This document shows positions 1 through 64,000 of a stretch of 64,000 nt of DNA, piece after piece. The notes beneath the pieces are model-generated. The model searched no databases. It was not told the DNA's origin and saw only the letters and a program-made list of their open reading frames with translations. Position numbers and translations under genes: made by a program. This DNA is from Perkinsus chesapeaki ATCC PRA-425 (taxonomy: Eukaryota; Protista; Perkinsozoa). The stretch lies in assembly GCA_013115145.1 (NCBI GenBank), contig JAAPAO010000081.1:1-64000 (forward strand), in the 5' to 3' direction. How positions within the stretch are numbered: the stretch's first letter is position 1; every line of letters starts with the position of its first letter.

Positions 1-509
1 TAACCTAGCGTCCGGGTTTCGGGTTGAGTATTGCTGTTCCCTCCCGTAATCCCGTATTCGATGAGATTTCACGTCGAGTGAGACTGAACTGGTGGGGATA
101 AGACGAGGGCGCAAGATATTCAAGAAGAGAAAAGGAAAAATGCCGTCGCGTCGAATTGAACCTGGGCGCTCAGCTTTGCAGCTTGCTTTCTTCGATTAAA
201 GAATGCGAATCTTTCGAATGTTTTTTGATTTCGATCGCCGGAAAAGGAGACGGCTGAATTAAAGCAATATCGATAAACAAACTGTACAGTTATAGCTTTA
301 GCGAAACGTGGAAGTTTCAGAATTGACACTTACCGTCAGTTTCAATTGATGCTTGTGTGTCTCAAACAAATCCAGTGAGTCTCTCGTTCTCAACTTCTCA
401 CAGTACAGCGCTTCCTCGGAAGCATTCTGAGAGCCTTATAATCATGAGTGTTCGTCTCGCTGCTTAGCTTGACCCGTGCAGTTAACACTTATATGGTAAT
501 TTGTATAAG

Positions 510-3111
510 ATGGCCGACAATAACCCACTGTATCCCCCCGTCGTCCCTGCCTTTTACTTATGGCTTGCACTCTTCTGTGGCGTCGTAACATGTGCTACAT
601 CCTTCATGATCTTCACCCCCGCTGTCACTGACGTCTTCTCGGCTAATTTTCTGGTAAGCTCGGCGCATCTTCACCTTGCGTTGTGGAGAGATCACCTTTC
701 CTGTTCAGATACTTGGTGTTGTAATATCTATTATTACAGCCCAGCTCACTTTGGCGGACGCCTTCGAGTGGACCGCCAAGACCGTCATCGCTTCGTGGTA
801 CGGAGCTGGTCTAGGTTGCCTCGTGGTGGCTTTTGTAACCGCGGTAAATCACGGCAAGTACGATCCCTATATCGGGGTCCTGGTGGCGGTGCCCTTTGCT
901 ATTCTGGTTTGTCTAGCTGAACAGTCCAGTGTAACTTATTGCAAGCTGACCTCCCTCTACCGAGGCGATAAAGCTCTCCTGTTAATTCTAGTCGTTGTTG
1001 CTTTTGGGGGCGACGATCCTTACTGGGTCGCCCTCACCGCAGCACTGGCTTATACTATTGGTACTACCATACCTTTAATTGGAACTGTAATCCTTTGGGC
1101 CCTTAAACTCCTACCTCAGAATGGCCCCCCACCGATACCTATGTTCGCACATACGATAGCCAACTACTTCCAAGAGACCACTGCTGTTGCTCCTGTTGGT
1201 GAGGTCCAAGAGCAAGAGCTGGACTATCTCTGGAAGCAGGTCAACAAAGCCTATATGGTGGCAATACGCACACCAGACCTTCATCTTCGTGGCATTATAT
1301 TCTCTATGATATCTTCGCTCGGTACAGTGCGTCACTCACTGAAGTTTGCCTCGTACAGTGACGCTGCTGTTCAGTATCTTTGGGAGCCGCTCGACCACAC
1401 CTTAAATACTATTCGAGTCGAAGCGATTTGTCGACTACGTGCTGGCCGTGATGACCGATTTTTCAAAGCTGACTTGTGTGATCTTTCCCGAGATTTACGC
1501 CGCAAAGTTACCGAGGCGACGGCGGCCTATATGGAGGCAAAGTCGCTCGGGCAAACACCTTCGATACCCGACTCCGAGTTCGCCCGTTTCGGATTTGCCA
1601 CTCGGGAGATCGCACGCTTTACTGCCCTGCTGGGCGACTTTGTATTTAGAATTGAGAACCCTCCGTCTAGGATTCGTACAGGATGGGCGTTGGTTAAATT
1701 CAGGGTCAAAGAGTGGCTGAAGAAGCCTCTTTTCGAGCCTTTAAATCCGCCCACTCCTTGGCGGTTCCGTCTGGCCTTCCCTGTACGTTCGGGCCTTGGC
1801 GGCTGCATAGCTGCGTGGATCATCCTGGGCATTGGTGAGGCCTTGGGTGAGGTAAGGCTGTATGGTCTGTGGATGCTACTGCCCTGTGTGTTCTGCTTTC
1901 TACCTACTCCGGGTGCTTCCCTGGTTAAGGGCAGTAGGCGGCTTGGTGGAACCTTACTGGCTGGTCTGATAGCGGTACTGTGCGTTGTCATCCATCCATA
2001 TAACGACGCTGCCTTCTTCGTTGAACTATTTGTTATTTCCTTCGCTGGAAAGCTTATGAAGTGTCACCCCAAGATTGACTACTCTGGTTTGGTCTTCGCC
2101 TTCACATGGTCTATCGTGGGCTTGCTGGCCGGGATTGACGGTCACTTGGAGAAGCGCGAGATGGTGTTACGCTCTTTGTACAGAGCAGTTTTGACGCTGT
2201 GTGGCGTGCTCCTGGCAACACTGATATCCGCTTTGGTTATGCCGGTCTTCGCCTACGGTAGACTAACTCGCGCAACTGCCCGTTGCCTGCAGTTTACGGG
2301 TGACGCAGTGGCCGAGTCGGTAGAGAGAATCCAGACGGCGACGGCGGAGAACCGGCCAGAACGTGGGGGAGTGGACGAGCGCGTGGTGGGTATTTGCGAC
2401 GAGCTGATGAAGCATCATGAAGAGCGATGGTCTCAGATCACCGATGCTACTGTGGAGACAAAGCTCTTCACTTTGCTTCGGGGGTACTTCAGATCTGAGG
2501 AGCGTCGCGTGAATGCATCACACATTATAGCGGCGCAGCCTTTGCTGGACAGGTTGAATAGACGGACGATGGTCGTGGTGAGCGCGGCGGACTCCTTCCA
2601 TCCCAGCTGGAGAGTGAAGAGCCCCGAGCTGGTTGAGGTGCTGGAGTCTCTCAGTGTCTTCGCGGAGGATATGCGAACGGCTGCGGAGGAGTTGGCCAGT
2701 GTGGCGGTGAAACATGGTAATCGGTTCGGCCTGTGGGAGGCTCGGACGGGGAGGTTTGACGAGGCGGTATCGCTCCTGGGGAAGGTGGAGCGCCTGATGG
2801 GCAAGGCACGTAGGGATTTGCGGAACAGCAGCAGAGAAGCTGCTGGAGACGGCGACCTGCTAACTCAGTGCGTGGAGGAGGAGAGCGATCTGGACGACCT
2901 TTACTCGCTTGTGAGAGCGCTGGGAATCTTTGTGGAAGCCTGGAAGCAGGTGGAGTATATGATGTACTTCGGTTACACTAGAGGGTCCATGAACCCCTTT
3001 GACCTCCGAACTATGCAGAGCAAGACTATTGAGATGAGAAGGTTCTCCACTGGAGGAATCCCTCGCCTTCGAACGCACTCGTTTAACCCTACTGGCCCAG
3101 ATCAGGTTTGA
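510..3111 (+). CDS. ALMT/FUSC(ArAE)-like two-module membrane protein, array gene 1 (subfamily A); exons 510-653, 709-3111
   Basis: ATG510; GT..AG intron 654-708 joins in frame to the 811-aa ORF. Contains WMLLPCVFCFLPTPGASLVKGSRRLGGT, resembling the ALMT W-A-V-x-T-V-V-V-V...GATLxKGLNRxxGT segment, plus two hydrophobic TM clusters. Confidence 0.85.
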
Positions 3112-3663
3112 TCATGGTTGTTGCTGCTGTTGTTTATACTACTATTAGCTACTACATTCACCTCACCACAGAGACGTCTTTGACTATATTCTCACTACTA
3201 TATAACCTTTTGATGTATTAAGTGAGGCGATCTCGCGTTGTGTACAAGTCGCTAATAACAGTCTTTACTTAGCTTTTTATCGGCGTTCACTATGCGACCT
3301 TCACTGAAGGGAGGCTGGGGACTCTGAGGTACTATTTGATTGGGGACCGGGAAGGCTCTGGGGATGTCGCTGATTCTTACAGATGGTCTGCCGTGGCCAA
3401 TCTGCTGTCAGCCTCCTTCAACTATCTTGTGGTAGCTCGTTCTGGTAGGTAGGCTCCGATAGTGCTCCATTGCTTTGCGCGTAGTGTTTGCTGCAGTGAC
3501 ATCGCTTTCCGCGTCTGTTGCGATTCTAGTAACAACTTCCTACCAAACCTGGACATGAGAGGGTCTCAACCAGTGAAGTCTTGTGTTTCGATGCACCAAG
3601 ATGTGGTTGGTTTTCGAATTTGGGCATATTGGTTTACATAGTGTTTCTCTCGCCTCGTTGTTA

Positions 3664-6281
3664 ATGGCAAATAGCTGTTCGCCGCCTAGTATCTTATCTT
3701 ACAACTTCTACTCGGCCTTCTTCTCGGGAGTAGCAGCCTGTGCTTGTTTCTATGCTGTGATCCTTCCCGAAGGTCCCCTGACTGGCATCACGGTAATACC
3801 GTCTCTCATGCCGGTGGATGACCGTTGATCGCTCTGTCAGGTGGTAGCACCGCTTTGGGCAGGGATCGTTATGTTCGTAGACATCCCCACTACCGCCGAT
3901 TGGTGCCTTAAGACCATAACTGGCACCATCATCGGTGCCGCGGTGGGCCTTGCCGTGGCCTCGGTGGTGCATGCTTTAACAGAGGAGTATGAGCAGTATG
4001 TCGGAGTGATAGTGATGATTCCATTTGGAACGCTGCTGGTGGTTAGCGATGCCTCCACAGGCTGCAAGCTGTTCAGCGTTTACCGCTATGATGTTGCGCT
4101 GATCACATCCTATGTGATCGTCGCTTTCGGCCCCGGCAGCTACCTCCAGCGAGCCGTAGTTATGTCTCTTACGTTCCTGATAGGATCCGCGGTCCCTCTT
4201 GCGCTAGTGCTATTGTTGAATGTGCTGTGGAGGGTACCGCGTTCGACAGCGCCCCCACTGCCCGCGTTTGCAAATCGGGCTGCTAGTTTTTTTGAGACAC
4301 TCGCGACGCTGGCTATGAGCGGGGAAAGCCAGGCCGAGTGGCTGGACAAGGCCCGTCTGGACTTCGAGGAGGTTTGGCGGCAGGCCTCTGACACCGCTGC
4401 CAGCGATCCTGAGCTCCGCACGGTTATTTACCGTATGGGAGCGGAGCTGCTGGCTATGAGGAAGACTATTAGGGACGGCCTGTACAGCGAGGGGATCTTG
4501 GAGTTCATGTGGAGCTCGCTGTTGATGGATCTCACAGACCTCCGCATTGAAGTTGTCTCCTGGTTGAAGACGCTGACGAGGCCGAGAAGCCGGGATCCGA
4601 GGGAGGCTGAGGGCCCTAATTTGAAGGCCAGCGCGAGGAAGCTGGAGTCGCGGCTGGTGGAGAGATCGCTGGACTATAGCAGGTTGCAAGTTTCTGGGAA
4701 CGCTGGGATTGTTCCGGCCAATGACGTTGTTCGTTTTCAATACGCGATGTCATCTGTGACGAGGTTTGCGATGCTGACCCAAGAGTTTTATGAGATAGTA
4801 CGGAGCAAGGAGGAGGAATCGCAGGGCACGATGGTAGTATGGGAATAATTATGTGGCGCGCGGTCCTGTGTTTAGTGCTATTTGTACTTCAGAGACTAAA
4901 AGGCGTGCGGAAGTTCATCACCCAAACAGTCCGTTATTGGCGGGAGTGGTATGCGAGCCCGTGGTTTTCCAACGGTCCCTTTCGTGGGAAGCTATCCTCC
5001 AGATTGGCGTTTCCGATTCGCCTAGGCCTCTCCCTCACAGTGATGTGCCTTGTCATTATAGCTTGGGGCAGATCTGATCCCAAGATGGCCGGGCATGCAC
5101 TGTGGGCTGTGATTGCCATTATGCTTTGTTTTCTACCGACAGCGGGAGCATCTCTGGTGAAGGGGGTTCGGCGAATGGTCGGGACTCTGCTGGCCTCCGG
5201 CATCGCAATCGCTTGTGTGGCCATCCATCCACATAATATAGAGGCTTTCTTCCTAGAGCTATTTATTATTACTTTCGTTGGTAAGCTGGCCAGCTTCAAC
5301 TCCGACATAGGTTATGCTGGACTAGTTTTCAGCCTCACTTGGACGATCGTGGCCATCACCCCCGAGAGCTTCAACGGCGATGAGCCTGTTCAAGCCGTAT
5401 TGGTGGCAGCGGCGTGGCGAATGGCTCTCAACAGCATTGGTATTGTTGCGGCCACAGTGCTGTCCTGGATCGTCTTCCCGACATTTGCGACCACCAAGAT
5501 GGAGCGCTTGACTGCATGGGAGCTGGTCTCGCAGGCGAAGCTGGTAACGACGGCCTTGGAGCACCTTGTGGGCTTCGACATGCCCGAAGCGGAGGCAGAT
5601 GCGATCGGTACAGAGGACGGTTCAATGTTATACCTGTCAAGCGCCGAGCGCCACGCGCTAGATTTGGACGCCAAGGCGGAGGCGGTGATACTGGGGAAGA
5701 TGGGGGTGCTGGGCCTCGCGACGCAGAGAGTTCTTGACGTACAGGCTGATGTTGATCGTCTGGGCCGCAGTGCTATAGTGGCGAGGGTCGCTATTATGGA
5801 CTGCGCTACCAGCATTTCCGGGCCGGCCACTGAGGAGTTGTTGGAACCTCTCAAAGGGCATCTGTCTCGCATGGTGATGACACTGAAGGACGCGGTGTCT
5901 CGGGTGGTGCTGTTCATCGTCGACAGCAGCAGTATTATGCCGGACAACGTAAATGCGCCGACGCCTATTCAGGACCCTGGAGTGCAGATGCAACGGACTT
6001 ACGATGCGTTCGTTAAGCTGCGAGAAAGGCTCATTATAGTTCCACTTGACGGCAACTCGGACCTCATGGCCAATGTCCTCAGCTCTGGCGGGATCCCCTT
6101 CTATCACGCCCTTTATACGCTAACGCTCTTTATAGAGGATTGGCGGGAGGTGGAGTGCTGCCTTCGAGGGGTGGACAGTCTGCAGGGGGCTGGTCTGGTG
6201 AATGGCATCCAGGATGATGGTGATGCTGAAGAGGGCGCTCAATGCCGAGAGTCGGTCGCGAAAATCGCGCCGCCTTGTTGA
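3664..6281 (+). CDS. ALMT/FUSC-like protein, array gene 2; exons 3664-3792, 3841-4833, 4893-6281
   Basis: Two phase-0 GT-AG introns join the ORFs at 3841 and 4839 in frame; motif WAVIAIMLCFLPTAGASLVKGVRRMVGT. Confidence 0.85.
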
Positions 6282-6396
6282 TTTTTTCGTTTAATGTTGT
6301 TGCATTTGCTCTCTCGACTACATGGTCGAAGTTTCCTACCTCTTCATCCTTGTGTTCGACCTGTTCCAGTTGCTCTGGTAGTTGTATTGTTGGTAT

Positions 6397-9235
6397 ATGC
6401 TTGACCAGCTACCATCCATACCTATATACAAGCTGCTAACAGCCATGTACACGGGCCTACTGGCCTGTCTCTGCTCATGGGCAGTCTTCATCATGCCTGG
6501 CGGCCGCGGAGCTAACATTACGGTAGTAGTAGAGGGCAATGGTGGTTGAGAGATCTAGCAGTGCGAGTCTTTGAGTTATCGATGTTCCTTTTTGAAATAG
6601 AACTCAGTGGAATGCAGCTTCCATTTGGGGAGAAATTAATATCGAAGCCTGAATGTTAAGCAAGCTTGTGGGAGATGGATTCATTTACACTGCAAAATTA
6701 CACCGGCCCTTAGCGGCTGAAGCAACCAGTATCTTGCTGGTTGCATTTCCTCGGAGCACTACTGCCTCCCATCTTCACCATTAATTTCTCTGCTTCTTCA
6801 ACTCAGGTCCTCGCCCCAGTATGGGCTCTCATCACTGCCTTCCTCAACATCAGTGCTAACTACGACCAATCCCTTCGTTCCCTCGTCGGTGCAGCACTAG
6901 GCCTGTTTAACACAGAGCTAGTGGCCCTCCTGGTCACTGTATGCTCCACGACGGGCTACAACGCTTGGATCGGTGTCATCGTCAGCTTTCCTCTCACGTT
7001 CCTCCTGGCCATTGGCGACCCTGCCAGCGGCAGCAAGCTGTGCAACGTGTTCCGATCGGATGTGGCGATGGAGTGCATGTACATCCCTCTGGCATTCCCC
7101 AACGGCCAGCCCTTCTATCACGGCCTCCTCACTTCGGGGGCGTTCGCGGTTGGCTCAGCCGAGACCTTTATTGCAACTACCATTCTTAACGCATTCAATT
7201 TGTTACCTAGATCCTCGGTGCCGGCCATCCCAGCGTTCGCTCGGGCTGCTGCCGACTACTTCGAGACGCTGGCGACATATGTTACTAGCGGCACTGACCA
7301 CCTCAACTTCATCGACCGTCAGAGGGCACAGTTTGACGTGGCGTGGCGAGCTGCAGCGAAGGCGGCTCCCAACCCCAAGATACGCAGCATTATCTACCAG
7401 ATGTCCTCGGAACTCATCGCCCTTCGCCAGACCCTCCGTGATGGCGGCTACAGTCAGAGCATTCTCCACTATATATGGCACCCGCTGGTCCCCGATTTGG
7501 TGGACTTGCGGCTCGAGGTGGTATATTGGCTGAGGCAGACTGCGGTGCCCCTGAAGCCTGGCGATGAGATTGACGCGACGGAGCTGCTGGCGATGGCCGA
7601 GCAGGTCCAGGGGCGGCTTACCGACGAGTCTCTCTTGTACAGCAAGGCGGTTGTGTCGGGAGAATCCGATTTGTCCCCGGCGAACGACATTGTCCGTTTC
7701 CAGTTCGCGTTCTCGTTGATAGCTCACTTTGCTGTGTTGGCTGATGAGTTCCACACACTGGTGAGAGACTATGAGATGAGTCTGCCTGAGAAGACCAAGA
7801 GGGTAAGCTGGACCAGCCGTTTCGCGGAACACAGTGGAGTGTTTTCTCTGTTCAGTTTGACTGGTGGGGCCGACTTACACGTTATCTCTCCGAATGCAAG
7901 AAGTATTGGATACATTGGTGGCATCTCCCCTTCTGGGCCTACGGCAATATGACCCTCAGGCAGAGGCTTACCCATCCCCTTAGACTGTCCCTTTCTATTA
8001 CCCTCTTTGCCTTGCCCCTTATCGCCTGGGCCCAGGGCGAGCCTGTTGTGGAGTCGTACGGCTTCTGGGGCCTAGTACCCTTGCTGTTCTGTCTCCTACC
8101 AACTCCAGGAGCATCATTGGTGAAGGGAACGAAGCGTATCATCGGCACCCTCCTGGCAGCTGTAACTGCCATCATTTGTGTGTCGGCTAATCCACGTAAC
8201 ATCCCCGCCTACGAGGTGGAGATGTTCGTGGTGGTGACCCTCGGCAAGCTCGCCTCGCTGTATTCCAGCATCGACTATGCTGGCACAGTGTTCGCCTTCA
8301 CATGGATGATCATCGGGATTATTCCGAGTTTGAATGTCACCTTCGACAGGACCGAGATGATCTACTGGTCTCTGTGGCGTGTAGCGCTGACTCTCATTGG
8401 CACCTTCGGCGGTACCCTCATTACTTGCTTCATCTTTCCCACATTCGCCATGACCAAGCTCGACAAGGAGTCGGCCCACGAGCTGCTTACTCAGGCGGAC
8501 ATGGTGGCCAGCTCTATAGAGGAGCTCTGCCGCATAGAGAAGGGCCCCGCGGTCAATCCCGACAATCGGCGTTATGAAGTTGGCGACGCGTTCTGGAAAT
8601 CCTGCGATACCAGAACTGGCCTCACCCCGGAAGCCAGAGCGGAAGCGCTGGTGCTTGGGAAGACCTCTTTCGTGGACGATACTACTCGGGCGGTGATCAA
8701 GATCCAAGGCAGCATCAGCTGCATGGGAAGGAGCGCTCTGGTGGCCCACGCTACCATCGCCGACTGCACCCGCTCCATTTCGGAGCCGGCTATCTCGCTG
8801 GTCTTGGACCCCCTCCGAGAGCAGCTTTCAAGGCTTTCTGCTGCCATAAGGGATTCTTCCTCAAAAGTGGCGTTGCAGATTCTCGATGACCACAGCTCGA
8901 AGAAAATGATCGTTGATGGCGATTTAGTGGGCAGTCAAGTCAACGTGGAGATGCAAAACATGGTCGACCACTTTGTCGAGATCAGGAAGAATCTTTTATC
9001 AGGCGAGGACGCCAACCTCGACGGTTTCACCAAGGCCATCCGGGCCGGCCTGTACACACTGTACCACAGCTTCTACACGCTGAGGCTGTTCACTGATGAC
9101 TGGGTGAAGATCGAGACGGTTATCTTGGGCTATAAAGAGCTCAGTCCAAAACGGACGAGAGCGTTCAGTGGTGCACCACAGGAGATGGTCAACCGGGCCA
9201 GGGCCCACATCAAGTCCGTGGCGGTTAAGGCCTGA
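6397..9235 (+). CDS. ALMT/FUSC-like protein, array gene 3 (subfamily B); exons 6397-6522, 6807-7802, 7856-9235
   Basis: Phase-0 introns 6523-6806 and 7803-7855 give one continuous frame; motif FWGLVPLLFCLLPTPGASLVKGTKRIIGT. Confidence 0.85.
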
Positions 9236-9621
9236 TAGTGGCGCCGGCGGTGCAGCACGTTTGTTCCTTTCCGACCGAGACCCCTTAGGGCCTTTGGTCT
9301 GGTATGTCCTTCTGACACTTATGTTGTCATCGGTCTAATGGCTCGTTTCTCTTATCAGTTGAGGCGCCCCAGTTATTGTGGTTATAGTATTACTATTAAG
9401 AAGGTCCCTTGCATACAGTATAAGCAAAGACACCGTTGAAATCATATTTGCGTTGTGCTGGTTTCTTCCCTCTATTCTCGAGTCTAGTGTTGCGGGAACG
9501 ACAGATTCTCCCATTAACTCCCAGTAGCTTCCTTGAATGGGCTTAGTTGACTTACCGGTTCATGCCGGAATCATTTGTCGCTTTAACTGGGCGAATGATT
9601 ACTATAAGGAGATCTAGAAGA

Positions 9622-9681
9622 CTGATCTATTGTGAATCATATATATAATATAATATCGGTAGATGATCCACAATAGATCAG
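9622..9681. repeat. 19-bp inverted repeat (1 mismatch) around a 22-nt AT-rich loop
   Basis: CTGATCTATTGTGAATCAT (9622-9640) and ATGATCCACAATAGATCAG (9663-9681). Confidence 0.8.
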
Positions 9682-9753
9682 AATATAACGGAAAATATAG
9701 ACTATACCGAATCTATTCTATCCATTAGAAGATCTTTATAAAAACGTTCCAAC

Positions 9754-12575
9754 ATGCCCAAAGTCGCTCCGGACATTCTTCCAAGCTTCACGTCATTTCA
9801 GCTCTTGAACGCAGCATACGGAAGTCTCGTCGCATGCCTGGTCGCCTCTGGACAGTTTCTTCCGTGGTTTGGGGACCGGTTCAGTATCCAGCTCTTCGTA
9901 AGGGGGAGGCGAAGTGACCACGTATAGAAGCTTGTCGTACTGAGGCCCCTTATAGGAACGAGTTTGGACGCTGGACTAGTGCAGTTTCATGTTCGTGGAA
10001 TTTCCGCGGTATGTGTAGATAACTGAGAAGCTCATAGAAAATATGTTACTTGTGGAAAAAGTAGCATCAGGCCTTCCTTTGGGAACTAAATATATATGAT
10101 GTTCCTCTGCGACCGCCTTACTTCGACAAAGCATACAATCTTTCCTCCTCAGGCACTTTCGACAGCATGGGCACTGGCCTATACAAGTCTGGACTATTCC
10201 TTTGCCGTTGACTTTGCTTGGAAGACCTACATAGGAGCTTGCATGGGAGCGGCTCTCGGTGCCATATTGGTTTACGTCACTGCGCCCCTAAATGGCGGCG
10301 TCTACAGCCCCATGTGGGCATCGCTGTTCGGACTTCCCTTCTGTTTTATCCTCGCTATGGGGTGCCAGGGCAAAGCCAGCGAGGCGTACTCTTACACTAG
10401 TGCGCTTCTCAGAATGTACAGCATACTAGCCTTTGGCGAAGGCGAGCCGTACAACAAGGCCCTCTTTATTATTGTTGTCGGATTTTGCTCGGACATGGTT
10501 CCGATGCTTGTCGTCTCGGTCCTCAACTGCTTCGGCATGCTCCCCTTAAAGGCGCTGCCTCCTCTTCCGCGTTTCGAGCAAGCTCTGAAGAGCTACCTTG
10601 AGCTTTCGGTTTTCTATTTGGTCGACGCGAGGAAACACAAGAGATATCTGGACAGGAAAAGGGACGACCTAGTGGAAGCGTTTCGAGCAGTCTTAAAGGC
10701 GAATGTGCCGAAGCCGTTGAAACTGGACGCGTCGAACGTCGTTGGATTGCTGCACGGCTTTCATGCCTCCGCCACGACCAGGGCCTTCGGACGGCAGGCC
10801 ATCGAGCATTTTTGGGCACCCTTGCGCGGCGATATAGGGAAGCTGGCCTCACTTATGGGCATGGTGCTGACGGAGCCATTTGACGAGGAACTCACCAGAC
10901 GGCTGAGAGATTCGAGTGAACGACTTCTGCGGCAAGTGAGGGTGTCTACGGTCGAGTACGGTCGGAAGGTGGCCGATGCGAAGTGCCCACTTTTCTCTAC
11001 TAGAGAGTTGGCGCGGATAGAATTAGCTCTCCTTATCGTGCCGCGGTGCAGCCTGATAGTAGCTGATTACGTGGAGAAGAAACATGTGCAAGAATTGGTC
11101 TGTCGCGGGCATGTGGCTTGCACGGTGAGACCTCATTTTCATTCTGTCTCTTCTACACGCATCCTCTTCAGTTTCCTATCCCTACATTTCTCCGAGACTT
11201 TAAAGCTTGGATCCGCAAGCCGTGGTATCCTGCCAGTCTCTCTCGATGGGAGCGTGTTCGATATCCTCTTCGGTTCACCATATGTCTGCAGGCTGTGGTC
11301 TGGCTAGCAGTTGGCTTGGCCAGTCGCTTCGAGATTGTGGCCGCGGAAGGCTGGTGGATCATCGTCCCCGCGATTCTCTGTTCCTTCGACGCCTTCGGCC
11401 TGACAGTCAGCAAAGGCGGTCGAAGAATTCTGGGTATCTTCCTGGGCGGTGTATTGGCGCTGATACCCCTTGCCATTCACCCAGGCCAAAGGGCGCCCTT
11501 TTTGCTGGAGCTCTTCATTGTGGGAGCAATCTCTAAGCTGGTTACTGATCTGCCCTCGATAGACTACACCGGTTTGCAGACGGGCGTTACCTTTATCATA
11601 GTCGGCTTTGCTGATGGTATCAATCCTGAGGAGAGCGAAGCGAAGCGGTATTTGTTGGCTGGGCTTCGGCTCCTGTGTAACAGCGGTGGACTTATCCTTT
11701 TTATGCTGATGACACTATTGACGAGACCGCCGTACTCGGGGGAGCTCCTGGCGAAGGCGACTTCTAGAGAGATCGACAGTATCTCCGGTTACGTCACCTC
11801 CATTGTTCGGGCGCTCCGTGGGCGGCCCGATGTAGCCTTCCCTGACAGGGTAGAGAAAGGGTTGACCTTGATTGATTTGGACGGAGCACGAATCGCCAAG
11901 ATTCCTTCGGTCAGAGCGGAAGCCAGGGCCCTGAGGGTGATAGGCATTTCTACAACTCGCTGTGGGGTCGGCTCTGCTAGGCTGGTAGCGGCCCAGGCAT
12001 CGGTGCCCGGCTTACTGCACGGGGTTGCCATGGTCTATACGGAGCTTAGCAACTGCGATTTGAAAATGGGTGTTGCGGCAGGCAAGCTCCTTTTGGAACC
12101 GGTCCAGAGCCTCCTGGAGGACTTCGAGGATTCACTCACCCTGGCCGCCATAGAGATCAACAAGGCTCTCACTAGTAACGCTGGCAGCGGTCAGGCTATA
12201 GCGGCCACACGGGAGGCACTGGACGCATATCTTCGCCTGGACGCGGCGTTCCAGAGCGTCAGGGCGGATCTTCTATATCGGCGAACTTGGGCCACTTCGG
12301 GGGATGTGATGGCATCAACCAAGCTAGCGGAGGTTGTCTCTGGTGGCGGCGGCGTCAGCTTGCATGTGGCACTGTATTCTCTGGGATTTTTCGTGGAAGA
12401 ATGGGTGCAGTTCGCCAGCCTTCTGTTAGGGGCCGACATTAGGTTCCCGAACGAGCCTAGCGCAGACGATTCCACAGACACAAGTCCGTGTGATCGCCAG
12501 TCGACCATCACCACCCTCTCCCGGTGCCTATCGGAAGGGCAGGGTATCGTTCACCGCAAAGTTAGTGCCCGATAA
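9754..12575 (+). CDS. ALMT/FUSC-like protein, array gene 4 (subfamily C); exons 9754-9897, 10153-11124, 11172-12575
   Basis: In-frame splicing at positions homologous to the other paralogs; motif WWIIVPAILCSFDAFGLTVSKGGRRILG. Confidence 0.83.
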
Positions 12576-12872
12576 CCGAGCCAGTAACAGCCCTATTTTG
12601 TTTCGGCTTCCCTCATTCTGAAAAGGACACGTACAATTTTTGTCTGTATTTTTCCAGCTTTTCTATTACTCGGTGCATTTGTAATTGCTCAAGGACGGTC
12701 GACATTATCCCTTCTTTTTGCTCTAAGAAGCAGTAGAGTTGTTTTTAAATGGAGGCTTATCTTTCGGCTCACCATAGCGTGTACAATTTGTGCAGTACAA
12801 GTCTCCTACCGAAACAGCTTCCTGGACTTTGCGGATTCTTCCAGTGTTTGCTTTCGCTTCATCTGATGCATA

Positions 12873-15752
12873 ATGGCTAAGCTTGTTACCTCTCTGGTCA
12901 AGCAAGAATACACGTCCTTCGAGATCCTTGATGCTCTCTATGCCGGCTTCATGACCTGCGTGGCGTCCATACCACAGTTTCTGCCATTTACCGAAGTCCA
13001 CTATAGTCGGCAGCTGTTGGTAGGAGATGATCCTATATTCCATATTCCCTTCTCCTCAGCTGATTCGCTACTTCACTGTTACTTTATTCATCATACGTAT
13101 TGATTATCATTATTATGATTATATCTATTATATCAATTATTTACTTTATTTGTTTTATTTCCGTTCTCGCTCACCCTTCCTTAATGCATCTTGTCTTATC
13201 TCTTAGGCGTTAGCAGCAGTCTGGGCGGCGATGTCCAGCTCTCTAGATTACAAGACGGCGGTCTCCGTGTCCTGGAAGCTCTATCTCGGCAGTGCCCTCG
13301 GGGGCACTATGTCCGTCATTGGTGCAGCTATCGTCATGGCCTGCAACGGCGGACAGTATAACGTTTTCTGGGGCAGTCTTTTTGCTGTGCCCTTTTGTTT
13401 CCTGGGTGCCTGTACGTATATAGGCAAGATGTCTGAGGTGGTCTCCTGGGTGAGCTTTGTTGTGAGAGTCTACAGCGTGGCCACTTTCTCTGGCCAAGCG
13501 CAGCCTTTCGGAAAGATGACATTCACTGTCATCATGGCTTTCATAGTGGAGCTGGTCCCTCTCTTTGTGGTTGCGGTTTTAAATGTATTTGGTTTGCTGC
13601 CGAGGAAGGGACCCGAGCCTCTCGGCGTCTTTGAAGCGGCCGCGCGAGACCTGTTCCAATTAAGTGTGCTTACTGGCATGGACGCTCAGTCTCACGAGAA
13701 GGAACTGGAGCGAAGAAAAGAAGCTGTGCATTCCGCTCTGGCCAAAGCGTTGCCGGTGGCCAGCAGGGACCTGCAGTTGGCTATGTTCAGAATGGCGGCG
13801 ATCTTGGACGGCTTCAACTCGGCCTGCTTGGAGGCCCCTGTGGGACCGGTTGCGAAAAAAGAGCTCTGGGACCCTCTACAGGCGGACTTCCGGACGCTGT
13901 CGTCTAAAGCGTACTTGCTGATAAGCGAAGGCGGCTCCTCGGAGGCCATCGCCGAAATAAGGCGCACTGCAGCTGCGCTGAAGAGTCGCCAAAAGCAGAT
14001 GCTCCTCAGCTACAATAAGCTGCTAGTTAAGCAAGAGGACTGGAAGTGGGTCCTATCCGGAAGGGAGCTCTCAGCTATCGAGGCAGCTTTGATTGCCGTG
14101 CCACGTTTCACGGATGCCTTGGCGACTTACTTAGAACGGAAAAAGGAGGGAAGGAGGCAGCGGCAGTGGAGAGACGTGGTAGGTGAGGGGGACATGACAG
14201 GCTATAGACTGGCATCGCTCTGCGGGTCTCTGGGGCTTCTTCTTAACAGCAGTTGGATTCCGGTGAGTGGTCAAGACGTAGTCAGCTCACCGTTGTGGAT
14301 CGGAAATGCTGAACCGTTCATGTTAGACGTTCCCTTAAACCTGCTTTCGTGTTTCAGATTCCTCTTCCACCGTTTGTCTTCGATTTGCGCGCCTGGTGGA
14401 AGAAACCCCTTTTCCCGCCGATTTCCGTTTGGAGGATCATCGCCTTCCCTCTCCGCTTCACTATCCTCGTACAACTACTATTGTGGCCGCCACTGGCGTT
14501 ATCGCTGAAGTACCCTTCCCTTGCCATGGACGGCTGGTGGCTCTCTCTGGTGGCTGTCATGTGCTCCTTTCCGGAAGTTGGGCCGACTGTCAGTAAGACT
14601 CTCCGGAGGCTGCTGGGAGTTATGGTTGGCGTGCTGCTCTCTGTAATTGTTATTCTCATCAATCCGGGCAATGCGGTCGCCTTAACGCTCGAGTTGTTCA
14701 TAGTCAACAGCGCTGCGCGCTTGCTAACCGGCACTCCGAAAGTGGGCTATGCGGCCTTCCAGACTGGCATTACTTTCACTATAATGGGTTTTGCCGATAG
14801 CTTGGAGGAATCGATGACTCAGAGTGGAAGGGAAATCCATGCGGCAAAGAGAATTGTATTCACTCTGGTTGGAATCATCGTCTCCACCATCGTTCACACA
14901 CTGGTGTGGCCGTCCTTCTCTGCTCGTTTGTTAGCCGAGGCAACTGCGGCTGAACTTAAAGCGATATCAAAGGGTGTCGCTACTGGCCTTGGGAAGCTTC
15001 TGGTACAGAAGCAGGAAGACGGCCGTTCTCCTGAGTTGGTTTATGAAACTGATGTCGAGCTTTCGCTGTTTGAAGCGGACACTGCCCGACGGGCCAAAAT
15101 CGCGTCCGTGTCCGAAGAGGACTCGCTATTCAGGCTCATGAAAGTGAATACCTCTGGCGGCTCGGTGAAAACTCGGAGCTTGATGGCTGCCCAGGAGGCC
15201 ATTGGGCGGGCTCATACCAGCGCCTTAGTGACCTACGAGTCCCTGATCGCCTGTGATGCACATATGAGCGAGTTCACGGCGAGTGTGTTATTAGTTCCTC
15301 TGCGTGCGCGCCTGTCGGAGCTTGCCGATGCTTGTCTGGAATCTGGGAATCAACTAGCAAAAGTAGTAGAAGAAAAGGCTCCGATGGAACTGGCTCGCGG
15401 AGCGCTGCAGCGCACCTTGGATGCGGCAGTTGACGCCATTGTCGCTCTGGAGGATATTCGTATCGATCTACTAGCACGCAAGACATGGACGCGTCGGTTG
15501 GAGGACGATGATGTCTCCTCTACTAAAATGGTGGAGGCCCTTGCCTATGGCGGCGCGCTGGGCCTGCATGTGGCGATGCACACACTGGAGACTTTTGTAC
15601 GCGATTGGAGTGCGCTCTCTGGGATCCTCCTCGGCTGCGACCTGCACTTCCCGAATCCGCCCGCTGGAGCGTGCGTCATGCCACAGGGGAAAGTTCCCAC
15701 ATTGACGACCATTCATCGCAGAGCTTCCTCGAACTATCCCGTTCACCAATAG
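12873..15752 (+). CDS. ALMT/FUSC-like protein, array gene 5 (subfamily C); exons 12873-13019, 13207-14178, 14358-15752
   Basis: Phase-0 introns 13020-13206 and 14179-14357; motif WWLSLVAVMCSFPEVGPTVSKTLRRLLG. Confidence 0.83.
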
Positions 15753-15958
15753 ATTTCTTAACTATTTTGTTGTTCCCCCATTTTGTCACCTACGGCAGCT
15801 TTGCACTGCCGTAGTGGCTTTTTAAAGGTGCATACGCTCACCTCGAGCACAGTTACCAATTACTGTATATCTGTGGCCTTCAGTTAGTTTTCAGCTGAGG
15901 AGGAAGGAGTCTGCGTTTTCCTCAGTTATTTCCTGATGCCCTCTGGCCCGCCGTTATA

Positions 15959-18778
15959 ATGTCCTGGGATTCGTCGAGTTATGTGATACCCCAGTTTCCC
16001 AGATATCAGCTGCTTAACGCTCTGTATACTGGATTAGTAGCCTGCCTCTGCGCTATACCACAGTTCTTACCCATTTTTGTGGATAACTTTAACCGTCATC
16101 TTTACGTGAGTGGGATGGCATCGACTACCAATAATGCTGCCGCTTTATTGCAGCTACACCCCTGTTTTTCTCATCTCTGAATAGTTGCTCGTAATGGCCT
16201 TCTCCTCGTTACCACTTTTTTCGCTTTTCTTTTGCTCCTCGTGCTACTTGCACTAAGCGATGACGCTCTCAGGTGTCCCAATTCCAAGTGCACAACCCAT
16301 CCTAGATCTCGGTCATGGTGTTTTGTGTTCAGGCTCTGGCCATCGTTTGGTCACTAAATACAAGCTCACTGGACTTCCCGACAGCCCGAGCTATGTCCTG
16401 GAAGATATTTATGGGCAGCTGCGGCGGCGCCTGCCTTGCCAGTGCGATAGTGTCTCTAGCTACTGCCATGAACCATAACGTCTATAATCCCTTCTGGGGT
16501 ACTCTACTGGCAATGCCCGTGTGCTTCCTTGTTGCCACTGGCCAGCGGTCGAAGTTCACCGATGTCTACTCGTATATTAGCTGTCTGCTGCGGATGTACA
16601 GCGTGGTTACCTTTGGTGGCCCCATGCCCTTTGTAAAAATATTCTCGGAGATGTTGGCAGGCTGCATTGCAGGGTTCGTACCGCTTACCCTTGTAACTAT
16701 ACTCAATTCCTTAAACTGGCTACCACGCAGCAAACCCGACCCGCTGCCGCTCTATGAGCACTGCTCCACGAGCTTCCTTGAATCCTCTGTCTGCTTTATT
16801 CTCGATGGCGAGAGGCATAGAGAGGAGCTCAATCGGAAACAGCGCAAAGTCGCCAGCTCTCGCCATGCCGTCTTGTCCAGCACCACCAACAACGCGCTTA
16901 AGCTCTGCGTGTTTCGCATGACCGGCTTTCTCGACTGCCTCAGGGTCTCGTGCACATTCGACGCCTTCAGTTCTGCTGCGGTGAAGTACTTCTGGGAACC
17001 TGTACAGACAGATATGTGGTATCTCGTATCGGGCAGCATCGCTTTGCTCCGCGACGGTCCCGCTCGGTATAATCCCAACGAGCTGGAGGAGGGAGGCAAA
17101 CGGTTACGCATCCAGATAAAGAAGACTATGATGAACTACAGCAGAGACGTGGCCGACAAGAAATCTGTTCTGGTTTCCGCCAGGGAGATGGCTCGTGCGG
17201 AGTCCGCAATGTTGGCTACTCCGCGGTTCTCTATTCTGGCAGCGGAGTATGCCCGACTGAAGAGCTCCGAGGGAAAAACCTCACGCACCTTAGAGAGCTA
17301 TGTGAGTCTCTGTTTTTGCAACTAAGTTTAGCACTATTGGAACACAGGTACCATTGCCGGTATGGTTGCGGCATCCACTGGAATGGGCGCGCAGGCCACT
17401 GTATGCCCCTGATACTCCCACCTGGGAGAAGCTATCGTTTCCTCTTCGGCTGTGCATTACACTTAGTGTTGTTCTCATGTCTATACTAGCGGTTGGTACG
17501 CAATACGAGATCGTGAAGACCGAAGGCTACTGGATTGCCGTATCGGCCATCACGTGCTTTCTCCCTACTCTTGGCGCCACTCTAGGCAAGGGTTTCCGCC
17601 GTCTCATAGGGGCCCTTGTCGGTGGCGTTCTGGCCTTAGTTGCCGTCACCGTCCACCCAGATGACCGTGACGCTTTCATGATCGAGCTTTTCGTCGTTGC
17701 CAGTGCCGCTAAGTTCTTGATGCAGCTGCCGAAGATTGGCTATGCCGGCATGCAGATGTGTACGACCTTCGTCATTGTAGGCTTCGCCAACGGAATCGAC
17801 AACTCGCTAACTGAGGACAGGCGCCGCGAGCTTGCCGAGCTCCGTATGCTCTTCACGGTGCTCGGTCTGATCGTATCCCTCGCTCTCTGTGTGGCAACCT
17901 ACCCAACGTTCTGCTGCCGTCGGCTCGCCCGAGGCACGGCTGAAGAGATAGGAACGATCGCGGACGTTGTGGGCTCTGGTGTGGAGGCCTTGGTGAAGCG
18001 CAAGCCTGATAGTAAGGAGCCTAATCAAGGCTTCAGGGACCTGCTCGAGACCGGCACGTTGATGCTTGACGCTAACTCTGCTAGGATGGCAGAGAACCCC
18101 TGGGCGGACGAGGAGACCGTCTTCCTTGGGCTGGTTGGTGTTAATCCCTCGCGCTGCAAGGTGCCCGCCAAGTCCATCCTCTTCGCGCAGAACTTGGTCA
18201 CCAGAGCGATCACAAGTGCGCTGGTGGCGTACGACAACCTTAAGAACTGCGATGACAGAATGAGCCCGACATCCGACCGTTTGCTGCTGGAGCCTGTCCG
18301 CGAGTTGCTAACCGAGCTCAGCTCGAACCTGCGTGCGTCCGCTACGGAGATTCAGGACGTCTTGACGGGCAAGTCAGATCTCGACGTTGCTAGGGAGGCC
18401 ACGGCGGAGACCCTCGAGGCTATGATAAGAATATTCGCCAAGTTCTCGGACGTCCGCAGTAATCTGCTATACAGCCGAACTTGGACCGCAGAAGGAGAAG
18501 TCACGGCTTCAACGAAAATGGTTGAAGTCTTCTCCAGCGGTGGAGGCGTCGGTCTTCACGAGGCTCTTCATAACGTAGGCGTCTTCATCGAGGACTGGGT
18601 TGCTCTCGCGAATGCTCTGTTGGGCTCGGACATGCGGCCCCCGAATATGCCAGCTCAGGAGACAGAGCTTTCGCCTTATAATTCCTCTGGAACTAAGCGA
18701 AGGAGGAGGAGAAGTAGGGCAGTGACGGCCGCTACTTTCTCCTACAAGCGAAAAAGCAGGGATTCCTCCTTTTTCTAG
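15959..18778 (+). CDS. ALMT/FUSC-like protein, array gene 6 (subfamily D-like); exons 15959-16105, 16333-17301, 17348-18778
   Basis: Phase-0 introns 16106-16332 and 17302-17347; motif YWIAVSAITCFLPTLGATLGKGFRRLIG, the closest in the array to the plant ALMT GATLGKG segment. Confidence 0.85.
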
Positions 18779-18898
18779 TGCTTACTGTTTACCATACGCT
18801 TTGTACTTGTTTGCTTCAATTGACACCGTTTCCTCATCTTGTGTCTGTTTACTTCGGCGTCGGTTATTACTGGTCCTCACAGTACCTTTGAGTTTACG

Positions 18899-21613
18899 AT
18901 GGTACAGAGGCTCCCCGCTGTCGACGTGTATAAGCTGCTCACTGCTGCCTATACTGGAATAATGGCATGCCTCTGTTCCTGGGCGGTCTTCATAATGCCC
19001 CATGGTCACGGGGCTAATATGACGGTGAGTTCGATCATCACCACAGTTGGCAGTTTCCATTGAATCATCGCTGCTCTATCCTCTTTCCCTACTTGTCGTT
19101 TCACCTATCGCATTTCGTTCTTGTCAGGTACTGGCACCTATATGGGCGTTGGTGTCAGCCTTCCTGAATCTCAGGGCCAACTACGACCAGTCTTTGAGGT
19201 CCATAGCTGGGGCTCTCATCGGTCTCGCATTCACTGAACTAATTGCCTTGATTATCTCCTCTGCCTCTTCTACTGGTTACAATGACTGGATCGGCGTCGT
19301 TGTTTGCTTTCCCGTGTGTTTCTTCCTGGGCATCGCGGACCCTGCAACAGGTTGTAAATTGTGCAGGCTGTTCCGTTCCGATGTTGCCATGGAGGCCATG
19401 TACATCCCTCTGGCATTCCCAAACGGGCGCCCTTTTATGCACGGCTTGCTCACTTCAGGAGCTTTCATTGTTGGCTCTGCAGAGACTCTCGTAGCCACGA
19501 CTATTCTGAATGCGTTCAACCTGCTGCCTCGCCATGAGGTCCCTCCCTTACCGTCTTTCGCGAAGCGTGCCGCTGATTACTACGAGACTCTATCTACTTA
19601 CTGTACCAGTGGTATGCAACACGCTGGGTTCATCGATCGTCAGAGGGCCGTCTTCGAGGATGCCTGGAGAGCTGCATCGAGAGCTGCTCCAACTCCCCAA
19701 CTGAGAAGTGTTATATATAGGATGGCCGCAGAGCTCATTGCTCTGAGGACAACTCTTCGGGATGGTGCCTACAGCCCTGACATTCTCGAGTACATCTGGC
19801 ATCCTCTGGTGGCCAACATCGTCGATCTGAGGCTAGAAACGGTGTACTGGCTGCGCGCAACTGCCGAGCCGATTGGTGCTGATGGCGTCGTCCATGATAC
19901 TGACCTCGTGGAGCTAGCTAATCAGATGAAAAGTCGACTGAACGAGCAATCTCTGGTATATGGGACCAAAGTCTGTGCAGGAGAGTCGTCGCTCTCGCCT
20001 GCCACCGACAGTGTCCGTTTCCAGTTCGCGATGTCCCTTATCGCTCGGTTCGCTATACTGGCTGATGAGTTCCACAGACTGGTACGAGATTACGAGAAGT
20101 CTCTGCCGGTTTCGAAGGGATGGGTAGGTCTTTCTCGTTTTAACCTTCTTCACGTTTTCCTCCTGCTCAGTTTCACTGGCCGTCAAGGCTCCGACAGTAC
20201 CTTTCTGACTGCAAAGAATACTGGATCAAATGGTGGCACTTACCGTTCTTCGCCTTTGGCAACATGACGCTCATCCAGAGGTTCATACACCCACTCAGGC
20301 TCTCAATCACTATTACTGCCTTCGCCCTGCCTCTCGTGGCATGGGCTCATCAGAACCCTATTGTCGAGGTCTACGGTTTCTGGGCCCTTGTTCCCATCTT
20401 ATTCTGTTTCCTACAGACTCCTGGGGCCTCCCTTGTAAAAGGCACTCGTAGGATCATTGGCACTATCATGGCTGCTACTCTCGCCATTATTTGCGTCTCT
20501 GTACATCCGTACTCTCGGGCGGCTTTTGTGGTGGAAATGTTCGTCGTTACTTTCATTGGCAAACTGGGCAGTCTATATCCTAGCATCGACTATGGTGGAA
20601 CGGTGTTCGCATTCACGTGGATGTTGGTTGGTATCATACCCACTCTGGGCGGAGACGAGACTCGGCAAGATATGATCCTTTGGTCGCTCTGGCGAGTTGC
20701 CATGACGCTCATAGGGACTATCGGCGGCACCGTGGTATCGATGTTTGTATTCCCTACATTCGCCATGGAGAAGCTGAACCGTGAATCAGCGCACGAGCTG
20801 CTCGAGCAAGCTGACATGGTCTCCCGTGCTTTGGAGCAGCTTTGCAGTATCGAGAAAGGGCCATCTGTGAATCCGGAAGATCGCGGCGTTGAGGGTGGCG
20901 ACGAGTTCTTCAGGTCGAGTGATACTCGATTTGGCCTCTTGCCCGATGCAAAGGCTGAAGCTACTGTTCTAAACAAGACCGCCTTTGTTGACAATACCAC
21001 CCGCGCTGTCATAAGCGCGCAGAATAAGATCGACCGGATGGGTCGGAGTGCCCTGGTTGCTCACACCACGTTGGTTGACTGTACGCGTAGACTCGGAGAA
21101 CCATCGATTTCATGTCTACTGGAACCGTTAAGGAACGACTTGTACAAGTTCGCGACATCTTTGCGGGACTCGGCCTCTCAAGTGGCCTTGACCATCCTAG
21201 ATGATTCCAGGCGGCCCGAAATCGGCAGTGGAGGAAAAGAAAATTCGCGAGGGCGATTAACGGGAAGCCAAGTGAATGTTGAAATGCAAAGGATCATCGA
21301 CATATTCATAAAGCGGCGAGAGGAGATGCTCGCGGGGGATCGGCGAGATCTGGACGGCTGGTCACAGGCGGTGAAGTCCGGCTGCTACTCACTGTATCAT
21401 GCTATCTACACCATGCGTGTTTTCACTGACGACTGGGTCCAAATCGAGACCCTCATTCTTGGTCTGGCGCCTGTAGTGCAGATGAGAGCTCGTGCTCTGA
21501 GCGGCGCCTATGTACCGGGCCCGAGCTTCTCGGTGCTGAAGACGCCGCGCCATAGCACTATACGAGGATATACCGAGGACTCGAGCGAGTCTGTCAGCTG
21601 GAATGAGAGCTGA
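18899..21613 (+). CDS. ALMT/FUSC-like protein, array gene 7 (subfamily B); exons 18899-19024, 19128-20123, 20171-21613
   Basis: In-frame GT-AG introns at the conserved positions; strong similarity to genes 3, 8 and 9. Confidence 0.85.
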
Positions 21614-21841
21614 CCTACGTGTGTGACACACGGTGTGTGCGGGTGAACCCCACACGTATGCAAGTCCCGCGTGGAGGCTGATAGTTGTCTCGCGACGACC
21701 TTGCCTATGTTCATATCTTACATAAACGCCAGAATCACTATAATTGCTCTGACTTTATCAGATTTCAAAAGCTTTTGACTGTCGTTCTGGGTGGGTGTTG
21801 GTGAAATGTACCTGCAGTTTGTTCACTTTTCTAATATTTTT

Positions 21842-24407
21842 ATGGTCGAGCGTCTGCCGACTCTGCCGCTGTATAAGGCGCTTACTGCCATTTATACCGG
21901 CATCATGGCATGCCTCTGTTCGTGGGCCGTTTTCATCATGCCTCATGGCGAATTCTCTAATATCACTGTGAGCGCTAGCTACCAGTTGCCCCTATTTAGC
22001 GTTCCTCTATCAGGTTCTGGTGCCCATTTGGGCGCTGGTTTCCTCGTTCTTGAACATCAGCGATAACTACGATCAGTCCCTGCGTTCCATCACGGGCGCC
22101 CTTATCGGACTAGCATTCAGTGAACTGATTGGTGTGTTGGTCACCGTTTGCTCTCATACTGGCTATAACGAGTACATCGGCCTTATCCTAGCTTTCCCTA
22201 TTTGTTTCCTTATGGGCATCGCGGACCCTGCAACAGGTTGTAAATTGTGTAAGGTGTTCCGTTCTGATGTTGCCAAGGAGGCCATGTACATCCCTCTGGC
22301 TTTCCCCGGTGGCAGCCCCTACATACCCGCCCTACTCACAGCTGGTTCCTTTATTATTGGTTCTGTAGAGTCAATGTTGGCAACCACCGCTCTTAACGCT
22401 TTCAATCTTCTCCCGAGGAGGGAGGTCGAGCCTATTCCTCAGTTCGCCGCTCGTGCCGCTGATTACTACGAGACTCTGTCTACTTACTGTACTAGTGGTT
22501 TGCAGCACGCTAAGTTCATCGATCGTCAGAGGGCCGTCTTTGAGGATGCCTGGAGAGCTGCGTCGAGAGCTGCTCGAACTCCCCAACTAAGAAGCGTTAT
22601 ATATAGGATGGCCGCAGAGCTCATTGCTCTGAGGACAACTCTTCGGGATGGTGCCTACAGCCCTGGTATCCTGGAAAACATTTGGCAACCTCTCGTGCCG
22701 AACTTGATGAACGTGCGATCTGGAGCCGTTTATTGGCTTCGCACCGTGGGTGACTCCAATCCCCTGGATCAATTCCGACCGGACGAGCTGGTGAATCTAT
22801 CAGAACAGGTTAATGAGAGGCTGAATGAGCAATCAGTGAAGTACAGTCAGATGGTGATGGCTGGGAAGTCCTCACTGTCAACAGCAGACGACATCGTGCG
22901 TTTCCAGTTCACCATGTCCTTGCTGTCTCGCTTCGCCGTATTAACTAGTGAGCTTTGCGAGCTCGTAATAGAACAACAGAAACTGAATCCAGATTCCACG
23001 AGCACTGTAAGCTACAGAGCTGCTGCTTCTGCTGTGCATGGCTTCTTTCAGTTCAACTGGCTCGCTCGACTGCGGTGCTATTACCAGGAGTGCAAGGCTT
23101 ACTGGGTCGAGTGGTGGCATCTTCCGTTCTTCGCCTACGGCAAGCTCAAACTGAAGGAGAGGCTCGTTCATCCTCTGAGATTGTCTATTACTATTTCTGC
23201 CTTTGCCTTCCCTCTGATCGCCTGGGCGTACAAGGAGCCCATTATAGAGTTCTACGGCTTCTGGGCCCTCGTGCCCCTCTTGTTCTGCTTCTTGGACACT
23301 CCCGGTGCCTCCCTAATTAAGGGAACGAGACGAATCGTCGGTACCATATTGGCGGCCACAATTGCCATTATCTGTGTAGCGATTCACCCCACTGATAAGG
23401 CAGCCTTCGTGGTTGAACTTTTCGTCATAACTACCATTGGTAAGCTTGGCAGTCTATACGAAAGTATCGGCTACGGTGGACTTGTCTTTGCTTTCACTTG
23501 GATGATCGTTGGTATTATACCCACTTTGGGCATTATTCCGGGTCAGACGCGAGAGGGAATGATACTGTGGGCGTGCTGGCGTCTCGGGCTAACACTATTG
23601 GGTACCATTGGTGGGATAATTGTGTCGACATTCATCTTCCCGAGCTTTGCTATGGACAAGCTGGACAAGGAGTCTGCGCACGAGATCATTGCTCAAGCTG
23701 ACTTGGTTGTGTCCTCCATCGAAGAGCTACGTTCTGTCGGACAAGATGGGGTTAATTGTCACCAGTCAGCCAGACGCTTAATGGACGGTGACAAGTTCTT
23801 TGAATCATTTGACCTTCGCTTGACGCTTACCCCTGAAGCCCGCGCGGAGGCCTTGGTACTTGACAAGACAGCATTTGTGGATGACACGACGCGTACTATC
23901 CTGGGAGCTCAGGAGCATATCAACACAATGGGCCGAACCTCTCTCATGGCCTATACGAGTGTAACGGGATGTTCAGAGACAGTCAGCTCTCCCAGCACTG
24001 AAGTCTTCCTGGAGCCCCTTCGTTTTGCATTGCGTGATCTCGCCGAGGCTATTCGAGACTCTGCCTCGAAAGTTGTTCTGAAAGTGGTAGATGGCCCCCA
24101 GGACCTGGACGAGTTGGACTCCTTTGAGTCATGTCTGGTCGGCAGTCAGGTCAATGTCGCTATGCAAAGAGTTGTAGACATTTTTGTTGCAAAAAGGCAG
24201 GAGCTTCTCGCCGCGGATCACCCTGGCGAAGTCAGGTGGGACGACTTGGTGAACAGCGGCCTGTATTCCCTGTATCATGCGATCTACTCTCTAAGAGTGT
24301 TCGTAGATGATTGGGTTTGGATCGAATCGGCTGTCCTCGGATTGAAGCCTGTTGTCAGAGCACGATCCCGCGCCCTTAGCGGCGCCCCCTGGACAACCCC
24401 TGTTTGA
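21842..24407 (+). CDS. ALMT/FUSC-like protein, array gene 8 (subfamily B); exons 21842-21967, 22014-23006, 23052-24407
   Basis: Intron 1 is 21968-22013. A probable 45-nt in-frame intron 23007-23051 (GTAAGC..TTTCAG) sits at the position of intron 2 in the paralogs. Confidence 0.85.
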
Positions 24408-24655
24408 TAGTTTCCCATTGTATCACGTACGTATTCTGAACACAGTAATTACCGTTCATTTAGTCTTTAGTGTTTTCTGTTCAGCAATCTACTTTGAATC
24501 ATAGCAATTCTTTCCCCCTACTGTATACTGTACTGCACACTGTCATTTAGCCGTGATATGCTTCCTCGCGTCAGCCGCTGGTGCTTGTTTCGGTGGGATA
24601 GTGTGATTGAGGCTAAGTGTTGGTAGGTTTTTGTTCCTCTTTAGTGTCCTACTCT

Positions 24656-27271
24656 ATGGTCGAGCGGCTCCCATCTATACCGGTATACAAATTGCTCACA
24701 GCATTATACACGGGCGTGATGGCGTGCCTTTGTTCGTGGGCCATATTTATTACACCCGATGGCCGAGGCGCTAACATGACTGTAAGTTGCTAAGTCACTA
24801 AACTGCTATTAGCAATGGCTTTTCCTCCAGGTACTTGCGCCAATCTGGGCTTTGGTTTCTTCCTTCCTTAACATCCACGACAATTACGATCAGTCTCTTA
24901 GATCCATTGCAGGTGCCTTTATTGGCCTCTTCTTCACTGAGCTTATTGCTATTGTCATCACAGCCGGCAACACCGTCGAGTATGACGATTGGATCGGCGT
25001 GGCCGTGGCGTTCCCTGTCTGCTTCCTCATGGCCCTTGGTGATGTGGCGACCGGCAGCAAGCTATCCAACGTATTCCGCTCCGATGTGGCCATGGAGGCT
25101 ATGTATATTCCTATTGCCTTCCCAGGCGGCCGGCCCTTCTTACATGGTGCGCTCACCGCTGCAGCTTTCATGGTTGGCTCTACAGAATCGTTCATAGCTA
25201 CTAGTATTCTCAACGCCTTCAACCTTCTTCCCCGTAAAGATCTGCCGGCAATACCGGCGTTCGCGAAGCGTGCAGCTGATTACTACGAGACCTTAACGGC
25301 GTACTGGACTAGCGGTATGGAGCACAACGACTTCGTGGACCGTCAAAGAAAGGTCTTCGAGGAGTCTTGGAGAGCGGCCTCAAGAGAGGCGCCAACTCCA
25401 GAGCTTCGTAGTGTAATTTACCGCATGGCTTCCGGCCTGATCGCCCTGAGAGATACGATGAACGATGGCCGCTACAGTGAGGGAATGCTGGAACACATAT
25501 GGCATCCGTTGATGCCCGATATTGTTGAACTGAGGCTCGAAGTGGTCTACTGGCTCAGGACCACAGCAAAGCCTATCAACACCGAGAAGGACATCGAACA
25601 GACCGATCTTATGAACCTCGCAACTGAACTGAGCAGCAGACTCAGTCAGGAATCTATCTCATATAGTGAGAAGGTCCTCGAGGGCGAGTCCTCCCTGTCC
25701 CCAGCTAACGACATTGTGAGATTCCAGTTTGCCATGTCTCTGATTGCCAAGTTTGCTGTTCTGTCCGACGAGTTCTATACTTTAGTTCGACGCCAGCAGA
25801 AGGCAGAAGGACCTCCACTTAAATGGGTAAGATCTGGTCTCTATGCTGCTTGTTAGCATATGAATTTTTGCTCTTCTTTTAGTATAACTGGTGGGGCCGA
25901 CTTACACGTTATCTCTCCGAATGCAAGAAGTATTGGATACATTGGTGGCATCTCCCATTTTGGGCCTACGGCAATATGACCCTCAGGCAGAGGCTCGTAC
26001 ATCCGTTGAGGCTGTCAATTACCATCACTGCTTTCGCGTTCCCCTTGGTAGCCTGGGCCCATCAGGATCCCCTTATCGAGACCTTTGGGTTCTGGGCCTT
26101 GGTTCCCTTGTTGTTCTGCTTCTTGGGTACACCAGGAGCTTCATTGGTGAAGGGTACCAGGCGTATTGTTGGCACTATTCTGGCTGCTTGTCTTGGTATG
26201 GCTTGTATTGAGGGTAACTACAACAGCGTTCCGGCGTATGTTGTAGAGATGTTTGTTGCGGTGTCCATCGGCAAGCTAGGTGCTCTCTATTCTAACATCG
26301 ATTACGCCGGTACTGTATTTGCTTTCACATGGATGTTGGTTGGTATTGTACCCACTCTGGGCTCGGAGCCTACGAAAGACGATATGATCACCTGGGCACT
26401 GTGGCGTTTGGCCATGACGCTGATCGGCACTGTTGGCAATATGGTGGTAGCTACCTTCGTCTTCCCGACCTTCGCGTTTGAGAAGCTCAACGGCGAGACC
26501 GCTCACGAGCTCATGGCGCAATCCCAGCTGGTCTCGATGGCCATTGAACAGCTTTGCGCTGTGGAGAAGGGCCCATGCGTGAACCCTGATGACAAGCGTG
26601 TTGAGAGCGGTGATGAGTTCTTCAAGTCCGGTGATTATAGGTATCAGCTTCTTCCTGATGCCAAGGCCGAGGAACTGGTCCTCAATAGAACAGCTATCAT
26701 TGACGACACCACTCGAGCCGTTATTAAGTCCCAATACGACGTAGACATGATGGGCCGTTCTTCCATGGTAGCTCATACGACCATCTCGGACTGTACTCGC
26801 CAGATTGCTGACCCCACTATCACTCTTCTGTTGGACCCTCTTCGGTCTAGTCTACATAAAGTGGCTATCGCACTGAATGATTCGGCTTCTAAGATGGCCT
26901 TGAAAATACTAGACCAGAGCAAGCGAGGCAGTAAGAGCATCAGAGAGTTCGAGCTGCCATATGAAAGCAGCCAAGTGAACGTTGAGATGCAACGAGCCCT
27001 CGACATCTTCGTTGCCAGAAGAGAGGTCATGCTTGCCGGTGACGAGAAGAATCTGGAAAGCTGGGCCAGCGCAATCCAGGGTGGCCTCTACGGCCTCTTC
27101 CATTCATTATATACATTGCGTGTGTTTGTCGACGAATGGGTCCATATGGAATCGCGAATCTTGGGCTTGAAGCCAGCGTCTCGCAGGTCTCGAGCACTCA
27201 CTGGTGCTCCCGAAGAGTGGAGCAAGGATTCGTCGAAGACTCCTCGTCATGGTTCAATGGTCCAACTATAA
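24656..27271 (+). CDS. ALMT/FUSC-like protein, array gene 9 (subfamily B); exons 24656-24781, 24831-25826, 25883-27271
   Basis: Phase-0 introns 24782-24830 and 25827-25882 join the ORFs at 24852 and 25976. Confidence 0.85.
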
Positions 27272-28113
27272 ACCACATATATCACATTTACGTATCGTGC
27301 CCTTCTCTTACCATCATCTCCATTTTAGTGCCATAGTTGTCCGTCGCTGGTGACGGCAACTGTGCAGTTTGTCCTTCGGTGCTGTACGTGATACAATGCA
27401 CAGTTTATCGCGTGCCGCCCTCCCTGGACGCCCGCAGTGATGACGCAACAGCCCGGAGGTAAGTGAGCATCTTGAATGATCTGTGAGTCTAGATTGTATA
27501 AATTGCGGATGTGTATAAACCCCTAGTGATTAAAGCTTAGGGTCGTACCATTGTGCAGATCGTTCAGTTTCTACTTGTGTCCACTGTCCAAACCTGTTTG
27601 CGGTAACTGAATGGTTTGATTGTTGTTGCAGAGTTGTACCCCCTTTCCTACTTGGAGAATACTGTTGGGTTGAAGCACTTCATACTCAGGACTACGTATG
27701 TGCAGCAAGGCTACGCTTCTAGCTTTCTGCATTGCATTGTTTTTCGAATTTGAACTCACAATTGATATGCGCATCACCTTTAGGTAATTAGTAATTACTA
27801 ACTACTTCAATTACTGACCCACTCCTCATTGTGATTGAACAAGGCGGTCGTATATCCGTTATCATCAAGACATAATTATAATCCTTTTCACCATCTTATA
27901 TTTCAGGCAATGGGCATCCTGCTGACTTGCGCTTCACTTCGTAGTTGTCATGCTTCCCATAATATCGGACACTTCATTGGTCATCATCTGTTTGCACTAA
28001 TAACATATTTGCCTATGCTGCGCTCGGTCTACACCATAAAGGCGACACCTTTCTTGCACAGCGTACGCTGTGACTTGAGAATCATTCTTTCAGTGCTTAG
28101 TGCCTTCATATTT

Positions 28114-30778
28114 ATGAAGCCTCGTTGCACGCCAACGTCTTACCAGCTCCCACAGTATCCTCGATACCGCCTGCAGGTTGCGGTCTATACCGGCATCCTC
28201 GTGTGTATCTGCGCTGTTCCTCAATTTGTCCCCGCACTTCAGCAGGCCCTGCAGCAGCACCTTTATGTAAGTCCGTATGCTCATCTATTTTGCCGAATGA
28301 TGGTCTTTCATCTCGTACCTTTCCCGCGGACCCCCCCCCGTATTCTATCTTCCAGATACTGGCAATCATGTTCACCTCCGATACTGCCACACTAAACTCC
28401 CAGACCTTTACCGTTGGCGCTTGGAATATCCTGATAACCATGTATGTCGGATCCTCTGTTGGTTGCATTATTGTTCTTCTTGAGACTGCTATGGGCGGCG
28501 GTGTCTACAACCACTTCTTTGGTGTATTGCTTGCATTCCCTTTTATACTGTTCTCTAGCATGGTCCAAGCAACCTCAAAGTGCAAACTGGCTGAGTTTTA
28601 CAACTACATCAATGGCAATATGATGCTGGCTGCAGTAGTAGCTTTCTCTGATACCGAACCGCTCAAGTATATGTACTCTGCTATGTTCGCAGGCGCTCTA
28701 TCGTTTGCCTTGCTTCTCGTATTAACATGGACCCTCAATCTCGTTGGTTTGCTCCCCTGCGCGGCCCCCGCACCTCTACCTGCGTTCGAGCATGCGGCCG
28801 CCACCAGTTTTCAAACTAATGTTTGGTACATCTTGGAACGCAATCTACACGAGCATGAGCTAGCCGAGCAAAGGAGGCTGCTATCCAATGCCCGCAAAGC
28901 AGCGCTATCCAACGTTACCGATCCTAGCCTGAGGCTCTGTATATACAGGATGATCAGTACGTTATATGGCTTACGGAGAGCTGCTCTATATGAACCCTTG
29001 AGTGAAGTTGCTGTGGTGAATCTTTGGGAGCCGATGCAGATGGAATTGGGAAAATTGGTTAACAGAGTTACCGCAATACTGAAACATGAGGTGGAAGTGG
29101 AAGATATTCCCGATTTGAAGGCTGCTGCACGTGATGCTCTTATTAAGATAAAAATAATTAGCATCGAGTATACTCGGGCAGTTGCTGATCAGAAGTCCGT
29201 TGTGATTTCTGCTAGAGAGATGGCTCGAGTAGAGTTTGCCATGTTAGCCATACCAAGATTTGCTATACTCGTTGATCGTTACTTCAAGCTGAAAGGCAAC
29301 CAGGAGACTCCAAGACCTTCAATCTGGAGCTACGTAATAAGTTTACGAAGTCACTAGTTGCATTTCTCAAGCAGGTACCCATATCCCCTTCAATGAGACA
29401 CCCCATTGCTTTCATTAAGCGCCCAACGTGGCCACCGGGAACGTCTTTACGAGATAAGTTAGCATTTCCTTTGAGGCTGGCTATCTCAATCACTATTGTG
29501 TCCGAAGCCGCTCTAGCAATTGGCCAAGTGTATCCTATCCTTCGTACTGAAGGCTATTGGTTCTGCCTCCCCGTGCTAACATGCTTCCTCCCCACTGTTG
29601 GGTGGACTATCGTAAAGGGCTCAAGGCGCTTGCTGGGCGTTCTACTCGGAGGTTCTCTTGCTATGCTGATTGTCTACATCAATTCGATGGACATTCCTGC
29701 TGTGATGGTGGAGCTCTTCCTAGTGGCTTCTGTGGGAAAGTTCTTCGCCCAAGACCCAAGGGTTGGTTACTTTGGCTACCAAACTGTTACAACGTTTTCT
29801 ATTGTTGGCGTCTGCAATGCTCTGGACTCGGAACTGGATGGTGATGCTCGCATAGCTTTGGCCTGGCTACGAATGCTGTTCACAATGACGGGACTGTTCA
29901 CCGCTATCTTCCTATCATTGGTATCGTCCCCGTCATTCTGTGGTCGCCGCCTGGCATTACAAACCAGCAAGGAGCTCGTTTGTATGTCCAATGCAGTTTC
30001 AGCGTTAGTCGAAGGAATAATCTCCAGAGAGCCTGATGGCTTCACATTCCCAGAGCACGGTCTGCCTACAATGGTCGAAATGGGTTTGACTCTTCTCAAT
30101 GAAGACAACGCTCGCTCGGCAGAGAAGCCTTGGTTCCGTGAAGAAGCTGTGTATCTCCAGCTTATCCATGCTAGCTCAACGCGCTGCTCCGTCCCTGCCA
30201 AGTGTCTTTCCGCCGCTCAGGATGATGTTGCGAGGCTCAGCAGAAGTACCGTCGTTGTTGAAGAAGTGTTTCGGAGTTGTTACAGGACGATGAGCCCAGC
30301 AGCCGACAGACTGCTGCTGGATCCTATCAGACCTTTATTAGATGACGTCGCGAGACATCTGCAACGATCGGCTCAAGAATTGGATCGTACACTGCGCAGC
30401 ATCGTGGACCCAGAGTTCGCAGTACGCTGGGCTGAGGAAACCTTGGAGTCAATGCTGTATTTGTATGCTACATTCGATGAGAACAGGACAAAGCTTCTTT
30501 TCAAACGTACCTGGGCAGCCGAAGGTGAAGTAACTGACTCTACCCATATGATCCAAGTTATGAGTAGTGGCGGTGTCGGCCTTCATGAAGCTATCCATGC
30601 TATAAACACATTTATAGAAGATTGGGTTACGGTTGTTAACAAGCTGTTGGGATGTCAACTGAGTATCCCTAACTCTGCGGTGGAAGCTAGCATTTCTTCT
30701 CTTGAGATGTTCGAGACCAAAGCAGTCTCTGACGGCAACGGTATTCCCCGCATCCGAGCTGGCACTTGCGCATACTAA
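28114..30778 (+). CDS. ALMT/FUSC-like protein, array gene 10 (subfamily D); exons 28114-28266, 28356-29333, 29375-30778
   Basis: In-frame splicing; motif YWFCLPVLTCFLPTVGWTIVKGSRRLLG. Confidence 0.85.
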
Positions 30779-31137
30779 ACCGTTCAGTGTGGTGTACTGC
30801 TCAAGTATAATATGTTTTAACGTCTTTGTGTCTTATTTCCTTTTCCGTGCGTCTTCCAAATTGAACAAGGATATCGCATAACGTTAGGATTTGCGTGGGT
30901 AGGTACTTTAGTTCCTTTATAGGAGAATAATAACTTTTGTGTTTCCGGTGGGTAAGACATTCACGGCCTTCGTCATGCTCGCTTAACCACTCGCCCACAT
31001 TATCTAGTTCGTTGCTCAGCTTGGCTCACGCCCTTCTCTGGTGGACGTCCTTGCTTGAGACAGGCTCTTTATCGTGGCACTATATTGTCGATCTTGTGCT
31101 GCTAGTTCTCTCCGATAGGTTCAGTGATATTGTACGT

Positions 31138-33800
31138 ATGGCAACGAAGTCTCGTGCCGCTTCCGTGCCATCCCGCCTGCCGCAGTATCCTCGATACCGA
31201 CTGCAGGTTGCGGCGTATGCCGGCTTTCTAGCGTGTATCTGCGCTGTTCCGCAATTCCTCCCTACACTTCAGCGAACACTGCAGCAGCACCTTTATGTAA
31301 GTCAGTATTCCTGTCATTTCTAGTGGATTTCATAATTTTTTTCCTCTTCATATTTGGTATTTCAGGTAATGGCCATCCTGTTTACTTACGCCGCAGCCAC
31401 GCTCAACTCTAAAACCTTCATGGTTGGTCCCTGGAATCTTCTGATATCTATTTGCACTGGATCCTCTGTTGGTTATGCTATCGTTCTTCTCGAGACTGCT
31501 ATGGGCGGCGGTGTCTACAACCACTTCTTTGGTGTTTTGCTTGCATTCCCTTTTATACTGTTGTCTAGCATGGTCCAAGCAACATCAAAGTGCAAGCTGG
31601 CTGAGTTTTACTCGTATATTCCCGGTAACTTAATGATCGTAGCTGTTGTTGCATTCTCTGCATCCGAGCCGTTAAGGTGTTTGTACTCGGCTATGTTCGC
31701 AGGTGTTTTCATGTTTGTGGTACTCCTCACAATAACAGGGGCACTTAATATCCTTGGTTTGCTCCCACTCGCAGCACCCGAACCTCTGGCTGCCTTTGAG
31801 CATGCAGCTGCTACTGGTTTTCAAATGAGTGTATGCTATGTTCTGGACGGTGATCTACACCAGCGTGAGATGGCGGAGCAGCGCCAACAGCTAGTGATTG
31901 CCCGCCGAGCAGCCTTAACCAGCGCATCCGATGCCAATCTCAGGCTTTGCATATTTAGAATGATTAGTACTTTGTATGGTTTGCGGAGAGCTGCACGATA
32001 TGAGCCCTTCAGTGAGACCGCAGTGATACATTTATGGGAGCCGATGCAGATGGAGTTGGGAAGATTGGTTACCAAAGTTACCGCACTACTGAAGCACGAG
32101 GTGGAAGTGGAAGATATTCCCGATTTAAAGGCTGCTGCACGTGATGCTCTTATTAAGATAAAAAAGATTAGCATCGAGTATACTCGGGCAGTTGCTGATC
32201 AGAAGTCCGTTGTGATTTCTGCTAGAGAGATGGCTCGAGTAGAGTTTGCCATGTTAGCCATACCAAGATTTGCAATACTCGTTGATCGTTACTTCAATCT
32301 AAAAGAGAAGCAGGAAACTCCAAGACCTTCAATCTGGAGCTACGTAAAAACCTTGCAAATGCCACTGTTACTTTCCCATTTCTCAAGCAGGTACCCATAT
32401 CCCCTTCAATGAGACACCCCATTGCTTTCATTAAGCGCCCAATGTGGCCACCGGGAATGTCTTTTCGAGATAAGTTAGCATTTCCTTTAAGGCTGGCTGT
32501 CTCGATCACTATCACGGTTGAAGCCGCCTTGGGAGTTGGCCAAGCGTATCCTATCCTTCGTACAGAGGGCTTTTGGTTCTGCCTGCCAGTGTTAACATGC
32601 TTCCTTCCCACCGTCGGATGGACCATAGGGAAGGGCTCAAGGCGTATGCTTGGTGTTTTGATTGGCGGTGCTCTTGCTATGCTGATTGTTTACGTCAACT
32701 CGATGAATATTCCTGCTGTGATGGTGGAGCTCTTCCTCGTCGCTTCTGTGGGGAAGTTTTTCACCCTAGACCCGAGAATTGGTTATTTGGGATTTCAAAC
32801 TGTTGTCACTTTCACTATTGTTGGCGTCTGTAATGCTCTCGATCCTGCACTGGATGGCGATATTCGCATAACCCTGGCGTGGCTGCGAATGCTATTGACC
32901 GTTTTAGGGTTATGCACCGCTATCTTCCTATCATTGATATCGTACCCGTCATTCTGTGGAAGGCGCCTAGCAGTGCAAACCAGCAAAGAGCTTCTCTGCG
33001 CGTCCGATGCAGTGTCGGCACTGGTGAAAGGAGTGACAGCCAGAGAGCCCGATGGCTCAGTAAGCCCAGAAGAGCGTGGCATGCCTACAATGGTCGACAT
33101 CGGCATGAGTCTGTTGAAGGAAGATAGCGCTCGATTGGCGGAGAGGCCGTGGTTCGATGAAGAGGCTATGTATCTCCAGTTTATTCATGCTAATCCAACG
33201 CGCTGCTCTGTCTCTGCAAAGTGTCTTGCCGCCGCTCAGGGTGATGTGGCGCGGCTCAGCAGAAGTGCCGTTGTCGTTGAACAAGCTTTTTGGAGTTGCG
33301 ACAAGAAGATGAGCCCGGCAACCGATAGGCTTCTTCTGGGCCCCATCAAACCTTTATTAAATGATGTTGTAAAACACCTACAACTATCGGCTCAAGCTTT
33401 GGACGGTACACTGCATGGAGTCGTAGACACAAAGCCTGCAATCTGTTTGGCAGAGGAGACACTAGAACTGATGCTATATTTATATGCTACGTTCGAGGAG
33501 AATAGAGCGAATCTACTTTTTAAGCGCACCTGGGCAGCTGAGGGTGAAGTAACCGAGTCTACTCATATGGTTGAGGTCATGAACAGTGGTGGCGGTGTCG
33601 GTCTCCATGAAGCAATACACGCTATAAATGCGTTCGTGGAGGACTGGGTTACGGTTGTAAACAGTTTATTGGCGTGCCAACTCAGTATCCCTAATTCGGC
33701 AGCTGAAGCGCCTGTCTCATCGTTCGGAAGCATCGATACATGTCCGGGCTCCACTAATAGCGAGTTTACCCGCCTGCGAGCTGGCACTTGCGCATATTAA
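31138..33800 (+). CDS. ALMT/FUSC-like protein, array gene 11 (subfamily D); exons 31138-31296, 31366-32343, 32391-33800
   Basis: In-frame splicing; high DNA identity to genes 10, 12 and 13. Confidence 0.85.
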
Positions 33801-34203
33801 ACTCAGCATGTGTTCTCTATGCATCCTATATTATTAAGCCTTTGTATCCTATTTCCTTTCCCATACGCACTCCTGATTGAACAAGGAAGTCATATAACGT
33901 TGAACTTGATCTGGATAGATTCCTTATTTGCTTATCCTCTGGAGTATAGTCGTTGCGTTCCCGTGCGTGGCAGCGCTTTTGGCCTCTGCGATGAAGGGTC
34001 CTTGTGGTTCTCAGCGAAGACTCAATGAAGATTCTCACTAACAACCTCACCCCCGGGGTGAGTCACCCCCAACGTGCATCCTATCAACTTCGCATTGGTG
34101 GACTTGCGCTTTTTCCCTTCACACCGTTGTTTAAGTGTCGTTGAGCTGCCTTGGCGAACTTGTGCTGCTAGTTCTCTACGATAGCTTCAGTGATATTGTA
34201 CGT

Positions 34204-36923
34204 ATGACAACGAAGTCTCGTGGCGCTTCCGTGCCATACCGCCTCCCGCAGTATCCTCGATACCGACTGCAGGTTGCGGCGTATGCCGGCTTTCTAGCGT
34301 GTATCTGCGCAGTTCCGCAATTCTTGCCTACACTCCAGCGAACACTGCAGCAACATCTTTATGTGAGTAGCAGCGGCCGTCCCTACCGATTTTGTTGCAG
34401 CAGCAATGGATTGGTTGGCTTCGGCTTCGTACGGTTCTCTATGCTCCGGCCTCTGTGGTGATTGTTCAACTTAGCTGTTATTGCATTTCAGGTGATGGCC
34501 ATCATGTATACGTATGGAGGAGCAACGCTTAACTCGAAGGCCTTCAAGGTTGGCCCTTGGCGACTTCTGATAACTTCTTGTCTTGGATCCTCTGTTGGTT
34601 ATGCTATCGTTCTTCTCGAAACTGCTATGGGCGGCGGTGTCTACAACCACTTCTTTGGTGTTTTGCTTGCATTCCCTTTTATACTATTGTCCAGCATGGT
34701 CCAAGCAACATCAAAGTGCAAACTGGCTGAATTCTATTCCTATATCAATGGCAACTTAATGCTCATATCAGTCGTCGCTTTCTCCGGTACCGAGGCTCTC
34801 AAGTGTATGTACTCTGCCATTTTCGCAGGAGTTCTGTCCTTTGTTGTATTGTTCGTTTGCACGGGGACACTCGATCTTCTTGGTTTGCTGCCACTTGCAG
34901 CTCCCGAGCCCCTATCGGCATTCGAACACGCTGCGGCCACCAGTTTCCAATCGAACGTCAGTTACATTCTGGATGGAGACCTGCATCTTCGTGAACTCAC
35001 AGAGCAGCGACAACAATTGGTCAGTGCTCGTAAAGCAGCATTAGCCAGCGTCCCCGATGCTGACCTGCGGCTCTGTATCTTCCGAATGACGAGTACGCTC
35101 TATGGCCTACGGAGAGCTGCACGATTTGAGCCTTTCAGTGAAGCCGCAGTGGTACATTTGTGGGAGCCGATGCAGATGGAGTTGGGAAGATTGGTTACCA
35201 AAGTTACCGCACTACTAAAGCATGAGGTGGAAGTGGAAGATATTCCCGATTTGAAGGCTGCTGCACGTGATGCTCTTATTAAAATAAAAAAGATTAGCAT
35301 CGAGTATACTCGGGCAGTTGCTGATCAGAAGTCCGTTGTGATTTCTGCTAGAGAGATGGCTCGAGTAGAGTTTGCCATGTTAGCCATACCAAGATTTGCA
35401 ATACTCGTTGATCGTTACTTCAAGCTGAAGGGTAGTCGCGGTGCTCCAAAGCCATCCTTCTGGCGCTATGTAATAACCTTGTAAATGTCACTGTTACTTT
35501 CCCATTTCTCGAGTAGGTACCCATATCCCCTTCAATGAGACACCCCATTGCTTTCATTAAGCGCCCAATGTGGCCACCGGGAACGTCTTTACGAGATAAG
35601 TTAGCATTTCCTTTGAGGCTGGCTATCTCGATCACTATTGTGTCCGAAGCCGCTCTAGCAATTGGCCAAGTGTATCCTATTGTTCTCACTGAAGGCTTGT
35701 GGTTTGCACTACCTGTGGTAACATGCTTCCTTCCCACCGTCGGATGGACCATAGGGAAGGGCTCAAGGCGTATGCTTGGTGTTTTGATTGGCGGTGCTCT
35801 TGCTATGCTGATTGTTTACGTCAACTCGATGAATATTCCTGCAGTGATGGTGGAGCTCTTCCTCGTCGCTTCTGTGGGGAAGTTTTTTACCCAAGACCCG
35901 AGAATTGGTTACCTTGGGTTCCAAATTGTCACAACATTCACTGTTGTTGGCGTCTGCAATGCTCTCGATCCCGTACTGGATGCCGATGCTCGCATAACTC
36001 TGGCCTGGCTTCGAATGCTATTAACAGTCACGGGGTTATGCACCGCTATCTTTCTATCATTGATATCGTTTCCGTCCTTCTGCGGTCGCCGTCTGGCGTT
36101 GCAAACCAGCAAAGAGCTTCTCTGCGCATCTAACGCAGTATCAGCGCTAGTCGAGGGAATCATCGCCAGGAAGCCCGACGGCTCGACGGACCCAGAAGAG
36201 CACGGTCTGCCTACTGTGGTCGAAACCGGTTTGAGTCTGTTAAAGGAAGACAGCGCTCGTCTAGCAGAGAAAGCGTGGTTCGCCGAGGAAGCCGTGTATC
36301 TCGCGCTGGTCCGTGGCAGCTCAACGCGCTGCTCCGTCCCTGCCAAGTGTCTTGCTGCCGCTCAAGATGATGTTGCGAGGCTCAGCAGAAGTGCTGTCGT
36401 TGTCGAACAAGTCTTCTGGAGCTGCGACAAGAAGATGAGTCCAGCAACCGATAGACTGCTTCTTGATCCTATTAGACCTTTGTTGGACGATCTTGCAAAA
36501 CATCTGCAACGGTCGGCTCAAGAGTTAGATCGTACAATGCGCAGCATCGTGGACCCAGAGTCCGCAGTACGCTGGGCTGAAGAAACCTTGGAGTCAATGC
36601 TGTATTTGTATGCTACATTTGATGAGAACAGAACAAAGCTTCTTTTCAAACGTACCTGGGCAGCCGAAGGTGAAGTAACTGACTCTACCCATATGATAGA
36701 AGTTATGAGCAGTGGTGGCGGTGTCGGCCTTCATGAAGCTATCCATGCTATAAACGCATTTATAGAAGATTGGGTTACGGTTGTTAACAAGCTTTTCGCG
36801 TGCCAGCTGAGCGTTCCTAACTCCGCTGGTGAAGAAAGTGTTATGTCTTTCGGAAGTCTTGACACCAGTACAGGCTCTAATGACAGTGGTATTCGTAGGA
36901 GAGCTGAAACGTGTTCATACTGA
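34204..36923 (+). CDS. ALMT/FUSC-like protein, array gene 12 (subfamily D); exons 34204-34362, 34492-35469, 35517-36923
   Basis: In-frame splicing; exon 1 is nearly identical to exon 1 of gene 11. Confidence 0.85.
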
Positions 36924-37355
36924 GTCTCCTGGCAGTATTCTGAGATGCCTCTCAGTGGTACGTATTTTCCCTTCGCTTCGCCGTGTGGGCTCCATCACCA
37001 AGCCACACGGTATACTCGCTGTTTAGTTGCTTTATGTGGAAGACCATTCATACACTGTCGAATTCCTTCTTTCCGTATTTACTTGTATTGTGTTTGACCT
37101 TACAGGCCTTTTCTTCGTCCATCTATGTCGACAGCCCTTTAAGCTCGCCTCCGTACTCGCTGAAAAGTCATTTCAGTGGGCCCAGCATGTCGGTTTAAAC
37201 AACCATCGCTAGCACGGTATTGAGACAAATAATGCGTTCTGATACCCTTTCAAATTCCTCTTGCGCAGCGCTCGTACAAAATAGATAGGATGTACCAGAT
37301 TGTTTCCCTTGTCTTCCTCCAGCGTATTTTCCTGCTGCTCAGTTCGCATATATGT

Positions 37356-39997
37356 ATGTCCAGAAAGCCTGAGAGCTTCTCTGCGGCTTGCCGTCTCCCT
37401 CAGTATTCTCAATACCGAGTCAAGCTGGCGGTGTATGCCGGATTTGTTGCATGTATTTGTGCAGTTCCGCAATTTCTACCAACCCTTCAGAAGCTCTTAC
37501 TACAGCATCTTTACGTAAGACTCTCATCAAAGGCGTTCATTACTAACCTTTATGATTTCCTTTCAGGTGGTTGGGCTCTTATATGGGGTCATAGCAGCCT
37601 CGCTCGATGCGAAGACTTTCATGAATATGCCATGGCGTCTCTTGCTGGGCGTCAGCACTGGTGCATCCGTCGGCTATGCCATTGTCCTCCTCGAAACAGC
37701 TATGGGCGGTGGAACATATAACCATTTCCTCGGTGTTCTCATAGCATTCCCCTTTCTTCTATTGTCTAGCTTGGCCCAAGCGACATCTAGAAACAAATTT
37801 TCTCAGCTGTTTTCCTATATAAGTTGCAATTTGATGATGGTCTCTGTGGTAGCCTTCTCTGCAACAGAGCCTCGGAAGGGACTGTTTTCTGCTATATTTG
37901 CAGGGAGCATCTCGTTCGTAGTTCCCTTGACGCTGGCGGGGACTCTCAACATATTGGGCTTACTCCCACGTACAGCCCCCGAGCCGCTGCCAACATTTGA
38001 GAACTCTGCTGCAGAGTATTTCAAATCCAACGCGTGCTATATTCTGGACGGTGAAATGCATCAGCGAGAACTCGATGAGCAACGAAAGCAGCTTATCAGC
38101 TCACGGAAAGCGGCCCTCGCCAATGTTACTGACGGTGATATGCGGCTCTGTATCTTCCGAATGACGAGTACTCTTTATGGTCTACGGAGAGCTGCACGAT
38201 ATGAGCCTTTCAGTGAAGCCGCAGTGGTACATTTATGGGAGCCGATGCAGATGGAGTTGGGAAGATTGGTTACCAAAGTTACCGCACTACTGAAGCATGA
38301 GGTGGAAGTGGAAGACATTCCCGATTTAAAGGAAGCTGCACGTGATGCTCTCATTAAGATAAAAAAGATAAGCATCGACTATACTCGGGCAGTTGCTGAT
38401 CAGAAGTCCGTTGTGATTTCTGCTAGAGAGATGGCTCGAGTAGAGTTTGCCATGTTAGCCATACCAAGATTTGCTATACTCGTTGATCGTTACTTCAATC
38501 TAAAAGAGAAGCATAAAACACCCAAACCTTCCATTTGGCAATATGTAGCAATTCGTAGTGGAGTGTACTTCTTTCCAACTCCTCTCTCAGGTTCCCCTCT
38601 CTCCGCCTCTACGGCATCCAATAGACTTCATTAAAAAGCCGGTCTGGCCGGCTGGCACGTCCCTGCACGACAAACTAGTGTTCCCTTTACGACTAGCCAT
38701 ATCTGTAGCTGTCGTTGCGGAAGCTACCCTAGCTGTCGGCGAAGTTTATCCTATACTCCTCACTGAGGGTTTATGGGTCTGCTTACCGGTTCTCACTTGC
38801 CTTCTGCCTACTGTCGGGTGGACCATAGGAAAAGGTCTCAGGCGTATGCTTGGCGTGTTGCTGGGCGGCTCCCTTGCTATACTTATCGTCTATATAAACC
38901 CATTAAATATCCCAGCCGTTGAAGTGGAGCTCTTTGTGGTCGCCTCCATGGGAAAGTTCTTCACTCAAGATCCCAGAATTGGGTATCTAGGCTTTCAAAC
39001 GATGGCATCGTTCAGTGTGGTGGGCGTATCTAATGCTCTCGATCCTACACTCGATGGTGAAGCTCGACTGCATCTAGCGTTGCTACGAATGCTGTTCACT
39101 CTTGTTGGTCTTTGTATAGCTATATTTCTCTCCTTGCTCACTTTCCCTTCGTTTTGTGGCCGGCGGTTAGCCATCCAAACGAGTGAGGAACTCCTCTGTG
39201 CTTCTGGCGCCGTTTCGGCGTTAGTGAGGGGGATGGTAGCTAGGAGTCCAGATGGTTCGAAAAGCCCTGAAGACCGAGATCTGCCTACCGTAGTCGAAAC
39301 TGGTATGAGCCTCTTGAAGGAAGACAATGCCCGGCTTGCAGAACAACCGTGGTTCAAAGAGGAGGCTGTATACCTCGGGTTGGTGCACGCTTCCTGCACA
39401 CGGTGCGCTGTAGATGCCAAGTGCTTGGGTTGTGCGCAGGATGACATCACCAGGCTGAGCAGAAGTGCCGTGGTTGTGAGTCAAGTCTTTTGGAGCTGCG
39501 ACAAGAGGATGAGCTCCTCCACTGACCGTTTGCTGCTTGATCCGATTCGTCCATTGCTCTCAGATCTTGCAGGACAGCTCGATCAATCAGCCTTGGCCCT
39601 CGACCGCGCTTTGAGGAGCAAAGGCGGAATTAAGGAGGCTGTTAACGCTGCAGCCGACACACTAGAATCAATGCTATATTTGTATGCTACATTCGATGAG
39701 AACAGAACAAAGCTTCTCTTTTCACGTACCTGGGCAGCCGAAGGTGAAGTAACTGACTCTACCCATATGATAGAAGTTATGAGCAGTGGTGGCGGTGTCG
39801 GCCTTCATGAAGCTATCCATGCTATAAACGCGTTCATAGAAGATTGGGTTACGGTTGTTAATGCACTTCTTGGATGTCAACTTAGTTTGCCCCACGCTCC
39901 TATCGAAGAGAGTGCTACATCGCTTGCAAGTTTAGACACTACCACTGGCTCTGACGACGGGAGTGTCCGAAGACGTGCTGAAACTTGCGCTTACTGA
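37356..39997 (+). CDS. ALMT/FUSC-like protein, array gene 13 (subfamily D); exons 37356-37514, 37567-38544, 38591-39997
   Basis: In-frame splicing; exon 2 is 978 nt, as in genes 10-12 and 14. Confidence 0.85.
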
Positions 39998-40285
39998 ATT
40001 GTCCATTACGTAACTGTATGTTTGCGTCCCGTCACATCCTTTGATACAAAGGTTTTATCACACTTCTGCTCTGCTTGGTCTTCCCTTTGGTTGTAATACT
40101 TCTGATTATACTAGGGTTTATTTGCTCTTGCGTCGCTTGTCTCCACCGTGGAGTTGTCTCTGTTTGGTTCGCTCTGCGCCACGTAAGCTAACAACTCTGT
40201 GACCAAAAATGGTTTCCTGGCTTCTTGCTTCAGAATGTGAGCTTGCTTTTTCTCGTCTGCAGATTTCTACGTTGTTTTTTGAATA

Positions 40286-43024
40286 ATGGGGAATAAACAA
40301 CCACCCGAGGATGTTCCGCGGTTCACCCGTTTCAGCCTTCTGAACGCGCTCTATGCTGGCTGCATGGCTGGCCTTATGACAGGGCCCATGTTCATTCCGA
40401 CGTTCACGCAGTTGTTCGACTCGAGAATAATGGTACGTTTAGGGAAGCCTGATTCTCTGTTCGGTGTCATTTAGCATAGAGAAATATAGTATTTAGCTTA
40501 ATCTCGTTTCGTACGAGCGACTCTTCGTGCTAAGGGAATCTCACAGAGTTCTCCGTGAATGCCCACTGCTAGTGTTTCAGGCTCTCGGTACAATATGGGC
40601 AGTCCGCTGCAGCTCCCTCGACTTTCAATCCGCCTGCTCAGCATCCTGGACCGCCGTTTTTGGTTCCTTGGTCGCCGCTGCGGTGATCGCTGTCGTCATA
40701 CCCTTCGCTACTGCGATATGTGGCGGAAGCATCAATCTCTACGTTTGCTCCATTGTGATGATGCCTTTTTGTTTCGCTGCCTCTCTGGCCGCTTCGTCAA
40801 CCAAGTGCAAGCTCGCTCAGCTTTACGACTATAAAACCACTCTGACAGTAGCGTATTTGGTAATTTTCTTCGGTACCAGCCCTCTGGATGTGAGTGTGGT
40901 ATCGGTTATCCTTGTGGGTGCCTGGTCAACTCTGATCCCGCTTCTGATAACATCGCTACTCAATCTCTTTGGTGCGCTGCCGAGAAGTGCCCTTCCACCT
41001 ATGACAGTGTTTGAACGCTCTGCTGCATCCTACTTGGAGACCGGCATCATGTTTATCCTAGAAGGGGAGCTCCACCAGGACGAGCTAGAGCGTAAACGTG
41101 ATAAGCTCAGTGAAGCTCGGAAAACACTGCTGCGGTCCACAACAAGCCCTGACCTGAAGTTCTGTATATTTCGCATGTCGAGCTTGTTGTACACGCTGAG
41201 ACGCTCGTCCAGGTTCACACCGCTCAACAAAGCGGCTGTGGAATACCTGTGGGTGCATGTCGAGCGAGAGATTTTCGAGATGGTTTCCACGATGGTCGTA
41301 ATTCTCCGACATGAGGGTGACCAGGCAGATCTTGCTCGGCTGCGTGCAGGAATATCGGTGGTTAGCGATAAGATTCGCCACACAATCATCGACTATACTA
41401 GGGGAGTTGCCAAAGGGCAATTCGATCGTCTTCCAGTCGATGAGCTTATCAGGATGGAGCATGTGATGTTATGTATCACTCGGCTTGCGAAAGTGGTGAC
41501 GGATTATTGCGACATCAAGTCCAGCATCACAGTGAGCGGGTTCTCCATAAAGAAATATGTAAGTTGCTCCACATCGGAATACTATTTCCAATCTTTGTTA
41601 TTCAGTTACCTGTCCCTCCACTTGCGTGGCATTTAAGGGCCTGGCTAAAAGAGCCAATGTACCCTCTACATTCCACCTGGTTCGAGCGGTTTTGGTTCCC
41701 TGCCCGCCTCACCTTGTCTATAACTGTGGCCACGCTGGGTGTCTTGGGTGCCGCGGAGGAATACCCGGTGCTCCTAGTGGAAGGTTTCTGGGCATTGATG
41801 CCCGTAATTAGTTGCTTTCTCCCCACAGTTGGATCAACCCTGAGTACGGCTGTTAGGCGTTTTCTTGGAGTTATGGTTGGCGGCGGGCTCGCTATGATCG
41901 CTGTGTCGGTCCACCCTCTGAACGTAGCTGCATTCATCATCGACGTCTTCTTGGTAGCGGCCGTGACACGATTCCTTGTTGTTAGTTCTAGGATTGGTTA
42001 TGCTGCAATGCAGATGTTCATCACCTTCATTGTAGTCGGTGTCGTTAGTGGTATAGACCCTGACCTCTCAACAGGCACCAGAGTCTTAATGGCTGCCGAG
42101 AGGATGCTCTATACGCTCATTGGTGTGGCTGCCACTATAGTGCTCTCCATGTTGACTATCCCAGCCTTCATCTGCCGCCAACTTGCTCACAAAACTGCCG
42201 ATGAGCTTCGAACATCCGCTGCGGTTCTGATACATGGTATTTCCACGCTTGTAGAATGCGACGATGACGAGTCGCCTGGGGGAAGCACTGGAATTAGTGA
42301 AGACTCGGTTGTCAGTACCGGTACCGCCATTTTTGAGAAGGACACTGCGAGGGCTGCTGCGCTAGATGGCGCTCGCGAAGAGAGTACTCTGTTGCACTTG
42401 GTCGGTGTCAATGCTTCCAGATGCGGAATTAATTCGTCGAATATTCTTCTTGCTCAAAAGCAAGTAATGAGGGTGTCTCGTTGTGCCATGTCCGCCTGTA
42501 TTAGTCTGGATCGGTGCAGGCATCTGATTGGCGTAACTGCGCGTAAACAGCTTCTCAACCCTGCACGAGAGTCTCTGGATGGTGTAGCGTGTGCGATGTT
42601 GAAATCGTCCTTGGAGCTCGAGACAATGCTGCGAAAGCACGGCGATGCAGCGCGAGCAATCAACACCACCGAGGAGCTCGTGGAAGCCACGGCAAACGCT
42701 TTCAGACATTTTGAACGGCTTCACGAGAGGTTGTTATTCAGCAAGACATGGGCAGTCGATGGTGACGTTATGGATTCCACAAAGCTAGTCGAAGCATTAT
42801 CGAGCGGCGGAGGCGTAGGCCTCCACGAAGCGCTGTACGCTATCATCGCGTTTGTCGGCGAGTGGCTCGGTGTTGTGAATACCCTGCTCGGCTGTGGTCT
42901 CAGTGTATCTTTGTTGCGTGGTTCGGAAACCGAGATGAAGGTTTTGAAGGTTCCTACACCCATTGTACGCGGTCGAGCTCGTGCCAAATCAGAGCAGCTT
43001 GAAACTAGTATCCACGACATGTGA
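40286..43024 (+). CDS. ALMT/FUSC-like protein, array gene 14 (subfamily C-like); exons 40286-40432, 40581-41558, 41606-43024
   Basis: Phase-0 introns 40433-40580 and 41559-41605; motif FWALMPVISCFLPTVGSTLSTAVRRFLG. Confidence 0.83.
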
Positions 43025-43328
43025 GCTCTGATTGGAAGGCAAATCTTGATTTTACTTGATTGCGGCTTCAACGCGCTAGTTGCTCGCGTATTTGTCAGTC
43101 TTATTCGGCATATTTGTTAACTCTGGCTTTAACACCATTCTTGTGTTGTTCCTGTAGGGGCGGGGGTCGAGCGTCCATTCAAGGATATCATCCGACGGTT
43201 TCGCTCGACTGTGTACTTGTTTCTTCATACTGCGGAGTCACCCGCCGGGACACCACTGTATTCCCATTCCAGGCTGAATCACGGCCAATCTAGGTAAGCT
43301 TGTGAGCTGTTCAGCTTTTTGTATCACT

Positions 43329-45698
43329 ATGCACATTCCTCTTCTCCATCCTCTGAACGCCCCATCGCTCAAAAAGGGGCACGGCAATGCTGATTGGTGG
43401 GGATTGACTCCCCGATCTATAGCAGAGTTACAGACAGCTATTTTCACTGGCGTGACGGTCTGTTTAACATCTACTACGGTTTTTAATTCAACAATATCGT
43501 TTATCTTTCCACCCCAGTTCATGGTAAGCCCTCCCACGCCTCCGTGATGTCGTTTATACTGCTTTTCTCAGATTCTCGGTTTAGCCGGCGCATTGATAGT
43601 TTCGTATCTCGAGATGCAACTTGCCGTCGAGTGGTCTTTAAAGACTACCATCGCGTCCTGGCTCGGCTGTGCCTGTGGGTGTCTAATCGTTTATGTGGTT
43701 CCTTTAATCAACCAAGGAGAATATAATCCTTATTTCGGTCTCCTACTTGCTGTACCATTCTCGTTCCTCCTATCATTGGCAGACCAAGCGGGTGAAGTCT
43801 ACTGTAAGCTCAGTTCGGTCTATCGGGGTGACAAGGCCCTCCTTCTTTTAATCATTCCAGTGGTTTTCGGTGGTGATGATCCTTACTGGTCCGCGATAAC
43901 GGCAGCCATTGGGTACACTGTTGGCTCAGCCATACCTCTTTTGGGGACAAGTTTTCTGTGGTCCTTGGGTGTACTACCGGACACACGAGCAGAGTCGCTT
44001 AGAGCACTCAGTCTCAATTTGGCCGACTATTTTGACGAGGTTGCCTCGCTGCGAAAGGACCGAGACCACCAAGTAGCAGTGTTGCGCCGAATGTGGAGCG
44101 ACCTTTACAAAGCCAGTACCGAAGCTGCGACGTCCACCAGCGACTTGAAGCTACGTGGACTGATCTGGTCGATGGTCGCTTGTTTGTCCACTGTGAGACG
44201 GTCCTCCCGGCGCCATGCCTGCGACCCTGTTGTATTGGAGAGGCTTTGGCTGCCATTTGAAGGATCCGTCGTATCGCTTCGCCAGAAGGTCATATGCACC
44301 CTCAGAATGTGGGAGACATTCGACGAGTCGGATACAAAGATAGCTGATGCTGCTGGTGAACTGCTAGCTTCTGTAGAGCATTTTATTACTGATTGCGAAG
44401 TACCATCTGGACCGGAGTTGACCAATTTTGAATTCACCGTCAATGAGATGGTAAAGTTTTCTCTACTTGCCCAGGAATTCCTCATCAGAGTGAAAGGTCC
44501 ACAGGAGGGCTCGTGCATGCACAAGGTTGTCGATTGGTTGCGACAGCCGCTCTTTGCGCCAGCCAGTCCTGGGACCACCTGGAGAGTGCGGTTTGCTTAC
44601 CCTCTAAGAGCTGCGGTTACTGTTCCCCTGGTCGCCTTATTCATTTTAATTGGTGGGGAGCACTTTGACGTACTAGCTCACTATGGCTTATGGATGATAC
44701 TACCCTGTGTTTTCTGCTTCCTTCCTACCCCTGGTGCGTCTATCCGGAAAGGACTGAGGCGTATTCTGGGCACTGTTGTAGCATCGGTGCTGGCGGTTGC
44801 ATGTGTCTGCTTGCATCCCAATAATGATGGCATCTTTCTCTGTGAGCTTTTTTTCTTCTCTGTCATCGCCAAGTTGATGTTCTTTCATGACACACTGCAA
44901 TATTCTGGATTAGTATTTGGCTTCACCTGGATTATTGTCGGGCTCGGTCCCGGGATTGACACCTCTTTGCCGGTCGGCAGCAAGGTCGTTCGTGCCGTAC
45001 ATCGGATGGATATGACTGTTGCCGGCGTCATTCTTTCTATTCTACTGGCCTCTCTGATTTTCCCTATATTTGCCAACAAGCGTTTGCGTAGAGCGACAGC
45101 GCGCTCGCTGGAGCTTGTTTCTAATTCGGTTGCTAATGCATGCGAGTCCCTGGTCCACAAGACACCGTGGAATCGCGAGGCCCTCAGTGAGGACGTGCTT
45201 GATGCGGCCGTGTTCTTAGCGAAGAGCTACGCTGACCGTAATGCTCAGATTGCTGATGCAAGGGCTGAATGTCAGGCATTGCGTTATCTGTCTCCGACCA
45301 GGCATCACGAGCTGGCGCATGTGGTGGCTGCTCAGCACCTGCTGGACCGATTAACCAGGCAAGCTCTGGCTGTTATTTCCGCCGTCACTACATGCTTGGC
45401 AACGATACCAGTTGATGGCTGCGGCCTACCCAAGCCTGCCGAACAAGACTTACTTTTGACTGCTGCCGTGATCCGCCGAAGAGCTGGCCTCCTGGTGGCA
45501 GGTGTCAGAATAAGGAAGTTCAAGATCACTGATGTTACCGAGTCTGTGATGCGCTCCATCGACTGTCTTGAGTCGAATATTCGGAACTGCAATGCCGTTG
45601 AACACTACGGCATGGACTGCTTGGTACACGCCCTACAGGACTTCGCCGAGGTGTGGGAGGAAGTTGAGCGGATGGTTGCCAAGGCGAAGGATAGCTAA
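43329..45698 (+). CDS. ALMT/FUSC-like protein, array gene 15 (subfamily A); exons ~43329-43523, 43572-45698
   Basis: Intron 43524-43571. Shares YRGDKALLL, GGDDPYW and WMILPCVFCFLPTPGAS with gene 1. The start codon is uncertain. Confidence 0.8.
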
Positions 45699-46195
45699 GC
45701 GCTGCTCTTGTATCTTTTATTTTTGCTCGTGTCCTATTTTAATGCGCTACTGACTTTACCAACCTGGGCTACGTATATACAAGGGGCCCAAAAAGTGTGT
45801 TCCTATATCGTATAGTGATAGCTGTTGCGTTGCGAGAGCCAGGTGCTTCGCAGTCTAAGTGGCTTGCATATGCTTGCTTTGCTTTGCCGGTGTAGAATCG
45901 GTCAGTATCAGCCCTCTATATTATCCATAACGTTGTAACAAATGAGATAGGTACATCAGAAGGCTATCAGGCAGCGAAAACTATTATAAAGTATCAGGAG
46001 CGCGTCACTGAGATACCCTAGGACAGTTCGGATGTAGCACGTGGTCCCTAGCGCGCGTCCAAAATCGTGCCGATTTCGAGCGATATAGTTTTCCAGCAGC
46101 TTTCCAGTGGAGCTCGCTTCCTTGTCCCACTTGATCGGTGAGATAAGTCTCTGGTACATGAATGTAACGCTCTATCTCGCCTTGCTTTAAGTTCA

Positions 46196-48590
46196 ATGGA
46201 AGCGGCTAAGGCGCGCATATGGCTCGGCAGTTCTTTACTCATCGGTTTAATGCTTTTCAACTGGAGCTGGCGAACGACTCGGCGGCTCAGCACTACCCAG
46301 TCTCTATTTTTGCACAGGTGGATGTCGAGCCAGGCACCACCACTCGAGCCTGGGGGAAATCTCGTTATCCTCGGCAGCGGATGGGGAGGCTACTCCCTTT
46401 TAAAGAAGCTCGATACCTCCAAGTGGGACAGCGTTACACGTACGCCAGCCTAGAGCGTTCAGAATGGCATGTTTTTCGTCAGTTGTATCGCCGAGGAACT
46501 ACTTTTTGTTCACCCCCTTGCTCCCTTCTGTGACTGTTGGTGAGGCGATGACATATTAACTGTGGGCAGGGAGTTTTTTTAGGTACGAATGAGCCGAGGA
46601 GTATAATAGAGCCAGTGAGGAAAATAGTGATGAAAAAGAACAAGAAAACAGGCCTTAGAAACACACGCTATATAGAAATGGACGCTAGATACCTCGACCT
46701 CGATCGCAAGGTAGGGCAGTATCGAAAGCACCGCTCGCACTTGTTAAATAGGTTTGCTTTTGCGAGGACATTACCTCTATAAAGGCCACCGATGACCTGC
46801 TGGAGGTGCTTTGGGATGAATGGGCTTGATGAAGCCGTACGATATTGCCTCATGTACAGGTACCATATGATAAGTTAGTCGTGGCCGTTGGAGCACAGCC
46901 TAACACTATGGGAACACCTGGAGTCATCGAATATACGCACTTCCTCAAGGAGATGGACCACGCACGTCTCATTCGAAAGAACGTACTCGATTCTTTCGAG
47001 ACAGCCTGCACCGCTACCACTGATGAGCGCAAGAGAGAGCTTCTGCACTTCGTTGTGGTAGGGTTCCCCGGCACTGCCTTGGAAGTGGAGCGACGGTTCA
47101 GGTCGGCGGAGGGCCAACGGGCGTGGAGTTCGCTGCGGAATTGAGGGATTTTATCAGAGAGGAGATCAGCCATGCCTACTGGGAGGTTGCTCAGTAAGGG
47201 TTAGCCCGGCGCGGCATGGCCGGATCTACGCCTCCTCAGCCTGGCGAAAGTGTCGGTGATCCAGTCGAGTGATAACATTCTCAATACCTTCGATGCAGCG
47301 ATTTCACGCTATGCGACGGACCACTTTAAGCGGATTGATATCGACGTGGTGAAGAACTCGAGGTACTCCCCGACCGAAAAGATAATTTTGTCTTATCCTT
47401 CCTGATTCGCCCCATATCGCTGTTACGGAAGCCGTGTGTATTCTCAGAGTAAAGGCAGTGGAATCTTCAGCTGTTATCGTACAGGACAAAACCACAAAGG
47501 AGGAGCGCCGAATACCGTGAGACTCGAGCCGCACTCTGTCATTCAAGCGTGCCGATTTAGGTTTGGAGTGTGCGTCTGGGCAGCTGGCATTGCCCCAAGG
47601 CCGTTCACTAAGGATTTGGTAAACGAGATGCCGACGGCGCAGGCCTTTGACAGTTGGTTTCAGATATCTAAGTTGAAGGAGTATCAGCCTGAAAACGGCC
47701 GCTTGCTGAAGACCACACCGTTCTTGGAGGTTCTCGGCGGCAAGGGCGACATTTTTGCCATAGGAGATTGCGTACGGTTTTGTGCATTACGGAAGACGGG
47801 ATAGAGCTGATTCAGGCGGGCGTTGCCGAGCCCGAGCTTGTTCCGCTTGCTGAGTCACTTTTTGAGGAGGCCGATGTTAATAAAGACGGTAAGATCTCTT
47901 TTGATGAGTACAAGGTCATCTACAGGAAGATCAGGGAGAGGTGACAGTACAGATCATTGCGCTTATGGTGGACTGGTGTTGATAGGTTCCCGTTGCTCCA
48001 AGGGTCTGGCCCAGAAGAACGTTGGAAGCATCACGCAAATAACTACAACGATGGGAAGCCTTTGCAGTATCTCACCCACGACCAGTGGGAGAAGGTGCGT
48101 TCCCATCTTCGGGGCCCTCTCTATTAGATCTAAGGTACTTGCGAACATGCAGTCGAGCTACAAGGGCATGCCAGCAACGGCCCAAGTGGCGTCGCAACAA
48201 GGTTGGATTCGCAATTCTTTCTATCTTGGTGAATATCTGCTATCAGGCGAGTGGTTGGCCGCTTACCTCAGTGGGCAGACATCTTCACCGTTCGAAAGGA
48301 ACGATAAGGGGATGATGAGCTACGTAGGTGGCTCCGAGGCAGTCGTCCAAAGCCCACTTGCTGGTGAGCCCCCTTGGTGCAATCTCACCGATGTCGTCCA
48401 TAATTAGGGAACATCACCGGAGTGTCGACGTTTGCGCTCTGGAGAGGAGTATATGCAAGCAAGATGGTTTCTTGGAGGTTGCCAGACTGTATTACACATC
48501 CTCCGTTGAAATTGTTTCAGGTGCCGACATCTGGTTATCTGGGACTGGGTTAAAGCCCGTATCTACGGTCGAGATCTCTCCAAGATGTGA
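46196..48590 (+). CDS. NDH2: Type II (alternative) NADH dehydrogenase with EF-hand, multi-exon
   Basis: Motifs LVILGSGWGG, PRNYFLFTPLLPS, YDKLVVAVGA, VGGGPTGVEFAAEL, AIGDC, EF loop DVNKDGKISFDE, ATAQVASQQG, and spliced C-terminus WRGVYASKMVSWRCRHLVIWDWVKARIYGRDLSKM*. The N-terminus looks like a targeting sequence. Confidence 0.93.
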
Positions 48591-48711
48591 CAATCCACAT
48601 GCTTCGATGTCTGTCCCTTGATTTGTTTATTAACCCCCAAACACTCAGTATTGCATTTCAGTGACTAATGAACTGTCTATTCAGTTCCCTGGTTTTGTAT
48701 TCCTTTTTATA

Positions 48712-49359
48712 ATGGGAGCATGTTGCTCGACCGACTCAGTTGCCACATCGCAGCCGAGCAAGCGTCATCAATCGGTGAGGAGGATCCAAAATAGAACCAG
48801 CATTTCTCTTCAGGATTATGAGTATGCAAAGCGTCTTCAATCGCAGGAGTATTCGCGGCTTGATGGTCACGGGAGAAAATCATCCGGCCGGCAGAGTTGG
48901 GGGTCTGGTAAATCATGGCTCTTGCCCTTCAAATTCTAGCTCATTGCTTAGGTCAACCCACGGGGACATCATACACTGCGGTTGGAGCATCCGCGGACCA
49001 AAAGAGGCAAGCTGCAGCCGAAGCTGCTGAGCGCCGCATGAAGGTAGGCACTACGAAATGATCACTCGCGTAGTTTCCCGACGGCAGGAAAATCAAGGGC
49101 GTGGTCTTGGTAGCTCGGAAAAGGCTACCCAGATGACCGAAGCAGCAAGGAAGCAAGAACTCATTGGGCGAATAAGAGAATATTACGCAGTAGGCAAACA
49201 AACGTATCGTTCCCCACAGCTGCTCGTTACCAGGTGCGCCGGCTCGACCCTCCGCTGGGCCTAAACCTGGCTTCCGTCGAGCAGCTACGTAAACACCTCG
49301 ATCTACTTAAAAGTGGTAAAATTGATCCAACAAATGCAGTTCTTGATAACAGCGTCTGA
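48712..49359 (+). CDS. Small N-acylated protein, SVIP (small VCP-interacting protein)-like, multi-exon
   Basis: Starts MGACCS (myristoylation/palmitoylation-type N-terminus). Spliced segments include QKRQAAAEAAERRMK and KQELIGRIREYYA-VRRLDPPLGLNLASVEQLRKHLDLLK. The family assignment is by motif resemblance only. Confidence 0.55.
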
Positions 49360-49940
49360 GTACGCTATAAGATGCACACTGTGTAGTTGACTAAATGCAT
49401 TACATAAGCCCCAGGACACTCGAAGGGCTATTCTACTTGGGCATGGTTCTTGAGTTGTTCAGTTAAAGACACACACCATTAACCACCAAGGACCGGGAGG
49501 AAACAAGACGTTCATCAACGATAATAACATGTCGAAACAATCTTAAAGGAATATAAATACATCGCTGCCGATAGTACTAGACCGACTTCCGGCGGAGTTC
49601 AACTCAAAAATGAAACATGGCATTTTACTACAGACGAGTATGCTCCACGAAGCTACTACCTGCCGTCTTGAGGTAACACATAGCCTCAAAATCTCCAACT
49701 ACCACACGAGCTTATTTATACACTATCGGACCATGAACTACGGTATGAAGTGCTACTGTATTCACGCAAACCTTGCTTGTGAGACCACTCCGTAACCAAC
49801 GAGCGTGATCAAGCTTATTAGCCATCTGATTATCAGTTATTTCTCAACCCCTACTGACCACTGAACTCAAAGCGATGGACTGTGTTCTTGGCTCGGATTG
49901 CTAGTGGTACGTAACCGTTACGACGCCATCTACACACTCT

Positions 49941-50867
49941 TTAAGCCTCGAACATAAAGAGCGCGGGCTTGTTGGTGAGCTTCATGTACACAGCAGAGTA
50001 GGCCGCGAACCTGTCCTCCTGGTGGGCATCAGTCTGCTCAAGGATACTGAAAAAGAAACACATTACAAACGACAAACCACAAGGGCCGTAAAGGGTGACG
50101 CGACGAGCATGATGCTGATTATTACACTTTGAGGGTCTTGCGGCCATCAGTCGAGACGTGGGTCCTCTTGCCGACGATCTCGGCGGGTCCAACGATGTCA
50201 TCAAGCATGGCCTCGTGGACGGAAGTGAGGGTGCGGGTGCGCGGGCGGACCTTGAGGCCGCGGCGACGGAAGTCCTTGTCGAGGATGGTTCTCTGGGCAA
50301 CGAAGATAACCTGCTGCTTGGGGAACTTCTTCTCGAGCTCGTGGATCAAACGACCCTGAACCTTCTGGACGGACTTCCACACCTGAAATAAACAAGCATG
50401 TTGAATGCTTCGCCCGATGAACAATCGCCAAATCTGCTGGAAAATAAACGGCCCGAAATCCCATACTACCCTAGCGGGGAAGAAGACAACGACGGCCTTC
50501 CTGTCGGCCTTGATCTCAACCTCCTTGGCGGAAGCGAAGACAATGCCCCTAACAATGAACGAAAATAACACATCACGATAAAGCACGGCTTGAGCCGACG
50601 AGTAGACCACATAGCTATGAAAAAGACGAGGTTAATGACAATCATAGTGATACTATCATCAGTACTGATCATAGCTAACACCAACAGGTGATGAAACGAC
50701 ACAATATAGAAGCCACAAGCTGTCCTTGATTCCGATTATTACTTAAGGAGGACCTTCATCTCGATGTTGCTGGCCTCAATCTCAGTGAGAGCCCTGGCGA
50801 CATTCTGCTCCAACTCAGTGATGGCACGGCCGGGGGCCTTTACAATCTTTTCAGTAACCGCAGACAT
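49941..50867 (-). CDS. RPS7: 40S ribosomal protein S7 (eS7), multi-exon
   Basis: Starts MSAVTEKIVKAPG; contains VQGRLIHELEKKF, AQRTILDK, RPRTRTLTSVHEAMLDDIVGPAEIVGKR; ends AVYMKLTNKPALFMFEA*. Confidence 0.95.
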
Positions 50868-50924
50868 GCGACGTGACGGATCTCAGTAGCAATCCTGCCG
50901 AGGCATACAGATGGTCAGCTCTGG

Positions 50925-50975
50925 CGCAACCGGACCGGCTATCGATCACGTGATCGATTTCGAAATCGGTGCCAG
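50925..50975. promoter_or_regulatory. Candidate bidirectional promoter core: 18-bp palindrome ATCGATCACGTGATCGAT (50941-50958) overlapping 14-bp palindrome CGATTTCGAAATCG (50955-50968)
   Basis: Both perfect palindromes are read directly from the sequence and lie near the midpoint of the ~156-bp gap between the divergent RPS7 and RPL5 start codons. Function is inferred. Confidence 0.6.
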
Positions 50976-51023
50976 CCGAGCACTCCGGAACTCAGACTCG
51001 TCCATTTCGCTGTTGACTGAAAC

Positions 51024-52280
51024 ATGGTAATACAATGGGTTTAACAGGAATGGCTGTCTTTAGTCCCTCCTCGTGCACTTCAGCTAGCCCGACACTCATC
51101 GCCTCTGGGACATAGCAATCTCGTTGTGAAATTATTCGCAGTTTTGTCATCGTGGTTTCGCAGGGTCTTTCCGGGCATCTATCGTAACGTCAGGAATATT
51201 AGATGTATGAGGCTTTTACTTGTCAAGTCGCATTTGGTTGGCTCTCCTTGGTCTCGCATTGTCTCTCACAGCGTTCTGAAATGTCCGTTGTTGTTGTTAT
51301 TGAAGCTAACTCTGCTGTGTGCTGTTCTGTTGTCTCAGGCTTTTGTCAAGGTCTATAAGAATAAGGCATACCATAAGCGTTATCAAACCAAGTATCGCCG
51401 AAGACGTGAGGGCAAGACTGATTACTTCCAGCGTCGCCGCATGGTGAAGCAGGACAAGAACAAGTACAACACCCCCAAGTACCGTCTTGTTGTCCGTATC
51501 TCCAACACCAAGGTCATCTGCCAAGTCATCTACGCCACCATCACTGGTGATCGCGTTCTTGCTGCCGCTGAGTCCACTGAGCTCAAGCGTTATGGCATCC
51601 CCGTTGGTCTTAAGAACTACGCCGCCGCCTACGCCACTGGTCTCCTTGTTGCCCGTCGTACTCTCAAGAAGCTCGGCCTCGACTCCACCTTCGAGGGCAA
51701 GCAGGAGGTTGACGGTGAGGAGTACTACGTCGCTGATGAGGAGTACGAGGGAGAGAAGAGACCCTTCAAGTGCGTCCTCGATGTTGGTCTTGTCCGTACT
51801 ACCGTCGGTGCCCGTGTCTTCGGTGCCATGAAGGGTGCCGCTGATGGTGGACTCGATATCCCCCATAACCCCAAGCGTTTCCCTGGCTACGAGGCTCCCG
51901 AGGATGGAAAGGGAGAGGGCGAGTACGACGCTGAGGTTCACCGTGACCGTATCTTCGGTAACCATATCTCCGAGTACATGAAGCAGATGCAGGAGGATGA
52001 GCCCGAGGAGTACGAGAAGCACTTCGCTACCTACATCAAGGCCGGTTTGGACGCTGATAGTTTGGAGGATGCCTACACTAAGTGCCACGCCGCCATCCGC
52101 GCCAACCCCGACCCTGCACCCAAGAAGGAGGCTCACCCTGGTGTCGTCCGCAAGGGCAACACTATCGTGGTCCCCAGTGGCAAGAACTACACTCGCTCCA
52201 AGAAGCTCAACCTCAAGCAGAGGAAGCAGCGCGTCTACGAGAAGATCCGCGTTGCTCGCACTCGCGCCATGGAAGAGTAA
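51024..52280 (+). CDS. RPL5: 60S ribosomal protein L5 (uL18); exons 51024-51026 (ATG only) and 51339-52280
   Basis: ATG|GTAATA..TCTCAG|GCTTTTGTC gives MAFVKVYKNKAYHKRYQTKYRRRREGKTDY; contains KYRLVVRISN, GLKNYAAAYATGLL, FGAMKGAADGGLDIPH. Confidence 0.97.
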
Positions 52281-52705
52281 ATCTAGACCTGCGGTGGCTG
52301 TGCTGGAATGTAATCAGTCAAACCCTCACCCCCTTGACGAAAGGAGACGACAGGCACCGAGTCTACTTCGTGCAGATTCATATTGCCAGTCGTACTCGAT
52401 CCCGTTTTCCAGCGAGCGTTCTATTTTGTTGTGTTTGCCAAGTCTTGTTATGCGCTACATGGTCGAAAAGGGACGATCGAAAGAGTGGGGTGGCTAGTAG
52501 GTAGCTTTCAAGCCTGTATAGTTAAGGGATTAGCAACTGATCGGGTTGTATGAAGCAGTGTCGAGGTATTGTATCTCGATAACAGGATCGAATGGTTTGT
52601 TGTCGACCTTTTTGTACTAAATTGGCACGAAGTGTTTGGAGGTACAGTTCAAGCCCGAGTCGGCTCCTCACTTTTATATTTTCGTGGCAACACAATCCTG
52701 TGCAA

Positions 52706-52750
52706 GCTAGATTGTGCATTTATATTTGAAACGGCAAGATGATTGTTGTC
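52706..52750 (+). repeat. 45-bp segment duplicated at 56168-56212
   Basis: GCTAGATTGTGCATTT..GAAACGGCAAGATGATTGTTGTC; 2 mismatches by manual comparison. Confidence 0.8.
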
Positions 52751-54002
52751 CTAAGACCTGATATGTTCACTTGGCGAGCAACAACTAGCTGCAAAAAATA
52801 GACGCAGACATGAACAAAATAAATGGTGTAAGAAAGATAAAAAACGTGTGTTTTCACCACAAACTTGAGCCAGGCTGGCGACAATACATGCTCCTACAAA
52901 GACTAAGGTGAGGGAGGTGTTGGGGGTCTCCCAGGAGCTGTGCTGTGTCGAGAATGGTTGATGCTACGGTGTTTGATATTTGTTTCATTCATGTTGAGGG
53001 CGTTTGGAACATACTGTGGTCTCTCGACTCTTCTACTGACCGTAATGGGGCTGCTCTTTTGTACAAGTTATGCCGGTCTGCATGTATTCCTTCTAGGGTT
53101 TCGGTGATCACTATGTGATAGTATTCATGGCTCGGCTGGTTAAACCAGCCTGGTTTACCCCACGAGACGCTATTGAATGCCGGTATTCTTGTCGCTGATC
53201 TGGAACTCGGCGTTTGTTGTTGCCTTGCTCGGGATTGTTTCCGACCTGTGTTTGGTTGATAGTTCCAAACACCTCTCTTCAACGTCGGTTCGTGTATCTT
53301 GTAGGGCTCAACATTCCTTCGGTGCTTTCGGCGAATGGCATGCGAGTCACATTGGTTTCGGGTGTCTGAGACGTGATGTTTGGGTCTCATGATGTGACCG
53401 GCTACGGAGCTAACTACTTTGTACCTATGCGCTTTTGGCCAGGCTTTTCTGTTGAGATTTCTTGCTCGGCACTGGCTACCGGTCTTCCGTCACTATACTC
53501 GGCTGCGCCATTACGAATACTCGAGGCGGAGGCGCTGATATAGCCGGTGAAGCCAGGATTGAGCGCTTGCATGATGTGTTGAGGAAGTCGAACCTTCCGA
53601 GCGCTACACCTAAAGGAGAGATTTCACTCCTCAGCAGTTGCTCATTCCATGGCCTATGCCGAGTGAGTTCTATCTGAAGCATTCTATAGGCAGTTATTCA
53701 CTGGTGGTCATATGTAGGCTGCAAGCCCCTTGCAGCAAGAGCTGTCGAGGCTGATCTGGTCGGTATGTTAATAACATAACGATAACTTAATGTCATCGTT
53801 AGGCATAGCGTAGTCGTAACAGAACGTTGATAGATTGGGCTCATAGTTAAAGAGATAGGGCATTAAAGAGAGTGAGTAATGAGTAGAATATCACGAGTAA
53901 AGAAAGCTAGTAATACGATGGTACGATGATTCTGCGATAGACACTGTCTACCGCATAATAGACCTGTCTATTAGACAGGAATTGTGAGAGTTATATAGTG
54001 CA

Positions 54003-54147
54003 GATGTCCATCTTGTGCCGTTGATATATTGATATGTTCAGCGGTGTCTGTCTGTCACGACTCGATCCGCTGGAACCAGATGATTTACCATGCGCTCATC
54101 TTGCTGTTTCGTTCATTGAGGATCGGCTCGCGAAGGCAAAGACACTG
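54003..54147 (+). repeat. ~145-bp segment directly repeated at 56373-56532
   Basis: Shared blocks include GCGGTGTCTGTCTGT.ACGACTCGATCCG, GGAACCAGATGATTTACCATGC and GAGGATCGGCT.GCGAAGGCAAAGACACTG. Copy 2 has a short insertion. Confidence 0.85.
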
Positions 54148-54283
54148 CACTGAAGGCTCCAAAAGTGGTCAACCGTGACAGTGTCACGAAGGATCTGTGA
54201 CACCTTGTATTCGGTCACTATCGCAGCTAGTTAGAGACTCTGAAATTCAAAGTCTGAGTCCCATTCCGTTATAGGCCGATAAC

Positions 54284-55380
54284 ATGAACCTTCTTCTACT
54301 ATGGTTCTGTTGCGTATTGATGATCACCCCAATAGAAGGCGGGGGCGTTAATCTCGGTCTCACCTTCAACGAGGCTAACCTCGATTCGTACAACACCTAT
54401 GTTCTGTATACCGGGTTTGCTACCAGCGGCCATGACATAACATATATTGTTCGCACAGAGCAAAAGTCTACCCTGCTAGTCTGGAAGGAGTGGTATGAAA
54501 GCGAGACCTACGAGGGTGCATGCAATACATTCAAGTTCTCTTGCTTTTCCTGTCCCGAGCCTTGCATGCATGAGAAGTGATTATCTCCGGTGATGGAGTA
54601 GTAATGGAGGTCTATGGACATTATGTTGGCGTCTTTGGTGTTGACGATTTGTCTTTCGGGCTTATTGGTGGACAAGCGCCGCCTCCAGGCGAATCCCCCC
54701 CGGCCAACTGTCTCGGCCTCGAGCCCGATAGGGAGAATCAATACTTGTCAATTATCAACCAGCTAAGATTGAGGAGGAAACTCAGTTCGGCCTCTTTTAC
54801 GCTTTACTTGAGGGCAACAGCTGGAACCGACGAGTTCAAGGGCACGCTAATCCTTGGTGGTATGGACCCGACACAGTATACGATTCCGCTTCGATATGTC
54901 CCTCTCCTCCGTTTGAGTGACTATGCCGTAACATTGAGGAATATTCATATTCAAGAAGGAGCAACGGTTCCCGCGATTGATCAAGCAGCTGTCATTCGTA
55001 CTGGCAGGCACTTTATCGGCATCCCACAAGTCTATTTCTCTGACCTGGCGAAGCACTTTGCAGCTGCCGCCGCCAAAATCGCTGGAAGGCCTGTGGATGT
55101 CACGTGGAATGACGAGGAGGAAAGCTATATGGTGGACTGTGATTTGAGAATATATTTGCCAACTTTGACACTCTACCTCGGATCAGACGGGGAGCCCACC
55201 CCTTTGTTGCTGACGCACCAGAATTACGTAAGGAAATTCACAAGGTATACAGATTGCACCGTTATGATTACAATGGTCAATGGGAGTGAGTGGGAGCTAC
55301 CAGACAGCATACTTATCGGGAACTATATAGAGTTCCAGCCTAATGAGATGAGGCTGGGTATTGCCCGGTTGAAGGCCTAG
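54284..55380 (+). pseudogene. Secreted pepsin-like (A1) aspartic-protease homolog, frameshifted near 54577 and lacking both catalytic Asp
   Basis: Signal-peptide-like N-terminus; pepsin-fold motifs GTLILGGMDPTQY, YMVDCD, LPTLTL and ILIGNYIEF. The DTG positions read IVRTEQ and VIRTGR. The two ORFs are in different frames and no nearby GT-AG pair restores the frame. Confidence 0.7.
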
Positions 55381-56167
55381 ACTTGGAGAAAATGTGTCAT
55401 GGTTATGGTTTATAGAGACGATTATTTATAACCATCCTTCAAAGATGATAAGCGCTTTGAGGAAGTCCCTATCCTTAGGATAGGGATAGTTTAGGATAGT
55501 ATCCTAAACCTTCTTTAAGATATAGGTCCGTATTTTGTGCGCTCGGCGATATCTTACTGGAGAGAGGCTCTCTCTGAGAGAACGGCATTTCCGTGGCCTT
55601 ATTATTCTCTCGCCTACATCCGATAAAATGCTTGCGTTGATAGTGAAGTCGAAGTAGGGCTGTTGACAAGTCTGCCTCTCGGCAACCCTCGCGTTCCTGG
55701 AGACATGCATCGTGGACCGAGTGGACTTGGCAATGACGGCGAGTATTACAGCTTTATACTTTGACCGCCTCACTGGTAAACAAACTAGCACGGTGAATAA
55801 AGAAAAGGTCTATCGTTAATAATGTAAGGTTAACATCACTTTGAATCACGTTATCAAGTCTTGTACTCGCGAACGCAAGCCGTATGTTGTTGAATGATGA
55901 TGTGGAAGAAACATATCATAAGCGCATATTCTCCTGCATGCTGGAAAGTGTCTGTTCATATCGGATGCCAAATTTAACAAACTCCTCCAATTTGATTCGC
56001 ATCATGCGCTAGATAGCAACCGCCGTGTTTGATATTCTGGACAGCAGACGTGATGGCTTTCTCTCGATCATGGCGCCGCAGTGCACTCAGCGGCTTGAAT
56101 CTGATTGGAGCGATTGGCCGACCTCATCAAGAAGCATGTGCACTCGAAGATTTGTGCGCTACCAATG

Positions 56168-56532
56168 GCTAGATTGTGCATTTGTATTCGAAACGGCAAG
56201 ATGATTGTTGTCGGAGTATATATTGTTGCCATCCCGGCTCAAGTTTGTGGTGAAATCACACGATTTTTTTCTTTCTATCTGGCATATTGTCAGCGGTCGA
56301 TGGCCGACTGGCTATGTGTACGGTATTTGCTGGTCTATGTCATCTCGCACGTGTGGTATGTCTATGTATATCGATGTCTATCTCATGCCGCTGATACATT
56401 GACATGTTTAGCGGTGTCTGTCTGTAACGACTCGATCCGATGAACCAGTCTTGCTCGGAACCAGATGATTTACCATGCACTCGTCTTGCTGTTGTGTTTA
56501 TTGAGGATCGGCTGGCGAAGGCAAAGACACTG
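56168..56532 (+). repeat. Segment carrying second copies of both repeats above, in the same order
   Basis: 56168-56212 matches 52706-52750, and 56373-56532 matches 54003-54147. Confidence 0.8.
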
Positions 56533-56980
56533 TATGCCACGTCACTTGCTGAGAGATTGCAAGAGTAGACGAGGGGGTTACCGACCCAAAAGCCCGTCAG
56601 GGTGTTCATGATAGAAATAGTTACTATAGGGTTATTACTTGGGGGGTGAAAGGATTTCACCTTTGTTTCGGGTCAGAGCTCCCGTCTCGGGGGACAAAGC
56701 ATCGTTGTTCCACGATTACTTTCTGTTGTTAATAAATAGCAGCTCCTTGTTTCGATCAAGGGACCTTTGGGTTATGAGCCCAACACGCTATCCACTGCGC
56801 CAAGCTGCTGATAGTAAATAGGAATGTATTCTTTACTTGTCCTTTCTTAAACATCTCTGCGCTACTAACAAGCCACGAGATTTAGCTGGTAAGCTATAGG
56901 AAGCGTGCGCTGAAGCGTACATCGTAGCAGGAAGCAGATGAATACGATGAACCTTGCCTTTCTATGAGACTCTCTTGTGC

Positions 56981-57019
56981 AAAAGCCTTGAAGGTGGTCC
57001 GACCACCTTCAAGGCTTTT
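56981..57019. repeat. Perfect 19-bp inverted repeat with a 1-nt spacer
   Basis: AAAAGCCTTGAAGGTGGTC-C-GACCACCTTCAAGGCTTTT. Confidence 0.95.
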
Positions 57020-57335
57020 CCGACCACCGTGGTCGAAAGTATTCCGTGTTTGTCTGATGAACTCACGTGCATAGGCAAGTGCATCGTGCTTTCAATGTGC
57101 CCTATTCGTATGGATATGACGAAGACGATTCCCAGAGCGTGTATGTGTAGCTGCCCGTCGGGTGTCAGCAATACTAGATTAACACAAGCAAGCCCACTTT
57201 CATTCGTACCGCGGTGTTCTTGAATTGAGCAGTAGCGCCACCCTGGAGATGTATTATCAACATGGAAACGTTAACATAACTCGCGGAGAAGCTCCGACGT
57301 AGAAACCCGGGGGTTTTGGTAGAATAAATACGTAC

Positions 57336-59975
<2,640 letters not shown>

Positions 59976-60212
59976 GGACGGAGCGACAAGGTGACTGAGT
60001 AAGCCGCTATCCTTAATTCCGAATCCTCTTACTGCCACGCTAAGCCTTCTCGGGACCATGACACAACATTTCCGTACGCACGCGCAAGTGGCGTTCGTTC
60101 GAGACAGACGCGCATATTCTGGGACGTGGAACTCCATACCGCGTATTCTCTAGAAACTCTTCTATTAAAGCCAATTATAACACTATCAGACTACAGGGAA
60201 TCAAACAGTTAC

Positions 60213-60518
60213 TCATTGGTCGCTTGTTGTAACCGTGGTCGTGGTGGAAATCACTTGACCGTCTCGAGTCTCGGTTGTGGTTGTAGTTATCGAGGATCGG
60301 CATATTGTCGTCGTTGTTGACCGAGCCTACATACACATAATAATTTTTCACATATACGATCAACCGGAGCTCACCGGTGTCGTCGTAATCGACGTAGTGG
60401 TGTTTTGTGGCAGCGGTTGGCCATTCCTGCGGTCATGAGGGTTCCTATCGCGAGCCTTATCCCCATCGAACGTGGTCGACTTGTGAGTGATCGCTCGAGC
60501 ATTACGAGTCTTAGTCAT
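60213..60518 (-). CDS. Small Thr-rich hypothetical protein, 2 exons, start uncertain
   Basis: A GTGAGC..ATGTAG phase-0 intron joins NTTTSITTTP to ARSTTTTICRSSITTTTTETRDGQVISTTTTVTTSDQ*. Confidence 0.45.
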
Positions 60519-60822
60519 TGAAAAAAGCTTATCAAAACAACTGTCTGCTCGAGACGAAGAGTAAGCCCAGAGCAATCATAACTAAACGCCAACTGGAACT
60601 GGTTGGAAATCTTCCATAATGCACAAAAAGACGACGCAACAGAATAGCCAAGCCTACCAAACTCCCAGCAGTGGGCCGCGGATTTGCATCTCTCCACCAA
60701 TAGGCTGATGAGACGTATCACGCTAGCTCACACGGGGACGGCGGGGATGGCCTTCTTTGGGAATCGCAAAAACCAAAATGCAAAAAAACAGAGTACAGAC
60801 TGTATAATATGAACCAAAGCAG

Positions 60823-61683
60823 TTAGGCGTATTCTACACCAATTTCAAGGGTTCTCTGTCGAGTCCTTACTTGGAGGACGTGCCCACAGGGGCTCACCTC
60901 CATGCCCTTGAGATACATACCGGGAACGCCCAGATCGAAATCGTCCAGGTACTTCGGGGCGTTTTCGTCGGAGATGTCAATAAGCGCTAGTCTGAGCTCG
61001 TAGTGACGAGAGACACCTGCGCAAATGACGTCTGGAGTAACGAAACGCACGGAGCCGCAGGCACAAGGCAGGCTTATACGCCTCTCCTTGCAACCTTCAT
61101 CGGCCACGAACACGCAATTGCGTTGAGAAGGGTCAAGGTAGCTAAACCGCAGGCCCTTGTCAGAACGCTCGGTAACGTCAAAAACTGTTGGAGTGAACTC
61201 CGGCTTCAGAGTGGAACGACTTTTGCCGCTCTTGAGGTCGACCTCTTTGACGGATCTGTCGGCGGCATCGTAGTCGATACCAAGATAGAGCCTGTCCTTG
61301 TGGCAGGCAAGAATGCCCCAACGGATCTTTGAATCCGCGATCTTAACAGTATGACAGCTTGATGCTTGCTCGCTAACAACATAGTCATCGTCGATCTTAT
61401 AATGGCGCTGGCGAACCGAATCGAACGCGTGGCCTTTGTCGGCCTCGACCTTACGGTGCCACCAGCTTCCTTCACAACACTGCCGACATCTATGCGCCGT
61501 GTCGAAGCTCAATTTTTGCGGCTTGCGAGGCCCAATGTAGCCCAACGCCAAATGGAGCATTTCTAGGGGCATTTGATCCCCTAGTTTCTGCTGCACTGCG
61601 AGGAGGTCGACGACCAGCTGTTCAGCTCCCAGAACCATGACAAGCAAAAAACTGGAAGGATAATCATTTGATGGCATTTTCAT
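60823..61683 (-). CDS. Hypothetical 286-aa protein, possible F-box-like N-terminus followed by a beta-rich domain
   Basis: Intronless ORF. MPLEMLHLALGYI resembles the F-box LPxEhLxxIhxYL pattern; the rest has short beta-strand-like segments. Confidence 0.55.
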   Translation of the reverse strand: MKMPSNDYPSSFLLVMVLGAEQLVVDLLAVQQKLGDQMPLEMLHLALGYIGPRKPQKLSFDTAHRCRQCCEGSWWHRKVEADKGHAFDSVRQRHYKIDDDYVVSEQASSCHTVKIADSKIRWGILACHKDRLYLGIDYDAADRSVKEVDLKSGKSRSTLKPEFTPTVFDVTERSDKGLRFSYLDPSQRNCVFVADEGCKERRISLPCACGSVRFVTPDVICAGVSRHYELRLALIDISDENAPKYLDDFDLGVPGMYLKGMEVSPCGHVLQVRTRQRTLEIGVEYA

Positions 61684-61991
61684 TTGCTAGAGGAACTCTA
61701 TGTTGCGGTCGCGACGCTAGTAAAAGCTCTATTGTGTCGATGGTGCTCGGAGGCCGATTGCGAGATCGGAGAGTAAATTACTTGCGATTCAAAGCCTTGC
61801 TGCGAATTTAGTACCAAAGTGAGAATGAAGAGATGGATGCCGTGGGGCAGAACGCATCTCGTCGTTTATTCATCGAAATAAAAATATCGAGTGCCGGGAT
61901 CGAACCTATGCCTCGGACTTGTACGCAATTCTTCGTCAATCCGGCCCGTATTGATAAGTGTTTGTAATTATAATACAGCACCGTTATATAA

Positions 61992-63600
61992 ATGACCTCG
62001 ACAGGTCGTCGGCAATCCTCTAGTCTTTGGTGTGATGTATTGCGGTGGATATTCCTGCCCTTAAGAGAGGCGTTCTCTCTCCAGTTCATAGCAGCCGCAG
62101 TGTGGCTCTTCGTCTGCTCGGTTTGGAATTGCATGGTAACATGAGCTTAAGCTCTCTTATAGCAAAAGCCTCATCAGGTGCAAGTCTATATCGACAGGCT
62201 CTACGCACAGCAACACTTCGGCGATAGACAATGGGAGCCTCTTCCCGACATCGGGTTCGCCTTATTGCCTTACATTAAGGTAACCCTCATTGGAGACGCG
62301 TATCTTAGGTTGCTCCGTGATTTAGGAACCTCACCTAGCGGATCAATGGCAAACTTTTATCCTTGGGAGCACTTTTGTATCATTCATGCTGTTACATCCC
62401 CAAAGGTAAGCTCACCAGCTCTATTTAACCGGAGTCCCCTTGCCTTCAGAATCAAGATCATTAAACGTTTCTGTGCTGTACAAGGATCAGTTTTTCTTTT
62501 AAGGAGCATCACAATAGGGGTGAGTCGGACAACTCACGGTGAATATGAAATACGGAAAGTGTCGGCTCTGGGCGGCTGGCTTCCGAATTAAGCCCACCAG
62601 GGAGTCAATCTTCGGTCCTCCTCAAAGTGACAGGGCGAGTCGTCGAAGATCAGTGAAGAGGCAAAGGCATCTGACGAAATATCCCTTTACTGGAAAGCCT
62701 CTGATGCCGAGCAGTCATGAATTTAGTGTCGGCGACTTCCTTTGGTGTTGGTTTCCCCGTTGTATTTCTCGTACGATTTGTATCATCGTCGCGAAAGTGG
62801 TTCCTGCTATGACGCTCTCGAAACACTGTTCACCGTCCCTTCAGGCAACCCTATTGCCCAATCCATATAGCCACTGTGTAAATGAGCATCGACACGACGA
62901 GAACGTCGTCCTCGAGGCCCTAGCGGTGATGGGAGGAACGCGTGCAACTTGCGGTGATGTCCTATTCAGCGGTAGTGTGCCCCAGGCCAGGTGGCAGTGT
63001 AATGGGTCCTCAGGACATGCTGCCAATATAACCATTATGGAGCTCATTTGGAACGAGTATTGCCGTTACTTCCTCCCACCACGGGCGTATGTCACTGTAA
63101 GATCAACTGGCATGTGGAATGCTAAACGAAGGACAGGGTGAGTGGGAGAAGGGGCACGGTGGTGGCACAGTCTCGCTATGTCTGCCCTGTACCGGCAATA
63201 TCCATCACGGAGCGCGCCGTTCACGCTGAAAGCATTAAAGTTGACAAGTACCGATCAGGTTCAATCGTGACTACCTGGCGTGTGCCGCGTGGCTGATGGG
63301 CTACTTCTTGCCTAAAGTTCTCTGCCCAATTTTGGCTCTCGTTGGCTACCTGGTAAGCCTCCACCTTAACGTTGTCCTATCTACCCCTTTGTAGATTGTC
63401 ATTTCCACTCACTTTCATTACACTGTCGATGTTCTTGTAGGGATATTTGTGGCCAGTAAAATGTGGCGACTTTACCATATGTAATATCGGGAATGATTTA
63501 TCGCCTCTGCTGCTCGGCAGTGACCCTAGTTCCTATCTTACAGCTGTAGGTTGCTGCTGCCATGGGCTGAGGCAGCCATGCTAGATTTGTATTGGTGCCA
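61992..63600 (+). CDS. Sphingomyelin-synthase family phosphotransferase (SMS/IPC/EPC synthase-like), multi-exon; 3' end uncertain
   Basis: Splicing assembles all four SMS motifs in order: PLPD (exon 62178-62279), KRFCAVQGSVFLLRSITIG-ATLLP, CGDVLFSG|H across intron 62972-63013, and HFHYTVDVLVG (exon from 63395). Confidence 0.85.
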
Positions 63601-64000
63601 ATAATACTGCTTGTCAGTGGGAGGCAAATACCTGGCTAGGCGTCAACACACGTCCAGTAGACTTATTTACAAAAATTTGGCGCACGTTGAACATACTATG
63701 AGCAGACTATGTTCTCGGTCAAAAATCCGGCGTCTTCACTTGTTGAGGTTCGGGCGGAGTGCTCTACAGGTCTATGGCATTGGGGTCAATTATTGCTCGG
63801 AGATGGGAAGGCCATTTTCTGGGCTGGCTCTCGATAGATTTTTCATTGGTTAAATATTGGATATTTGGGAGTTCTTCTTGGGCGCCGTTTTGGGATAGAT
63901 GTGAACGGTGGACGGTCAATAATCGTTTAGGGAGAAGGACGTGGCGATACTGGCTGATTTTAATGTCATTAAGGTACGTTCGTTCGCCCAAGCTTCTCCT

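Follow-up and report, generated by a model that had tools for sequence, protein, structure and literature searches.

The window, which comprises the first 64,000 nucleotides of contig JAAPAO010000081.1 of Perkinsus chesapeaki, opens with an array of 15 paralogous genes (u1 to u15) at positions 510 to 45698, all on the + strand. The initial annotation, made from the sequence alone, had placed the DNA in a marine parasite and described 15 intact, co-oriented and uninterrupted genes about 3 kb apart. The source is indeed a parasite of marine bivalves (oysters and clams), and all 15 frames are open once GT-AG introns are placed, encoding products of 773-865 aa with start-to-start distances of 2.7-3.5 kb. 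No other genes were found between u1 and u15, and the spacers (115-842 nt) contain no tRNA, Rfam RNA, tandem repeats or relics of the family. Five gene models (u3, u5, u9, u14 and u15) match NCBI proteins at 100%, and the array genes are already present in GenBank/UniProt under automatic ALMT names; no paper describing the Perkinsus array was found in the literature. The 3' boundary of the array is marked by a called gene for a type-II NADH dehydrogenase with EF-hands (46322..48590, + strand; Pyr_redox_2 and NDH2_C domains). Base 1 of the window is base 1 of the contig, so the array starts 509 nt from a contig end; nevertheless, synteny with P. olseni indicates that u1 is the first gene of the array.

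The first gene, u1 (510..3111; 848 aa; exons 510-653 and 709-3108), is without intron 2 and is 82% identical to its P. olseni orthologue, P0006. It is followed by u2 (3664..6281; 836 aa; exons 3664-3792, 3841-4833 and 4893-6278), 68% identical to P. olseni P0167; u3 (6397..9235; 833 aa; exons 6397-6522, 6807-7802 and 7856-9232), which is NCBI FOL47_010445 (P0011); u4 (9754..12575; 839 aa; exons 9754-9897, 10153-11124 and 11172-12572), 62-68% identical to its P. olseni orthologue; and u5 (12873..15752; 865 aa; exons 12873-13019, 13207-14262 and 14358-15749), which is NCBI protein P0027. The P. olseni orthologues of u6 (15959..18778; 848 aa; exons 15959-16105, 16333-17301 and 17348-18775) and u7 (18899..21613; 854 aa; exons 18899-19024, 19128-20123 and 20171-21610) are 75% identical and 85-95% identical per aligned block, respectively. 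Next come u8 (21842..24407; 824 aa; exons 21842-21967, 22014-23006 and 23052-24404) and u9 (24656..27271; 836 aa; exons 24656-24781, 24831-25826 and 25883-27268), the latter being FOL47_010450 (P0010). The four genes u10 (28114..30778; 844 aa; exons 28114-28266, 28356-29333 and 29375-30775), u11 (31138..33800; 848 aa; exons 31138-31296, 31366-32343 and 32391-33797), u12 (34204..36923; 847 aa; exons 34204-34362, 34492-35469 and 35517-36920) and u13 (37356..39997; 847 aa; exons 37356-37514, 37567-38544 and 38591-39994) precede u14 (40286..43024; 847 aa; exons 40286-40432, 40581-41558 and 41606-43021), which is NCBI protein P0023, and u15 (43329..45698; 773 aa; exons 43329-43523 and 43572-45695), which lacks intron 2 and is FOL47_010456 (P0001). 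The span and length of u13 are those of an annotated 847-aa gene. In the public annotation, u12 is a 516-aa product without a Pfam match.

Transcription is indicated for u8 and portions of u9 at the least: contigs from two small sequencing runs, tentatively taken to be RNA, match u8 exons and segments of u9 with 100% identity, with coverage that excludes u8 exon 1 and most of u9. The gene u8 appears as a single open reading frame because its second intron (23007-23051; 45 nt, GTAAGC...TTTCAG) is in frame and stop-free, and the 15-aa "insert" of the unspliced product falls exactly at the intron site of the paralogues. In a contig beginning at 23052, the final 12 bases of u8 exon 2 appear as unaligned letters, which marks a spliced intron-2 junction; 12 nt from intron 1 of u8 are present in one presumed-RNA contig. 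For u10 to u12, 12-13% of sampled words are present in the same runs.

The array of P. olseni is collinear with that of P. chesapeaki, with matching gene order and shared flanks (DUF8302 upstream and NDH2 downstream), and an NDH2 gene also lies 3' of the array in Logan contig L007. Ten 1:1 orthologues are recovered between the two species with tree support of 100%, whereas u10 to u13 form a P. chesapeaki-specific clade and u8 has no orthologue in the P. olseni array. At least 11 lineages of the array are older than the split of the two species. Three further copies in the u10-u13 clade arose in P. chesapeaki after it, and u8 was either retained only in P. chesapeaki or lost from P. olseni. Orthologues have dN/dS values of 0.03-0.08 and the youngest paralogues 0.10-0.20, with synonymous sites saturated; purifying selection on both transmembrane (TM) domains is strong. 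The initial view of an old, retained and intact expansion is thus borne out, but its statement that some paralogs are near-identical is not: pairwise protein identity ranges from 21% to 82% (highest for u11/u12), and 95-98% nucleotide identity is reached only among u10 to u13 in a 215-nt tract of gene conversion towards the end of exon 2 (29088..29304 in u10, + strand; copies at 32098-32314, 35224-35440 and 38299-38515), as against 60-85% elsewhere in those genes. The tract is only 75% identical to the P. olseni orthologue.

The proximity of the array to a contig end in a draft assembly could suggest an artefact of assembly or a row of dead pseudogenes, but this explanation is already contradicted and has practically no chance of being correct. 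With protein differences of 18-79% between copies, collapse or artificial duplication is implausible; the matching gene order is found in two independent P. olseni assemblies; canonical splice sites accompany the open frames of all 15 genes; dN/dS is 0.03-0.20; and the presumed-RNA contigs are identical to u8. The 15 diverged genes of P. chesapeaki are firmly established as a real, old and intact array in head-to-tail order, a family expansion of a known kind.

The C-terminal halves of the array proteins are members of the ALMT family. All 15 C-halves pass the gathering scores of PF11744 (ALMT; 20.6 bits) and PF13515 (FUSC_2), with a best PF11744 E value of 3.9e-20 and scores of 38-70 bits for the full-length proteins, and a C-half profile matches the solved plant channels GmALMT12 (1.5e-15), AtALMT9 (3.8e-15) and AtALMT1 (about 1e-12). 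The assignment to an ALMT/FUSC-type family made at the outset is sustained by these sequence matches and by the predicted fold; of the profiles proposed for checking it, PF11744 and PF13515 matched, whereas the fungal ArAE_2 profiles PF10337 and PF10334 gave no match at E <= 0.01 among the units tested. As in plant ALMT/QUAC proteins (AtALMT1, 7VOJ/7VQ3; AtALMT9, 8HIW; GmALMT12, 7W6K), the C-half covers a six-TM domain and a cytosolic helical domain, although its sequence identity to them is only 15-18%.

The N-terminal halves are not matched by PF11744, and mean column identity in the array alignment is 43% in both halves, which are thus equally conserved. Profile-profile alignment (hhalign) relates the N-half to the C-half with a probability of 91% (E 9.5e-7, 313 columns). 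An AlphaFold2 model of u15 (pLDDT 87.6, pTM 0.85) had ALMTs as all of its ten best matches in the PDB, and residues 382-773 of this predicted model span whole ALMT chains (Z 16-17.6 over 345-375 residues). A model of the N-half (pLDDT 87.2) likewise had ALMTs as its top ten Foldseek matches, and its best three of 48,161 chains were AtALMT1 (Z 21.7 over 346 residues), ALMT9 (18.2) and ALMT12 (17.6). In the predicted models, both halves have the ALMT protomer fold, in which three hairpins supply the six TM helices and a helical domain lies in the cytosol. The Pfam-silent N-half is, on this modelling, a second ALMT-fold protomer, and each array protein would therefore be a single-chain pseudo-dimer. 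Plant ALMTs have a single anion pore, formed where the TM domains of two identical chains meet. Plant chains of 450-600 aa contribute one protomer each and pair as homodimers (PMC8890709), whereas the Perkinsus chain of about 840 aa fuses two diverged protomers.

The pore residues of GmALMT12 (W90, K109, R113, Y169 and R198; PMC8890709) are conserved in the C-halves in 15/15 copies, except for K109 (14/15). The proline of the PxWxG linker (P218 of GmALMT12) is also invariant, but F or Y replaces W in all 15 and G is variable, giving Px(F/Y), and E100 of GmALMT12 is replaced by Leu or Phe. An invariant Glu lies near the aligned WEP region, where the alignment is weak. The N-half has an invariant Trp within an LWxP motif, at most one basic residue (by eye) at the TM3 site and few of the canonical basic pore residues; the pore could therefore be asymmetric, or the N-half mainly regulatory.

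Internal duplication of a unit of six TM helices and a hydrophilic helical domain is also the layout of the bacterial two-repeat FUSC/ArAE proteins (YccS, YhfK, AaeB, MdtO and HI_1680; TC 2.A.85), with all of which the full u15 model aligns end to end. It is possible, though unlikely, that the array proteins expel aromatic carboxylic acids or xenobiotics as secondary exporters, the role proposed for AaeB, MdtO and FusB, instead of passing anions as passive channels, and that the array diversified for the removal of toxic acids derived from the host or the environment. The nearest full-length architectures, AaeB and MdtO, are named as efflux-pump subunits rather than channels, TM scores by query with AaeB, MdtO, YccS and YhfK are 0.44-0.60, FUSC_2 is present in all 15 copies, and the NCBIfam models for MdtO (NF008510) and YccS/YhfK (TIGR01666/7) align the C-half TM domain to their own second repeat. 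However, the scores with these models are 15-48 bits, far below the cut-offs of 468-821, and PF04632 (FUSC; gathering score 30.9 bits) is matched at E <= 0.001 in only three of the 15 copies with scores of 25-31 bits, short of membership. The C-half is nearer in sequence to plant ALMTs, and it retains their pore-lining basic residues. AaeB and MdtO act with periplasmic and outer-membrane partners that are missing in eukaryotes, which also counts against export.

Among fungal ArAE_2-type proteins, Bre4 and S. pombe C26F1.08c are likewise eukaryotic and two-repeat, and align with the u15 model over its whole length (TM by query 0.59 and 0.67, respectively); they are longer (977-1053 aa). Bre4, a yeast protein, is linked to brefeldin sensitivity and trafficking, and the ALMT-like fold might by comparison be a mere scaffold for a non-transport endomembrane role. 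Such a role is improbable: besides the unmatched ArAE_2 profiles, the conserved pore residues and the selection on both TM domains fit a conducting pore, and Bre4 itself has no known molecular activity.

The array proteins are thus probably ALMT-type, most likely anion-conducting, single-chain pseudo-dimers, and the 15 paralogues of the ancient tandem array that encodes them are functional. Exon 1 encodes TM1 and exon 2 the remainder of an N-protomer, with six predicted TM helices and a PhoU-like cytosolic helical domain; the sequence of this protomer has drifted beyond the reach of Pfam. Exon 3 encodes the C-protomer, a second such unit bearing the canonical ALMT/FUSC_2 signature. We infer a channel mechanism, an anion substrate, a pore location and a physiological role as follows. 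By analogy with plant ALMTs, one pore would lie between the N- and C-terminal TM domains of the asymmetric pseudo-dimer and would let anions, for example dicarboxylates (malate), inorganic anions or both, pass down their gradient. The array may be a battery of channels of the parasite, the members of which differ in selectivity, gating or location. Involvement in osmotic or pH control, acid export or the efflux of host compounds, as suggested in the initial annotation, is speculation.

Homologues that share the two-half length and architecture at 20-27% identity, their C-halves likewise bearing ALMT and FUSC_2, are known from dinoflagellates and the environment (Polykrikos kofoidii in EukProt, MMETSP, and ENA/JGI metagenomes), from transcripts or short contigs only. 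A tree rooted with dinoflagellate sequences places the environmental proteins as the sister group of the Perkinsus clade, with none of the homologues inside the Perkinsus expansion. As a speculation that we consider doubtful, the Perkinsus and dinoflagellate proteins might constitute a distinct myzozoan subfamily of asymmetric "double-ALMT" channels in a single chain, with a C-repeat that is the nearest non-plant relative of plant ALMTs, and the array might be polycistronic and trans-spliced with a spliced leader. If so, the order-conserved array would stay together because it is transcribed as one unit, an operon-like battery of varied selectivity would serve the osmotic and organic-acid balance of the parasite within its bivalve hosts, and the family would bear on the origin of plant ALMTs, either by the halving of a two-repeat ancestor or, in reverse, by fusion.

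Fifteen blocks of about 2.4 kb each lie on the forward strand between 658 and 45695, most of them divided between two frames that overlap or abut (from stop-to-stop translation and a listing of ORFs), and BLASTP of the apparently uninterrupted units u1, u8 and u15 (units being numbered in order along the array) against all pieces identified every block as a paralogue, collinear over its whole length. Twelve blocks require one short GT-AG intron at a common site (41-95 nt, mostly 46-47). The conserved bodies have no starting ATG; 46-284 nt upstream of each lies a short exon with its own ATG, which codes for a single hydrophobic helix together with a conserved Tyr-x-Leu-Leu...Tyr-Thr-Gly...Cys motif and is linked to the body by a phase-0 GT-AG intron. 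With the introns placed, all 15 models are free of internal stops, as the initial annotation had held for its hand-spliced frames, and their products are 773-865 amino acids long. Five of the models (u3, u5, u9, u14 and u15) are identical to deposited NCBI proteins, and the 100% identity of the u15 protein (gene 43329-45698) to FOL47_010456 of Perkinsus chesapeaki bears out the attribution to a marine protist parasite. The array begins 509 nt from the contig end, and its genes are separated by spacers of 115-842 nt, in which searches for family relics, tRNA, Rfam RNA and tandem repeats found none; no 8-mer is common to more than three of the 15 upstream regions. Downstream (46322-55380) are genes for an EF-hand type-II NADH dehydrogenase (NDH2), a 158-residue ORF, RPS7e and RPL5e (arranged head-to-head) and an aspartic protease, followed by a tRNA-Met (CAT) on the reverse strand (56737-56809), no other RNA gene having been found in the 64-kb window.

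Each protein has two halves, of which the C-half (the product of exon 3) is readily classified. All 15 C-halves match ALMT (PF11744, best E 3.9e-20) and FUSC_2 (PF13515) above Pfam gathering scores, and FUSC (PF04632) is matched in three copies only. The initial label of ALMT/FUSC-type proteins is thus accurate, and the predicted folds described below are likewise ALMT-like; the fungal ArAE_2 profiles that had been named alongside it gave no match at E <= 0.01. A C-half profile matches the solved plant channels GmALMT12/QUAC1 (1.5e-15), AtALMT9 (3.8e-15) and AtALMT1 (about 1e-12). This profile alignment was used to follow the residues that the GmALMT12 study (PMC8890709) names: the pore-lining W90, K109, R113, Y169 and R198 and the linker P218 are retained in 14-15 of the 15 C-halves, Leu or Phe stands in place of E100, and of the PxWxG linker only Px(F/Y) is left.

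The N-halves (the products of exons 1 and 2) have no Pfam match above threshold, only weak sub-threshold FUSC_2 matches in six of the 15, and a search of PDB sequences with an N-half profile gave no match. With the 15 window copies only, hhalign of N-half against C-half was not significant (probability 0.9%), and the match became significant (91% probability, E 9.5e-7, 313 collinear columns) only with an N-half alignment of 41 sequences taken from the wider family. Pfam and PDB sequence searches thus did not settle the affinity of the N-half; only the comparison of predicted folds did. The AlphaFold2 model of u15 (pLDDT 87.6, pTM 0.85, from a 45-sequence alignment) is confident and all-helical, with six plus six transmembrane helices and two helical cytosolic domains; in the PDB, its ten best matches by Foldseek are ALMTs without exception, and in VIA-align whole ALMT chains fall on residues 382-773 (Z 16-17.6). 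When the N-half was modelled alone (pLDDT 87.2) and compared with 48,161 chains without Foldseek pre-filtering, the top three were AtALMT1 (Z 21.7 over 346 residues), AtALMT9 (18.2) and GmALMT12 (17.6), a result with which Foldseek agrees. Because the models of both halves match ALMT chains, every array protein is predicted to combine, within a single chain, two protomers of the ALMT fold.

In the homodimeric plant ALMTs, each protomer contributes TM2, 3, 5 and 6 to the lining of one electropositive pore, and gating is under the control of the cytosolic domains (PMC8890709). On the most economical reading, the Perkinsus proteins would be pseudo-dimers of a single chain whose one pore is asymmetric, with the canonical Lys/Arg ring coming from the C-protomer and a diverged wall from the N-protomer. 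The main rival reading is that they export aromatic acids as carriers, a role proposed for AaeB and MdtO. The two-repeat layout speaks for it: the whole u15 model aligns end to end with Swiss-Prot models of the two-repeat proteins HI_1680, YccS, YhfK, AaeB and MdtO, and with those of Bre4 and S. pombe C26F1.08c, which are two-repeat proteins too, and the NCBIfam YccS/YhfK and MdtO models match the Perkinsus C-half at their own second-repeat position, although far under their cut-offs. Architecture is all that favours such export, which is weakened by a sequence closer to ALMT channels. We regard the structural and evolutionary statements on the array as very nearly certain, and a function of its proteins as anion or organic-anion channels as somewhat favoured.

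The array is conserved in gene content, order and orientation in two assemblies of P. olseni. Contig JABANP010000199.1 (locus L005) carries u1-u7, u9, one u12/13-like gene, u14 and a final ALMT gene that is taken to be the u15 orthologue, and JABANN010000265.1 shows u1-u4. Both species have the same flanks, DUF8302 upstream (with a PKD-channel gene beyond) and the EF-hand NDH2 downstream, and a third data set supplies a Logan contig on which a u14-like gene, a u15-like gene and NDH2 follow one another in the same order. This synteny with matching flanks rules out an assembly artefact, and because the P. olseni order and flanks match, u1 is probably the first gene of the array despite the nearby contig end. 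The P. olseni orthologues of u1, u3, u5 and u7 and the u12/13-like gene (loci L004 and L005) are alignable only as frame-shifted blocks, some with stops, which could be either draft-assembly error or real decay. The P. marinus loci examined (L003 and L006) yielded no orthologue of the 15-gene array, which is not evidence of absence: L003 is one u1-like gene, and L006 (GG673688.1, 10001-20053) contains two adjacent distant family members of 919 and 943 amino acids, with 23-33% identity to array members, that have other neighbours, namely acyl-CoA dehydrogenase, ankyrin and serpin genes.

In a maximum-likelihood tree (49 rows, 824 columns) rooted on dinoflagellate sequences, all Perkinsus copies form a single clade separate from environmental relatives, with dispersed paralogues falling among the array clades. 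Each of ten genes (u1-u7, u9, u14 and u15) has its P. olseni orthologue as partner, with SH-aLRT support of 100%; u8 is without a P. olseni partner, and the four copies u10-u13 of P. chesapeaki correspond to one in P. olseni. Between orthologues dN/dS is 0.03-0.08, at saturated dS, and within u10-u13 it is 0.10-0.20, at dS of 0.6-2.1. The N-halves and C-halves are equally conserved, at 43% mean column identity each. The family is small, since out of the 1.84 billion representatives of a whole protein library HMMER matched just 190 at E <= 0.001.

Pairwise protein identity across the 15 products is 21-82%, so that none of the copies is near-identical to another, as some had seemed to be. The probable source of that impression is a 215-nt tract in the last part of exon 2 of u10-u13 (29088-29304, 32098-32314, 35224-35440 and 38299-38515), which is 95-98% identical across all four of these otherwise diverged paralogues (dS 0.6-2). 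A deeply conserved nucleotide element was rejected because the identity between the tract and the P. olseni orthologue falls to 75%; the same comparison makes gene conversion the better reading, and the pattern points to a localised event of this kind.

Unit u8 reads as one ORF, and its 15-residue "insert" lies at the exact intron site of its nearest paralogues, has the ends GTAAGC...TTTCAG, and is followed by the start of an RNA-run contig at 23052 that bears the final 12 bases of exon 2 as unaligned letters. These features together identify a 45-nt, in-frame, stop-free intron 2 (23007-23051, forward strand) and exclude u8 as an intron-2-less gene; therefore intron 2 is truly absent only from the u1/u15 pair. 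The contigs come from two small 2015 runs of the same organism typed "RNA?", in which 37% and 26% of sampled words from u8-u9 are present, and 12-13% of those from u10-u12. Contigs were placed on the u8-u9 region only (21800-27300); they align to exons 2 and 3 of u8 and to parts of u9 with zero differences, leave both intergenic spacers bare, and reach into u8 intron 2 by its last two bases only. Weaknesses of this evidence are that u8 exon 1 is uncovered and that one contig takes in 12 nt of intron 1. Among the loose contig ends, 23052 is the sole real junction. The 14-nt end at 22056 was rejected as spliced-leader or splice evidence and is a fold-back assembly artefact, since it has exact opposite-strand copies inside u8 and u7; the 8-9-nt ends at 23809 and 23814, which recur exactly on the opposite strand within u8, were set aside as too short to carry weight. 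Such short fold-back ends of the Logan contigs from these runs could be taken for splice or spliced-leader junctions.

GenBank labels the array genes hypothetical proteins, UniRef gives the automatic name "Aluminum-activated malate transporter 1", and a literature search found no paper joining Perkinsus with ALMT or "malate transporter". Unit u8 may be missing from the public annotation, since the protein search returned no identical protein and the locus-tag numbering has no slot for it. The deposited model of u12 (34495-36923), a 516-residue product with no Pfam hit, looks wrong, because the three-exon model of 847 residues is intact; the database protein P0064 matches u12 over residues 585-847 only. 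On P. olseni JABANP010000199.1 (L005, 21203-21965), the last ALMT gene and the downstream NDH2 are annotated as one 1518-residue product, probably a gene-model error.

The superfamily is known, and tandem expansion and two-repeat architecture are both of known kinds; the value of the analysis is a clear annotation (the two-module architecture, the corrected gene models and the age of the array) and not a new principle. ALMT channels are regarded largely as a plant family, and to our knowledge their two-repeat relatives in bacteria and fungi have no solved structure and no clear mechanism. Here one parasite lineage possesses, in addition to dispersed copies, a row of 15 double-ALMT genes, each for a single chain and under strong constraint, with their order kept between species. 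The array offers a natural series of asymmetric pseudo-dimers in which to ask how pore residues set selectivity, and it points to a transport capacity that is important to Perkinsus, which, as a pathogen of oysters and clams, is of economic significance.

Follow-up and report, generated by a model that had tools for sequence, protein, structure and literature searches.

Organization of the gene array

The stretch of DNA analysed here (the window) comprises 64,000 nucleotides from Perkinsus chesapeaki and carries 15 tandem, collinear paralogues on the forward strand between positions 510 and 45698 (Table 1). The paralogues fall into subfamilies that share 22-38% identity with one another, and database models of the encoded proteins are 773-850 aa in length. 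Each gene specifies two consecutive modules, referred to below as module 1 and module 2, and begins with a small upstream exon coding for the first transmembrane helix (TM1) of module 1; in gene 1 this exon opens with an ATG at position 510, as originally predicted. In three of the paralogues (genes 1, 8, and 15), modules 1 and 2 lie within one ORF. The remaining 12 are split into ORF A (module 1) and ORF B (module 2), which occupy different frames or are separated by a stop. Introns of the array genes were placed from reading frames and homology only: in genes 12-14, which were closely examined, a 46-47 nt GT..AG intron brings the frame back at the point where homology resumes, and a short intron of the same type (~46-47 nt, GT..AG), with approximate boundaries, is assigned to the other nine split genes. 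No partner genes were found within the 15-gene array.

Table 1. Coordinates of the 15 two-module paralogues and their principal features within the window (TM, transmembrane).
Gene	Span	Strand	Exons and reading frames	Motifs and remarks
1	510..3111	+	Exon 1 from ATG 510 to ~656 (TM1 of module 1); ORF 676-3111 (rest of module 1 and whole of module 2); no intermodule intron	Module 2 KGSRRLGG 1927-1950; module 1 counterpart AKTVIAS 775-795
2	3664..6281	+	Exon 1 start approximate; ORF A 3841-4848 (module 1); ORF B 4839-6281 (module 2)	KGVRRMVG 5160-5183 (module 2)
3 (subfamily B)	6397..9235	+	ORF A 6741-7952 (module 1); ORF B 7949-9235 (module 2)	Module 1 LRSLVGA 6873-6893, acidic residues in TM segments; module 2 KGTKRIIG 8123-8146
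4	9754..12575	+	ATG 9754; ORF A 10096-11307 (module 1); ORF B 11118-12575 (module 2)	WKTYIGA 10219-10239 (module 1)
5	12873..15752	+	ORF A 13231-14508; ORF B 14349-15752	Variant module 2 motif KTLRRLLG 14595-14618
6	15959..18778	+	ORF A 16315-17325; ORF B 17354-18778	
7 (subfamily B)	18899..21613	+	ORF A 19047-20267; ORF B 20264-21613	SLRSIAGALIG, TELIA, and RSDVAMEAMY in ORF A
8 (subfamily B)	21842..24407	+	Exon 1 start approximate; one ORF 22020-24407 (both modules)	
9 (subfamily B)	24656..27271	+	ORF A 24852-25856; ORF B 25976-27271	
10 (subfamily C)	28114..30778	+	ORF A 28125-29357; ORF B 29393-30778	Module 1 TM3 position is Asn
11 (subfamily C)	31138..33800	+	ORF A 31354-32412; ORF B 32409-33800	
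12 (subfamily C)	34204..36923	+	ORF A 34462-35484; ORF B 35535-36923; putative intermodule intron 35470-35516	
13 (subfamily C)	37356..39997	+	ORF A 37552-38634; ORF B 38558-39997; putative intron 38545-38590	
14	40286..43024	+	ATG 40286; ORF A 40527-41636; ORF B 41471-43024; putative intron 41559-41605	Variant motif TAVRRFLG 41846-41869
15 (FOL47_010456; P0009, 773 aa)	43329..45698	+	Exon 1 43329-43523; exon 2 43572-45698; module 1 residues 1 to ~392, module 2 residues 393-773	KGLRR (K458-R462) 44748-44762; module 1 K89 43641-43643

Two homologous modules in a single chain

All 15 proteins share one order of domains, in which a bundle of six TM helices (6-TM) precedes a helical domain and the pair then occurs a second time. 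In the full-length AF2 model of the gene 15 product P0009 (pLDDT 84.4, pTM 0.80), module 1 consists of TM helices at residues 31-196 and a six-helix domain at 203-373 (~170 aa), a linker helix (380-389) stands between the modules, and module 2 consists of TM helices at 402-560 and a six-helix domain at 566-769 (~205 aa), in good agreement with the original prediction of a TM bundle and a helical region of ~190 aa occurring twice per protein. The TM1-TM2 region of module 1 has a pLDDT of ~60-67 when this module is folded alone (overall pLDDT 76.7) and of 87-95 in the full chain, a rise which, as far as the models go, points to packing between the modules.

Two of the checks proposed with that prediction, a search for an internal repeat and a structure search with an AlphaFold model, came out in its favor. 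Shallow profile comparison (15 versus 15 paralogues) did not find an internal repeat; deep profile-profile alignment with hhalign, using 41 sequences of module 1 and 24 of module 2, detected one with 93.6% probability (E 2.1e-7) over 337 columns that cover the module from TM1 through the whole helical domain, and at this level of sequence comparison module 1 is detectably homologous to module 2. When the module 1 model was compared with the PDB by Foldseek, ALMT chains alone were found at the top (TM score 0.48-0.57, with all others at or below 0.24), and a VIA comparison with 48,161 chains gave AtALMT1 at Z 22.3 (352 residues aligned), ALMT9 at Z 19.4, and GmALMT12 at Z 18.8. The predicted structure of module 1 thus holds to the ALMT fold.

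A canonical and a diverged half

Module 2 is readily recognizable as an ALMT domain. Every copy tested matches the Pfam ALMT profile (PF11744) with 33-70 bits (cut-off 20.6), the match spanning only ~9-225 of the 471 profile positions, and all scanned proteins except one match FUSC_2 (PF13515) with 29-55 bits (cut-off 25.6), the exception being a distant relative (P0053) with 23.9 bits. A module 2 profile aligns with the sequences of the solved GmALMT12, ALMT9, and ALMT1 at E-values of 1e-15 to 8e-21, and in the full-length AF2 model ALMT chains align to residues 380-773 (Z 15-16). The signature K-G-x-(R/K)-R-x-x-G is present in module 2 of 13 of the 15 genes, and the two variants, KTLRR and TAVRR, belong to genes 5 and 14, exactly as had been claimed. 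Module 2 retains equivalents of ALMT residues K109, R113, R158, Y169, and R198 and of the WEP glutamate; the lysine is found in 14 of 15 copies, the second arginine, a basic TM4 residue (K/R), and the TM6 arginine in all 15, and the WEP glutamate is invariant.

Module 1 gives no significant match to Pfam ALMT or to any ALMT sequence. Its sole recurrent weak Pfam match is FUSC_2, below threshold in 9 of 20 sequences, and no match to PF12805 was found in module 1 among 20 sequences with E-values allowed up to 10. No copy retains more than one basic residue (K/R) in TM3; the TM3 position is K or R in 12 of the 15 genes and varies among K, R, N, or T between subfamilies, the second TM3 arginine and the TM6 arginine are gone from most copies, and an invariant lysine follows TM4. 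The original prediction held that module 1 has lost the signature or keeps a single arginine, and the motifs quoted for it, WKTYIGACMGA (gene 4) and SLRSIAGALIG (gene 7), are present, but basic residues are not entirely absent from module 1, and because it keeps some of them the contrast of a charged half with an uncharged one is a tendency and not a rule. In subfamily B, module 1 contains three buried acidic residues, and the acidic TM motifs TELIA and RSDVAMEAMY, also foreseen, are found in genes 7 and 9. Together, the models and profiles support a chain composed of two ALMT-fold halves, of which the second is canonical and the first strongly diverged.

Proposed function and alternative readings

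Our preferred reading, to which we give a probability of about 0.72, is that each gene encodes one chain of ~770-850 aa with two ALMT/FUSC-fold modules, the asymmetric and covalently joined equivalent of an ALMT homodimer, which probably forms an anion pathway. Each module comprises a 6-TM domain and, C-terminal to it, a PhoU-like helical domain in the cytosol. Module 2 carries the residues that in plant ALMTs line and gate the pore (the TM3 lysine and arginine, the TM4 Lys/Arg, the tyrosine, the TM6 arginine, and the WEP glutamate). Module 1 would be a copy of ancient origin; it has diverged strongly, has lost most pore residues, is still under purifying selection, and differs between subfamilies. 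The pore would then lie where the two TM domains of a chain meet, and would have one set of pore arginines in place of two. We infer the ALMT-dimer-like packing of the TM domains, the one-chain pore, and the nature of the substrate. Most likely, the proteins act as channels or efflux pathways for organic acids or inorganic anions; a channel function would be an extrapolation from plant ALMTs and Mycobacterium tuberculosis Rv2571c, and bacterial relatives such as AaeB are described as pump subunits with partners.

It is conceivable, if rather unlikely, that module 1 serves only as a scaffold that replaces the second protomer, with no part in selectivity and with neutral divergence between paralogues. 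The arginines lost from most module 1 copies, the subfamily-dependent residues at equivalent positions, and the smaller number of invariant columns (7 in module 1 versus 18 in module 2) would all suit such a role, but dN/dS ratios (module 1, 0.14-0.23; module 2, 0.13-0.18) show that the two modules are under equally strong purifying selection, their mean pairwise identities differ little (31.3 versus 33.0%), and charged residues in the TM segments of module 1, such as the acidic residues of subfamily B, are kept within each subfamily. An extension of the preferred reading, speculative and itself improbable, is that the 15 paralogues represent a natural series of asymmetric single-chain pores in which an invariant module 2 conducts and gates and a variable module 1, with its differing TM3 residues and the acidic residues of subfamily B, sets substrate or charge selectivity. 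The fusion may on this account even be independent of that in bacterial two-module proteins, since module 1 resembles its own module 2 and FUSC_2 and not the N-terminal module of YccS. If module 1 does set selectivity, the copies could differ in the organic anions that they transport for the parasite, and some might even take non-anionic solutes.

The same architecture might instead belong to a secondary carrier or efflux pump, as ascribed to AaeB, FusC, and MdtO, or to a protein that needs oligomers (a dimer of pseudo-dimers), such that one chain forms no ALMT-like pore. Models of bacterial FUSC-family proteins do match the full-length model (see below), the bacterial two-module proteins are regarded as subunits of efflux pumps that have partners in the periplasm (the annotation of AaeB is that of an efflux pump subunit for aromatic carboxylic acids, with a fusion protein as its partner), and TCDB files the family among carriers, under 2.A.85 (PMC5047901). 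We consider this unlikely in view of the ALMT channel fold of each module (Z 19-22 for module 1), the pore-lining residues kept by module 2, and an array that lacks partner genes. Moreover, the current interpretation of Rv2571c (AKGC), a FUSC protein with one module, is that of a homodimeric anion channel for alpha-ketoglutarate in which the TM6 arginine is essential and the TM3 arginine is missing (bioRxiv 10.64898/2026.03.10.710584), which shows that ALMT-fold pores tolerate the loss of some arginines. Finally, the notion that the twelve split copies each represent two genes, ORF A and ORF B, with products that pair non-covalently as a heterodimer, has the frame changes and stops in genomic DNA in its favor, but is scarcely credible given the ORF that is continuous across the junction in three paralogues, the frame-restoring introns of genes 12-14, the position of ORF B directly after or overlapping ORF A with no upstream region of its own, and the two-module proteins of 700-940 aa formed by annotated orthologues (P. 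olseni, P. marinus, and P. chesapeaki) and by relatives in protist transcriptomes.

Relationship to plant ALMTs and FUSC/ArAE proteins

Plant ALMTs are single-module proteins that assemble as symmetric homodimers, with a pore lined by K109, R113, R158, R187, and R198 (PMC8890709). Each Perkinsus module shares the protomer fold, 6-TM plus a cytosolic helical domain, of AtALMT1 (7VOJ/7VQ3), AtALMT9 (8HIW), and GmALMT12/QUAC1 (7W6K), with Z 15-16 for module 2 and 19-22 for module 1. Unlike the plant proteins, which have one module per chain, the Perkinsus chain fuses two, and the conserved pore residues and WEP glutamate are kept in module 2 only; the name "ALMT1" given to the Perkinsus proteins is a mislabel. 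Rv2571c resembles them as a FUSC-domain protein with the ALMT fold, but is bacterial and single-module, with a predicted homodimer.

The layout of two tandem 6-TM plus helical domains in a single chain is also that of the bacterial FUSC/ArAE proteins (Escherichia coli YccS/YhfK, AaeB, and MdtO; TC 2.A.85), whose chains are 635-740 aa in length, and the Perkinsus proteins share with them this duplication, a FUSC_2 domain, and structural correspondence over the full length. E. coli YccS has the same polarity, its N-module (PF12805) being diverged and its C-module of the FUSC_2 type; Perkinsus module 2 aligns with the latter by hhalign at 93.2% probability (E 3.1e-7; residues 406-590 with YccS 391-559, collinear), and no sequence similarity was found between module 1 and the YccS N-module (0.7% probability). 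In AaeB, the half recognizable as FUSC_2 is instead N-terminal. The NCBIfam YccS/YhfK models (TIGR01666/TIGR01667) reach ~20 bits against a cut-off of ~468, over stretches at 384-586 of 705 positions, and the full-length FUSC profile PF04632 gives ~25 bits for genes of the window, in module 2 only, below its cut-off of 30.9, which among distant relatives is exceeded by P0045 only (33.7 bits). Foldseek and sequence searches found no two-module member among solved PDB chains. In the ESM Atlas, where both sides of a comparison are predicted models, the full-length model matches bacterial FUSC clusters with TM scores of 0.64-0.68 by query and 0.71-0.76 by match over 600-660 aligned residues. The best full-length structural match is a eukaryotic two-module FUSC_2/ALMT cluster (TM score 0.81 by query, 717 residues aligned across 1-773), with a 986-aa representative and 425 members, commonest in Streptophyta; it has the same Pfam families as the Perkinsus proteins but longer chains, and a module 1 profile search found none of its proteins by sequence.

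The single-chain, asymmetric ALMT pseudo-dimer of the original prediction therefore stands as regards two ALMT-fold halves, homologous modules, and ALMT pore residues confined to module 2, but not as regards its implied novelty, since layout and asymmetry are standard in bacterial FUSC/ArAE proteins such as AaeB and YccS and recur in the eukaryotic cluster. The architecture is the generic layout of the FUSC/ArAE superfamily (AaeB, YccS/YhfK, MdtO, and plant FUSC proteins), within which these genes belong to a clade centred on Perkinsus, expanded here into a tandem array of 15.

Organization of the gene array

The stretch from 510 to 45698 holds 15 collinear genes on the + strand at a spacing of about 3 kb. 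Genes 1 and 15 form one subfamily, gene 2 groups with genes 3, 7, 8, and 9, gene 6 groups with genes 10-13, and genes 4, 5, and 14 belong together; identities between subfamilies are 20-40%. The product of gene 15, referred to here as P0009, is matched exactly apart from a single 48-nt intron, its first 65 residues being encoded by 43329-43523 and the rest by 43572-45695, which identifies the DNA as that of Perkinsus chesapeaki and gene 15 as FOL47_010456. The gene 1 product is most closely related to proteins of P. olseni (82%), P. chesapeaki (58%), and P. marinus (56%); for most of these, at least one source gives the name "Aluminum-activated malate transporter 1". No protein identical to that of gene 1 (676-3111) was returned from public collections, where the best match was the P. 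olseni protein at 82% and where gene 15 is present; the public P. chesapeaki annotation may therefore lack several members of the array or model them wrongly.

In genes 1, 8, and 15, the N-terminal half (module 1) and the C-terminal half (module 2) of the protein, each consisting of a six-helix transmembrane (TM) bundle and a helical domain, are encoded in one open reading frame, and the remaining 12 genes carry them in different frames, module 1 as ORF A and module 2 as ORF B. Introns were inferred from the genomic sequence, and among the 12 split genes exact boundaries between the modules were fixed for genes 12-14, in which removal of the intron restores the frame exactly at the point where homology resumes. 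In all 15 genes, the first TM helix of module 1 (motif L..A.YTG..AC) comes from a separate small exon further upstream; that of gene 1 has its ATG at 510, where the original prediction had placed the beginning of the array. A second short intron is inferred after this exon in all copies. Genes 1, 8, and 15 lack the short intron between the modules, which points to intron loss, or to cDNA-mediated gene conversion, in three separate subfamilies. The analyses described below utilized individual exons, the three genes without an intron between the modules, and P0009, rather than joined spliced models.

Perkinsus is a protist parasite of bivalves such as oysters and clams; none of the findings bears on a toxin or an effector. 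At the P. olseni locus of the gene 1 orthologue (JABANN010000265.1, 690-14722), no comparable annotated array was found within 22 kb, and the array of that species may be smaller or unannotated. The orthologue has a PKD_channel gene and a DUF8302 gene as neighbours. After the orthologue comes a gene of 464 aa without a Pfam match, and then 8 kb in which no genes are called.

Overall fold and the canonical second module

An AlphaFold2 model of P0009, built from a 35-row alignment of paralogues and orthologues, reached a pLDDT of 84.4 and a pTM of 0.80, and consists of two successive TM bundles, each followed by six cytosolic helices. In Foldseek comparisons of the full-length model with the PDB, the only significant matches were ALMT1, ALMT9, and ALMT12 chains, which VIA-align places on residues 380-773 with Z scores of 15-16. 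Module 2 also matches the Pfam families ALMT and FUSC_2, and its profile matches the sequences of solved ALMTs with E values of 1e-15 to 8e-21. The signature K-G-x-(R/K)-R-x-x-G, predicted to be retained in nearly all copies of module 2, is present in 13 genes, while gene 5 has the variant KTLRR and gene 14 the variant TAVRR, exactly as proposed. The conserved module-2 residues that stand opposite GmALMT12 residues lining the pore of that homodimeric channel (PMC8890709) are listed in the table below, and an invariant glutamate stands opposite the glutamate of the ALMT WEP motif. The similarity of both cytosolic domains to PhoU-like phosphate-regulator domains (Z 13-15.5 over 173-200 residues) is nearly as strong as that to the ALMT cytosolic domain, and both also resemble the soluble part of the Clostridium difficile membrane protein 3KMI.

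Features of P0009, of the conserved module-2 residues, and of the inferred introns between modules
Feature	Location	Strand	GmALMT12 counterpart	Basis or occurrence
TM helices, first bundle	P0009 31-196			AlphaFold2
Six cytosolic helices, first domain	P0009 203-373 (window about 43983-44495)			AlphaFold2
Linker helix	P0009 380-389			AlphaFold2
TM helices, second bundle	P0009 402-560			AlphaFold2
Six cytosolic helices, second domain	P0009 566-769 (window about 45072-45683)			AlphaFold2
Lys of KGxRR, module 2			K109	14/15 genes
Second Arg of KGxRR, module 2			R113	15/15 genes
TM4 Lys/Arg, module 2			R158	15/15 genes
Tyr, module 2			Y169	15/15 genes
TM6 Arg, module 2			R198	15/15 genes
Inferred intron, gene 12	35470-35516	+		GT..AG, 46-47 nt, phase 0
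Inferred intron, gene 13	38545-38590	+		GT..AG, 46-47 nt, phase 0
Inferred intron, gene 14	41559-41605	+		GT..AG, 46-47 nt, phase 0

Module 1 as a second ALMT module

By conventional means module 1 is silent, with no match in Pfam at normal thresholds, in NCBIfam, or among the sequences of solved structures. Its relationship to ALMTs emerges from three independent lines of evidence. Residues 1-392 of P0009 modelled alone (pLDDT 76.7) retrieved ALMT chains alone at the top of a Foldseek search of the PDB (E 2e-5 to 1e-3), with TM scores of 0.48-0.57 over some 390-400 columns, against at most 0.24 for all other matches. Exhaustive VIA-align comparison with 48,161 representative chains likewise ranked AtALMT1 first (Z 22.3; 352 residues, rmsd 4.2), followed by ALMT9 (Z 19.4) and GmALMT12 (Z 18.8); the next best were PhoU-like helical domains, with a Z score of 14 and covering the cytosolic part only. 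At the profile level, a shallow comparison of the two modules using the 15 paralogues of the window on each side detected no repeat (0.6% probability), and the repeat became detectable only once distant relatives from an exhaustive profile search had been added, whereupon hhalign aligned module 1 (41 sequences) with module 2 (24 sequences) at 93.6% probability (E 2.1e-7) over 337 columns that begin at TM1 and run through the helical domain to its end. Finally, the sole sub-threshold Pfam match to recur in module 1 was FUSC_2, which nine of 20 sequences show, the best of them at an E value of 0.005. Module 1 is thus a second ALMT module, and it superposes on the ALMT fold; failure to do so was among the outcomes that, by the original prediction, would have refuted it.

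Two apparent motif correspondences were set aside. The LWEPL sequence of module 1 was rejected as the ALMT "WEP" fingerprint, as alignments set it opposite a downstream L-x-x-P-L-R motif, the true WEP glutamate being that kept in module 2. No equivalence is claimed between the invariant "CKL" lysine of module 1 and the "GKL" lysine of module 2 (GmALMT12 R158), because hhalign leaves the two unaligned.

Asymmetry between the modules

Module 1 was proposed to have lost the signature or to keep a single arginine, and this is borne out with one nuance: the second TM3 arginine is missing in all genes and the TM6 arginine in most copies, but 12 of the 15 genes retain a basic residue at the TM3 position, and a lysine after TM4 is invariant. 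The quoted examples were located in gene 4 (WKTYIGACMGA) and gene 7 (SLRSIAGALIG), with close variants of the latter in genes 3, 8, and 9, the other members of subfamily B, and the single basic residue (SL-R-SIAG, SL-K-TTIA) pairs in the hhalign alignment with the first arginine of the module-2 RR, as had been suggested. The acidic TM residues attributed to subfamily B are also present (TELIA/TELVA/SELIG and RSDVAMEAMY-type). In subfamilies A and B the module-1 TM domain carries either no net charge or a negative one, and in the remaining subfamilies a mildly positive one; the net charge of module 2 is positive or neutral in 15/15.

Module 1 shows no decay: mean pairwise identities are 31.3% for module 1 and 33.0% for module 2, and dN/dS, calculated from the youngest paralogues, for which dS is unsaturated, is 0.14-0.23 and 0.13-0.18, respectively. 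The pLDDT of module-1 TM1-TM2 is approximately 60-67 in the model of module 1 by itself but 87-95 in the full-length model, which suggests, though indirectly, that this segment packs closely against module 2.

Distribution of the module-1 family

A module-1 profile searched against 1.84 billion representative proteins matched only 56 at E values of 0.001 or below. The named proteins among these belong to Perkinsus, and the distant matches that were looked up derive from ENA or Logan assemblies, with one cluster from the MMETSP marine-protist transcriptomes. In nearly all long matches (700-930 aa) the matching region is N-terminal, and every one scanned carries ALMT/FUSC_2 in its C-terminal half. 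Module 1 is therefore a narrow, protist-restricted sequence family within a constant two-module architecture.

Proposed arrangement of the channel

The best-supported reading is that one chain would be the equivalent of an ALMT dimer, so that a monomer would probably suffice to form a pore. The TM domains of the two modules would lie opposite one another and enclose a single pore carrying one set of conduction and gating residues, contributed by module 2, instead of two; underneath the pore, the PhoU-like cytosolic domains would form a pair. By analogy with ALMTs the protein would behave as a channel rather than a carrier, its substrate most likely being a small organic or inorganic anion, and module 1 may have a role in selectivity. 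For Perkinsus, so many organic-anion pathways may be relevant to the exchange of metabolites or the control of pH.

Comparison with the FUSC/ArAE superfamily

Compared by shape with the ESM Atlas, the full-length model gave end-to-end matches, including a eukaryotic cluster (425 members, commonest in Streptophyta and annotated FUSC_2/ALMT/FUSC; TM 0.81 over 717 residues) and five bacterial FUSC-family clusters of 635-737 aa (TM 0.64-0.68 by query and 0.71-0.76 by match, over 600-660 residues). In E. coli AaeB (655 aa), Pfam FUSC spans the entire chain and FUSC_2 is confined to the N-module, whereas E. coli YccS (717 aa) carries PF12805 in its N-module and FUSC_2 in its C-module. Module 2 is collinear with the YccS C-module (93% probability), in agreement with NCBIfam matches, and no similarity was found between module 1 and the YccS N-module. 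The whole protein showed no collinear homology to AaeB, the only match being a weak one between module 2 and the AaeB N-module (E 0.024). The E. coli genes aaeB (L001:2222-4189) and yccS (L003:4731-6884) are thus of opposite polarity with respect to FUSC_2, which hints that one half has degenerated more than once in the superfamily. On these comparisons, internal asymmetry in a chain of two modules is the norm for the FUSC/ArAE superfamily.

The transporter classification database (TCDB) describes internal duplication in ArAE proteins. Partial support comes from a published list of 12-TMS ArAE proteins of about 750 aa (PMC3924187) and from the TCDB grouping of ALMTs with bacterial, yeast, and protozoan members in the FUSC/ArAE family (PMC5047901). 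The single-module FUSC protein Rv2571c has been interpreted as an ALMT-like homodimeric alpha-ketoglutarate channel without the TM3 arginine (bioRxiv 10.64898/2026.03.10.710584). Literature searches found neither an outright statement that FUSC proteins are fused ALMT-like dimers or pseudo-dimers nor any work on Perkinsus malate transporters. Since Foldseek and sequence searches of the PDB returned no solved structure of a two-module member, fused asymmetric proteins such as these could show which of the duplicated pore arginines ALMT-fold channels need, with the 15-copy array providing natural variants of the degenerate half.

The database label "Aluminum-activated malate transporter 1" hides a two-module, FUSC-type nature, and the present finding corrects it. 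The residual interest of the Perkinsus proteins lies in the degree of module-1 divergence, the clean complementary pattern of conservation, and the 15-copy array. The proposal of a single-chain pseudo-dimer stands as regards the ALMT fold of both halves and their repeat homology, but not as a new kind of channel, as the architecture is shared across FUSC/ArAE: the Perkinsus proteins are a new, mislabelled clade of a type, the fused pseudo-dimer with diverging halves, for which this superfamily and other channels already provide examples.
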